Source: Isurus oxyrinchus
Taxonomy: Eukaryota
NCBI GenBank assembly: GCA_026770705.1
Contig: JANJGN010000071.1
Span: 558,001-622,000 of the forward strand
Length of the DNA stretch: 64,000 nt
Reading direction: 5' to 3'
Shown: one piece after another, positions 1 to 64,000 of the stretch
How the letters are laid out: every line of letters begins with the position of its first letter
Position numbering within the stretch: position 1 is the first letter of the stretch
Program-made: the position numbers and the translations under genes
The notes under the pieces: generated by a model
Told to the model about the DNA's origin: nothing
Databases searched by the model: none
Seen by the model: the letters and a program-made list of their open reading frames with translations, nothing else

Positions 1-320
1 AGACAAAGAGAAGCTGTTGCCATTAGCTGATGGGACAAGGACTGGGGGACACAGATTGAAGGTTTTGGGCAGAGGGGGGATGTGAGAAGGAACTTTTTTA
101 CACAGCGAGTGGTAATGAGCTGGAACTCGCTGCCTACGAGGATGGTGGAAGTGGAGACAATGAACGATTTCAAACAGAAATTGGACGGACACTTGGAAAT
201 AAACTCACAGGGATACGGAGATAGAGCGGGGGAATGGGACTGACTGGATTGCTCTACAGAAAGACAGCATGGTCTCAATGGGCCAAATGTCCTCCTCCAT
301 TGCTGCAATAACTCGATGAT
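1..320 (+). mobile_element. CR1-clade LINE 3' fragment (ORF2 C-terminus and tail)
   Basis: Encodes DKEKLLPLADGTRTGGHRLKV-type CR1 C-terminus; inverted copy of about 57100-57412. Confidence 0.8.
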
Positions 321-426
321 ACGGAGATGATTCTAACCAGGATTCTGACCAGTTTCATTACAACTTAACCCAACATCACACGTTATTTGTCCGCACTGAC
401 TGACCAGATTGTTGCTGTACAAAGCT

Positions 427-566
427 TCAAACAGTCTGTCGACTTCCTTTCACTGTTTGTCTCTCCCAGACACAGACTCCAGCGATAGTGATAACCACAG
501 CCACAAGGAATATCACAGCTCGTATTCCCAGGATCAGGATCACATGCAGAATCTCTCCTCCACTGT
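427..566 (-). CDS. Siglec-like copy A: transmembrane and short cytoplasmic exon with intramembrane Arg
   Basis: Pyrimidine-rich ctctag acceptor, phase 1; reads xSGGEILHVILILGIRAVIFLVAVVITIAGVCVWERQTVKGSRQTV*; Arg codon 520-522; near-identical to 56939-57078. Confidence 0.85.
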
Positions 567-1684
567 CTAGAGAGCACACAGAAAGAAATCATCACTGACC
601 CTCTGCTTTCAATCTCTCACTCTGGCTGAACAATCAAGCTTCATATCACTGCAACATTTGCTGTAATATTGACCCATCCACTGGGATTCAATGTGGAATG
701 AATGTTTTCATTGTAAACACTCGAAGAGTGGACAATCGGAACTTTCCCCTTAGCGTGGAACATTGGTGAGAATGGATCATTGTGCTGTTGGACTCCCTGT
801 CCAATGTTTCTCTCCATCGCTGTGTACAGGATTGTGCTGTAGAAAATTCTGGAAACGTTTAGTGCAGGGTGGAAATCCATCTCGGACGTGTGTGCGAATC
901 GGGCAGGATCGAGATGGACTCCCCCACGGACTTACAACCCCCGCTTAATAAACAGTTCCAATCTTTACCCAGAGAGAGAGGAGAATGTGGAACTCGCTCC
1001 CACAGGGAGTGGTCGAGGTGAATAGTAGCAAATTAGGATGGGAAATTGCTTGAAAAGCTAGGAGATGCAAGGGTTAAGTGCTACCGTGCCACCACTGGTG
1101 GGAGAGTGTAACTACAGCGTGACGTTTACATAGGCAATCCCCATTATGAACTTGGACATTGGACATCATGTGCAAAATGGGCTCTGGAAAGGTGAGAACA
1201 TGATGTAAGCTTTTCACCAACAGAAATTCCTTCGTAAACCTCTCCATCTCTCTCTTACTGTCAGATACTCAAACAACATTTCACACAGAATTACATAAGG
1301 AGGAGTTGGGACAGGTGACTGGTCAAAGGGTTAGATTTCAGGAAGCTTTTTAAAGGAGGATAGAGAGTTAGAGAGGCAGAGAGTATCTGTGAGAATCTCT
1401 GTGCATCTGGGTGTCTAATAGACTTTGCAATTTCCGCATTCTTCCATAAACTTGAAAGGGAATACAACTCCCAGAATCCATGTCAACTCTCCGGTGCAGC
1501 ACTGAGGGAGGTCAGGTAACCCACGGGGGAGAATGTGTTAGTGTGTTTGTTTGTGAGTGTGTCCTTTTGTGTGCTCATACATGTGGGATTGTGTGTCTGC
1601 ACGTGTCTATTTAGGTTTGTATAATTGTCTGTGTTTGTGTAGTGTTTGAATCTGAGAGAGCTGTTGAAGTCTGTGTACACTCAC

Positions 1685-1835
1685 GTTCCACAGTGATGGT
1701 TATGAACCCCTCCACTGCTCCATGTTCATTCTCTGCCACACACTGATAGTCTCCAGTGTCCCTGGATGTAACGTGAGGAATCACCAACCACAGCTCATTG
1801 TTGGAACTTGTTCTGTTCATTGTGATATTCAGATG
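1685..1835 (-). pseudogene. Siglec-like copy A: 3' half of a third Ig (C2/I-set) exon
   Basis: HLNITMNRTSSNNELWLVIPHVTSRDTGDYQCVAENEHGAVEGFITITVE with DxGxYxC motif and gtgagt donor; in-frame TGA immediately upstream, no B-strand Cys or acceptor. Confidence 0.8.
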
Positions 1836-2160
1836 TCAGGGCAGGACTCAACATGACAGATCACAGGTTTACCAACAGGAAGTGAACAACAATTTATATT
1901 TAATGGGAAGAGAGTGCTGATTGATTGGCAAGTGGTCTCTGATTGGAGGCGGTGTTGCCATGGAAAATAATGTGTGCGAGCTGTAAAGTTTAGGCAGATT
2001 GTCTCTTCATTCAGCAATAATCAAATAAAGATCAGTTAACTTCTATCGACTGTGAAGCACTTTGAGAGGTCTGAGAATGTAGATACTGAGAACGGGCTGC
2101 ACTGTCAGAGGGTCAGCGCTGAGGGAGTGCTGATGTAGAATGAAAGGTGTCGGTACTTAC

Positions 2161-2457
2161 CTTACACAGTTAGTATGAGGGTCCGCTCCGATGAAACAGA
2201 TGGATATCTCACTCTGCAGCTGAGAGTGTGTCCGTGGTGTTGGAGTGATGGGATCAGGGTCAGAACAGAAGTATAGGTCAGAGTGACACCATGCTGAGTT
2301 ACAGTGTTTGAGACTGATCCAGGTACATCAGTGGCAGTGTCCCAGGTTAAGACAGGTGCTGCTGTTCCATTGCACGTTGTGTTGAAGGTGCAGCTTACAT
2401 CCATACGCTTTCCTGCAATAATTTCAGCAGGGAATATCATGGGTTTATCTGTGAAAT
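2161..2457 (-). CDS. Siglec-like copy A: C2-set domain-2 exon, last codon mutated to TAA
   Basis: 297-nt phase 1-1 exon, DFTDKPMIFP...SCTFNTTC...LTW...LSCRV...LTV*; three Cys as in Siglec domain 2; CAA in copies B and C is TAA here (2162-2164). Confidence 0.85.
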
Positions 2458-2744
2458 CTAACAGACAGAGAATGGATCCTTTTGGAGAAATATAACGTGA
2501 AACATCAGTTCAAATAGAAACCACAGTCCCACAAGAGAAAGCACTTTTACAAGGATGATATCAGAACTGAGAGATTACAACGATCAGGAGAGAATTTCCT
2601 ATTTTCAGACTTAGTGGATTTTCTGTCTCTCAGATGAATTCACTTCCAATTTGAGACAATTGAACTGACAATCCCAGGTGAGGGTGGGGGAGCAGCTCAC
2701 AGTTCCTGACACACTGGCTTGTTACTTTCTCTGAAATCTGCCAG

Positions 2745-2992
2745 ATTTAAATTCTATCCTGTTCCCAGCAGGAGAGAATCCATTTGAACCAATCACTGAA
2801 CCGGCATCTAAAACAGATGATCAGGTTATTGATCACATTGCTGTTTCTGGGAGCTTCCTGTGAATAAATTGGCTGCTGTGTGTCCCATATTACAACAAGG
2901 GCAACATTTCAAGAATTATTTCATTGGTTGTGAAACCATTTGCAACGTACAGAGGTGTTGAAAGGCGCTATAGAAATGCGAATCTTTCTTTT
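2745..2992 (+). mobile_element. SINE 3' fragment
   Basis: Ends in gaaaggcgctatagaaatgc-type tail that recurs at 39945-39965, 60917-60940 and in reverse at about 12700-12720. Confidence 0.55.
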
Positions 2993-3270
2993 GTCGATAT
3001 GGAAAACTGTCAAACAGGGTTAGGGAGATCGATGGGAGTGGATAACCTGATAACATTGATGGACACAGTCAATACTTTTAATCATTGATATTAAAATGAG
3101 TATTAGAGGTTGCTTTAGGACTGAACTGGAAGCTATCACCAGGTTATTGAGAATCAGACAGTGTGCTATAATAAGCTGTGTTTTGTGTTAATATGTAAAC
3201 GTCACAGTTTGCGTTATTTCCCATTGAGTGTTGAATGTGAATTGTTGAGTAATTATAACACAGCACTTAC

Positions 3271-3639
3271 CAGAAACGTGAAGCTGGGTTACAGGGTAAT
3301 AGTTATGGCTCGGACCATTGTCAAATTCTATCCTGAAAAAATAAGGTCCTGCATCTTCCCGTCTGATGTTGTTTATAATCAGGGAACAGTCGCCATCTTT
3401 CAGGTTTCCAGACAGCCAGGTCCGATGGTGGAACCGTGGTAACTCGTGACTGTGATCCTTGGAGTGAAAGGCAATGGGAGCCCAGGGAATCTGTTTCTCA
3501 TTATTAAACCAGAGTCCACCTCGCGGTTGGTTTTCCAGACACGATGGATAACTGTAATGACAAGGAATCTGTACACACGAACCTTCCTGCGCTGTCACCT
3601 CTCGTGGAGTGTCACCGTTCCACTCTTGTGAGGGTTCAA
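3271..3639 (-). CDS. Siglec-like copy A: second V-set exon (Arg retained)
   Basis: 369-nt phase 1-1 exon; Siglec hallmarks SCVQIPC, GDCSL, no F-strand Cys, YFFRIE; begins VEPS rather than VGLS and has an extra Cys (PSCLEN). Confidence 0.9.
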
Positions 3640-3694
3640 CTGGGGAGAGAAATCTCAATATTTAACTCTGGATGGTTTGTGGATCCACTAGACT

Positions 3695-4525
3695 CAAATT
3701 TACAGATGAGGCTGAATTGGGGGGATGGTCAATACTGAGGAGGACTACAACAAATTATTTTGGCAGGAAGAATAGAAAAACAGGATATTATTTAAATGGA
3801 GAGAGGCTGCTGAATGCAGTACAGAGGGATCTGGGTGTCCTTGTACATGAATCACAGAAAGTCAGCATTCAGGAACACCACGGAATGAGGAAGGCAAGTG
3901 GAACGTTGGCCTTTATTGCAAAGGGATGGAGTATAAAAGGAGGGAAGTCTTGCAACAGCTGCACAGGGTGAGATTATATCAGGAGCAGTGTGTACAGTTC
4001 TGGTCTCCTTACTTAGGGAGGGATAGACTCTGCATTGAAGGCAGTTCAGAGGAGGTTCACTGGGCTGATTCCTGGGATTAAAGGGTTTGTCCTGTGAGGA
4101 AATGTTGAGCAGGTTGGGCCTGTATCCATTGGAGTTTAGAAGAATGAGGGGTGACCTTATAGAAACATATCCGATTCCGAGGGGGCTTGACAGGGTGGAT
4201 GCTGGGAGGATGTTTCCCCCTCGTGGGGGAATCTAGAACCAGGGAGCACAGTTTCGGAATGAGGACTCTCCCATTTAAGACTGAGATGAGGAGGAATTTC
4301 CTCTCTCAGAGGGGCGCTAGCCTGTGGAATTCTCTTCCCCAGACAGCAGTGGAGGCTGGGCCATTGAATAGACTCAAGGCTGAGTGAGGCAGGTTTTTGA
4401 TCGACAAGGGAGTCAAGGGTTTGGGGAACAGGCAGGAAAATGGAGTTAAGGCCACAACCAGATCAGTAGAGCAGGCTGGAGGGGCCGAATGGCCTGCTCC
4501 TGTCCCTATTTCTTATGTTCCTACA
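3695..4525 (+). mobile_element. CR1-clade LINE 3' fragment, degenerate
   Basis: Frame-broken QRDLGVLVH...PLVGESRTR motifs and ggccgaatggcct tail, similar to 45600-46360. Confidence 0.85.
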
Positions 4526-4599
4526 TTCTTACCTTCTTAAAATATTAAAGCTGCAGAATAAACATGCAAGTGACTGACCCGCTCGACCCACCTTCCATC

Positions 4600-5522
4600 A
4601 GGGGCTGGAGGAGGTTACACAGATAGGGAGGTTTGTGGGGGCTGGAGGAGGTAACAGAGATAGGGAGGGCTGTAGATACTGGAGGAGGTTACGCAGATAG
4701 GGAGGGTGGTAGGACCTGGAGGAGGTTGCAGAGATAGGGAGGGCTATAGGGATTTGAGGAGTTTATGGAGATGGGGAGCGTGTAGGGACTGGAGGAGGCT
4801 GCAAGGGCAGAGAAGGTTTTAGGGGCAGGAGGAGTTTACAGGGATAGGAAGAGTTGTAGGGGCTGGACGGATTGCAGAGGTAGGGAGGGTTGGAAAGGCT
4901 GGTGGAGGTTCCAGAGGTAGGGAAGGTTGCAGGGACTGGAGGAGTTTACAGAGATGGGGGAGTTTTTGGGGCAGGATGGGGTTACAGAAATAGGGAGGTT
5001 TGTAGGGGCAGGACGAGGTTAGATAGATATGGAGTGTGGCTGGGGCTGAGGGAGGCTACAGAGATAGGGAGGGTTATAATGGCTGGAGGAGGTTACAGAG
5101 ATAAAGGAAACTCTTAGGGACTGGAGGAGGTTACAGAGATAGGGAGGGTTGTAGTGGGCTGGAGGAGGTTACAGAAATATAATGGGTTGTAAGAGATGGA
5201 CCAGCTTACAGAGATAGGGAGAGGTATTCGGTCTGGAGGAGGTTGCAGAGATAGGGGAGGTTGTTAGGACTGGAGGAGGCTACAAATATCGCGAGGGTTA
5301 TCGGGGCTTGAGGAGGTTAAAGAGATAGGGAGGGGTGTTGGGTCCAGAGGAGTTTGCAGTGATAGGAATGGTTTTTGGGATTGGAAGAGGGTACTGAGAT
5401 AGGAGGGTTGTAGGGACTGGAGGAGTCTCCTGAGATAGGGAGGGTTGTAGGGACTGGAGGAGGCTCCTGAGATAGGGAGGGTTGTAGGGACTGGAGGAGG
5501 CTCCTGAGATAGGGAATGTTGC
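4600..5522. repeat. G-rich minisatellite, unit about 37 bp
   Basis: Repeats of gagatagggagggttgtagggactggaggaggttaca; abuts the L2 fragment. Confidence 0.85.
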
Positions 5523-5524
5523 CG

Positions 5525-6535
5525 TGGATGAAAATAAAGGAGGAGATTACTGTAATAGGGAGGAACAATATTCAAAAATTTGGACATTGAGACTTTGCTT
5601 GACCAGGAGCCAGTCTCGGTCATCGAGCAGAGCGGATGATAAGGGAACGGGACTAGGTGTGAGTAAGGACGTGGTCAGCAGTTTTGGATGGCCTCAAGTT
5701 TATGGAGTGTAGAGCGTGTGTTGGAACAGTCGAGTCTGGAGGTAATGAAGGCGTGGATGACGGTTTCAGCAGCAGATGAGCTGAGACAGGGTGATGTCAT
5801 GCGATGTTACGGAGGTGGAAATAGACGGTGTTAGTGAGGGCGCAAAATGGAGGCCGGAAGCTCATCTCAGGATCAAATGGGACAACAAAGCTGTGAACAG
5901 ATTGGCTTCAATCTCAGAGAGCTGCCAGGGAGAGGAATGGAGTTGGTAGCGAGGGAACAGAGTTTGGAGTGGGGAATGAAGACAATGGCTTCAGTCTTTC
6001 CAATATTTAATTGGAGGGAATTTCTGCCCATCCAGTACTGGATGTCGGATAAGCAGCCTGATAATTTAGCAGCAGTGGAGGAGTCGAGAGAGGTGGTGGT
6101 GAGGTAGAGCTGGGGATCCTCAGTGGACAGGTGAAAACTAACACTGTTCAGATGATGCTGCAAAGCCATTGCAAGTGATTCTCTGGCTACGATGAGATGG
6201 ATAAGAATGGAGCCAGGGGAGAGCAGTCCCACCCAGCTGGACGACAGTGGAGAGGTGTTGGAGGAGGATGGTGTGGTCGAGCGTGTCAAAGGCTGCAGAC
6301 AGATCGAGAAGGACGAGGAGGGAAAGTTGACCTTTGTCACAGTCACACAGGATGCCATTTGTGACCTTGATAAGAGCTGTTTCAGCACAGTGGCTGGGGT
6401 GGGAACCTGATTGGAGGGATTCAAACATGGAGTTCCGGGAAAGATGGGAACGGATTCGGGAGATGGAAACACGTTCAAGGACTTTGGAGGGGAAAGAGAG
6501 GCTGGAGATGGGACGGGAGATTACACAGGCAGTGT
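5525..6535 (-). mobile_element. L2-clade LINE reverse transcriptase fragment
   Basis: ETALIKVTNGIL, LLVLLDLSAAFDTLDHTILLQHL and LQLNIGKTEAIVF motifs split by frameshift and deletion. Confidence 0.85.
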
Positions 6536-6792
6536 GAGGGGTGGAAGGTGTAGTGAGGAGGAGATACTTCACTCAGGTGGGAGGTGTCATCACCCCTCAG
6601 CTCGGTTTACGTTACAGCTATGATGTGGATTCAATCAGACACAATAAGCTCATGGATCTGGGAGCAGAAATAGACAAATCATTAAAAATAGTGACGCTGG
6701 TTAACACGGCCAAAAAACAAGCAAATCAAACACTATTATTTCCCATTGAGTGTTGGATGTGAATTGTTGAGTAATTATAACACAGCACTTAC

Positions 6793-7170
6793 CAGAAACG
6801 TGAAGCTGGGTTTCAGGGTAATAGTTATGGCTCGGACGATTGCCAAATTTTATCGTGAAAAAATAAGGTCCTGCATCTTCCCATCTGATGTTGTTTATAA
6901 TCAGGGAACAGTCGCCATCTTTCAGGTCTCCAGACAGCCGGGTCCGATGGTGGAACTGTGATAACTCGCGACTGTGACCCTTGGAGTGAAAGGCTATAGA
7001 CCATTTAGACCATTTGTTCCGTATGTATCTTCTCATTTTCCAGATTCCGACCTGTGGTTTCTTTACCAAATCTGATGGATAACTGTAATGACATGGAATC
7101 TGTACACACGAACCTTCCTGCGCTGTCACCTCTCGTGGAGTGTCACCTTTCCACTCTTGTGACAATCCAA
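6793..7170 (-). CDS. Siglec-like copy A: first V-set exon lacking the essential Arg
   Basis: 378-nt phase 1-1 open exon; YFFTIK in place of YFFRIE (AGG to ACG at 6854-6856); divergent C-C' region. Confidence 0.9.
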
Positions 7171-7794
7171 CTGGGGAGAGAAATATCAATATTTAATCTG
7201 GATGTTTTGTTGATCCACTAGACTCGATATCCACCTCCTCCATCACTCGGGCACAGTGGCTGCAGTGTGGACCATCTATAGGACACACAATGAACCCCAC
7301 AAGGTTTCACACCGGATGGAAGAGAATCCTGGACACAAAAGAGGAAAAGTTCATTCTACATTGGTTCATGGTCCTCAGGACCCTGTTTGTGCAGAAGCCT
7401 GCTCTCCAACAGAACTGAAGTTGGGGACAATGCATTTGGAATTCCACTGTCCGGGGCATTGGGTTAACTTGCTGATTTTGTTTTAAATCTAACATCTATT
7501 TTTGGTCTGTTGCCTTAAAGGGACTGTAACTGGGAGTCAGGTTAATTAGGAATTTTAGGAGTTATGATAGCAGTCTTGTAGTTACGTATGTGCTTGAAAT
7601 CCTTTATTTTGATGACAAATATGTTAATTTATTGTTTTAAATCTCTGAAGGTATTGGTGGAGTTAGTGCTTCTGAATTAAGTGCACACATCTCATAATAA
7701 ATACAAATTGCAAAATCATTATGATAGTGTGACCAGGTTTCTCTCAGGGACTTGGTCTGCCTGGCACACATCACCTGCCAAGTGATAACACTGT

Positions 7795-9086
7795 TGTAAT
7801 ATGCCTTTCAGGGATAGCAGCATGACATCACTCGAGGGGAAGTTTGTCATGTGATTTTTAGGAACTGGTGCTCGCTTAAGTAAGTTCGATGTGTATTTGT
7901 GTGCGTTAGGCATAAGGTCTATCTTTAAGTTCAAGTTTAGTTTGTATTTCTGTATTTGGGTGTTGAGAAAAGGGGGAACTTGAGTTAAAAAGAAGCCAGC
8001 ATTCCATTGAGGTTTTATGACTGTTGAAGGGAAGTCAAAACAAATACAAGGTGTAAGAAACTGTGCTGTTGCCTAGCAACAATGATGCAGAGGGAAAGAC
8101 CCACAGAGACAGAGAAAAACAGAAAAGTACTTTCAGTTCTGTTGAAAGGAGTTGCCAGGAGAAGCAGCAAAGGAGCGGGACAGATAGTCAGTCCCAAAGT
8201 AAAGATGAAGCCAAAACTATCGAGTTTGACAGGAGAAAGGGCCCAAGAAAACCTTCTAGTCAAATCTGGAAAAGGCCCTGTTAAGTGAAGTTAAGAATGA
8301 GGAGCAGAAGAAGGCTTCAAGCATAAAGGGAGAAAGCAGCAGGACACAGACCTAAAGCAAAATAGGCTTGTGAGAAGCCAGAAGATCCTAGGAGACACCA
8401 CAGGTTGGTGACTCATTACTACGGCCATGTGAAGCCATGGTGTTCCATTGACACGGCTGAGCATTGGAGAGACAGGGCGTGGAAGGAAGGCTGAATGCAC
8501 GTGGCGATCCAGGGGGCAGGAACATGGGAAGGAGAGTTTGAAATAGTGAAAGTGGACCCTTGTGGAAGGTGTCTGAGTGAAAGTGTCATGTTGGAGAAGA
8601 TTCCAAAGTGAGTTTTTGGAGAGTGGAGATTGGAAACTCTCATATGAAAGAAGCTTTTCAGTGAGACTGGTTGGCTCACAGTGCAACAAGCGTCTGGGGA
8701 CAGATGAGACATAGAATTTGTTTCAAGTGGGCTCTGCCACTTGCTTTCAGAATGTGGTGTCCCTGACCACAGGTCGTCTATTGGTTTACATCGAATGTGT
8801 ACTTAGTGTGAACATGAGAGTATAAGATAGTTATCGTAACTTGTGTTCTACTTATGAATCTGCAAAGGTATAGATCTGGGTGAATGAGTAATGTCATATA
8901 GTTTGTCTTTCCTAGTTTAATAAATGTTTTATTCTTTTGTTAGAAGTTCATCAGATGACTCCTGTGACTCTGTTCAGTAGCCGCACTCCACATTCCTAAA
9001 TAAAAAATAAAAGTTAGGACCTATCAAGCTGAGTTCCACCCTGGGATCTGACTTGCCCAGTAGTAACATCAGCTGGGATGGTAACA
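7795..9086 (+). mobile_element. Possible solo LTR
   Basis: Non-coding block starting TGTAA and ending GTAACA with AATAAA signals near its end; no target-site duplication seen. Confidence 0.35.
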
Positions 9087-9889
9087 CCATCCAGTCCAAG
9101 TCTCACTTTGGCCTGTGAGCAGAACACAGCTCACACAGTTTGGCTGCAGGTGTCTCCCAGCTTTCTATCCTTGTATATCTGTTCTCATGTCCCTATTCCA
9201 AATAAATGAACCCACAATGTATTTACCCAATTCCGTATCAGTGGCTGGTGCCTTTATATCATTATAAAAACACAACATGGTGATCAGCGGTGGCCAACCA
9301 TTCTGGCAGCAAGATTCAGTACAGGTATGACGCGGTGAACAGCCTTAGATCGAGCTACATGACATGAGACGATCCTCGATGCTTTGGTCAGACCACAACA
9401 GAGACACAGCATCAGAGAGGGTTGAAATCGCAGTGTACTGACTGCTCAGGAAACCTTTGAAGACACAGTGACGGGAAAGAGCTCAAGTAAAGAGCTGGGG
9501 AGCAGACGGATCCCTCGTGGTGAGATTACAGCACACAACCTGTAGGTCAGTGAGTGGGACAGTGTGTATCGCCAGGACCAGCAGCGGGTTAGCTCAGTCA
9601 GGGAAGGCGAGTGACCAGGGTGTGGGCTGGATCGATAGTGAGCGAGGGAGAGTCAAACACATAAAAACCATTATAAAAATCAGGCCAGAGAAGTTAGTGA
9701 TTATAACGGGCGGCTTTGAGATTGATGAACAGCAAATTGAATAAAAAACAAAGACTCCATTACTCCGTGGTGTGTTCCTGCCACAACCCGTCTCCGTGGG
9801 CGGAGCTTCGGAAAAGCACACGAAAGGGGCTAAAGCGACACTCATCCCAGGTCCTGTAGGAGAAGGAAGGTCAAAGGAATATTGTCAGA

Positions 9890-11055
9890 ATGTCCACGAA
9901 ATTCCCCAGTTTGAACTGGGATGTAGCTGACCGACTATCTGAATTCAGAATGTTTAAACAGCGTACAGAGCTCTGGTTTCCTGATTCAGGTGTGACTGAA
10001 CCAGACGAACAAGCCATAAAAATTCACCTCGCGATTGGGAATGAAGGTCTACACAGGCTGAACACATCAGGATTAACAGCAGAAGAGCAAAAGGATCCCC
10101 AATAGATATGGACGATATTGGAAGACAGGTTCAGAATCAGGTGAAACTCCATATTCATCAACTAGAGTTTATGTCATTTCATCAGCCTACACAATCCATA
10201 GACCACTTCATCAGCCGATGTAGAGAAAAGGGTACGCACTGTGATTTCAAACACAGAGTCTGCAGACAGAGTTGTTGAGCTGGTGATCACATCCACTCCC
10301 ATGGAAGCCTTCCAGAAAGATCTGCTAGATAAGACCAAAACCTATAGCATTGAAGAGTTACTCTAGGATGTACATAAATACGAAGTGATCCTCGCAGGTC
10401 AACGAAGCTTACAGGTCCTCAGTACAACATCAATTGTTGACACACTCACTAGAACATCCAAACCTAGTGAGACGTGTGGAAGGTGTGGCCTTCTGCAGGC
10501 ACCAAGGAAATGCCCAGCTTTCCACCAATCCTGCAAGGCTTGTGGCAGAAAGGGCCATTGACAGAGGCAGGGCACTAGAGCAAAGGCTGATGCAGCTACA
10601 AAGAGCCGTGCGCTGATCCAAACAAACCCTGCACAACGGGGTAACTTCAAGCAATAAGAATGACCATCCGCTATCCCATCAGGAACATATACATGTGGTG
10701 ACTGACAAACCAGGAAATGGCGATGATGTACACGACGAGACTAGGAGCGGTGATCGATATTCCACCTCTCACACATATCCTGACGTGGCTTGCCAATAAA
10801 TTGTGGATTGTGGTCTTTATTGATCTCTCTGGGCACATCAAATAAACTGAAAATGTTCCCATAGGGGTGGGATTTTCTGGCCCCACCCACTTCCAAGATT
10901 GTCCGGTCCGGCTGAAAGCCAATGGATTTATGTCTGTCCCAGTCTCAGAAACTATCCCATAAACTCAGTTCATGACATAACATTGAAATATGCAGAAAGA
11001 TTCAACAATATTGGCAGTTTCAAGGGAGCTGCAACATTACACCTGCAGGAGAATG
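9890..11055 (+). mobile_element. Degenerate Gypsy-like retrotransposon gag plus short pol remnant
   Basis: MSTKFPSLNWD...FKQRTELWF gag-like start, stops, zinc-knuckle remnants CGRCG...CKACGRKGH near 10475-10560. Confidence 0.65.
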
Positions 11056-12451
11056 CAAGTCTGTCAGACTCCTTGCATTAAAATTAATACAATCCAACTT
11101 TGCCACGCTATCTTGAGCCTTAAATGGCCAATAATTTCTATGCCTTCCAGGTTCATTTGCTCTCTTCTAATTTTGGCTGTGCATCTCTCTCTGTTGAACC
11201 TCCTCTCGGGATCCCATCCCCTGCCATATTAGTTTAAAGCCTCCTCAATTGCATCAAGGGTGTAATGTCAATTGAAACCAGGGACAACATCAAAGAATGA
11301 CAATCCCACAGATCAATGTGAGCAATTAAAGAAACCTCCAGACAATTTTGCCACCACAAGATCTCGACATAACAGCAGATTACCTCTACGCTTTAGAGAC
11401 TCAAATATTCAACAGATCTATACACTTATGTAATTGTCAAGAAATATGAAAATGATACCAGGAACCTCTTGTTCCCTGTCGTTCTCAAAGATCCATCCCT
11501 GCAGCAGGAGCCTGAAGAGTTACTGATGTGGGGCTTAATTTATCAGATTGTAGAATGATCCGGAACAGAAGGATGCCATTTGGCCCATCGAGCCTGTGCT
11601 GGGCCTTTGAAAGATCTGTCCAATTAGTCCCACTCTCACCTCTGCTCTCTCCTCCACAGCCCTGCAAAATGTCCCCTTCAAGTATTTATCCAGTTCCCCT
11701 TCTGAAAGTTCCTGTTGAATCTGCTTCCACCGGCCTTTCAGGCAGTGAGTCAATGGTCTCTCTCTGAGCTGCAAAGTGCTAATGTTCTGAGAACTTTAAA
11801 CTCTGCAGCAGATCAGAGACAATCATGATAACTCAGAATATTTGACAGTTTTACACACAGACAGCTTTGCCTCCCTTCTCTCTTTCAGTTATCTTGCTCC
11901 CTTATTGAAGTATCTAGCAAGGTGAGAATGGACAGGAAGTGTGACACTGAACAGCCTGTCTATTCTAGGAGCTGCTGTGTTGTCTTTATGGGAAATTCTG
12001 ACAAAATCAGCAAAAGACACAAAATTTCAGGGCCTTGTTATCCGAGTCCCAGCATCAGGATAGACCTCATCCCCCAGTTGGTGTTCCTGATTCTCTATTC
12101 AGCCGATCGCTCCCTTGTCACTGGCTGACCTACACTGACTCCTAGTCCAGCAATGACTCGAATTTCAAATTCTCATCATCGATTTCTTACCCCACCATCC
12201 CCCCTCTACACTCCCAATCCCTGTAACCTCCTCCAACCCTAAAACCCTTTGAGATCTCTGCTCTCCTCCAATTCTGCTGTCAGACAGGGAGTCAGTGTAT
12301 ATCAGTGAGCACAGGGGTGATGGGTGAATGGGACTTGGTGTGAGTTTGTACACTGCCTCACTGCTGAATCAGTTCCCAATCACACTCAATAAGAATGATC
12401 TTTTACAAAGACTATTAGCCATAAACCTGTCCGAGCTGACGATGTTATTAC

Positions 12452-12491
12452 CTTGGAGAAGTGACAGGAGGAAGTAGGATTTCCCGTTCAT
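12452..12491 (-). CDS. Siglec-like copy A: leader exon coding part (exon about 12452-12531)
   Basis: MNGKSYFLLSLLQ plus phase-1 gtaata donor; joins the V exon to give signal peptide MNGKSYFLLSLLQVGLS-QEW. Confidence 0.85.
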
Positions 12492-12941
12492 AGTCCACTC
12501 CCAGATATTTCATAAGCTTCTGACTCTCAAACTGTGAAAGAGAAAGGAGTTAATGAGACCTCACCTCTTGTCCGACAGCTCTCAAGAGATCAGAACTGTT
12601 TTTGGACAACGTCTTGACAGACTAATTTGATTCTCTGTGGGATGATAGGTGCTCTGCAGAGAGTTACAAGGCTTTAAGAAAGAAAAACATTGAAGGATTT
12701 GCATTTCTATAGCACCTTTCACCACCTCAAGACATCCCAAAGCTCATGTCTCTGCAATTCCCTCATCCCTTGAGCTAGAAAGATGTTCCGTACAACAGAC
12801 TTGAGTCTCACACCCAGATCTCAATAACCAGTAGAAATCTTTCAAAGGCATGAATCATTGGAATCTGTCTTTATAAAGTCACAACATCAACAAAGGACGG
12901 TGTTGGTGGTGGAAGTGAATTCCAATCGTTCCGTTACTTAC

Positions 12942-13030
12942 CCAGGACCTGTCTGACTGCTCGCCTGGGGAGGAACTGCCCACACGCTCTGCTTGGGCTG
13001 AATGACCTCTTCCTGTGCTGCTCCCTCTGT
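12942..13030 (-). other. Siglec-like copy A: putative non-coding exon 1 (5' end approximate)
   Basis: Perfect G/gtaagt donor conserved in five copies, about 410 bp upstream of the leader acceptor in four of them. Confidence 0.6.
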
Positions 13031-13068
13031 GTGTTTAATGAGAAAGGGTTGATGTGTCACTGTGAGAC

Positions 13069-13082
13069 AAAATGAGGAAGTT
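13069..13082 (+). promoter_or_regulatory. PU.1/Spi-type ETS site upstream of exon 1
   Basis: AAAATGAGGAAGTT; identical in copy D (60557-60570, reverse), variant AAAATGTGGAAGTG in copies B and C. Confidence 0.4.
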
Positions 13083-13319
13083 GGATCAAAGTGACAGAAC
13101 AGGTCGTGTTTTGAGTTTTTTGAAGCTGTGAACCCTTTGTGTTCTGGACTTGTGATGATATTTCTGCTCAAAAGTGGAAAGTCATTGACCAGGAATTTCT
13201 CCTGTGTGTCACTGGATTTCGAACCCTCTCTCTCTCTCTGAGTGAGAAGGTCGTCAGTTCGAAATTCATTTGGCAAAATTCAGGCTGGCAAACCAGACCG
13301 GCACTCGGTGTCAGGACTG

Positions 13320-13625
13320 AGAGTCCTGCACAGTCGGAGAGTCAGTACTGAGGGAGTGTTGCACTGTTGGACGGTCAGCACTGACTTAGTGCTGCACTGT
13401 CGGAGGGTCTGTACTGCGAGTGTTGCACTCTGGGTGTGCCAGTGCTGAAGGAGTGCTGCACTGTCAGATGGTCAATGCTGAGGGAGCGCTACACTTTTCA
13501 AGCATCAGTACTTAGGGGCTGCTGCACTATCAGGGGGTCATGACTAAGGGACCACTGCACAGTCGGAGGGTCCGTACCCAGGGAATGCTGCACTGTCGCA
13601 GGCTCAGTACCGAGGGAGTGCAAAC
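13320..13625 (-). repeat. Degenerate 33-bp satellite units upstream of copy A
   Basis: gtactgagggagtgctgcactgtc variants, reverse orientation matching the gene. Confidence 0.8.
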
Positions 13626-13639
13626 TAAAGTAGTGACAA

Positions 13640-16600
13640 GGGTTGAATAAACTGGCGATGAGGTGAAAAACAAGGAAGAAAAATCAAGGAATGAGAGCAA
13701 GGGAACCGAAATCGGGCTGTGCCTCACGCAGTGATTATAAATATAATTTCCATCCTAATAACCGAGGCAGCCCCCTCGAAGAATGCTGCAGTTTGGACGA
13801 GTTGATCCTTTCGACCCAACGGTGGGCGATTGGTCTCATTATGGTGAACTTCTCGCGTTCTTTTTCCAAGTGAATGACATTGATGGGGAGGAGAAGAGGC
13901 GAGCGACCCTCTTATCCACGTGTGGGAGTAAGATTTAGGGATTGATGCGAACTTTAATGCCACCCGGTGCCATGGATTCAAAAAGTTTAGATGATATAGT
14001 GAACCTTGTGAAGATTCCTTCCCAGCCCCAGCCCTCGGTAACGATGCAACGGTCCAAATTTAACTCAAGAAATAGAGTCCCAGGGGAGGCAGCTGCATGT
14101 TATGTGGAAATTCTGAAACAGTTAACAGGACATTGTGAGTTTGGTAAATCTATAAATGATATGCTGAGAGATCGACTGGTGTGCAGTATAAATGAAGATT
14201 CGATTCAGAAGAGATTACTGTCTGAAACAGATTTGGATATTCAGAAGGCTCTGGGAAGAGTGCTGGCTATGGAAAGAGCAGTGAGGGACTCGAAAAACAT
14301 ATGGAGAGTGCAAAATGTCACCGTCCTCATGTTGGGTGAGGAGCCTCAGCCAAGAAGTGCGGGAAAATGTACAGCTCTGATGAGAAGCGGGAAACCTCCA
14401 CCACTAGCAGCAAATAAAAAGGAATGACTTAGCAGAGAAAACATGGAATAATGTGAACAGAGGTGAAGCAGACAACCTCGTAGTGAATGGAACTTTAAAA
14501 AAAATCAATTGTTTTTACTGTCATCGAAACAGAGAGCCCATGAGAGATTGCAAGGATAGAATCAGGCAGAGTTTCAACCAAGAGAGAAAACCCTGTGAGA
14601 TCCATAACATAGAAGAGCCTGAAGTAACAGATTCAGATAGTTATTCATTGTATAATTTAAAGGTAGGAAGAACAGAGCCAATCTATGTAACAGTGAGGGT
14701 GAATGATAGAGCTCTCAGAATGGGGGTGGACACAGGAGCTAACACTACGCTAATTGGTGAGCATACTTTCAAATACTGGAATCATGGGGAAAGTCAATTA
14801 AATTTGGAAGAAACAGATGACTAATTGAAAACTTACAAGGGAGAAGACATTCAAGCCAAAGACATAAGCAGGGTTATTATACAGTATGGAAGTCAATCAG
14901 TAAAATGACCCTTGATGATAGGAGCTGGTGAGGGACCAAGCCTCCTTGGATGAAACTGGCTGAAAGATATTAAACTGGATTGGTCTGAGATCTTCCAACT
15001 GAGAGCCAGTGGGCTACCTGAGCTACTACAAAAATACATCTCAGTTTTCCAAGATGAACTCGGGGAGATCCAGGGGCTGCAAGCAAAAATTCATGTGGAT
15101 CCAGACTCTACCCCTCTGATTTATGAAGGCACGACCAGTACCTTATGCAATGTGGGAAAAGGCAGATGCTGAATTGGGCAGGTTCTAGAAACTGGGAGGG
15201 ATACAATCTGTGCTGTCCTCAGAATGGGCAGCACCAATAGTCCCTGGACCTGAGCCTGGCCAAAGTGTTTGTGGAGATGACAAGAATTGACTGGAACGGC
15301 CTACACGGAGCTGATATGAGCCATGCTTATCAACAATTGGAGTTCGAGAAGGCCTCCCAGAAGTTTGTCATAATTAATACACACAAAGGGTTGTATCAAT
15401 AAACCGGTTTGCCTTTCAGAGTCTCCTCTGCAGGATCACAGTGTCTTAATGGCACAGCAGGAGGCCATTCAGCCCATCGTGTCTATCCCAGCTCTCCAAA
15501 TGAGCATCATGACCTAGTGTCATTGCCCTGCCTTTCCCCATGCCCCTGCACCTTTTCTCTATCCAAATAATCATCTAATGCCCTCCTGAATGCCTCGATT
15601 GAACCTGCCTCCACAACACTTCCAGGCCGTGCATTCCAGGCCCAAAACTTAGTTGTGTGAAAAAGTTTTTTCTCACGTCACATTTGCAACATCAGTCATG
15701 CTAAATGTCAGCGGGAAGGTGGAAAGGAGTCCAGGAAGACAGGAAACTGGACATGACTGGCATAGTCATGACAGGAAGCTGACCGTAGGAGAGACGGTAT
15801 ATGTGAAGGATTTTAGAGAGGGGCCAAAGTGGTCACCGGGTGAAATAAATGCAGCGATTGGAACTCTTTCTCACCATGTGAAAGTGGAAGACCGAGTCAT
15901 ATGGAGACATGTGGGTCATATAAGGAGGAGAGAAACAAAGTACCAAGAAACAACCCCACCAGTCTTCACGGCTGCGTCTATGTCTCCTGTTGAAAGAACT
16001 CAGCTGAGAACAGATGTGTCTGAAGGGTCCGTTGTACCTGCAAGAGTTGAGGAAACAGGTTTGCAGGTGTCCACCGAAGAAGCTGGTGTTGGGACAACAT
16101 CAGAAAAGGAGACTCCTGACAAAGTATCTGAAGCTGTGGATCTGAGACGTTCCAGACGCATAAGGAAACCCCCCAGAAAGACTGAATTTGTAAATTACTG
16201 ATCTGTGTAAATCATTTGATACTTTGAGAAAATGGTAAAAGTAAGTGTAAAATGTGTTTCTGAGTAAAGGGGGAGGGTGGTGGTAATCTGATGTGTGATG
16301 TACCTTTAAGAAGAAGGTTACAATGGAAGATAACATGAGCTCAGTGTTGTGGTGTGTTCTCAGAATCAACCTCAGGCCTGGCTAAAAACAGAACTCTACC
16401 CATTACAGGGAAACCATCTTTTTTGTTCACAGAGTTAGTCACGTACACATTGGGTTATTTAAATTCAAATCTTGTCAGTACATAATCACATAATAAGCAG
16501 ATGTTCCCAGTCCCAGGTACATATCTGCTCCTTACCCAAGCAAGAACTGTTTATCTCGTTCTAGCCTGGTGCTGTTTGCCTTTACCTTATCTGTTTACCC

Positions 16601-17010
16601 TCAGCATCTATTTATGTCTCTTCTCGAGTTAATCCCTTGTGATCTTCAAGGCCTTTCTGGAGAATTCTGCTGATGTCAGCCCCATGGTGCACAAGGTTCA
16701 CCTGGAGAATTCTGCTGACCTTTGGTTTTCACTAATAGAAGTCCCTGTTTAACTCTTATATCAGTGTCCAACAGCCGAGTGGCGCAGGTACCTCAGTAGT
16801 CGGTCACCTTTGGTTAGAGCCTGTAATGCGGAGACAGGGCTTGAGTTGAAAGCACACAAGTGTAGCTGCTGAGTTCCTTTGTAAATAAGCAGAATGTGTT
16901 TCATCTAAGAACTGTCTGCTGATCTACTCGGTCTATTGTACCTACTCAGCCTCTCCAAAACAAGCCTGGATCCATAAGTCCCAACAAACTCGTGAGCAGC
17001 ATCCAACAGT
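13640..17010 (+). mobile_element. Degenerate, internally deleted Gypsy LTR retrotransposon
   Basis: PBS-like TGGCGA at about 13653, gag (LRDRLVCSINEDSIQKRLL), CCHC remnant CFYCH, protease VDTGA, RT remnant, integrase C-terminus (GETVYVKDF...LRRSRRIRKPP), polypurine tract aaagggggaggg at about 16266, probable 3' LTR. Confidence 0.85.
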
Positions 17011-17117
17011 ATCAATAATTAATGTATGTATTGTGGGTGGAATTTTCGATTTGGATCAATAATACTAAACACTGATCACTCTGATTGTCACTCTGATCAT
17101 TTCTGTTTCTATTACAG

Positions 17118-17234
17118 AAGAAAGATGAGAAGGATCTGGAAATGAAATCTAACCGCGGAGTCAATCCTGATACAGATGATGATCTTTACGCAAACTGTGA
17201 ATTTGCTGAGGATTCTGTTTATGGGAATTTATAA
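17118..17234 (+). pseudogene. Orphan terminal cytoplasmic exon with tyrosine motifs (ITIM-type)
   Basis: Acceptor ttctgtttctattacag, then KKDEKDLEMKSNRGVNPDTDDDLYANCEFAEDSVYGNL*; SVYGNL fits S/I/V/L-x-Y-x-x-L/V/I; possible ATTAAA at 17750; no upstream partner exons on this strand in the window. Confidence 0.7.
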
Positions 17235-18319
17235 ACTGAGCAAGAATGAGACACACACAGTGTGGGGAGAATACAGAATGGGAGAATCATTCAAAACTCC
17301 AATTTACCTTCCTAATATCCACAGGAACTCACTCCCAGGAAATAGATTTAAACCTCTTGTTACAAACTGATGAAATTTCTTCGGAATGATCTGTCCAGGA
17401 TGATTGTCTGTGGGTTTCAATTTGAACATCCTCCTTCAGAATTGTCCCTCCCTGTTGGAAACATCCTTCTCTCCAATCTGATTGTAAATGTCTTTAGATA
17501 TCGTTCGATGATGTACCAGGACAGAACGGACAAATTCAATCCCGTGTCCGTGATTATGAGTTAATTTTCATTCTGTTATTCATCTTCCTGTCTGCCAGTG
17601 TTTACAGAATATTCATCAGCCAGTGTAGACTTCAGGAAATGCAGGATCGGTGGATAATTGGACCAGAGCAAAACCCTATAATTTATTCACCATTTTGCAG
17701 TCAAACATATGTTCAGAGAACATGTGTATTTTATGAGTTATTGTTTAATATTAAACTAATCGCAGCCTGGGAAAGGGAAACAATTTGATTGGAGAATTGG
17801 TAGACTTCCGACAACACAGAGGAAAACAGGTGTGCTACAGTGCCAGCACTGGTGGGAGGATGTCATTACAGCGTGACATGTTTACATTGATGTTGCCAAT
17901 GTCATTGTGAACAGAGGGAGCTATGATGTGAAAAGTTGCTTGCAAATGTACGTTTTTCACTGTATCCTGGATGGCTGAAACAGCTTTGACAACAGAATGA
18001 GCTAAAGCTACAACTTACAACCATTTCAGTCTTTCAGTTTCTGAAATTACAATTAGCCTCCATCCTGAAGGCTGAGTGAATGGGCGGACTGTGCGATGTG
18101 TTACAGATTTCAGACACCAACATCCTCGATCCTGGTTCCGCTCTGTGTTTGATGAAAAGATCCTAACCAGACACATGGATAAAAGATTGGGAAAATAAAT
18201 AATCCTCCTGCATTAACCAGTAACCAGTCACTAACTAAGTTAATCATGTGAGGACAGGATTGTGTTGGAGGTCATTAACCCCAGCATCAAACACATCCTT
18301 TGGACTGGCCATTTACACA

Positions 18320-19097
18320 GAAGAAAGGAGGAGGCCCATTCAGCTCCTCGAGCCTGTTACACAGGAACAGGAGGAGGCCCATTCAGCCCCTCGAGCCTGT
18401 TACACAGGAACAGGAGGAGGCCCATTCAGCCCCCCTCGAGCCTGTTACACAGGAACAGGAGGAGGCCCATTCAGCTCCCCTCGAGCCTGTTACACAGGAA
18501 CAGGAGGAGGCGCATTCAGCCCCTTGAGCCTGTTACACAGGAACAGGAGGAGGCTCATTCAGCCCATCGAGCCTGTTACACAGCAACAGGAGGAGGCCCA
18601 TTCAGCTCCTCAAGCTTGTTACACAGAAACAGGAGGAAGGCCATTCAGCCCCTTGAGCCCGTTACACAGGAACAGGAGGAGGCCCATTCAGCCCCCTCAA
18701 GCCTGTGACACAGGAACAGGAGGAGGCCCATTCAGCCCATCGAGCCTATGACACAGGAACAGGAGGAGGCCCATTCAGCTCCTCGAGCCTGTTACACAGG
18801 AACAGGAGGAGGCCCATTCAGCCCCCTCAAGCCTGTGACACAGGAACAGGAGGAGGCCCATTCAGCCCATCGGGCCTATGACACAGGAACAGGAGGAGGC
18901 CCATTCAGCCCCTCGAGCCTGTTACACAGGAACAGGAGGAGGCCCATTCAGCCCCTCGAGCTTGTAACAAAAGAAAAGGAGGAGGCCGTTCAACCCCTTG
19001 AGCCTGTAACACATGAACATGAGGGGCCCATTCAGCCCCCTCAATCCCATTACACAGGAACAGGAGGAGGCCATTCAGCCCCTCGAGCCTGTTACAT
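18320..19097. repeat. Minisatellite, unit 43-45 bp
   Basis: Repeats of cctcgagcctgttacacaggaacaggaggaggcccattcagcc; resembles the reverse complement of the CR1 tail at 4468-4505. Confidence 0.9.
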
Positions 19098-19225
19098 GGG
19101 AAAAAGTTTAATCACATTCGGACACAGCCTTGGCACTCCAAGGGTTAACAGTTTGCTTTCATACTTTGACAGCAAACACCTCCCACTTTGTCTCACAGTG
19201 ACACATCCACCCTTTCTCATTAAAT

Positions 19226-19316
19226 ACACAGAGGGAGCAGCACAGGAAGAGGTCATTCAGCCCAAGCAGAGCGTGTGGGCAGTTCCTCCCCAGGCGAGCA
19301 GTCGGACAGGTCCTGG
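19226..19316 (+). other. Orphan copy of non-coding exon 1
   Basis: Same sequence and G/gtaagt donor as the other copies; intron homology stops after about 90 bp at the satellite. Confidence 0.6.
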
Positions 19317-19405
19317 GTAAGTAACGGAACGATTGGAATTCACTTCCACCACCAACACCGTTTTTGTAGATGTTGTGACTTTATAAAGACAGATTCCAAT
19401 GATTC

Positions 19406-22400
19406 ACAGTTCAGCACTCCCTCAGTACTGACCCTCTGACAGTGTAGCACTCCCTCAGTACTGACCCTCTGACAGTGCAACACTTCCTCAGTACTGAGCC
19501 TCTGACAGTGCAGCACTCCCTCAGTACTGACCCACCGAAAGTGCAGCACTCCCTCAGTACTGACCCTCTGACAGTGCAGCACTTATCAATACTGACTCTC
19601 TGACAGTGCAGCACTCCCTCAGTTCTGACCCACCGATAGTGATGCAATCCCTCAATACTGACCCTCTGACAGTGCAGCACTCACTCAGTACTGACCCTCT
19701 GACAGTGCAGCACTCCCTCAGTACTGACCCTCTGACAGTGCAGCACTCCCTCAATACTGACCCTCTGACAGTGCAGCATTGCCTCAGTACTGACCCTCTG
19801 ACAGTGCAGCACTTCCTCAGTACTGACCCTCTGACAGTGCAGCACTCCCTCAGTACTGACCCTCTGACAGTGCAGCACACCCTCAGTACTGACCCTCTGA
19901 CAGTGCAGCACTCCCTCAGTACTGACCCTCTGACAGTGCAGCACTCCCTCAGTACTGACCCTCTGACAGTGCAGCACCTCTTCAGTACTGACCCTCTGAC
20001 AGTGCAGCACCCCCTCAGTACTGACCCTCTGACAGTGCAGCACCTCTTCAGTACTGACCCTCTGACAGTGCAGCACTCCCTCAGTACTGACCCTCTGACA
20101 GTGCAGCACTCCCTCAGTACTGACCCTCTGACAGTGCAGCACTCCCTCAGTACTGACCCTCTCACAGTGCAGCACTCCCTCAGTACTGACCCTCCGACAG
20201 TGCAGCACTCCCTCAATACTGACCCTCTGACAGTGCGGCACTCCCTCAGTACTGACCCTCTGACAGTGCAGCACGCCCTCACTACTGAACCTCCGACAGT
20301 GCAGTACTCCCTCAGTACTGACCCTCTGACAGTGCAGCACTCCCTCAGTACTGACCCTCTCACAGTGCAGCACACCCTCAGTACTGACCCTCTACAGTGC
20401 AGCACTCCCTCAGTACTGACCCTCTGACAGTGCAGCACTCCCTCAGTACTGACCCTCTGACAGTGCAGCACCTCTTCAGTACTGACCCTCTGACAGTGCA
20501 GCACCCCCTCAGTACTGACCCTCTGACAGTGCAGCACCTCTTCAGTACTGACCCTCTGACAGTGCAGCACTCCCTCAGTACTCACCCTCTGACAGTGCAG
20601 CACTCCCTCAGTACTGACCCTCTGACAGTGCAGCACTCCCTCAGTACTGACCCTCTGACAGTGCAGCACTCCCTCAGTACTGACCCTCTGACAGTGCAGC
20701 ACTCCCTCAGTACTGACCCTCTGACAGTGCAGCACTCCCTCAGTACTGACCCTCTGACAGTGCAGCACTCCCTCAGTACTGACCCTCCGACAGTGCAGCA
20801 CTCCCTCAGTACTGACCCTCTGACAGTGCAGCACTCCCTCAGTACTGACCCTCTGCCAGTACAGCACTCCCTCAGTACTGACCCTCTGACAGTGCAGCAC
20901 TCCCTCAGTATTGACACTCTGACAGTGCAGCATTGCTTCAGTACTGACCCTCTGACAGTGCAGCACTCACTCAGTACTGGCCATCCCACAGTGCAGCACT
21001 CCCTCAGTACTGACCCTCTGACAGTGCAGCACTCCCTCAGTACTGACCCTCTGACAGTGCAGCACTCCCTCAGTACTGACCCTCTGACAGTGCAGCACTC
21101 CCTCAGTACTGACCCTCTGACAGTGCAGCACTCCCTCAGTATTGACACTCTGACAGTGCAGCATTGCTTCAGTACTGACCCTCTGACAGTGCAGCACTCA
21201 CTCAGTACTGGCCCTCCCACAGTGCAGCACTCCCTCAGTACTGACCCTCTTACAGTGCAGCACCTCTTCAGTACTGACCCTCTGACAGTGCAGCATTGCT
21301 TCAGTACTGGCCCTCCCACAGTGCAGCACTCCCTCAGTACTGACCCTCTGACAGTGCAGCACGCCCTCAGTACTGACCCGCTCACATTGCAGCACTCCCT
21401 CAGTACTGACCCTCTGACAGTGCAGCACTCCCTCAGTACTGACCCTCTGACAGTGCAGCACTCCCTCAGTACTGACCCTCTGACAGTGCAGCACTCCCTC
21501 AGTACTGACCCTCTGACAGTGCAGCACGCCCTCAGTACTGACCCTCTGACAGTGCAGCACTCCCTCAGTACTGAACCTCTGACAGTGCAGCGCTCCCTCA
21601 GTACTGACCCTCTGACAGTGCAGCAGGCCCTCAGTACTGACCCTCTGACAGTGCAGCACTCCCTCAGTACTGAACCTCTGACAGTGCAGCACTCCCTCAG
21701 CACTGACCCTCTGACAGTGTAGCACTCCCTCAGTACTGACCCTCTGACAGTGCAGCACTCCCTCAGTACTGACCCTCTTACAGTGCAGCACCTCTTCAGT
21801 ACTGACCCTCTGACAGTGCAGCATTGCTTCAGTACTGACCCTCTTACAGTGCAGCACTCCCTCAGTACTGACCCTCTGACATTGCAGCACTCCCTCAGTA
21901 CTGACCCTCTGACAGTGCAGCACTCCCTCAATACTGACCCTCTGACAGTGCAGCACTCCCTCAGTAATGACCCTCTGACAGTGCAGCACTCCCTCAGTAC
22001 TGACCCTCTGACAGTGCAGCACGCCCTCAGTACTGACCCTCTGACAGTGCAGCATTCCCTCAGTACTGAACCTCTGACAGTGCAGCACTCCCTCAGTACT
22101 GACCCTCTGACGGTGCAGCACTCCCTCACTACTGACCCTCTGACAGTGCAGCACTCCCTCAGTACTGACCCTCTGACAGTGCAGCACTTCTTCAGTACTG
22201 ACCCTCTGACAGTGCAGCACTCCCTCAGTACTGACCCTCTGACAGTGCAGCACTCCCTCAGTACTGACCCTCTGACAGTGCAGCACTCCCTCAGTGCTGA
22301 CCCTCTGACAGTGCAGCACTCCCTCAGTATTGACCCTCTGACAGTGCAGCACTCCCTCAGTACTGACCCTCTGACAGTGCAGCACTCCCTCAGTACTGAC

Positions 22401-25400
22401 CCTCTGACAGTGCAGCACTCCCTCAGTACTGACCCTCTGACAGTGCAGCACTCCCTCAGTACTGACCCTCTGACAGTGCAGCACTCCCTCAGTACTGACC
22501 CTCTGACAGTGCAGCACTCCCTCAGTACTGACCCTCCGACAGTGCAGCACTCCCTCAATACTGACCCTCTGACAGTGCGGCACTCCCTCAGTACTGACCC
22601 TCTGACAGTGCAGCACTCCCTCACTACTGACCCTCCGACAGTGCAGCACTCCCTCAGTAATGACCCTCTGACAGCGCAGCACTCCCTCAGTACTGACCCT
22701 CTGACAGTGCAGCACACCCTCAGTACTGACCCTCTGACAGTGCAGTACTCCCTCAGTACTGACCCTCTGACAGTGCAGCACTCCCTCAGTACTGACCCGC
22801 TGCCAGTGCAGCACTCCCTCAGTACTGACCCTCTGACAGTGCAGCACTCCCTCAGTACTGACCCTCTGACAGTGCAGCACTCCCTCAGTACTGACCCTCT
22901 GACAGTGCAGCACTCCCTCAGTACTGACCCTCTGACAGTGCAGCACTCCCTCAGTATTGACACTCTGACAGTGCAGCATTGCTTCAGTACTGACCCTCTG
23001 ACAGTGCAGCACTCACTCAGTACTGGCCCTCCCACAGTGCAGCACTCCCTCAGTACTGACCCTCTTACAGTGCAGCACCTCTTCAGTACTGACACTCTGA
23101 CCCTCTGACAGTGCAGCACCTCTTCAGTACTGACCCTCTGACAGTGCAGCACTCCCTCAGTACTGACCCTCTGACAGTGCAGCACTCCCTCAGTACTGAC
23201 CCTCTGACAGTGCAGCACTCCCTCAGTACTGACCCTCTGACAGTGCAGCACTTCCTCAGTACTGACCCTCTGAAAGTGCAGCACTCCCACAGTACTGACC
23301 CTCTCACAGTGCAGCACTCCCTCAGTACTGACCCTCCGACAATGCAGCACTCCCTCAATACTGACCCTCTGACAGTGCGGCACTCCCTCAGTACTGACCC
23401 TCTGACAGTGTAGCACGCCCTCACTACTGACCCTCCGACAGTGCAGTACTCCCTCAGTACTGACCCTCTGACAGTGCAGCACTCCCTCAGTACTGACCCT
23501 CTGACAGTGCAGCACTCCCTCAGTACTGACCCTCTGACAGTGCAGCACTCCCTCAGTACTGACCCTCTGACAGTGCAGCAGTCCCTCAGTACTGACCCTC
23601 TGACAGTGCAGCACCTCTTCAGTACTGACCCTCTGACACTGCAGCACCCCCTCAGTACTGACCCTCTGACAGTGCAGCACCTCTTCAGTACTGACCCTCT
23701 GACAGTGCAGCACTCCCTCAGTACTGACCCTCTGACAGTGCAGCACTCCCTCAGTACTGACCCTCTGACAGTGCAGCACTCCCTCAGTACTGACCCTCTG
23801 ACAGTGCAGCACTCCCTCAGTACTGACCATCTGACAGTGCAGCACTCCCTCAGTACTGACCCTCTGCCAGTGCAGCACTCCCTCAGTACTGACCCTCTGA
23901 CAGTGCAGCACTCCCTCAGTACTGTCCCTCCGACAGTGCAGCACTCCCTCAGTACTGACCCTCTGACAGTGCAGCACTCCCTCAGTACTGACCCTCTGCC
24001 AGTGCAGCACTACCTCAGTACTGACCCTCTGCCAGTGCAGCAATCCCTCAGTACTGACCCTCTGACAGTGCAGCACTCCCTCAGTACTGACCCTCTGACA
24101 GTGCAGCACTCACTCAGTACTGGACCTCCCACAGTGCAGCACTCCCTCAGTACTGACCCTCTTACAGTGCAGCACCTCTTCAGTACTGAGCCTCTGACAG
24201 TGCAGCATTGCTTCAGTACTGACCCTCTTACAGTGCAGCACCTCTTCAGTACTGACCTACTGACAGTGCAGCACTCCCTCAATACTGACCCTCTGACAGT
24301 GCAGCATTGCTTCAGTACTGACCCTCTGAAAGTTCAGCACTCCCTCAGTACAGACCCTCTGACAGTGCAGCACGCCCTCAGTACTGACCCTCTGACAGTG
24401 CAGCACTCCCTCAGTACTGACCCTCTGACAGTGCAGCACTCCCTCAGTACTGACCCTCTGACAGTGCAGCACTCCCTCAGTACTGACCCTCTGACAGTGC
24501 AGCACGCCCTCAGTACTGACCCTCTGACAGTGCAGCACTCCCTCACTACTGACCCTCTGACAGTGCAGGACTCCCTCAGTACTGACCCTCTGACAGTGCA
24601 GCACTCCCTCAGTACTGACCCTCTGACAGTGCAACACCTCTTCAGTACTGACCCTCTGACAGTGCAGCACTCCCTCAGTACTGACCCTCTGACAGTGCAG
24701 CACTCCCTCAGTACTGACCCTCTGACAGTGCAGCACTCCCTCAGTACTGACCCTCTGACAGTGCAGCACTCCCTCAGTACTGACCCTCTGACAGTGCAGC
24801 ACTCCCTCAGTACTGACCCTCTGACAGTGCAGCACTCCCTCATTACTGACCCTCTGACAGTGCAGCACCTCTTCAGTACTGACCCTCTGACAGTGCAGCA
24901 CCCCCTCAGTACTGACCCTCTGACAGTGCAGCACCTCTTCAGTACTGACCCTCTGACAGTGCAGCAGTCCCTCAGTACTGACCCTCTGACAGTGCAGCAC
25001 TCCCTCAGTACTGACCCTCTGACAGTGCAGCACTCCCTCAGTCCTGACCCTCTGACAGTGCAGCACTCCCTCAGTACTGACCCTCTGACAGTGCAGCACC
25101 TCTTCAGTACTGACCCTCTGACAGTGCAGCACCCCCTCAGTACTGACCCTCTGACAGTGCAGCACCTCTTCAGTACTGACCCTCTGACAGTGCAGCACTC
25201 CCTCAATACTGACCCTCTGACAGGGCAGCACTCCCTCAGTACTGACCCTCTGACAGTGCAGCACTCCCTCAGTACTGACCCTCTGACAGTGCAGCACTCC
25301 CTCAGTACTGACCCTCTGACAGTGCAGCACTCCCTCAGCACTGACCCTCTGCCAGTGCAGCACTCCCTCAGTACTGACCCTCTGACAGTGCAGCACTCCC

Positions 25401-28400
25401 TCAGTACTGTCCCTCCGACAGTGCAGCACTCCCTCAGTACTGACCCTCTGACAATGCAGCACTCCCTCAGTACTGACCCTCTGCCAGTGCAGCACTACCT
25501 CAGTACTGACCCTCTGACAGTGCAGCACTCCCTCAGTACTGGCCCTCCCACAGTGCAGCACTCCCTCAGTACTGACCCTCTTACAGTGCAGCACCTCTTC
25601 AGTACTGACCCTCTGACAGTGCAGCATTGCTTCAGTACTGACCCTCTTACAGTGCAGCACCTCTTCAGTACTGACCCTCTGACAGTGCAGCACTCCCTCA
25701 ATACTGACCCTCTGACAGTGCAGCATTGCTTCAGTACTGACCCTCTGAAAGTTCAGCACTCCCTCAGTACAGACCCTCTGACAGTGCAGCACGCCCTCAG
25801 TACTGACCCTCTGACAGTGCAGCACTCCCTCAGTACTGACCCTCTGACAGTGCAGCACTCCCTCAGTACTGACCCTCTGACAGTGCAGCACTCCCTCAGT
25901 ACTGACCCTCTGACAGTGCAGCACGCCCTCAGTACTGACCCTCTGACAGTGCAGCACTCCCTCACTACTGACCCTCTGACAGTGCAGCACTCCCTCACTA
26001 CTGACCCTCTGACAGTGCAGCACTCCCTCAGTACTGACCCTCTGACAGTGCAGCACCTCTTCAGTACTGACCCTCTGACAGTGCAGCACTCCCTCAGTAC
26101 TGACCCTCTGACAGTGCAGCATTGCTTCAGTACTGACCCTCTGACAGTGCAGCACTCCCTCAATACTGACCCTCTGACAGTGCAGCATTGCTTCAGTACT
26201 GACCCTCTGAAAGTTCAGCACTCCCTCAGTACAGACCCTCTGACAGTGCAGCACTCCCTCAGTACTGACCCTCTGACAGTGCAGCACTCCCTCAGTACTG
26301 ACCCTCTGACAGTGCAGCACTCCCTCAGTACTGACCCTCTGACAGTGCAGCACTCCCTCATTACTGACCCTCTGACAGTGCAGCACCTCTTCAGTACTGA
26401 CCCTCTGACAGTGCAGCACCCCCTCAGTACTGACCCTCTGACAGTGCAGCACCTCTTCAGTACTGACCCTCTGACAGTGCAGCACTCCCTCAGTACTGAC
26501 CCTCTGACAGTGCAGCACTCCCTCAGTACTGACCCTCTGACAGTGCAGCACTCCCTCAGTACTGACCCTCTGACAGTGCAGCAGTCCCTCAGTACTGACC
26601 CTCTGACAGTGCAGCACCTCTTCAGTACTGACCCTCTGACACTGCAGCACCCCCTCAGTACTGACCCTCTGACAGTGCAGCACCTCTTCAGTACTGACCC
26701 TCTGACAGTGCAGCACTCCCTCAGTACTGACCCTCTGACAGTGCAGCACTCCCTCAGTACTGACCCTCTGACAGTGCAGCACTCCCTCAGTACTGACCCT
26801 CTGACAGTGCAGCACTCCCTCAGTACTGACCATCTGACAGTGCAGCACTCCCTCAGTACTGACCCTCTGCCAGTGCAGCACTCCCTCAGTACTGACCCTC
26901 TGACAGTGCAGCACTCCCTCAGTACTGTCCCTCCGACAGTGCAGCACTCCCTCAGTACTGACCCTCTGACAGTGCAGCACTCCCTCAGTACTGACCCTCT
27001 GCCAGTGCAGCACTACCTCAGTACTGACCCTCTGACAGTGCAGCAATCCCTCAGTACTGACCCTCTGACAGTGCAGCACTCCCTCAGTACTGACCCTCTG
27101 ACAGTGCAGCACTCACTCAGTACTGGACCTCCCACAGTGCAGCACTCCCTCAGTACTGACCCTCTTACAGTGCAGCACCTCTTCAGTACTGAGCCTCTGA
27201 CAGTGCAGCATTGCTTCAGTACTGACCCTCTTACAGTGCAGCACCTCTTCAGTACTGACCTACTGACAGTGCAGAACTCCCTCAATACTGACCCTCTGAC
27301 AGTGCAGCATTGCTTCAGTACTGACCCTCTGAAAGTTCAGCACTCCCTCAGTACAGACCCTCTGACAGTGCAGCACGCCCTCAGTACTGACCCTCTGACA
27401 GTGCAGCACTCCCTCAGTACTGACCCTCTGACAGTGCAGCACTCCCTCACTACTGACCCTCTGACAGTGCAGGACTCCCTCAGTACTGACCCTCTGACAG
27501 TGCAGCACTCCCTCAGTACTGACCCTCTGACAGTGCAGCACCTCTTCAGTACTGACCCTCTGACAGTGCAGCACTCCCTCAGTACTGACCCTCTGACAGT
27601 GCAGCACTCCCTCAGTACTGACCCTCTGACAGTGCAGCACTCCCTCAGTACTGACCCTCTGACAGTGCAGCACTCCCTCAGTACTGACCCTCTGACAGTG
27701 CAGCACTCCCTCAGTACTGACCCTCTGACAGTGCAGCACTCCCTCATTACTGACCCTCTGACAGTGCAGCACCTCTTCAGTACTGACCCTCTGACAGTGC
27801 AGCACCCCCTCAGTACTGACCCTCTGACAGTGCAGCACCTCTTCAGTACTGACCCTCTGACAGTGCAGCACTCCCTCAGTACTGACCCTCTGACAGTGCA
27901 GCACTCCCTCAGTACTGACCCTCTGACAGTGCAGCACTCCCTCAGTCCTGACCCTCTGACAGTGCAGCACTCCCTCAGTACTGACCCTCTGACAGTGCAG
28001 CACCTCTTCAGTACTGACCCTCTGACAGTGCAGCACCCCCTCAGTACTGACCCTCTGACAGTGCAGCACCTCTTCAGTACTGACCCTCTGACAGTGCAGC
28101 ACTCCCTCAATACTGACCCTCTGACAGGGCAGCACTCCCTCAGTACTGACCCTCTGACAGTGCAGCACTCCCTCAGTACTGACCCTCTGACAGTGCAGCA
28201 CTCCCTCAGTATTGACCCTCTGACAGTGCAGCACTCCCTCAGTACTGACCCTCTGCCAGTGCAGCACTCCCTCAGTACTGACCCTCTGACAGTGCAGCAC
28301 TCCCTCAGTACTGTCCCTCCGACAGTGCAGCACTCCCTCAGTACTGACCCTCTGACAATGCAGCACTCCCTCAGTACTGACCCTCTGCCAGTGCAGCACT

Positions 28401-31400
28401 ACCTCAGTACTGACCCTCTGACAGTGCAGCACTCCCTCAGTACTGGCCCTCCCACAGTGCAGCACTCCCTCAGTACTGACCCTCTTACAGTGCAGCACCT
28501 CTTCAGTACTGACCCTCTGACAGTGCAGCATTGCTTCAGTACTGACCCTCTTACAGTGCAGCACCTCTTCAGTACTGACCCTCTGACAGTGCAGCACTCC
28601 CTCAATACTGACCCTCTGACAGTGCAGCATTGCTTCAGTACTGACCCTCTGAAAGTTCAGCACTCCCTCAGTACAGACCCTCTGACAGTGCAGCACGCCC
28701 TCAGTACTGACCCTCTGACAGTGCAGCACTCCCTCAGTACTGACCCTCTGACAGTGCAGCACTCCCTCAGTACTGACCCTCTGACAGTGCAGCACTCCCT
28801 CAGTACTGACCCTCTGACAGTGCAGCACGCCCTCAGTACTGACCCTCTGACAGTGCAGCACTCCCTCACTACTGACCCTCTGACAGTGCAGCACTCCCTC
28901 ACTACTGACCCTCTGACAGTGCAGCACTCCCTCAGTACTGACCCTCTGACAGTGCAGCACCTCTTCAGTACTGACCCTCTGACAGTGCAGCACTCCCTCA
29001 GTAGTGACCCTCTGACAGTGCAGCATTGCTTCAGTACTGACCCTCTGACAGTGCAGCACTCCCTCAATACTGACCCTCTGACAGTGCAGCATTGCTTCAG
29101 TACTGACCCTCTGAAAGTTCAGCACTCCCTCAGTACAGACCCTCTGACAGTGCAGCACGCCCTCAGTACTGACCCTCTGACAGTGCAGCACTCCCTCAGT
29201 ACTGACCCTCTGACAGTGCAGCACTCCCTCAGTACTGACCCTCTGACAGTGCAGCACTCCCTCAGTACTGACCCTCTGACAGTGCAGCACGCCCTCAGTA
29301 CTGACCCTCTGACAGTGCAGCACTCCCTCACTACTGACCCTCTGACAGTGCAGCACTCCCTCAGTACTGACCCTCTGACAGTGCAGCACTCCCTCAGTAC
29401 TGACCCTCTGACAGTGCAGCACCTCTTCAGTACTGACCCTCTGACAGTGCAGCACTCCCTCAGTACTGACCCTCTGACAGTGCAGCACTCCCTCAGTACT
29501 GACCCTCTGACAGTGCAGCACTCCCTCAGTACTGACCCTCTGACAGTGCAGCACTCCCTCAGTACTGACCCTCTGACAGTGCAGCACTCCCTCAGTACTG
29601 ACCCTCTGACAGTGCAGCACTCCCTCAGTACTGACCCTCTGACAGTGCAGCACTCCCTCAGTACTGACCCTCTGCCAGTGCAGCACTCCCTCAGTACTGA
29701 CCCTCTGACAGTGCAGCACTCCCTCAGTACTGTCCCTCCGACAGTGCAGCACTCCCTCAGTACTGACCCTCTGACAGTGCAGCACTCCCTCAGTACTGAC
29801 CCTCTGCCAGTGCAGCACTACCTCAGTACTGACCCTCTGACAGTGCAGCACTCCATCAGTACTGACCCTCTGACAGTGCAGCACTCCCTCAGTACTGACC
29901 CTCTGACAGTGCAGCACTCACTCAGTACTGGCCCTCCCACAGTGCAGCACTCCCTCAGTACTGACCCTCTTACAGTGCAGCACCTCTTCAGTACTGACCC
30001 TCTGACAGTGCAGCATTGCTTCAGTACTGACACTCTTACAGTGCAGCACCTCTTCAGTACTGACCCTCTGACAGTGCAGCACTCCCTCAATACTGACCCT
30101 CTGACAGTGCAGCATTGCTTCAGTACTGACCCTCTGAAAGTTCAGCACTCCCTCAGGACAGACCCTCTGACAGTGCAGCACGCCCTCAGTACTGACCCTC
30201 TGACAGTGCAGCACTCCCTCAGTACTGACCCTCTGACAGTGCAGCACTCCCTCAGTACTGACCCTCTGACAGTGCAGCACTCCCTCAGTACTGACCCTCT
30301 GACAGTGCAGCATGCCCTCAGTACTGACCCTCTGACAGTGCAGCACTCCCTCACTACTGACCCTCTGACAGTGCAGCACTCCCTCAGTACTGACCCTCTG
30401 ACAGTGCAGCAGTCCCTCAGTACTGACCCTCTGACAGTGCAGCACCTCTTCAGTACTGACCCTCTGACAGTGCAGCACTCCCTCAGTACTGACCCTCTGA
30501 CAGTGCAGCATTGCTTCAGTACTGACCCTCTTACAGTGCAGCACCTCTTCAGTACTGACCCTCTGACAGTGCAGCACTCCCTCAATACTGACCCTCTGAC
30601 AGTGCAGCATTGCTTCAGTACTGACCCTCTGAAAGTTCAGCACTCCCTCAGTACAGACCCTCTGACAGTGCAGCACGCCCTCAGTACTGACCCTCTGACA
30701 GTGCAGCACTCCCTCAGTACTGACCCTCTGACAGTGCAGCACTCCCTCAGTACTGACCCTCTGACAGTGCAGCACTCCCTCAGTACTGACCCTCTGACAG
30801 TGCAGCACGCCCTCAGTACTGACCCTCTGACAGTGCAGTACTCCCTCACTACTGACCCTCTGACAGTGCAGCACTCCCTCAGTACTGACCCTCTGACAGT
30901 TCAGCACTCCCTCAGTACTGACCCTCTGACAGTGCAGCACCTCTTCAGTACTGACCCTCTGACAGTGCAGCACTCCCTCAGTACTGACCCTCTGACAGTG
31001 CAGCACTCCCTCAGTACTGACCCTCTGACAGTGCAGCACTCCCTCAGTACTGACCCTCTGACAGTGCAGCACTCCCTCAGTACTGACCCTCTGACAGTGC
31101 AGCACTCCCTCAGTACTGACCCTCTGACAGTGCAGCACTCCCTCAGTACTGACCCTCTGACAGTGCAGCACTCCCTCAGTACTGACCCTCTGACAGTGCA
31201 GCACTCCCTCAGTACCGACCCTCTGACAGTGCAGCACTCCCTCAGTACTGACCCTCTCACAGTGCAGCACTCCCTCAGTACTGACCCTCTGACAGTGCAG
31301 CACTCCCTCAGTACTGACCCTATGACAGTGCAGCACTCCCTCAGTACTGACCCTCTGACAGTGCAGCACTCCCTCAGTACTGACCCTCTGACAGTGCAGC

Positions 31401-34400
31401 ACTCCCTCAGTACTGACCCTCCGACAGTGCAGCACGCCCTCAGTACTGACCCTCTGACAGTGCAGCACTCCCTCAGTACTGACCCTCTGACAGTGCAGCA
31501 CTCCCTCAGTACTGACCCTCTGACAGTGCAGCACTCCCTCAGTACTGACCCTCTGACAGTGCAGCACGCCCTCAGTACTGACCCTCTGACAGTGCAGCAC
31601 TCCCTCACTACTGACCCTCTGACAGTGCAGCACTCCCTCAGTACTGACCCTCTGACAGTGCAGCACTCCCTCAGTACTGACCCTCTGACAGTGCAGCACT
31701 CCCTCAGTACTGACCCTCTGACAGTGCAGCACCTCTTCAGTACTGACCCTCTGACAGTGCAGCACTCCCTCAGTACTGACCCTCTGACAGTGCAGCACTC
31801 CCTCAGTACTGACCCTCTGACAGTGCAGCACTCCCTCAGTACTGACCCTCTGACAGTGCAGCACTCCCTCAGTACTGACCCTCTGACAGTGCAGCACTCC
31901 CTCAGTACTGACCCTCTGACAGTGCAGCACTCCCTCAGTACTGACCCTCTGACAGTGCAGCACTCCCTCAGTACTGACCCTCTGACAGTGCAGCACTCCC
32001 TCAGTACCGACCCTCTGACAGTGCAGCACTCCCTCAGTACTGACCCTCTCACAGTGCAGCACTCCCTCAGTACTGACCCTCCGACAGTGCAGCACTCCCT
32101 CTATACTGACCCTCTGGCAGTGCGGCACTCCCTCAGTACTGACCCTCTGACAGTGCAGCACTCCCTCACTACTGACCCTCCGACAGTGCAGCACTCCCTC
32201 AGTAATGACCCTCTGACAGTGCAGCACTCCCTCAGTACTGACCCTCTGACAGTGCAGCACACCCTCAGTACTGACCCTCTGACAGTGCAGCACTCCCTCA
32301 GTACTGACCCTCTGACAGTGCAGCACTCCCTCAGTACTGACCCTCTGACAGTGCAGCAATTCTTCAGTACTGACCCTCTGACAGTGCAGCACCCCCTCAG
32401 TACTGACCCTCTGACAGTGCAGCACCTCTTCAGTACTGACCCTCTGACAGTGCAGCACTCCCTCAGTACTGATCCTCTGACAGTGCAGCACTCCCTCAGT
32501 ACTGACCCTCTGACAGTGCAGCACTCCCTCAGTACTGACCCTCTGACAAGTGCAGCACTCCCTCAGTACTGACCCTCTGACAAGTGCAGCACTCCCTCAG
32601 TACTGACACTCTGCCAGTGCATCACTCCCTCAGTACTGACCCTCTGACAGTGCAGCACTCCCTCAGTACTGACCCTCCGACAGTGCAGCACTCCCTCAGT
32701 ACTGACCCTCTGACAGTGCAGCACTCCCTCAGTACTGACCCTCTGACAGTGCAGCACTCCCTCAGTACTGACCCTCTGACAGTGCAGCACTCCCTCAGTA
32801 CTGACCCTCTGACAGTGCAGCACTCCCTCAGTACTGACCCTCTGACAGTGCAGCACTCCCTCAGTACTGACTCTCTGACAGTGCAGCACTCCCTCAGTAT
32901 TGACACTCTGACAGTGCAGCATTGCTTCAGTTCTGACCCTCTGACAGTGCAGCACTCCCTCAGTACTGACCCTCCCACAGTGCAGCACTCCCTCAGTACT
33001 GACCCTCTTACAGTGCAGCACCTCTTCAGTACTGACCCTCTGACAGTGCAGCACTCCCTCAATACTGTCCCTCTGACAGTGCAGCACTCCCTCAGTACTG
33101 ACCCTCTGACAGTGCAGCACTCCCTCAGTACTGACCCTCTGACAGTGCAGCACTCCCTCAGTACTGACCCTCTGACAGTGCAGCACTCCCTCAGTACTGA
33201 CCCTCTGACAGTGCAGCACTCCCTCAGTACTGACCCTCTGACAGTGCAGCACTCCCTCAGTACTGACCCTCTGACAGTGCAGCACGCCCTCAGTACTGAC
33301 CCTCTGACAGTGCAGCACTCCCTCACTACTGACCCTCTGACAGTGCAGCACTCCCTCACTACTGACCCTCTGACAGTGCAGCACTCCCTCAGTACTGACC
33401 CTCTGACAGTGCAGCACTCCCTCAGTACTGACCCTCTGACAGTGCAGCACCTCTTCAGTACTGACCCTCTGACAGTGCAGCACTCCCTCAGTACTGACCC
33501 TCTGACAGTGCAGCACTCCCTCAGTACTGACCCTATGACAGTGCAGCACTCCCTCAGTACTGACCCTCTGACAGTGCAGCACTCCCTCAGTACTGACCCT
33601 CTGACAGTGCAGCACTCCCTCAGTATTGACCCTCCGACAGTGCAGCACGCCCTCAGTACTGACCCTCTGACAGTGCAGCACTCCCTCAGTACTGACCCTC
33701 TGACAGTGCAGCACTCCCTCAGTACTGACCCTCTGACAGTGCAGCACTCCCTCAGTACTGACCCTCTGACAGTGCAGCACGCCCTCAGTACTGACCCTCT
33801 GACAGTGCAGCACTCCCTCACTACTGACCCTCTGACAGTGCAGCACTCCCTCAGTACTGAGCCTCTGACAGTGCAGCACTCCCTCAGTACTGACCCTCTG
33901 ACAGTGCAGCACTCCCTCAGTACTGACCCTCTGACAGTGCAGCACCTCTTCAGTACTGACCCTCTGACAGTGCAGCACTCCCTCAGTACTGACCCTCTGA
34001 CAGTGCAGCACTCCCTCAGTACTGACCCTCTGACAGTGCAGCACTCCCTCAGTACTGACCCTCTGACAGTGCAGCACTCCCTCAGTACTGACCCTCTGAC
34101 AGTGCAGCACTCCCTCAGTACTGACCCTCTGACAGTGCAGCACTCCCTCAGTACTGACCCTCTGACAGTGCAGCACTCCCTCAGTACTGACCCTCTGACA
34201 GTGCAGCACTCCCTCAGTACCGACCCTCTGACAGTGCAGCACTCCCTCAGTACTGACCCTCTCACAGTGCAGCACTCCCTCAGTACTGACCCTCCGACAG
34301 TGCAGCACTCCCTCTATACTGACCCTCTGGCAGTGCGGCACTCCCTCAGTACTGACCCTCTGACAGTGCAGCACTCCCTCACTACTGACCCTCCGACAGT

Positions 34401-37400
34401 GCAGCACTCCCTCAGTAATGACCCTCTGACAGTGCAGCACTCCCTCAGTACTGACCCTCTGACAGTGCAGCACACCCTCAGTACTGACCCTCTGACAGTG
34501 CAGCACTCCCTCAGTACTGACCCTCTGACAGTGCAGCACTCCCTCAGTACTGACCCTCTGACAGTGCAGCAATTCTTCAGTACTGACCCTCTGACAGTGC
34601 AGCACCCCCTCAGTACTGACCCTCTGACAGTGCAGCACCTCTTCAGTACTGACCCTCTGACAGTGCAGCACTCCCTCAGTACTGATCCTCTGACAGTGCA
34701 GCACTCCCTCAGTACTGACCCTCTGACAGTGCAGCACTCCCTCAGTACTGACCCTCTGACAAGTGCAGCACTCCCTCAGTACTGACCCTCTGACAAGTGC
34801 AGCACTCCCTCAGTACTGACACTCTGCCAGTGCATCACTCCCTCAGTACTGACCCTCTGACAGTGCAGCACTCCCTCAGTACTGACCCTCCGACAGTGCA
34901 GCACTCCCTCAGTACTGACCCTCTGACAGTGCAGCACTCCCTCAGTACTGACCCTCTGACAGTGCAGCACTCCCTCAGTACTGACCCTCTGACAGTGCAG
35001 CACTCCCTCAGTACTGACCCTCTGACATTGCAGCACTCCCTCAGTACTGACCCTCTGACAGTGCAGCACTCCCTCAGTACTGACTCTCTGACAGTGCAGC
35101 ACTCCCTCAGTATTGACACTCTGACAGTGCAGCATTGCTTCAGTTCTGACCCTCTGACAGTGCAGCACTCCCTCAGTACTGACCCTCCCACAGTGCAGCA
35201 CTCCCTCAGTACTGACCCTCTTACAGTGCAGCACCTCTTCATACTGACCCTCTGACAGTGCAGCACTCCCTGAATACTGTCCCTCTGACAGTGCAGCACT
35301 CCCTCAGTACTGACCCTCTGACAGTGCAGCACTCCCTCAGTACTGACCCTCTGACAGTGCAGCACTCCCTCAGTACTGACCCTCTGACAGTGCAGCACTC
35401 CCTCAGTACTGACCCTCTGACAGTGCAGCACTCCCTCAGTACTGACCCTCTGACAGTGCAGCACTCCCTCAGTACTGACCCTCTGACAGTGCAGCACGCC
35501 CTCAGTACTGACCCTCTGACAGTGCAGCACTCCCTCACTACTGACCCTCTGACAGTGCAGCACTCCCTCACTACTGACCCTCTGACAGTGCAGCACTCCC
35601 TCAGTACTGACCCTCTGACAGTGCAGCACTCCCTCAGTACTGACCCTCTGACAGTGCAGCACCTCTTCAGTACTGACCCTCTGACAGTGCAGCACTCCCT
35701 CAGTACTGACCCTCTGACAGTGCAGCACTCCCTCAGTACTGACCCTCTGACAGTGCAGCACTCCCTCAGTACTGACCCTCTGACAGTGCAGCACTCCCTC
35801 AGTACTGACCCTCTGACAGTGCAGCACTCCCTCAGTACTGACCCTCTGACAGTGCAGCACGCCCTCAGTACTGACCCTCTGACAGTGCAGCACTCCCTCA
35901 CTACTGACCCTCTGACAGTGCAGCACTCCCTCAGTACTGACCCTCTGACAGTGCAGCACTCCCTCAGTACTGACCCTCTGACAGTGCAGCACTCCCTCAG
36001 TACTGACCCTCTGACAGTGCAGCACCTCTTCAGTACTGACCCTCTGACAGTGCAGCACTCCCTCAGTACTGACCCTCTGACAGTGCAGCACTCCCTCAGT
36101 ACTGACCCTCTGACAGTGCAGCATTCCCTCAGTACTGACCCTCTGACAGTGCAGCACTCCCTCAGTACTGACCCTCTGACAGTGCAGCACTTCCTCAGTA
36201 CTGACCCTCTGACAGTGCAGCACTCCCTCAGTACTGACCCTCTGACAGTGCAGCACCTCTTCAGTACTGACCCTCTGACAGTGCAGCACTCCCTCAGTAC
36301 TGACCCTCTGACAGTGCAGCACTCCCTCAGTACTGACCCTCTGACAGTGCAGCACTCCCTCAGTACTGACCCTCTGACAGTGCAGCACTCCCTCAGTACT
36401 GACCCTCTGACAGTGCAGCACGCCCTCAGTACTGACCCTCTGACAAGTGCAGCACTCCCTCACTACTGACCCTCTGACAGTGCAGCACTCCCTCAGTACT
36501 GACCCTCTGACAGTGCAGCACTCCCTCAGTACTGACCCTCTGACAGTGCAGCACTCCCTCAGTACTGACCCTCTGACAGTGCAGCACCTCTTCAGTACTG
36601 ACCCTCTGACAGTGCAGCACTCCCTCAGTACTGACCCTCTGACAGTGCAGCACTCCCTCAGTACTGACCCTCTGACAGTGCAGCACTCCCTCAGTACTGA
36701 CCCTCTGACAGTGCAGCACTCCCTCAGTACTGACCCTCTGACAGTGCAGCACTTCCTCAGTACTGACCCTCTGACAGTGCAGCACTCCCTCAGTACTGAC
36801 CCTCTGACAGTGCAGCACCTCTTCAGTACTGACCCTCTGACAGTGCAGCACTCCCTCAGTACTGACCCTCTGACAGTGCAGCACTCCCTCAGTACTGACC
36901 CTCTGACAGTGCAGCACTCCCTCAGTACTGACCCTCTGACAGTGCAGCACTCCCTCAGTACTGACCCTCTGACAGTGCAGCACTCCCTCAGTACTGACCC
37001 TCTGACAGTGCCGCACTCCCTCAGTACTGACCCTCTGTCAGTGCAGCACTCCCTCAGTACTGACCCTTTTTCAGTGCAGCACTCCCTCAGTACTGACCCT
37101 CTGAGAGTGCAGCACTCCCTCAGTACTGACCCTCTGACAGTGCAGCACTCCCTCAGTACTGACCCTCTGACAGTGCAGCACTCCCTCAGTACTGACCCTC
37201 TGACAGTGCAGCACTCCCTCAGTACTGACCCTCTGACAGTGCAGCACTCCCTCAGTACTGACCCTCTGACAGTGCAGCACTCCCTCAGTACTGACCCTCT
37301 GACAGTGCAGCACCTCTTCAGTACTGACCCTCTGACAGTGCAGCACTCCCTCAGTACTGACCCTCTGACAGTGCAGCACTCCCTCAGTACTGACCCTCTG

Positions 37401-37950
37401 ACAGTGCAGCACTCCCTCAGTACTGACCCTCTGACAGTGCAGCACTCCCTCAGTACTGACCCTCTGACAGTGCAGCATCTCTTCAGTACTGACCCTCTGA
37501 CAGTGCAGCACTCCCTCAGTACTGACCCTCTGACAGTGCAGCACCATCTCAGTACTGACCCTCCGACAGTGCAGCACTCCCTCTGTACTGACCCTCTGAC
37601 AGTGCGGCACTCCCTCAGTTCTGCCCCTTGACAGTGCGGCACTCCCTCAGTTCTGACCCTCTGACAGTGCGGCACTCCCTCAGTACTTACCCTCTGACAG
37701 TGCAGCACTCGCTCAGTACTGACCCTCTGACAGTGTAGCACCCCCTCAGTACTGACCCTCTGACAGTGCAGTACTCCCTCACTACTGACCCTCTGACAGT
37801 GCAGCACCTCTTCAGTACTGACCCTCTCACAGTGCAGCACTCCCTCAGTACTGACCCTCCGACAGTGCAGCACTCCCTCAGTACTGACCCTCTGACAGTG
37901 CAGCACTCCCTCAGTACTGACCCTCTGACAGTGCAGCACCTCTTCAGTAC
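19406..37950. repeat. 33-bp satellite, main array (about 560 units)
   Basis: Consensus ACAGTGCAGCACTCCCTCAGTACTGACCCTCTG repeated head to tail with recurrent variant units. Confidence 0.98.
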
Positions 37951-38959
37951 AGGGTCCTGAATCTTTGGAAGTCTCTCCTTAATCCTTGGGTGTGGAGGAT
38001 CTCAGAGACTCTCATGTAATTGAGAAGTCACCATGAGCTCAGCAGCAGTCAGAATAGACAGATCTACAACCCAACACTCACACTTGCTGCACAGTTTCAC
38101 CACCAAACCACAAGAATTAAGCAAACTGGCTGAAAATAAAGAGATGACAATTCAGCCTGTGTGGAAAGGTCAGAAGTTTATTGTTTCCTGTTTGTCTCTG
38201 ATCTGCAGCGCAGATAAATATTAGAAAACCACAGAATCAAACAGCACAGAAAGAGGCCACTCAGCCCATTGTCCCTGTCCTGGTCTCCTGGGACAGATAT
38301 CCAATTGGTCCCAATCTCCCATTCTCTCACACTCTGCAAGTATTTTGAAAGATCCTATTGAATCTGCTTCCACCGCCCTTTCAGGCAGCACCTTCCAGAT
38401 CACAGCAACTCGCTGTGTACAATAAAACCTAACCTGCCTGCTCAGTGATGGTTACTCCCATCTGAGGGGATGTGTATTCATGAATTTGGATTCAATCTGG
38501 AACAGGAAGAATTTGAAGGACGATGGGGGAAGAGAGGTGGATTGAAACCAATTGTGTGCTTCTTTTAAAGAGCTAACACAGCCAAGATGGCATGAATGGC
38601 CTCCTGCTATTCTGTGTGATTCTGTGATATGATGAAGAAAGTTCCTTTTCAGCAACATTTTACCTCTTCTGCTGAAACTCTTCATGTTGGAGAAGAGGAA
38701 GTGATGGTTTCCATCAGCGTTTAGTGTGTGTTCCAGTTCAGTTTTAACCGAAACTCAGTGAAGCGGATGGTGAAGGTCATGAACCCACCACAGCGGCACC
38801 TCCAACACATGCAGAGCTCAGTCTAGAGGCGCTTTGTTAGCCTGTTTCACAGGGTCTGCTGGAGTAGGGTCAGTGCTGAGCTTGGGGACAAGTCAGTCTA
38901 CAATGCTGCATCGGAATCAACAATACAACAATATGGGGTTTGGATCGAAATAATTTGAT

Positions 38960-39352
38960 CCTCTGACAGTGCAGCACTCCCTCAGTACTGATTCTCCAAC
39001 AGTGCAGCACTCCCTCAGTACTGACCCTCTGACAGTGCAGCACTCCCTCAGTACTGACCCTCTGGCAGTGCAGCACTCCCACAATACTGACCCTTCAACA
39101 GTGCAGCACGCCCTCAGGAATGACCCTCTGACAGTGCAGCACTCCCTCAGTACTGACCCTCTGGCAGTGCAGCACTCCCACAATACTGAGCCTCTGACAG
39201 TGCAGCATTCCCTCAGTACTGACCCTCTGGCCGTGCAGCACTCCCACAATACTGAGCCTCTGACAGTGCAGCTCTGCTTCAGTACTGACCCTGCAACAGT
39301 GCAGCGCGCCCTCAGGAATGACCCTCTGACAGTGCAGGACTCTCAGTCCTGA
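38960..39352. repeat. 33-bp satellite array upstream of copy B
   Basis: About 12 variant units. Confidence 0.9.
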
Positions 39353-39631
39353 CACCAAGTGCCGGTCTGGTTTGGCAGTCTGAATTTTGCCAAATGAATC
39401 TCGAACAGACGACCTTCTCACTCAGACAGCGAGAGAGTGTTTGAAACCCAATGACCCACAGGAGAAATTCCTGGTCAATGACTTTCCACTTTTGAGCAGA
39501 AATATCATCACAAGTCCAGAACGCAAAGGGTTAACAGCTTCAAAAAACTCTAAACATGAGCTGCATCCTCACAAAGTGACCACTTCCACATTTTGTCTCA
39601 CAGAGACACATCAACCCGTTCTAATTAAATA

Positions 39632-39721
39632 CACAGAGGGAGCAGCACAGGAAGAGGTCATTCAGCCCAAGCAGAGCGTGTGGGCAGTACCTCCCCAGGC
39701 GAGCAGTCGGACAGGTCCTGG
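39632..39721 (+). other. Siglec-like copy B: putative non-coding exon 1 (5' end approximate)
   Basis: G/gtaagt donor at 39721/39722. Confidence 0.6.
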
Positions 39722-40172
39722 GTAAGTAACGGAACGATTGGAATTCACTTCCACGACCAACACCGTCCTTTGTTGATGTTGTGACTTTATAAAGACAGAT
39801 TCCAATGATCGATGCCTTTGAAAGATTTCTACTGATTATTGAGATCTGGGCGTGAGGCTCAAGTCTGTTGTACAGAACATCTTTCTAGCTCAAGGGATGA
39901 GGGAAGTGCACGGACATGAGCTTTGGGATATCCTGAGGTGTTGAAAGGTGCTATAGAAATGCAAGTCCTTCAATGTTTTTCTTTCTTAAAGCCTTGTAAC
40001 TCTCTGCAGAGCACCTATCATCCCACAGAGAATCAAATTAGATCCGTGAAGACATTGTCTAAAAGCAGTTCTGATCTCTCGAGAGCTGTCGGACAAGAGG
40101 TGAGGTCTCATTAACTCCTTTCTCTTTCAGAACTTCAGAGTTAGAAGCTGAGGAAATATCTGGGAGTGGACA

Positions 40173-40212
40173 ATGATCGGGAAATCTTACTTCCTCCTGT
40201 CACTTCTCCAAG
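40173..40212 (+). CDS. Siglec-like copy B: leader exon coding part (exon 40131-40212)
   Basis: ctttcag acceptor; MIGKSYFLLSLLQ; phase-1 donor gtaata. Confidence 0.85.
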
Positions 40213-41324
40213 GTAATATCGTCAGCTCAGACAGATTTATGGTTAATAGTCTTTGTAAAAGATCATTCTTATTGAGCTCTGATTGGGAACCGATTCAGCA
40301 GTGAGCCAGTGTACAAACTCACACCAAGTCCCATTCACCCATCACCCCTGTGCTCACTGATATACACTGACTCCCTGTCTGACAGCAGAATTGGAGGACA
40401 GCAGAGATCTCAGAGGGTTGAAGGGGCTGGATGAGGTTACAGAGGTCGGGACTGGAGAGGGGGTTGGGGGGATTGGGAATTGAGCATGAGAATCTTAAAA
40501 TGGAGGCACTGCTTGACTGGGAGCCTATGTAAGTCAGTGTGGATGGGGGGAAGGGTGGTAAAAGGTTGAGTAGAAAATCAGGGATAAAAACTGGAGGATG
40601 AAGTCTCTCCCGATTCCTTAAACAATGAGGATCCAAAGATATTCCTAAAACAATGAGGATCCAAAGAGATTCCTCAGACAATAAAGGTCCAAAGTGCACC
40701 AATCAGATTGAATCAGATTAGCCAATCAGCTGTGTTGAAGAGCAGACAGGAATGTTAGGCTAATTAGTGATTCATGACGGTGATAATGGGGGGAGTTCTG
40801 AGGGCTCCTAATCCATTGTCCTGTCTTGTAAATCAGCACTGAATGGATCTCAGTTGGTGTGTCTTGTGGACAGTGTGTTGGGTCACATTTAATCATTGAC
40901 ATTAAAGTGATAATTAGAGGCTGCATTTGGACTGAACATGAAGCAGTCACCAGGCCACTTGAAATTAACAATCCAAATGGTCCAGATGAGCAGAGAGCAA
41001 TAGATTATATTTACATAGCGCCTTAACTGTAAAAAAAAAAATCCAAGGGGCTACACAGGAGCATTATAATACAAGGCACAGTGACACTGTCTCACTGGCT
41101 TCACTAAACAGGGTCCTGAGGACCATGAGCCAATGTAGAGTGAACTAGTCCACTCCTGTGTCCAGGACTCTCTTCCATCCATTGTGAAACCTTGGGGAGT
41201 ACCTTGTGTGTCCTGTAGATGGTCCACACTGCAGCCACTGTGCCCCAGTGATGGAGGGGGTGGATATTGAGCCTAATGGATCTTCAAAACATCCAGAGTT
41301 AAATATTGATATTTCTCTCCCCAG

Positions 41325-41693
41325 TTGGACTGTCACAAGAGTGGAAAGGTGACACTCCCCGAGAGGTGACAGCGCAGGAAGGTTCGTGTGTACAGATTCC
41401 ATGTCATTACAGTTATCCATCACATTTGGAAAGCCAACCACGAGGTGGAGTCTGGTTTAATAACGAGAAACAGATTCCCTGGGCTCCCATTGCCTTTCAC
41501 TCCAAGGATCACAGTCACGAGTTACCACGGTTCCACCATCGGACCCGGCTGTCTGGAGACCTGAAAGATGGCGACTGTTCCCTGATTATAAACAACATCA
41601 GACGGGAAGATGCAGGACCTTATTTTTTCAGGATAGAATTTGACAATGGTCCGAGCCATAACTATTACCCTGTAACCCAGCTTCACGTTTCTG
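41325..41693 (+). CDS. Siglec-like copy B: V-set exon (Arg retained)
   Basis: 369 nt, VGLSQEWKGD...SCVQIPC...GDCSL...YFFRIE...LHVS; canonical ag and gtaag. Confidence 0.92.
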
Positions 41694-42164
41694 GTAAGTG
41701 CTGTGTTATAATTACTCAACAATTCACATTCAACACTCAATGGGAAATAACACAAACTTTGACATTTACATATTAACACAAAACACAGCTTAATATAACA
41801 CACTGTCTGATTCTCAATAACCTGGTGATAGCTTCCGGTTCAGTCCTAAAGCAATCTCTAATACTCACTTTAATATCAATGATGAAAAGCATTAACTGTA
41901 TTATCAGGTTACCACACCCATCAATCTCTCCTGTCCTGTTTAAAAGTCTGACGTATCGATAAAAGAAAGATGTGCATTTCTGCAGCGCAATTTACCACCT
42001 CAGGAGGATCCAAATCCCTTCACAGCCAATGAAATTATTCCTGAATTGTGGTCACAGATGTTAAACACAGCAGGCAGTTTGTGCACAGCAAGATCCAACA
42101 AACCACAAGGTGATAAATCACCCAGATCACTGAGGAAATGAGAAGCCAGTGAACTCAAACCTCT

Positions 42165-42300
42165 GGTCTGATGAAGAGTCATACGAACTCGAAACGTTAA
42201 CCCTGTCTTCCTCTCCACTGATACTGTCAGACCTGCTGAGTCTTTCCAGCAATTTTTGTTTTTGTTTCAGATTTCCAGCATCCGCAGTATTCTGCTTTTA
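42165..42300 (+). mobile_element. Penelope-like terminal fragment with hammerhead-ribozyme-like core
   Basis: CTGATGA, hairpin, GAAA, CGTTA; paralog at 54106-54241. Confidence 0.55.
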
Positions 42301-42551
42301 ACTCCAATCTCTGGTCTGAGCCTCTTCTCTCATCCAGTGTTCTCAATTCACATGTCTCGGAGTGAACGTGTATTAAGCTGAGAGACAGAAACACAACTGC
42401 CAAAGAGCAAGAAAATCTTTCCTGATCATTGTAACCTCTCAGTTCTGATATCATCCTTGTAAAAGTGCTTTCTCTTGTGGGACTGTGATTTCTATTTGAA
42501 CTGATGCTTCACGTTATATTTCTCTAAAAGGATCCATTCTCTGTCTGTTAG

Positions 42552-42848
42552 ATTTCACAGATAAACCCACGATATTCCCTGCTGAAATTATTGCAGGAAA
42601 GCGTGTGGATGTAAGCTGCACCTTCAACACAACGTGCAATGGAACAGCAGCACCTGTCTTAACCTGGGACACTCCCACTGACGTACCTGGATCCGTCTCA
42701 AACACTGTAACTCAGCATGGTGTCACTCTGACCTATACTTCTGTTCTGACCCTGATCCCATCACTCAAACACCACGGACACACTCTCAGCTGCAGAGTGA
42801 GATATCCATCTGTTTCATCGGAGCGGACCCTCGTACTAACTGTGCAAT
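42552..42848 (+). CDS. Siglec-like copy B: intact C2-set domain-2 exon
   Basis: 297 nt open, phase 1-1, DFTDKPTIFP...LVLTVQ, donor gtaagt. Confidence 0.9.
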
Positions 42849-43064
42849 GTAAGTACGGACACCTTTCATTGTACATTAGCTAGAACAGTGTAGATAATGC
42901 ACAGCAGGATCCCATAGAAAGGTATTCTGATGAGAATCAGATAATCTGTTTTTTAGGGAAAATAGTGACCAGAACACAATTAATAACAGTTTCTGAACAG
43001 TAACACAGCGGCTTTTATTTCCAGCCAAGAGACCGATAGAGCAGAGCAGGAATCGCAATGTACT

Positions 43065-43325
43065 CACCCCCTGACAGTGCAGCACTCCCTCAGTACTGAC
43101 CCTATGACAGTGCAGCACTCCCTCAGTACTGACCCTATGACAATGCAACACTCCCTCAGTACTGACCCTCTGACAGTCAGCACTCCCTCAGTACTGACCC
43201 TCCGACAGTGCAGCACTCCCTCAGTACTGACCCTCTGACAGTGCAGCACTCCCTCAGTCCTGACCCACTGACAGTGCAACACTCCCTCAGTAATGACCCT
43301 TTGACAGTGCTGCTCTCCCTCAGTA
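43065..43325. repeat. 33-bp satellite short array
   Basis: About 8 units. Confidence 0.9.
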
Positions 43326-43439
43326 TTGCCTTTAAACTAAATAGATGGGGAGAGTGTTCTGGAGAGGGTATATGTAGGCTTACAAAGCAAAAGGATTTGC
43401 CAGCATTGCAGGATAGCTGTTTTGGTGATGATACCCAGT

Positions 43440-46380
43440 GTGTGACAGGTGGGTACACAGTGTCCAAACATTAAAATACATCAGCAAATAGAGTCAGAGG
43501 GAGGAAAATGATAAAAAGACAAAATTAATGGCTCTTGACTTAAATGCACATAGTATTTGGAACAAAATAAATGAATTAAAGGCAAAAATAGAGGTTAATG
43601 GGTTTGATCTTATAGCCATTATGGAGACATGGTTACAAGGAGATCAAAGCTTTGAAATAAATATTCAGGGGTATGTGTCTTTTCAAAAAGACAGGCAGGA
43701 AGGAAAGGTGGTGGGGTAGCTTTGTTAATAGGAGATGGAATAAGTACGAAAGCAAGAAATGATCTTGGATCGGAGGGTATAGAATCCATATGGCTCGAGG
43801 TAATGAATAACAAGGGGAGGTAGGAACTGGTGGGAGTGGTCTATCAGCCCCATGACTGTAGCTCGGCTGTAGGACAGAGAATAAATCATGAGATAATGAG
43901 GGCATGTAAAAAAGGCAGTACATTAATCTTCATGTAGATTGGGAAAACCCAATTGGCAGAGGTAGCCATGAGCAAGAATTCATAGAGTGTATTCAAGACA
44001 GTTTCCTGGAATAATATGTCGTGGATCTAACCAGGGATCAGGCTATTTTGGATCTGGTAATGTGTAATGAGGCAGGTTTCATACATGATCTCAGAATAAA
44101 TGATCCCGTGGAAAACAGTGAACATAACCTGGTAGAATTTAGCATTCCCTCTGAGACTGAGAAACCTGGGTCGGAAACAACTGTGCTGGACTTAAATAAG
44201 TGTAATTACAAAGGAATAAGGACAGGGTTGTCTGGAGTGGACTGGGAAAGGGGTTTAGCAGAAAAGATGCTGGATGAACAAAGCAGATGTTTAAGAAAAT
44301 AGCTCATGACTCACAACAACGATATATCCCAGTGAGAAAGAAGGATTGTAGGAAGAGAATAAACCAACCTGGGTTACCCAAAGAAGTTAAGGTGTGTGTC
44401 AAATTGAAAGAAAAAACATGCAGCACGACAAAGATTAGTGGTAAGCCAGAGGATTGAGAGAGTTTTAAAAACCAACAGAAGATGACCAAAAAATAAATAA
44501 AGAGGGAGAAAACTAGGTAAACTAGCAATTGATATAAAAAAGGACAATAAAAGCTCCTTTAAATATATAAAAAGGGAGAGAGAGACCAAACTGTTCATAG
44601 GCCCCTTAGAGAACTAGGCTGGGGAAATAATAATGGGGAACCAGAAAATGACAGAGGAGTTGAATAAATACTTTGCATCAGTCTTCACGGTAGAACACAC
44701 TAATATCATTCCAAAAATACTAAATAATCAAGGGGCAAAAGGGGGGTGGGGAGAGGAAATAAATACAATAACTATCACTAGAGAATAACGCTAGTGAAAC
44801 TAATGGGTCTCAAGTCTGATAGGTCCCCTGGACCTGATAGGTTGCATCTTAGGATATTAAAGGAAGTAGATGCAGAGATAGTGGATGTACTGGTTTTAAT
44901 CTTCCAAGAATCCTTAGATTCTGGGAAACTCCCAGAGGATTGGAAATCTGCCAAAGTAACACCCATATTCAAAAAGGGAGGGAGACAACAAACAGGTAAC
45001 TATAGGCCAGTTAGCTTAACATCTGTCATTGGGAACATGTTAGAGTCCATTATAAAGGATGTAATAGCAGACTATTTAGAAATGCATAATTTAAACAAAC
45101 ACAGGCTTCATGAAGGGGAAATCATGCATGACAAATTTATTAGAATTCTTTGAGGAGGTAACAAACAGGATAGATAAAGGGGAACCAGTAGATGTAATAT
45201 ATTTGGATTTCCAAAAGGCATTCAGTAAAGTACCACATATAAGGCTACTTAATAAGATAAGAGCCCATGGTGTTGGGGGCAGTATATTAGCATGGATAGA
45301 GGATCGGCTAACTAATAGAAGTCAGAGAGTTGGGATAAGGGGGGCATTTTCAGGATGACAACCTGTGGATTGCCACACGGATCAGTGCTGGGGCCACAAT
45401 TATTTACAATATATATTAATGACTTGGATGAGGGAAATTAATGTACTATCGCCAAGTTTGCGGATGACACAAAAATAGATGGGAAGGCAAGCGGTGAGGG
45501 TGACACGAAGAGTCTACAGAGAGACATAGACAGGTTCAGTGAGTGGACATCAACTTGGCAGATGGAATATAATGTGGGAAAATGTGAGCTGCTGCACTGT
45601 GGCAGGATGTATAGAGGAGCTGAATATTATTTCAATGGAAAAAGACATTGGAAAGCTGAAGCATAGAGGAATTTGGGGGTCATCAGAAAGATAACATACA
45701 AGTTCAACAGTTAATAGGGAAGGCAGGTGGAATGTTGGCCTTTATTTCAAAGGGAATGGAGTATAAAAATAGGGAAGTCTTGCTAAAACTTTACAAGGCA
45801 CTAGTTAGACCACACCTAGAATACTGTGAGCAGTTTTGGTTCCCTTATCTAAGGAAAGATGTACTGGCATTGGAGGCAGTCCAGAGAAGGTTCACTAGGT
45901 TGATCCCAGTAATGGAGGGATTTTCATATGAGGAGAGGTTGAGTAGGATGGGCCTGTACTCATTGGAGTTTAGGAGAATGAGAGCTGACCTTATTGAAAC
46001 ATATAAGATTCTTAGGGTGCTTGACAGGGTAGATGCTGAGAGGTTGTTTCCCCTTGTGGGAGAGTCTAGGACCAGAGGGCATAATCTCAGAGTAAGGGGT
46101 CACCCATTTAAGACAGAGATGAGGAGTTTCTTCTCTCAGAGGGTAGTGAATGTGTGGAATTCTTTACTGCAGAGAGCTGCAGAGGCTGGGTCATTAATTA
46201 TATTCAAGGCTGAGATACACAGTTTTTTAATCAGTCAGGGAATCAAAGGCTATGGGGAAGTGGCAGGAAAGTGGAGTTGAGGATTGTCAGATCAGCCATG
46301 GTGTCATTGAATGGCGGAGCAGAGTTGATTGGTCGAATGGCCTCCTTCTGCTCTGACGTCCTGTGGTCTTATGGTCTTAT
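43440..46380 (+). mobile_element. CR1-clade LINE, near-complete but inactivated ORF2
   Basis: Endonuclease (LNAHSI, IAIMETWL, ILDLVM) and RT (NYRPVSLTS, YLDFQKAF, KFADDT) motifs with many stops and frameshifts; ends in ggtcttat repeats. Confidence 0.92.
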
Positions 46381-49300
46381 CACCCTCCGACAGTGCAGAT
46401 CTCCCTAATTACTGACCCTCCAACAGTGCAGCACTCCCTCAGTACTGACCCTCTGGCAGTGCAGCATTCCCTAAGTATTGACCCTCCAACAGTGCAGCAC
46501 TCCCTCAGTACTGACCCTCCAACAGTGCAGAGCTCCCTAATTACTGACCCTCCGACAGTGCAGCACTCCCTCAGTACTGACCCTCCGACAGTGCAGCATT
46601 CCCTAAGTACTGACCCTCCGAGAGTGCAGCACTCTTCCAGTACTGGCCCTCCAACAGTGCAACACTCCCCTAGTACTGACCCTCCAACAGTGCAGCACTC
46701 CCTCAGTACTGACCCTCCAACAGTGCAGCACTCCCTCAGTACTGACCCTCTGACAGTGCACCACTCCATCAGTACTGACCCTCCGACAGTGCAGCACTCC
46801 CTCAGTACTGATCTTCCAACAGTGCAGCAGTCCATCAGTACTGACCCTCCGACAGTGCACCACTCCCTGAGTCCTGATCCTCCAACAGTGCAGCACTCCC
46901 TCAGTACTGATCCTCCAACAGTTCAGCACTCCCTCAGTACTGATTCTCTGACAGTGAAGTACTTGCTCAGTACTGACTATGCGGCAGTGCAGCTTTCACA
47001 GTACCTGCCCTCCAACAGTGCAGCAGGTCATCAGTACTCACGCGCCAAGAGGGCAGCTCTCCCTCAGTACTGACCCTCCCACAGTGCAGCACTACCTCAG
47101 TACTGACCCTCCAACAGTGCAGCACACCATCAGTACTGACCCTCCAACAATACAGCACTCCCTCAGTACTGAACTGAAGTGTCTGCCTGAATTAAGTGCT
47201 TTGTGGTGAAGGAACCTACATTGATATCACACGTTTCACATTCTCAGGGTCCCTCTTCAGTACTGACCCTCTGACAGTGCAGCATTGCTTCAGTACTGAC
47301 TCTCTTACAGTGCAGCACTCCCTCAGTACTGACCCTCTGACAGTGCAGCACTCCCTCAGTACTGATCCTCCGACAGTGCAGCATTCCCTAAGTACTGACC
47401 CTCCGAGAGTGCAGCACTCTTCCAGTACTGGCCCTCCAACAGTGCAACACTCCCCTAGTACTGACCCTCCAACAGTGCAGCACTCCCTCAGTACTGACCC
47501 TCCAACAGTGCAGCACTCCCTCAGTACTGACCCTCTGACAGTGCACCACTCCATCAGTACTGACCCTCCGACAGTGCAGCACTCCCTCAGTACTGATCTT
47601 CCAACAGTGCAGCAGTCCATCAGTACTGACCCTCCGACAGTGCACCACTCCCTCAGTCCTGATCCTCCAACAGTGCAGCACACCCTCAGTACTGATCCTC
47701 CAACAGTTCAGCACTCCCTCAGTACTGATTCTCTGACAGTGAAGTACTTGCTAAGTACTGACTATGCGGCAGTGCAGCTTTCACAGTACCTGCCCTCCAA
47801 CAGTGCAGCAGGTCATCAGTACTCACGCGCCAAGAGGGCAGCTCTCCCTCAGTACTGACCCTCCCACAGTGCAGCACTACCTCAGTACTGACCCTCCAAC
47901 AGTGCAGCACTCCATCAGTACTGACCCTCCAACAATACAGCACTCCCTCAGTACTGAACTGAAGTGTCTGCCTGAATTAAGTGCTTTGTGGTGAAGGAAC
48001 CTACATTGATATCACACCTTTCACATTCTCAGGGTCCCTCTTCAGTACTGACCCTCTGACAGTGCAGCATTGCTTCAGTACTGACTCTCTTACAGTGCAG
48101 CACTCCCTCAGTACTGACCCTCTGACAGTGCAGCACTCCCTCAATACTGACCCTCTGACAGTGCAGCATTGCTTCAGTACTGACCCTCTGACAGTGCAGC
48201 ACTCCCTCAGTACTGACCCTCTGACAGTGCAGCATTGCTTCAGTACTGACCCTCTGACAGTGCAGCACTCCCTCAGTACTGACCCTCTGACAGTGCAGCA
48301 CTCCCTCAGTACTGACCCTCTGACAGTGCAGCACTCCCTCAGTACTGACCCTCTGACAGTGCAGCACTCCCTCAGTACTGACCCTCTGACAGTGCAGCAC
48401 TCCCTCAATACTGACCCTCTGACAGTGCAGCACTCCCTCAGTACTGACCCTCTGACAGTGCAGCACTCCCTCAGGACTGACCCTCTGACAGTGCAGCACT
48501 CCCTCAGTACTGACCCTCTGACAGTGCAGCACTCCCTCAATACTGACCCTCTGACAGTGCAGCACTCCCTCAGTACTGACCCTCTGACAGTGCAGCACCC
48601 CCTCAGTAATGACCCTCTGACAGTGCAGCACTCCCTCAGTACTGACCCTCTGACAGTGCAGCACTCCCTCAGTACTGACCCTCTGACAGTGCAGCACTCC
48701 CTCAGTACTGACCCTCTGACAGTGCAGCACTCCCTCAGTACTGACCCTCTGACAGTGCAGCACTCCCTCAATACTGACCCTCTGACAGTGCAGCACTCCC
48801 TCAGTACTGACCCTCTGACAGTGCAGCACTCCCTCAGTACTGACCCTCTGACAGTGCAGCACTCCCTCAGTACTGACCCTCTGACAGTGCAGCACTCCCT
48901 CAGTACTGACCCTCTGACAGTGCAGCACTCCCTCAGTACTGACCCTCTGACAGTGCAGCACTCCCTCAGTACTGACCCTCTGACAGTGCAGCACTCCCTC
49001 AGTTCTGACCCTCTGACAGTGCAGCACTCCCTCAGTACTGACCCTCTGACAGTGCAGCACTCCCTCAGTACTGACCCTCTGACAGTGCAGCACTCCCTCA
49101 GTACTGACCCTCTGACAGTGCAGCACTCCCTCAATACTGACCCTCTGACAGTGCAGCACTACCTCAGTACTGACCCTCTGACAGTGCAGCACTCCCTCAG
49201 TACTGACCCTCTGACAGTGCAGCACTCCCTCAGTACTGACCCTCTGACAGTGCAGCACTCCCTCAGTACTGACCCTCTGACAGTGCAGCACTCCCTCAGT

Positions 49301-49500
49301 ACTGACCCTCTGACAGTGCAGCACTCCCTCAGTACTGACCCTCTGACAGTGCAGCACTCCCTCAGTACTGACCCTCTGACAGTGCAGCACTCCCTCAGTA
49401 CTGACCCTCTGACAGTGCAGCACTCCCTCAGTACTGACCCTCTGACACTGCAGCACTCCCTCAGTACTGACCCTCTGACAGTGCAGCACCTCTTCAGTAC
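46381..49500. repeat. 33-bp satellite array containing a 785-bp tandem duplication
   Basis: Divergent units followed by homogeneous units; non-repeat spacer at 47171-47255 repeated at 47956-48040. Confidence 0.95.
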
Positions 49501-50509
49501 AGGGTCCTGAATCTTTGGAAGTCTCTCCTTAATCCTTGGGTGTGGAGGATCTCAGAGACTCTCATGTAATTGAGAAGTCACCATGAGCACAGCAGCAGTC
49601 AGAATAGACAGATCTACAACCCAACACTCACACTTGCTGCACAGTTTCACCACCAAACCACAAGAATTAAGCAAACTGGCTGAAAATAAAGAGATGACAA
49701 TTCAGCCTGTGTGGAAAGGTCAGAAGTTTATTGTTTCCTGTTTGTCTCTGATCTGCAGCGCAGATAAATATTAGAAAACCACAGAATCAAACAGCACAGA
49801 AAGAGGCCACTCTGCCCATTGTCCCTGTCCTGGTCTCCTGGGACAGATATCCAATTGGTCCCAATCTCCCATTCTCTCACACTCTGCAAGTATTTTGAAA
49901 GATCCTATTGAATCTGCTTCCACCGCCCTTTCAGGCAGCACCTTCCAGATCACAGCAACTCGCTGTGTACAATAAAACCTAACCTGCCTGCTCAGTGATG
50001 GTTACTCCCATCTGAGGGGATTTATATTCATGAATTTGGATTCAATCTGGAACAGGAAGAATTTGAAGGACGATGGGGGAAGAGAGGTGGATTGAAACCT
50101 ATTGTGTGCTTCCTTTAAAGAGCTAGCACAGCCAAGATGGCATGAATGGCCTCCTGCTGTTCCGTGTGATTCTGTGATATGATGAAGAAAGTTCCTTTTC
50201 AGCAACAGTTTACCTCTTCTGCTGAAACTCTTCATGTTGGAGAAGAGGAAGTGATGGTTTCCATCAGCGTTTAGTGTGTGTTGCAGTTCAGTTTTAACCG
50301 AAACTCAGTGAAGCGGATGGTGAAGGTCATGAACCCACCACAGCGGCACCTCCAACACATGCAGAGCTCAGGCTAGAGGCGCTATGTTAGCCTGTTTCAC
50401 AGGGTCTGCTGGAGTAGGGTCAGTGCTGAGCTTGGGGACAAGTCAGTCTACAATGCTGCATCGGAATCAACAATACAACAATATGGGGTTTGAATCAGAA
50501 ATAATTTGA

Positions 50510-50870
50510 TCCTCTGACAGTGCAGCACTCCCTCAGTACTGATTCTCCAACAGTGCAGCACTCCCTCAGTACTGACCCTCTGACAGTGCAGCACTCCCTC
50601 AATACTGACCCTCTGGCAGTGCAGCACTCCCACAATACTGAGCTTCTGACAGTGCAGCACTGCTTCAGTACTGAAGCTCTGGCAGTGCAGCACTCCCACA
50701 ATACTGAGCCTCTGACAGTGCAGCACTGCTTCAGTACTGACCCTCTGGCAGTGCAGCACTCCCACAATACTGAGCCTATGACAGTGCAGCACTGCTTCAG
50801 TACTGACCCTCCAACAGTGCAGCACGCCCTCAGGAATGACCCTCTGACAGTGCAGGACTCTCAGTCCTGA
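50510..50870. repeat. 33-bp satellite array upstream of copy C
   Basis: About 11 variant units, paralog of 38960-39352. Confidence 0.9.
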
Positions 50871-51149
50871 CACCGATTGCCGGTCTGGTTTGTCAGTCTG
50901 AATTTTGCCAAATGAATCTCGAACAGACGACCTTCTCACTCAGAGAGCGAGAGAGGGTTTGAAACCCAATGACCCACAGGAGAAATTCCTGGTCAATGAC
51001 TTTCCACTTTTGAGCAGAAATATCATCACAAGTCCAGAACGCAAAGGGTTAACAGCTTCAAAAAACTCTAAACATGAGCTGCTTTCTCACGAAGTGACCA
51101 CTTCCACATTTTGTCTCACAGAGACACATCAACCCTTTCTAATTAAACA

Positions 51150-51239
51150 CACAGAGGGAGCAGCACAGGAAGAGGTCATTCAGCCCAAGCAGAGTGTGTG
51201 GGCAGTTCCTCCCCAGGCGAGCAGTCGGACAGGTCCTGG
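51150..51239 (+). other. Siglec-like copy C: putative non-coding exon 1 (5' end approximate)
   Basis: G/gtaagt donor at 51239/51240. Confidence 0.6.
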
Positions 51240-51689
51240 GTAAGTAACGGAACGATTGGAATTCACTTCCACCACCAACACCGTCCTTTGTTGATGTTGT
51301 GACTTTATAAATACAGATTCCAATGATTGATGCCTTTGAAAGATTTCTATTGATTATTGAGATCTGGGTGTGAGGCTCAAGTCTGTTGTACAGAACATCT
51401 TTCTAGCTCAAGGGATGAGGGAAGTGCGGAGACATGAGATTTGGGATATCCTAAGATGGTGAAAGTTTCTATAGAAATGCAAGTTCATCATTGTTTTTCT
51501 TCCTTAAAGCCTTGTGACTCTCTGCAGAGCACCTATCATCCCACAGAGAATCAAATTAGTCTGTCAAGACATTGTCTAAAAGCAGTTCTGATCTCTCGAG
51601 AGCTGTCGGACAAGAGGTGAGGTCTCATTAACTCCTTTCTCTTTCAGAGTTTGAGAGTGAGAATCTGATGAAATATCTGGGAGTGGACA

Positions 51690-51729
51690 ATGATCGGGAA
51701 ATCTTACTTCCTCCTGTCACTTCTCCAAG
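51690..51729 (+). CDS. Siglec-like copy C: leader exon coding part (exon 51648-51729)
   Basis: MIGKSYFLLSLLQ, phase-1 donor. Confidence 0.85.
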
Positions 51730-53265
51730 GTAATATCATCGTCAGCTCAAACAGATTTATGGCTAATAGTCTTTGTAAAAGATCATTCTTATTGAGCTCT
51801 GATTGGGAACTGATTCAGCAGTGAGCCAGTGTACAAACTCACACCAAGTCCCATTCACCCATCACCCCTGTGCTCACTGATATACACTGACTCCCTGTCT
51901 GACAGCAGAATTGGAGGAGAGCAGAGATCTCAGAGGGGTGAAGGGGCTGGATGAGGTTACAGAGGTAGGGACTGGAGAGGGGGTTGGGGGGATTGGGAAT
52001 TGAGCATGAGAATCTTAAAATGGAGGCACTGCTTGACTGGGAGCCTATGTAAGTCAGTGTGGATGGGGGGAAGGGTGGTAAAAGGTTGAGTAGAAAATCA
52101 GGGATAAAAACTGGAGGATGAAGTCTCTCCCTATGTTAGGTGTCTGATAGCAATATCCTGAAATGTGTCTTTTGCTGATTTTATTCAGAATTTCCCATGA
52201 AGACAACACAGCAGCTCCTAGAATAGACAGGCTGTTCAGTGTCACACTTCCTGTCCATTCTCACCTTGCTAGATACTTCAATAAGGGAGCAAGATAACTG
52301 AAAGAGAGAAGGAAGGTAAAGCTGTCTGTGTGTAAAGGTGTCAATATTCAGTTTGTATATTTGTCTTTCTCTCGACACATGCAGAGCTCAGGCTAGAGGC
52401 ACTTTGTTAGTGTGTTTCACAGTGTCTGCTGGAGTAGGGTCAGTGCTGAGCTTGGGGACAAGTCAGTCTACAATGCTGCATCGGAATCAACAATACAACA
52501 ATATGGGGTTTGGATCAGAAATAATCCATTAGACAATGAGGATCCAAAGAGATTCCTTAAACAATGAGGATCCAAAGAGATTCCTTAAACAATGAGGATC
52601 CAACGAGATTCCTCAGTCAATGAAGGTCCAAAGTGCACCAATCAGATTGAATCAGATTAACCAATCAGCTGTGTTGAGGAGCAGACAGGAATGTTAGGCT
52701 AATTAGTGATTCATGACGGTGATAATGGGGGGAGTTCTGAGGGCTCCTAATCCATTGTCCTGTCTTGTAAATCAGCACTGAATGGATCTCAGTTGGTGTG
52801 TCTTGTAGACACTGTGTTGGGTCACATTTAATCATTGACATTAAAGTGATAATTAGAGGCTGCATTTGGACTGAACATGAAGCTGTCACCAGGCTGCTTG
52901 AAATTAAGAATCCAAATGGTCCAGATGAGCATAGAACAATAGATTATATTTACATAGTGCCTTAACTGTAAAAAAAAAACAATCCATGGGACTACACAGG
53001 AGCATTATAATACAAGGCACAGTGACACTGTCTCACTGGCTTCACTAAACAGGGTCCTGAGGACCATGAGCCAATGTAGAATGAACTTGTCCACTCCTGT
53101 GTCCAGGATTCTCTTCCATCCATTGTGAAACCTTGGGGAGTTCCTTGTGTGTCCTGTAGATGGTCCACACTGCAGCCAATGTGCCCCAGTGATGGAGGGA
53201 GTGGATATCGAGTCTAGTGGATCTACAAACCATCCAGTGTTAAATATTGATATTTCTCTCCCCAG

Positions 53266-53634
53266 TTGGACTGTCACAAGTGTGGAAAGGTGACAGTCCC
53301 CGAGAGGTGACAGCGCAGGAAGGTTCGTGTGTACAGATTCCATGTCATTACAGTTATCCATCACATTTGGAAAACCAACCGCGAGGTGGAGTCTGGTTTA
53401 ATAATGAGAATCAGATTCCCTGGGCTCCCATTGCCTTTCACTCCAAGGATCACAGTCACGAGTTATCACGGTTCCGCCATCGGACCCGGCTGTCTGGAGA
53501 CCTGAAAGATGGCGACTGTTCCCTGATTATAAACAACATCAGACGGGAAGATGCAGGACCTTATTTTTTCAGAATAGAATTTGACAATGGTCCGAGCCAT
53601 AACTATTACCCTGTAACCCAGCTTCACGTTTCTG
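53266..53634 (+). CDS. Siglec-like copy C: V-set exon (Arg retained)
   Basis: 369 nt open, YFFRIE, six amino-acid differences from copy B. Confidence 0.9.
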
Positions 53635-54492
53635 GTAAGTGCTGTGTTATAATTACTCAACAATTCACATTCAACACTCAATGGGAAATAACACAAACTG
53701 TGATGTTTACATATTAACACAAAACACAGCTTATTATAACACACTGTCTGATTCTCAATAACCTGGTGATAGCTTCCAGTTCAGTCCGAAAGCAACCTCT
53801 AATACTCACTTTAATATCAATGATGAAAAGCATTAACTGTATTATCAGGTTACCACTCCCATCAATCTCTCCTGTCCTGTTTAAAAGTCTGACGTATCGA
53901 TAAAAGAAAGATGTGCATTTCTGCTGCGCAATTTACCACCTCAGGAGGATCCAAATCCCTTCACAGCCAATGAAATTATTCCTGAATTGTAGTCACAGAT
54001 GTAAAACACAGCAGGCAGTTTGTGCACAGCAAGATCCAACAAACCACAAGGTGATAAATCACCCAGATCACTGAGGAAATGAGAAGCCAGTGAACTCAAA
54101 CCTCTGGTCTGATGAAGAGTCATACGGACTCGAAACGTTAACTCTGTCTTCCTCTCCACTGATACTGTCAGACCTGCTGAGTCTTTCCAGCAATTTTTGT
54201 TTTTGTTTCAGATTTCCAGCATCCGCAGTATTCTGCTTTTAACTCCAATCTCTGGTCTGAGCCTCTTCTCTCATCCAGTGTTCTCAATTCACATGTCTCG
54301 GAGTGAACGTGTATTAAGCTGAGAGACAGAAACACTACTGCCAAAGAGCAAGAAAATCTTTCCTGATCATTGTAACCTCTCAGTTCTGATATCATCCTTG
54401 TAAAAGTGCTTTCTCTTGTGGGACTGTGATTTCTATTTGAACTGATGCTTCACGTTATATTTCTCTAAAAGGATCCATTCTCTGTCTGTTAG

Positions 54493-54789
54493 ATTTCACA
54501 GATAAACCCACGATATTCCCTGCTGAAATTATTGCAGGAAAGCGTGTGGATGTAAGCTGCACCTTCAACACAACGTGCAATGGAACAGCAGCACCTGTCT
54601 TAACCTAGGACACTCCCACTGACGTACCTGGATCAGTCTCAAACACTGTAACTCAGCATGGTGTCACTCTGATCTATACTTCTGTTCTGACCCTGATCCC
54701 ATCACTCAAACACCACGGACACACACTCAGCTGCAGAGTGAGATATCCATCTGTTTCATCGGAGCGGACCCTCGTACTAACTGTGCAAG
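54493..54789 (+). pseudogene. Siglec-like copy C: C2-set exon with premature stop
   Basis: Core Trp codon TGG is TAG at 54606-54608; otherwise colinear with 42552-42848. Confidence 0.88.
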
Positions 54790-55114
54790 GTAATTACATG
54801 CACCATTCATTCTACATCAGCACTCCCTCAGCGCAGACCCTCTGACAGTGCAGCCCGTTCTCAGTGTCCACATTCTCATGCCTCTCAAAGTGCTTCACAG
54901 TCGATAGAAGTTAATTGATCTTTATTTGATTATTGCTGAATGAAGAGACAAGCTGTCTAAACTTTACATCTCGCACACACCATTCTCCATGGCAACACCT
55001 CCACCTATCAGAGACCACTTGCCAACCAATCAGCACTCTCTTCCCATTAAGTATAAATTGTTGTTCACTTTCTGTTGGTAATCCTGTGAACGGGCTTCTT
55101 GATTCCTGCCATGA

Positions 55115-55265
55115 CATCTGAATGTCCAAATGAACAGAACAAGTTCCAACAATGAGCTATGGTTGGTGATTCCTCATGTTACATCCAGGGACACTGGAGA
55201 CTATCAGTGTGTGGCAGAGAATGAACATGGAGCACTGGATGAGTTCATAACCATCACTGTGGAAC
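55115..55265 (+). pseudogene. Siglec-like copy C: 3' half of third Ig exon
   Basis: HLNVQMNRTSS...DTGDYQCVAENEHG...ITVE with gtgagt donor; same truncation point and upstream TGA as copy A. Confidence 0.8.
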
Positions 55266-56938
55266 GTGAGTTACACAGACTTCAACATCTCTCTCAGATT
55301 TGAACACTACACAAACACCATCGAACATACACACCTAAATAGACACGTGCAGACACACATATATGACCACACACAAAGACACACTCACACACAAACACTA
55401 ACACTCACTCCCTCATGGGTTACCTGACCTCCCTCAGTACTGCACTGGAGAGTTGGCCTGAATTCTGGGATTTGTGTTCCCATTCATATTTATGGAAGAA
55501 TATGGAAATTACTGTTACAGACACTCAGATGCATAGAGGCTCTCACAGATACTCTCTGCGTCTCCAACTCTCTCTCTCTCCCTTTAAGAAGCTTCCTGAA
55601 ACTTAACCCTTTGACGAATCACCAACCTAATTCTTCCTTATCTGATTCTGTGTGATTTTCTTTGTGTATCTGAGAGTAAGAGAGATTTGGAGAGGTTTAG
55701 GAAGAGAATTCCTGCTGGTGAAAAGCTTACATAATGTTCTCACTATTTCCGTGCACATAATTCCCATTATGTCCAATGCCCCTGTTTATAATGATGACTG
55801 TCTATGTAAACGTCACGCTGTAGTTACAGCCTCCCACCAGTGGTGGCATTGTAGCCCTTCATCCTTGTGTTTCCCAGCTTTCCCAGCAACTCTACTTCCC
55901 AGTTTGCTACACAAGCTGTGAGTTCTTCGGAATTCAATTATTTCTCAAACGGTAGATTTGATAATTCATTTTATTGAAAACTTCCTCAGTGCCTCCCTGA
56001 AGTGTTTACACTCTCCGGGAAGCAGGAATAGGCTGGATGTTGGGGAGTTCATCTTTTCCCAGAGAGTAGGGATCCTCGGGAATGTGCTGTCAGTGGGTGT
56101 GGTGGTTGCTGTTTCTCTGTCACCTTCAAGAGGGATCTGGAGTGGTTACTGACTGGGGGAGAGATCATGGAAGCGGAGAATGATACAGCACAGGAGGAGG
56201 CCATTCAGCCCATTGAGCCTGTGCCAGGTCTTTCAATGTTCTATCCCATCAGATCCACTAACCACCACTCCACTTTGCCCCCATCTTCCTCCTTCAAGTG
56301 TTTGTCCATTTTCCCTTTTGAAAGTTCCAATTGAATCTGCTTCCACTGCCCTTTCAGGCAGCACCTTCCAGATCACAACAACTCGCTCTGTCAAAACAAA
56401 TTCTCCTCATCTCCCCCACAGGTTCGTCAATCTGTGTCCCTCTAGTTACCAACCCTCCTGCCCCTTAAATACATCGATACTGTTCACCTCAACACCTCCC
56501 TGTGGGAGCGAGTTCCACATTCTCCCCTCTCTCTGGGTAAAGATTGGAACTGTTTATTAAGCGGTGGGTGTAAGTCCGTGGGGGAGTCCATCTCGATCCT
56601 GCCCGATTCACACACACGTCCGAGATGGATTTTCACCCGGCACTAAACGTTTCCAGAATTTTCTACAGCACAATCCTGTACACAGCGATGGAGAGAAACA
56701 TTGGACAGGGAGTCCAACAGCACAATGATCCATTCTCACCAATGTTCCACGCTAAGGGGAAAGTTCCGATTGCCCACTCTTAGAGTGTTTACAATGAAAA
56801 CATTCATTCCACATTGAATCCCAGTGGATGGGTCAATATTACAGCAAATGTTGCAGTGATATGAAGCTTGATTGTTCAGCCAGAGTGAGAGATTGAAAGC
56901 GGAGAGTCAGTGATGATTTCTTTCTGTGTGTTCTCTAG

Positions 56939-57078
56939 ACAGTGGAGGAGAGATTCTGCACGTGATCCTGATCCTGGGAATACGAGCTGTGATATTCCTT
57001 GTGGCTGTGGTTATCACTATCTCTGGAGTCTGTGTCTGGGAGAGACAAACAGTGAAAGGAAGTCGACAGACTGTTTAA
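56939..57078 (+). CDS. Siglec-like copy C: transmembrane and short cytoplasmic exon with intramembrane Arg
   Basis: ttctctag acceptor, phase 1; xSGGEILHVILILGIRAVIFLVAVVITISGVCVWERQTVKGSRQTV*; Arg codon 56983-56985. Confidence 0.85.
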
Positions 57079-57099
57079 AGCTTTGTACAGCAACAATCT

Positions 57100-57700
57100 C
57101 ATCATGGAACAGAAGAACGGCATTTGGCCCATCTACTCCATGCTGTCTCTCTGTAAAGCAATACAGTCAGCCCCATTCCCCTGCTCTATCCCCGTATCCC
57201 TTCAAGTTTATTTCCCCTCAAGTGTCCATCCAGTTTCCTTTTGAAATCGTTCATCGTCTCCGCTTCCACCATCCTCGTAGGCAGCGAGTTCCAGCTCATT
57301 ACCACTCGCTGTGTAAAAAAGTTCCTCCTCACATCTCCCTCTGCCCAAAACCTTCAATCTGTGTCCCCCAGTCCTTGTACCATCAGCTAATGGCAACAGC
57401 TTCTCTTTGTCTACCTGATCTAAACCCATCATCATCTTGTACACCTCGATCAGATCCCCCCTCAATCTCCTTTGCTCCAAGGAGAACAACCCCAGCTTCT
57501 CCAACCCAACCTTGTAGCTAAAATCCCTCATCCCTGGACCCATTCTGCTCAATCTCCTCCCCACCCTCTCAAGGTCCCTCACTTCCTTCCCAAAGTGTGG
57601 AGACCAGAACTGGACACAATACTCTAGTTGTGACCTAACCAGAGCTTTTAAATGTTCAGCATAACCTCCCTGTGTTTGTACTCAATCCCTCGATTTATGA
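57100..57700 (-). mobile_element. CR1-clade LINE 3' fragment
   Basis: LGLFSLEQRRLRGDLIEVYKMM motif. Confidence 0.88.
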
Positions 57701-58419
57701 AAAGCTTATTCTTTCCATCAGCACAAACAACAATTTCCAAGCGGACTCCCATCAGCAGACAGAGTGCAATGAAACATCGTCATGCCTGCTTCTTAATGTA
57801 CGGAGAGAAACCTGCAACGAGAGATTCTCCTTCTTCTCCTCAGCAAGCTGAAACTTTTCCTTATATCTGGTGCTCCCCAGTCCTGCTGTGTGGACACATC
57901 ATAACCACAGCATTGTCTGGCTGTGTGCAGCCAACATGGTCGAATAGGAATGAACAGAAATGTGACGTTGCTAAACTCTGTTCTCTGATTGGAATGTGCT
58001 TTCTGAATGCTGCACCTTTTTCATGCTGTGATAGATTGTAAGAAGCATTTGGGTTATGAATAAAATTACATTGATTAACACAAGTGATTAAAATGCTCAG
58101 CCTGTTCTGTAAATATTTATAGATTAAAATTCTTATTTTGCTGCCAAATTCTTGCCTCAAAGAAAAGCTTCTTGTTGTCACATTTTCTCCATTATATAAA
58201 TTCCTGTGCCCATCCTTATAATAGAAATTTCCAATGTAAACATGTCACATTGTAGTTTCACACTCCTGCCAGTGGTGGTGCCATTCCAAAGCTGTCTTGC
58301 TGCACAGACACAGTGAGAAATATTCTCGACGTGTACATGATGTTGTTGTTACACAGACATCAGGCGGAATCTTGGGCAGTGCCTAGAATGCACTTAGAAC
58401 AGTGCAGACCACGCTCAGA

Positions 58420-60335
58420 ACTGACAGTGCAGTATTTCCTCAGTGCTGACCCTCCGTCAGTGCAGCGCTCTCTCATTACTGTCCCTCTGACAGTGCTGCA
58501 CTACCTCATTATTGACCCTTTTCAAGTGCTTCACCCCGTCATCATTGACATTCTGACCGTGCAGGATTCCCTCATGGCTGACAATCTGACAGTGCAACAC
58601 TCCCTGAATACTGACCCTCTGATACTGTACCCCTCCATCACTAATGACTTTCCAACAGTTCAGCACTCCCTCGGTACAGACCCTCTGACAGGGCAGCATT
58701 CCCTCAGTATTCAAACTCCCACTATGCAGCTGTCCCTCAGGATTCTCCCCCCCACAGTGCAGCACTCCCTCAGTACTCACCCTCCCACAGTGCAGCACTC
58801 CATCAGTACTCACCCTCCCAAAGTGCAGCACTCCCTCAGTACTCACCCTCCCACAGTGTAGCCCTCCCTTAGTACTAACCCTCCCAAAGTGCAGCACTCC
58901 CTCAGTACTCACCCTCCCACAGTGCAGCACATCCTCAGTACTCACCCTTCCACAGTGCAGCACTCCATCAGTACTCACCCTCCCACAGTGCAGCACATCC
59001 TCAGTACTCACCCTTCCACAGTGCAGCACTCCATCAGTACTCACCCTCCCAAAGTGCAGCACTCCCTCAGTACTCACCCTCCCACACTGTAGCCCTCCCT
59101 TAGTACTAACCCTCCCAAAGTGCAGCACTCCCTCACTACTCACCCTCCCACAGTGCAGCACTCCCTCAGTACTCACCCTGCCACAGTGCAGCACTCCCTC
59201 AGTACTCACCCTCCCACAGTGCAGCACTCCCTCAGTACTCACCCTCCCACAGTGCAGCACATCCTCAGTACTCACCCTCCCACAGTGCAGCACTCCCTCA
59301 GTACTCACCCTCCCACAGTGCAGCACTCCCTCAGTACTCACCCTCCCACAGTGCAGCACTCCCTCAGTGCTCACCCTCCCACAGTGCTGTGCGAATTGTT
59401 TAAATCAAGACTGGTGTCCAAAGAGGGAGGTTTCAATGCTAAATCATTGAAATCGGTGAAAATTATTTTTAGGCTGAGGGGAACAAGACTTAGTTCCTCA
59501 AATCCTTTCTTTAGCAATAACACACAGTACTAGAATCTCTGTTTAAATAAATTCCAGTTAAACTTTGCCATGAAAGGATATCTTCTCACACTCCGCTCTA
59601 CCACAGTACTAACTCTCCCACAGTCCGGCATCCCCTCAATACTGACCCTCCGACTGTGCAAATCTCACTCAGTACAGACCCACCGACAGTGCAGCACTCC
59701 CTCATTACTGATCCTCGGACAGTGCAGCACTCCCTCATTAAGGACCCTCTTCCAGTGCAACACTCCCACATTACTGTCCCTCTGACAGTGCAGCACTCCC
59801 ACATTACTGACCCTCTGAAAGTGCAGCACTCCCACATTCTGTCCCTCTGACAGTGCAGCACTCCCTCAGTACTGACCCTCCGACATTGCAGCATTCCTTC
59901 ACTACCTGCCCTCTGACAGTGCAGCACTCCCACGTTACTGACCCTCTGATAGTGCAGCAGACCCTCAATACTGACCCCACTAACAGTGCAGCACTCGCTC
60001 AGTACTGACCCTCCCACAGTGCAGCACTCCCTCAGTACTATACTCCTGACAGTGAAGCACTCCCTTATTAATGACCCTCTTCCAGTGCAGCACTCCCACA
60101 TTACTGACCCTCTGACAGTGCAGCACTCCCACATTACTGTCCCTCTGACAGTGCAGCACTCCCTCAGTACTGACCCTCCAACATTGCAGCAATCCTTCAC
60201 TACTGGACCTCTGACAGTGCAGCAATCCCACATTACTGACCTTCTGATAGTGCAGCACTCACTCAGTACTGACCCTCACACAGTGCAGCACTCCCTCAGT
60301 ACTATACCCCTGACAGTGCAGCACTCCTTCAGTAA
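58420..60335. repeat. 33-bp satellite arrays upstream of copy D (two blocks, gap about 59390-59600)
   Basis: First block includes a locally homogenised variant cccacagtgcagcactccctcagtactcaccct; second block degenerate. Confidence 0.9.
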
Positions 60336-60607
60336 TGATATCAGGGATTGTCAACATGTATCATACGGCCAGAGACCTGTATTGGGAAGTCTATCGCCTG
60401 CACTTCAGCCTCTGAGGTGAGGGGGAGGGGTCTAATCCCACGGAGCCAATGGAGAAGCTTCATGACTACAGCTGCCCAAATATGAGCTGACAGATCATCG
60501 CATGGTAAACATTTTGCTGAGAGCACAAAACATCCTCGATCTTCTCACTGATTACCAACTTCCTCATTTTGTCTCACAGAGACACATCAACCCTTTCTCA
60601 TTAAATA

Positions 60608-60697
60608 CACAGAGGGAGCAGCACAGGATGAGGTCATTCAGCCCAAGCAGAGCGTGTGGGCAGTTCCTCCCCAGGCGAGCAGTCGGACAGGTCCTGG
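60608..60697 (+). other. Siglec-like copy D: putative non-coding exon 1 (5' end approximate)
   Basis: G/gtaagt donor at 60697/60698. Confidence 0.6.
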
Positions 60698-61145
60698 GTA
60701 AGTAACGGAACGATTGGAATTCACTTCCACCACCAACACTGTCCTTTTTGATGTTGTGACTTTATGAAGACAGATTCCAATGATTGATGCCTTTGAAAGA
60801 TTTCTACTGATTATTGAGATCTTGGTGTGAGGCTCAAGTCTGTTGTACAGAACATCTTTCTAGCTCAAGGGATGAGGGAAGTGCAGAGACATGAGTTTGG
60901 GACATCCTGAGGTGGTGAAAGGTGCTATGGAAATGCAAGTCTTTCATTGTTTTTCTTTCTTAAAGCCTTGTAACTCTCTGCAGAGCAACTATCATCCCAC
61001 AGAGAATCAAACTATTCTGTGAAGACATTGTCTCAAAGCAGATCTGATCTCTCAAGAGATGTCGGACAAGAGATGAGGTCTCATTAACTCCTTTCTCTTT
61101 CAGAACTTCAGAGTTAGAAGCTAAGGAAATACCTGGGAGTGGACA

Positions 61146-61185
61146 ATGATCGGGAAATCTTACTTCCTCCTGTCACTTCTCCAAG
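61146..61185 (+). CDS. Siglec-like copy D: leader exon coding part (exon 61104-61185); remaining exons, if any, beyond window
   Basis: MIGKSYFLLSLLQ, phase-1 donor. Confidence 0.85.
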
Positions 61186-62399
61186 GTAATATCATTGTCA
61201 GCTCGGACAGATTTATGGTGAATAGTCTTTGTAAAAGATCATTCTTATGGAGCTGTGATTGGGAACAGATTCAGCAGTGAGCCAGTGTACAAACTCACAC
61301 CAAGTCCCATTCACCCATCACCCCTGTGCTCACTGATATACACTGACTCCCTGTCTGACAGCAGAATTGGAGGAGAGCAGAGATCTCAGAGGGTTTTAGG
61401 GTTGGAGGAGGTTACACAGATAGAGAGTGTAGAGGGGGGATGGTGGGGTAAGAAATCAATGATGAGAATTTGAAATTTGAGTCATTGCTGGACTGAGAGT
61501 CAGTGTAGGTCAGTGAGTGACAGGGGAGCGATCGGCTGAATAGAGAAGCAGGGATAAAAACTGGGGGATGAGGTCTATCCTGATGCTAGGACTCGGATAA
61601 CAATGCCCTGAAATTTTGTGTCTTTTGCTGATTTTAGTCAGAATTTCCCATGAAGACAACACAGCAGCTCCTAGAATAGACAGGCTGTTCAGTGTCACAC
61701 TTCCTGTCCATTCTCACCTTGCGAGATACTTCAATAAGGGAGCAAGATAACTGAAAGAGAGAAGGAAGGTAAAGCTGTCTGTGTGTAAAACTGTCAAATA
61801 TTCTGAGTTATCATGAGTGTCTCTGATCTGCTGCAGAGTTTAAATTTCACAGAATCTGAGCACTTTGCAGCTCAGAGAGAGACCATTGACTCACTGCCTG
61901 AAAGGGCGGTGGAAGCAGATTCAACAGGAACTTTCAGAAGGGGAACTAGATAAATACTTGAAGGGGACATTTTGCAGGGCTGTGGAGGAGAGAGCAGAGG
62001 TTAGAGTGGGACTAATTGGACAGATCTTTCAAAAGCCCAGCACAGGCTCGATGGGCCAAATGGCTTCCTTTTCTTCTGGATCATTCTACAATCTGATAAA
62101 TTAAGACCCACATCAATAACTCTTAAGGCTCCAGCTGCAGGGATGGATCTTTGAGAAGGACAGGGAACAAGAGGTTTCTGGTATCATTTTCAATTTTATT
62201 GACAATTACATAACAGTATAGATTTGTTGAATATTTGAGTCTCTAAAGCGTAGAGGTAATCTGCAATTAGGTCCAGATCTTGTGGTAGTAACCTTGTCTG
62301 GAGGTGTCTTTAAATGCTCACAGTGATCTGTGGGATTGTCATTCTTGGATGTTCTCCCTGGTTCCAATTGGCATTTTGCCCTTGATGCAATTGGGGAGG

Positions 62400-64000
62400 C
62401 TTTAAACTAACATGGCAGGGGATGGGATCCAGAGAGGAGGTTCAGCAGAGGGAGATGCACAGCCAAAATTAGAAGAGAGAGCAAGTGAACCTGGAAGGCA
62501 GAGAAATTATTGGCCAGTTAAGGCACAAGATAGCGCGGCAAAGTTGGATTGTATTTATTTTAATGCAAGGAGTCTGACGAATAAAGCAGATGAGTTGAGG
62601 GCACAAATAACACATGGATGTATGATGTCATTGCTGTCACAGAGACATGGTTGAGAGAGGGGCAGGATTGGCAGCTCAATATTACAGGATACAGGGTCTT
62701 CTGGCAAGACAGGGAAGGAGGTAAAAGAGGAGGGGGTATTGCAAGATTGATCAAGGAATCAGTTATTGCAGTGAGGAGGGAAGACATCTTAGGGGGCTCC
62801 TCAAATGAAGCCATATGGGTAGAACCTAAAAACAAATAAGGAGCAATCAGCTTGCTGGGAGTGTTCTACAGGCCCAATGACACTCAGAGAAATAGAAGTG
62901 CAGATACAAAGGCAAAATTCAGAGAAGTATAAAAATAATCGGGTTGTAATGGTGGGGCTTTTCACCTTCCCCAACAATAACTGGGTTAGTCATAGTGTGA
63001 TAGTTTTAGAGGGGGCAGAATTGTTAAAATGCATCCAGGAGAGATTTTTAAGCCAGTACATAGAAAATCCTACAAGAGAGGGGTCGGTCCTGGAGTAAAT
63101 TTTAAGGAATGTAACCAGGCAAGTTGTAGACGTATCAGTGGGGGAGCATTGTGCAGATAGTGATCATCATTCCATTAGATTCTAGGTTGTTATGGAAAAG
63201 AACAAGGATGGGCCAGAAATCTGATTTCTCAATTGGGGGAAGGCTGATTTTAATAAGATCAAATATGATTTGGCCAGTGTGGAACTGGGAGCAGCTACCT
63301 TTAGGGAAATCTGCGTCAGAGCAATGGGACTCATTCAGGAAGGAAGTGGGGAGAGTACAGGGCCAACATATTCCAGTAAAGGCAAAGGGTGGGACCAACA
63401 AATCCAGGGAATCCTGGATGTCGAGAGATTTACAGGATTGGATAAAGAGAAAAAGGGAGGCTTATGGCAGATACCGAGGGCTCAAAACAGTGGAAGCCTT
63501 AGAAGAGTATAGAATGTGTAGGGGGACCTTAAAAAGAAAATTAGTAGAGCAAAAAGGGGCCATGAAGAAACATTAGCAGGAAAAATGAAGGAAAATCCAA
63601 AGTTATTTTACAAGTACATTAAGAGTAAGAGGCTAACTAGGGAAAGAGTAAGGCCCATTAAGGACCATATTGGTAGTTTGTGTGTGGAACCGGAAGATGT
63701 AGGTAGGGTTCTAAATGAACACTTTGTGTCAGTGTTCACAAGTGAGAGGGGCAATGTGGGTTTGGAAATCAGGCAGAAGGACTGTGATATAGTTAAAGAA
63801 ATTAGAATAGAAAGGGAGGAGGTTCTAAGTGGTCTGGCAGTCTCAAACGTAGATATATCTGCAGGCCCGGATGAAATGTATCTCAGGCTGTTGAGTGAGG
63901 CAAAGGAGGAGATAGCAGGGGTGCTGGCAATAATTTTCAATACATCTCTGGCCAGAGGAGAGGTACCAGAGGACTGGAGGACAGCCAATGTGGTAGCGTT
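62400..64000 (+). mobile_element. CR1-clade LINE ORF2 5' part, inactivated, cut by window end
   Basis: YFNARSL, YDVIAVTETWL endonuclease motifs and PEDWRTANV RT-proximal motif with stops and frameshifts. Confidence 0.9.

Follow-up and report, generated by a model that had tools for sequence, protein, structure and literature searches.

A Siglec-type exon cluster in Isurus oxyrinchus, probably a decayed segment of a large elasmobranch-specific family

The 64-kb stretch of Isurus oxyrinchus DNA analyzed here (the window) contains exons that, judged by sequence, are Siglec-type, and it probably represents, rather than a functional receptor pair, a decayed and pseudogenized birth-and-death segment in a large Siglec family specific to elasmobranchs. 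The original prediction was of a paired activating/inhibitory Siglec-like cluster. Its Siglec part stands, but not the working pair: an uncharged transmembrane (TM) exon is missing, the exon with Tyr motifs is misplaced, and the Arg-anchored copies carry a stop or frameshift. Because every copy in the assembly is disabled and the inhibitory side appears to consist of relics only, what the window documents is how a paired family turns over, and no functional pair.

Layout of the window and state of the gene copies

In the window, inverted segmental duplications flank ~18.5 kb of a 33-bp satellite, and shorter arrays of the same unit lie elsewhere (Table 1). Its Siglec inventory comprises four V exons, three C2 exons with three Cys each (A, C and D), two terminal TM exons with Arg and Tyr-free tails, and one separate tail exon with Tyr motifs, all of which had been predicted. 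To these are added four leader exons (the orphan 'fifth' leader of copy E included), two degenerate third-Ig exons and five short cytoplasmic exons; no further Siglec exons were found in the exon inventory of the 64-kb window. The count of four gene copies was revised to about three activating-type gene units (the left-arm gene, copy C and copy D), since exons B and A seem to be the V1 and V2 of a single gene.

The assignment of exon B as V1 and exon A as V2 of the left-arm gene is probable. The nearest grouping of exon B is with the V1 domain of P0002, a two-V model from Cetorhinus that has the same unusual MRRY..W..W loop, and the left-arm leader is the same as the N-terminus of P0002, P0005 and P0008. 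The predicted order of the gene is leader, V1 (B, with its Arg lost), V2 (A), C2, dead third Ig and Arg-anchor terminal exon. The Cetorhinus V1 keeps the Arg, indicating that the loss in exon B is recent. Copy D is laid out like the left-arm gene, but with a single V.

Every copy is disabled in the assembly, by a TAA in the C2 exon of A (in place of its conserved last Gln codon), a TAG in the C2 exon of D, a frameshifting deletion common to the third Ig exons of A and D, and the lack of an anchor in C. In the third Ig of A, the SNLTWR stretch is lost by a deletion of ~20 nt, and the frame shifts into a TGA. Copy C is cut off after its C2 exon: no TM exon for it was found in the window, and its homology to D ends right after C2, where satellite and LINE sequence come next. 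The fifth leader, at 61146, is followed by no V exon inside the window. Both stops, TAA and TAG, could be errors of the assembly or peculiar to the haplotype that was sequenced.

Table 1. Siglec exons and satellite arrays in the window, in order of position
Feature	Position	Strand	Remarks
Terminal TM exon, A	427-566	-	Arg in span (LILGIRAVIF); own stop 427-429
Third Ig exon, A	1685-1970	-	Degenerate; 5' boundary uncertain
C2-set exon, A	2161-2457	-	Three Cys; TAA at 2162-2164
V-set exon A	3271-3639	-	Intact; F-strand Arg kept
V-set exon B	6793-7170	-	Frame open; YFFTIK, Thr replaces F-strand Arg
Leader exon, left-arm gene	12452-12491	-	Starts MNGKSYF; donor G|GTAAT, phase 1
Relic cytoplasmic exon, copy 1 of 5	12942-13026	-	Starts SSTGRGHSAQ; ~0.43 kb upstream of left-arm leader
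Orphan terminal cytoplasmic exon	17118-17234	+	Two YxN tyrosines (LYANC; SVYGNL, ITIM-fitting); stop
Relic cytoplasmic exon, copy 2	19226-19316	+	Embedded between satellite arrays
33-bp satellite	19406-37950	none	~562 units; separates the inverted arms
Shorter arrays of the 33-bp unit	38956-39353, 43060-43325, 46382-49500, 50507-50871, 58423-60334		
Relic cytoplasmic exon, copy 3	39631-39721	+	Upstream of C leader
Leader exon, C	40173-40212	+	Starts MIGKSYF
V-set exon C	41325-41693	+	Intact; Arg present
C2-set exon, C	42552-42848	+	Intact
Relic cytoplasmic exon, copy 4	51155-51239	+	Upstream of D leader
Leader exon, D	51690-51729	+	
V-set exon D	53266-53634	+	Intact; Arg present
C2-set exon, D	54493-54789	+	TAG at 54606-54608 replaces Trp
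Third Ig exon, D	54990-55265	+	Degenerate; 5' boundary uncertain
Terminal TM exon, D	56939-57078	+	Arg in span; Tyr-free tail; own stop
Relic cytoplasmic exon, copy 5	60607-60697	+	In-frame stop
Fifth leader exon, orphan (copy E)	61146-61185	+	ATG at 61146; 61185 is its donor

The Arg anchor and the left-arm gene

The predicted proteins P0083, P0006 (Scyliorhinus torazame) and P0022 (Chiloscyllium) have C-termini that match the Arg-TM exon at 75-85% identity and in which LILGIRA does not vary, showing the Arg anchor to be a C-terminal module conserved across several orders of sharks. It has the features of an activating member, namely a basic residue in the membrane span, a short motif-free tail (13 residues without Tyr in A) and joining to the ectodomain, as seen in RNA-like contigs and in three shark models. 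An intact protein would bind sialylated glycans through its Arg-bearing V domain. Siglec-14 and Siglec-16 signal via a membrane Arg and an ITAM adaptor, and by analogy the shark protein would signal through such an adaptor (DAP12/FcR-gamma type), whose acidic residue would pair with the Arg in the membrane.

Splicing was compared over a stretch that covered the exons of A, in contigs at least 95% alike, whose 'RNA' type is a guess and whose organisms are coded, with neither copy nor species assigned. GT..AG joints were found at 3271>2457 (V to C2) in three runs; at 2161>566 (C2 to TM, skipping the third Ig) in run X2, with the frame kept and the junction codon G|AC encoding Asp as in P0083; and at 1685>566 (third Ig to TM) in run X4, in one contig. 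The X4 contig is considered A-like because over 264 nt it departs from A at only 3 positions, against 21 that separate A from D. Loose ends of the V>V type were also seen, in which a V donor is joined to the acceptor of exon A; exon B lay outside the stretch compared, and a direct B>A splice was not observed. At the listed sites that set A apart from C as well as D (four in the C2 exon, and 2484 in the adjoining intron), all covering runs have the C/D letter, and therefore this A allele is not the source of the observed C2 transcripts.

The left-arm gene could be functional, although this is rather unlikely: it would encode a two-headed activating Siglec if the third Ig is skipped and the TAA is allelic or erroneous, or a secreted V1-V2-C2 decoy if the TAA is real. 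Its leader, both V exons, C2 up to the last codon and TM exon are all open and its splice sites good, the same V1+V2 head exists in Cetorhinus, and the frame-keeping joint in run X2 and the A-like contig in run X4 are both consistent with its use. Under the general 50-nt rule for nonsense-mediated decay, a transcript with its stop 1-3 nt before the last exon junction would probably escape. However, the TAA stands in the assembly, the key Arg is gone from V1, the A-like X4 transcript contains the frameshifted third Ig and is without one base at 537 in the TM exon, and the C2-exon reads are not assignable to copy A.

Inhibitory exons and the question of a pair

Under the preferred reading of the window as a decayed segment, the inhibitory side would be left as relics only, consisting of a penultimate cytoplasmic exon in five copies and a terminal Tyr exon in one, unusable here. 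The Tyr exon at 17118 is homologous to the C-termini of P0014 (Carcharodon), P0007, P0062 and P0042, and the short cytoplasmic exon too matches the tails of these proteins. The original prediction had placed the Tyr exon with this ectodomain family, and predicted proteins of the Siglec family do end in this exon in Carcharodon, Chiloscyllium, Mobula and Hypanus. Tails with LLYANx and TEYAQI occur among relatives from Carcharodon, Cetorhinus and other genera. By contrast, the window contains no TEYxxI/V (membrane-distal ITIM-like) tail exon and no intact inhibitory member with a near-identical ectodomain, and the TAA, the TAG and the common third-Ig frameshift leave it without open frames in both partners.

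It is very improbable that the window holds a working activating/inhibitory pair in which the 17118 exon provides an ectodomain copy with its tail. This exon has a strong acceptor, the ITIM-fitting SVYGNL and a phase (0) that fits the donor of the cytoplasmic exon, and other species join homologous tails to this Siglec ectodomain family. Yet it lies on the plus strand at 17.1 kb, upstream of all other plus-strand Siglec exons (from 19.2 kb), the sole gene upstream of it is on the minus strand, and no uncharged TM exon was found in the window, even at E=5.

Siglec identity, phylogeny and relation to known Siglecs

All four V-set exons (A-D) have a CxxxPC pair and a Cys in the E strand (GDCSLII), but none in the F strand. 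In the alignment with Siglec-5, CVQIPC falls on CVLVPC and GDCSLII on NCSLSI, and YFF takes the place of the F-strand YxC, such that an intrasheet B-E Cys pair is predicted to replace the canonical B-F pair. The F-strand Arg (YFFRIE), aligned with the Siglec-5 Arg, occurs in A, C and D but not in B; of the Siglec hallmarks originally ascribed to all four V exons, the Cys pattern holds in all and the Arg in three. Among 283 family V domains, the B and E columns are Cys in 281 and 262, the extra Cys (first of the SCVQIPC motif) is found in 227, and the F-strand position is Arg in 204. The C2 exons carry CTFNTTC...C (three Cys), which together with the extra V-domain Cys is the pattern expected for the Siglec interdomain disulfide, and weakly match domain 2 of MAG and CD33 (E about 1e-5). 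The Pfam families V-set, Ig_CD22 and C2-set_2 match the exons, with V-set and Ig_CD22 above cutoffs. A search found 1422 homologues, the best being shark and ray models named by NCBI as Siglec, CD33-like or MAG-like; V matches reach E=8.6e-16 for Siglec-5 in the PDB and E=2e-163 for shark Siglec models.

That the exons belong to another V-set family (e.g. CD300, pIgR-like, PILR or TIM-like) and are alike by chance is scarcely credible: pIgR, JAML, TIM and PILR do appear in the PDB list (E=1e-7 or weaker, mostly over ~40 residues) and the best single match of the C2 exon is nectin-4, but the best 18 PDB sequence matches of the V exon are all full-domain matches to Siglecs (Siglec-5, -7, -8, -10, CD33, MAG, sialoadhesin and Siglec-15; E 8.6e-16 to 2.2e-8), the B-E Cys pattern, extra Cys, Arg and three-Cys C2 are all present, and Ig_CD22 is matched above cutoff.

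In a tree without named CD22, Siglec-1 and Siglec-15 references, the V domains did not group with a non-Siglec family and formed an elasmobranch-only clade (59 tips, support 0.92), whose sister is poorly resolved (0.39-0.60), with mammalian Siglec-12-like, shark MAG-like, teleost and lungfish proteins. Because of this clade, an independent elasmobranch expansion appears more likely than orthology to the mammalian CD33-related Siglecs. The window had been interpreted as an analogous or ancient paired system; an analogous, lineage-specific expansion fits better than an ancient CD33-related orthologue.

The shark family resembles the human CD33-related pairs Siglec-14/Siglec-5 and Siglec-16/Siglec-11 in its ectodomain of Siglec V-set and C2 domains, in an activating member whose membrane span contains an Arg and whose tail is short and Tyr-free, in relatives with nearly the same ectodomain and ITIM plus TEYxxI-type tails (Carcharodon P0153, 88% identical to D in V and 92% in C2), and in a cluster shaped by duplication, inversion and pseudogenes. 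Unlike these pairs, its V domains form a clade of their own, the Arg anchor occupies a terminal exon to itself, stop included, and the window contains neither an intact inhibitory partner nor an intact activating gene. The left-arm gene, with its apparent tandem V domains and outer B without Arg, is similar to Siglec-12, which has two V-sets and in its human form is without the essential Arg; V>V splicing in the RNA-like contigs and the model P0002 are further likenesses. Siglec-12 is inhibitory, whereas the left-arm tail is an Arg anchor.

A further known system for comparison is the mammalian MAG/CD22 block beside HAMP. HAMP, USF2 and MAG share one neighbourhood in mammals (PMC4453067), and some ray relatives are named 'MAG-like' by NCBI. 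However, the PDB score for CD22 (Siglec-2) is weak (E=4e-5), MAG (Siglec-4) does not beat Siglec-5, -7 and -8 among the PDB matches, the shark MAG-like P0130 falls outside the family clade, and the tails found in the family belong to the CD33-related, YxN or Arg-anchor types. It is tentatively suggested, with the balance somewhat against it, that a Siglec family of megabase scale arose independently in elasmobranchs at a hepcidin-linked (MAG/CD22-type) locus, with three interchangeable signalling ends (ITIM plus TEY, YxN and Arg anchor) and multi-V heads, and that the window preserves the origin of activating from inhibitory members, each leader being preceded by a relic cytoplasmic exon from an inhibitory gene and by the 33-bp satellite, the would-be recombination substrate.

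According to work on teleosts, fish genomes are without CD33-related, ITIM-bearing Siglecs (PMC7226832), and a literature search on shark Siglecs found no paper. Shark Siglec genes with an Arg anchor, conserved across orders and spliced in RNA, would place the on/off receptor design in the earliest-branching jawed vertebrates as well, where it probably arose independently. The window contributes less than an intact pair would and shows the decay side of the family: nonsense and frameshift lesions, orphaned inhibitory exons, loss of the binding Arg from the outer V (as in human Siglec-12) and satellite-flanked inverted duplications. Its use thus lies in dating and modelling gene turnover, not in the study of function.

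The same exon modules and splice phases are found in XP_072325011.1 (S. torazame; V-C2-Arg anchor), XP_041037180.1 and XP_041037177.1 (Carcharodon) and XP_078389734.1 (Cetorhinus). These NCBI-predicted models are open, unlike the window copies, which have stops or a frameshift or are anchorless. Compared with the shark and ray models, the V and C2 domains show 80-92% amino acid identity and the Arg anchor 75-85%.

Siglec identity and family placement

The exons of the window (Table) were inventoried by stop-free reading of both strands and by querying the window with 164 homologous proteins (tblastn), which recovered no further Siglec-like exons; exons were also used singly as search queries, and the splice sites of the Siglec exons were read directly from the window sequence. 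By homology, the exons are Siglec-type. In Pfam, each of the four V exons (copies A to D) matches V-set and Ig_CD22, and the C2 exons match C2-set_2. When V exon C was compared with all PDB sequences, the best 18 matches were Siglecs (8.6e-16 to 2.2e-8), among them Siglec-5, -8, -7, MAG, CD33, Siglec-10, sialoadhesin and Siglec-15, and the first non-Siglec, pIgR, followed at 1.5e-7 over only about 40 residues. The alignment of V exon C to Siglec-5 pairs CVQIPC with CVLVPC, DCSLII with NCSLSI and YFFRIE with YFFRVE, which brings the paired B-E cysteines, the additional cysteine and the essential Arg into register. Of the V-domain hallmarks that the original prediction ascribed to all four copies, the cysteine pattern holds for all four, and the F-strand Arg holds for A, C and D only, Thr replacing it in B. 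The predicted three-cysteine domain 2 is likewise present, the C2 exons carrying three Cys and matching domain 2 of MAG and CD33 weakly.

A search of V exon C against 1.84 billion representative proteins gave 1422 matches, 32 of them below 1e-30. The best are NCBI-predicted shark and ray proteins named Siglec-8, -10, -11, -12, -13, -14, CD33-like or MAG-like, from Scyliorhinus, Cetorhinus, Mustelus, Carcharodon, Chiloscyllium, Stegostoma, Hemiscyllium, Pristis, Hypanus and Mobula; such proteins are already predicted by automatic annotation in many elasmobranchs. The literature search found no papers on shark Siglecs. A teleost study described fish as lacking CD33-related Siglecs (PMC7226832). 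The mammalian HAMP, USF2 and MAG genes are found in a single genomic neighbourhood (PMC4453067).

The V-domain phylogeny proposed with the original prediction was computed with FastTree from 283 V domains drawn from the search matches, without named CD22, Siglec-1 or Siglec-15 references. It yields an elasmobranch-only clade (59 tips, support 0.92) and not a placement among Siglec subgroups, since the deeper nodes are weakly resolved: its sister is a poorly resolved clade (0.39-0.60) that contains a Marmota Siglec-12-like protein, the shark MAG-like protein P0130, and teleost and lungfish proteins, with the CD22-like proteins of turtle and paddlefish further out. Because the clade is exclusive to elasmobranchs, this tree without curated references favours a lineage-specific expansion over orthology to the mammalian CD33-related genes.

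Gene architecture and signalling ends

Many of the shark and ray relatives contain two to four V domains. In the Cetorhinus protein P0002, a B-type V1, with the unusual MRRY..W..W loop of B and the Arg retained, precedes an A-type V2; in the tree, B clusters with P0002 V1, and A, C and D cluster with P0002 V2 and a Carcharodon CD33-like protein. Given this layout and grouping, the leader at 12491 and V exons B and A are best read as a single two-headed gene.

The terminal exon with Arg in its membrane span (the Arg anchor) coincides exactly with the C-terminal ends of three models, P0083 (S. torazame, V-C2-anchor), P0006 and P0022 (Chiloscyllium), with 75-85% identity and an invariant LILGIRA. 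The terminal Tyr exon contains two YxN tyrosines, and its SVYGNL matches the ITIM pattern; YxN is a Grb2-type motif. Together with the short cytoplasmic exon it matches the tail of Carcharodon P0014, and P0007, P0062 and P0042 end in homologues of it, so that its attribution to the Siglec family is upheld by predicted proteins of other species. Carcharodon P0153, whose V and C2 domains are 88% and 92% identical to copy D, carries an uncharged TM and an LLYAN/TEYAQI tail. With the Arg anchor, the Tyr-exon tail and the P0153 tail all found on the same kind of ectodomain, one ectodomain type is, from these comparisons, associated with at least three signalling ends in the family.

The C2 exon of copy C ends in T (42848), and those of A (2161) and D (54789) end in G. 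Family-wide, the junction codon depends on this final base: with T it is Tyr/Ser, ahead of a third Ig exon (Ig3) or an uncharged-TM exon, and with G it is Asp/Gly, ahead of the Arg anchor or of the other TM. The base may therefore indicate which downstream exon a copy once used. A weakened donor was considered for the T of copy C and rejected, as a T at this position fits relatives in which the next codon is Tyr/Ser (P0005, P0014).

By analogy with Siglec-14, -15 and -16 and other paired receptors, the Arg-bearing V domain of an intact member would bind sialoglycans and its membrane Arg would recruit an ITAM adaptor; in members that end in an ITIM/TEY or a YxN tail, SH2 phosphatases or adaptors would be recruited instead.

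Two of the homologous models merit comment. An upstream ATG in another frame of each leader exon opens a reading MKYLGVDNDREILLPPVTSP, which reproduces residues 1-20 of Carcharodon 'CD33-like isoform X2' (P0013) exactly; since P0013 is without a signal peptide and half of the V domain, this isoform appears to be an artefact of annotation. Two stretches within the retroelement fragments of the window (44791-44907 and 63759-63935) match the N-terminus of P0062, from Mobula, and this model therefore probably includes transposon sequence.

State of the copies and splice joints

In copy A, a TAA at 2162-2164, one base ahead of the donor, occupies a codon that is Gln in C, D and all homologues, and in copy D a TAG at 54606-54608 replaces the Trp of LTWD. 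The Ig3 exons of A and D have lost about 20 nt, such that ...VES.P joins HLN directly and the frame runs into a TGA; their first halves are degenerate as well. In copy C the leader, V and C2 exons are open, and homology stops at the C2 donor, followed by satellite and LINE sequence. No V exon follows the leader at 61146 inside the window, and one of the five cytoplasmic exons has an in-frame stop. Synonymous and non-synonymous counts among A, C and D involve too few differences to tell constraint from neutrality.

The Tyr exon lies upstream of all plus-strand Siglec exons and in the opposite orientation to the minus-strand gene, which leaves no gene in the window able to splice to it. No uncharged TM or ITIM/TEY tail exon was found in the window beyond the Arg-TM exons (tblastn, five tail queries, E=5). 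The paired activating/inhibitory cluster of the original prediction is accordingly retained in its parts, namely two Arg-TM exons and a Tyr-motif exon, and not as a working pair, given the missing uncharged TM, the misplaced Tyr exon and the stops and frameshift in A and D. Judged from the assembled sequence, the activating units in the window are disabled, the inhibitory unit is left only as orphan exons, and the window is a real, largely pseudogenised member of the shark Siglec family.

Four runs of Logan contigs, representing two organisms and labelled RNA by guess, were aligned to 400-6399, where contig depth is much higher over exons than over introns. Three joints have GT..AG ends in minus-strand orientation. 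V exon A (donor 3271) is joined to C2 (acceptor 2457) in three runs; C2 (donor 2161) is joined to the TM exon (acceptor 566) in run X2, skipping the dead Ig3 exon and preserving the frame (G|AC = Asp) just as P0083 does; and Ig3 (donor 1685) is joined to 566 in run X4. At 3631-3638, loose ends and a back-joint read ...HVS|A/V..., i.e. a V exon spliced onto V exon A. The exon structure, the homology and the joining of the Arg anchor with Siglec ectodomain exons by splicing are matters of observation.

Assignment of contigs to copies is only partial. The X4 Ig3-TM contig is A-like, differing from A at 3 of 264 positions, compared with 21 between A and D. At the listed C2-exon sites where A is unlike both C and D, all covering runs of the four carry the C/D letter, and the C2 contigs therefore derive from another allele, species or paralogue and not from this A. 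The A-like X4 contig is one base short at 537, within TM exon A, a difference that would either put the Arg anchor of that animal out of frame or be a contig error.

Duplication, satellites and repeats

The window is repeat-rich vertebrate DNA. About 0.43 kb 5' of each leader lie a cytoplasmic-exon relic and 33-bp satellite, and a satellite array sits immediately 5' of every relic. This arrangement suggests a duplicated unit cut from an array in which the 3' end of an inhibitory gene lay upstream; the Tyr exon is missing from the leader units, an absence that the cut-from-array reading does not explain.

Coordinates of features in the window
Feature	Positions	Remarks
Leader (ATG)	12491(-), 40173, 51690, 61146
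V-set	A 3271-3639(-), B 6793-7170(-), C 41325-41693(+), D 53266-53634(+)
C2	A 2161-2457(-), C 42552-42848(+), D 54493-54789(+)
Degenerate third Ig	A ~1685-1970(-), D ~54990-55265(+)
Terminal TM with Arg	A 427-566(-), D 56939-57078(+)
Short cytoplasmic exon	12942-13026(-), 19226-19316, 39631-39721, 51155-51239, 60607-60697	5 copies
Terminal Tyr-motif exon	17118-17234(+)
Upstream-ATG reading	40154-40210, 51668-51727, 61127-61183, 12454-12513(-)
112-113 aa open frame	12941-13279(-), 39384-39722(+), 50902-51240(+); 60552-60698, 18748-19320	last two partial
33-bp satellite, main array	19406-37950	~562 units, 93% matches
33-bp satellite, shorter arrays	38956-39353, 43060-43325, 46382-49500, 50507-50871, 58423-60334
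Inverted duplicate	1-3697 vs 57412-53210 (reverse)	self-comparison
Inverted duplicates	11063-13621 vs 62578-60555 and 52349-50558 (reverse)	self-comparison
Direct duplicate	40612-42880 vs 52551-54821	97%, self-comparison
Tandem repeat, 43-bp unit	18313-19096	18 copies, 87% matches
Tandem repeat, 37-bp unit	4600-5515	25 copies, 71% matches; between V exons B and A
Retroelement fragments	13942-16201(+), 6138-6572(-), 43492-46280(+), 62400-64000(+)

The 112-113 aa frame overlaps the cytoplasmic-exon relic in a different frame, stays open in at least three copies and has no Pfam match; it may be fortuitous or belong to a mobile element. The 33-bp satellite is itself open in several frames and swamps ORF lists with spurious long ORFs. 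Pfam also gave a weak aspartyl-protease match at 14453-14824 and an RVT_1 match at 6138-6572, and LINE-like ORFs lie downstream of copy C and of the leader at 61146.
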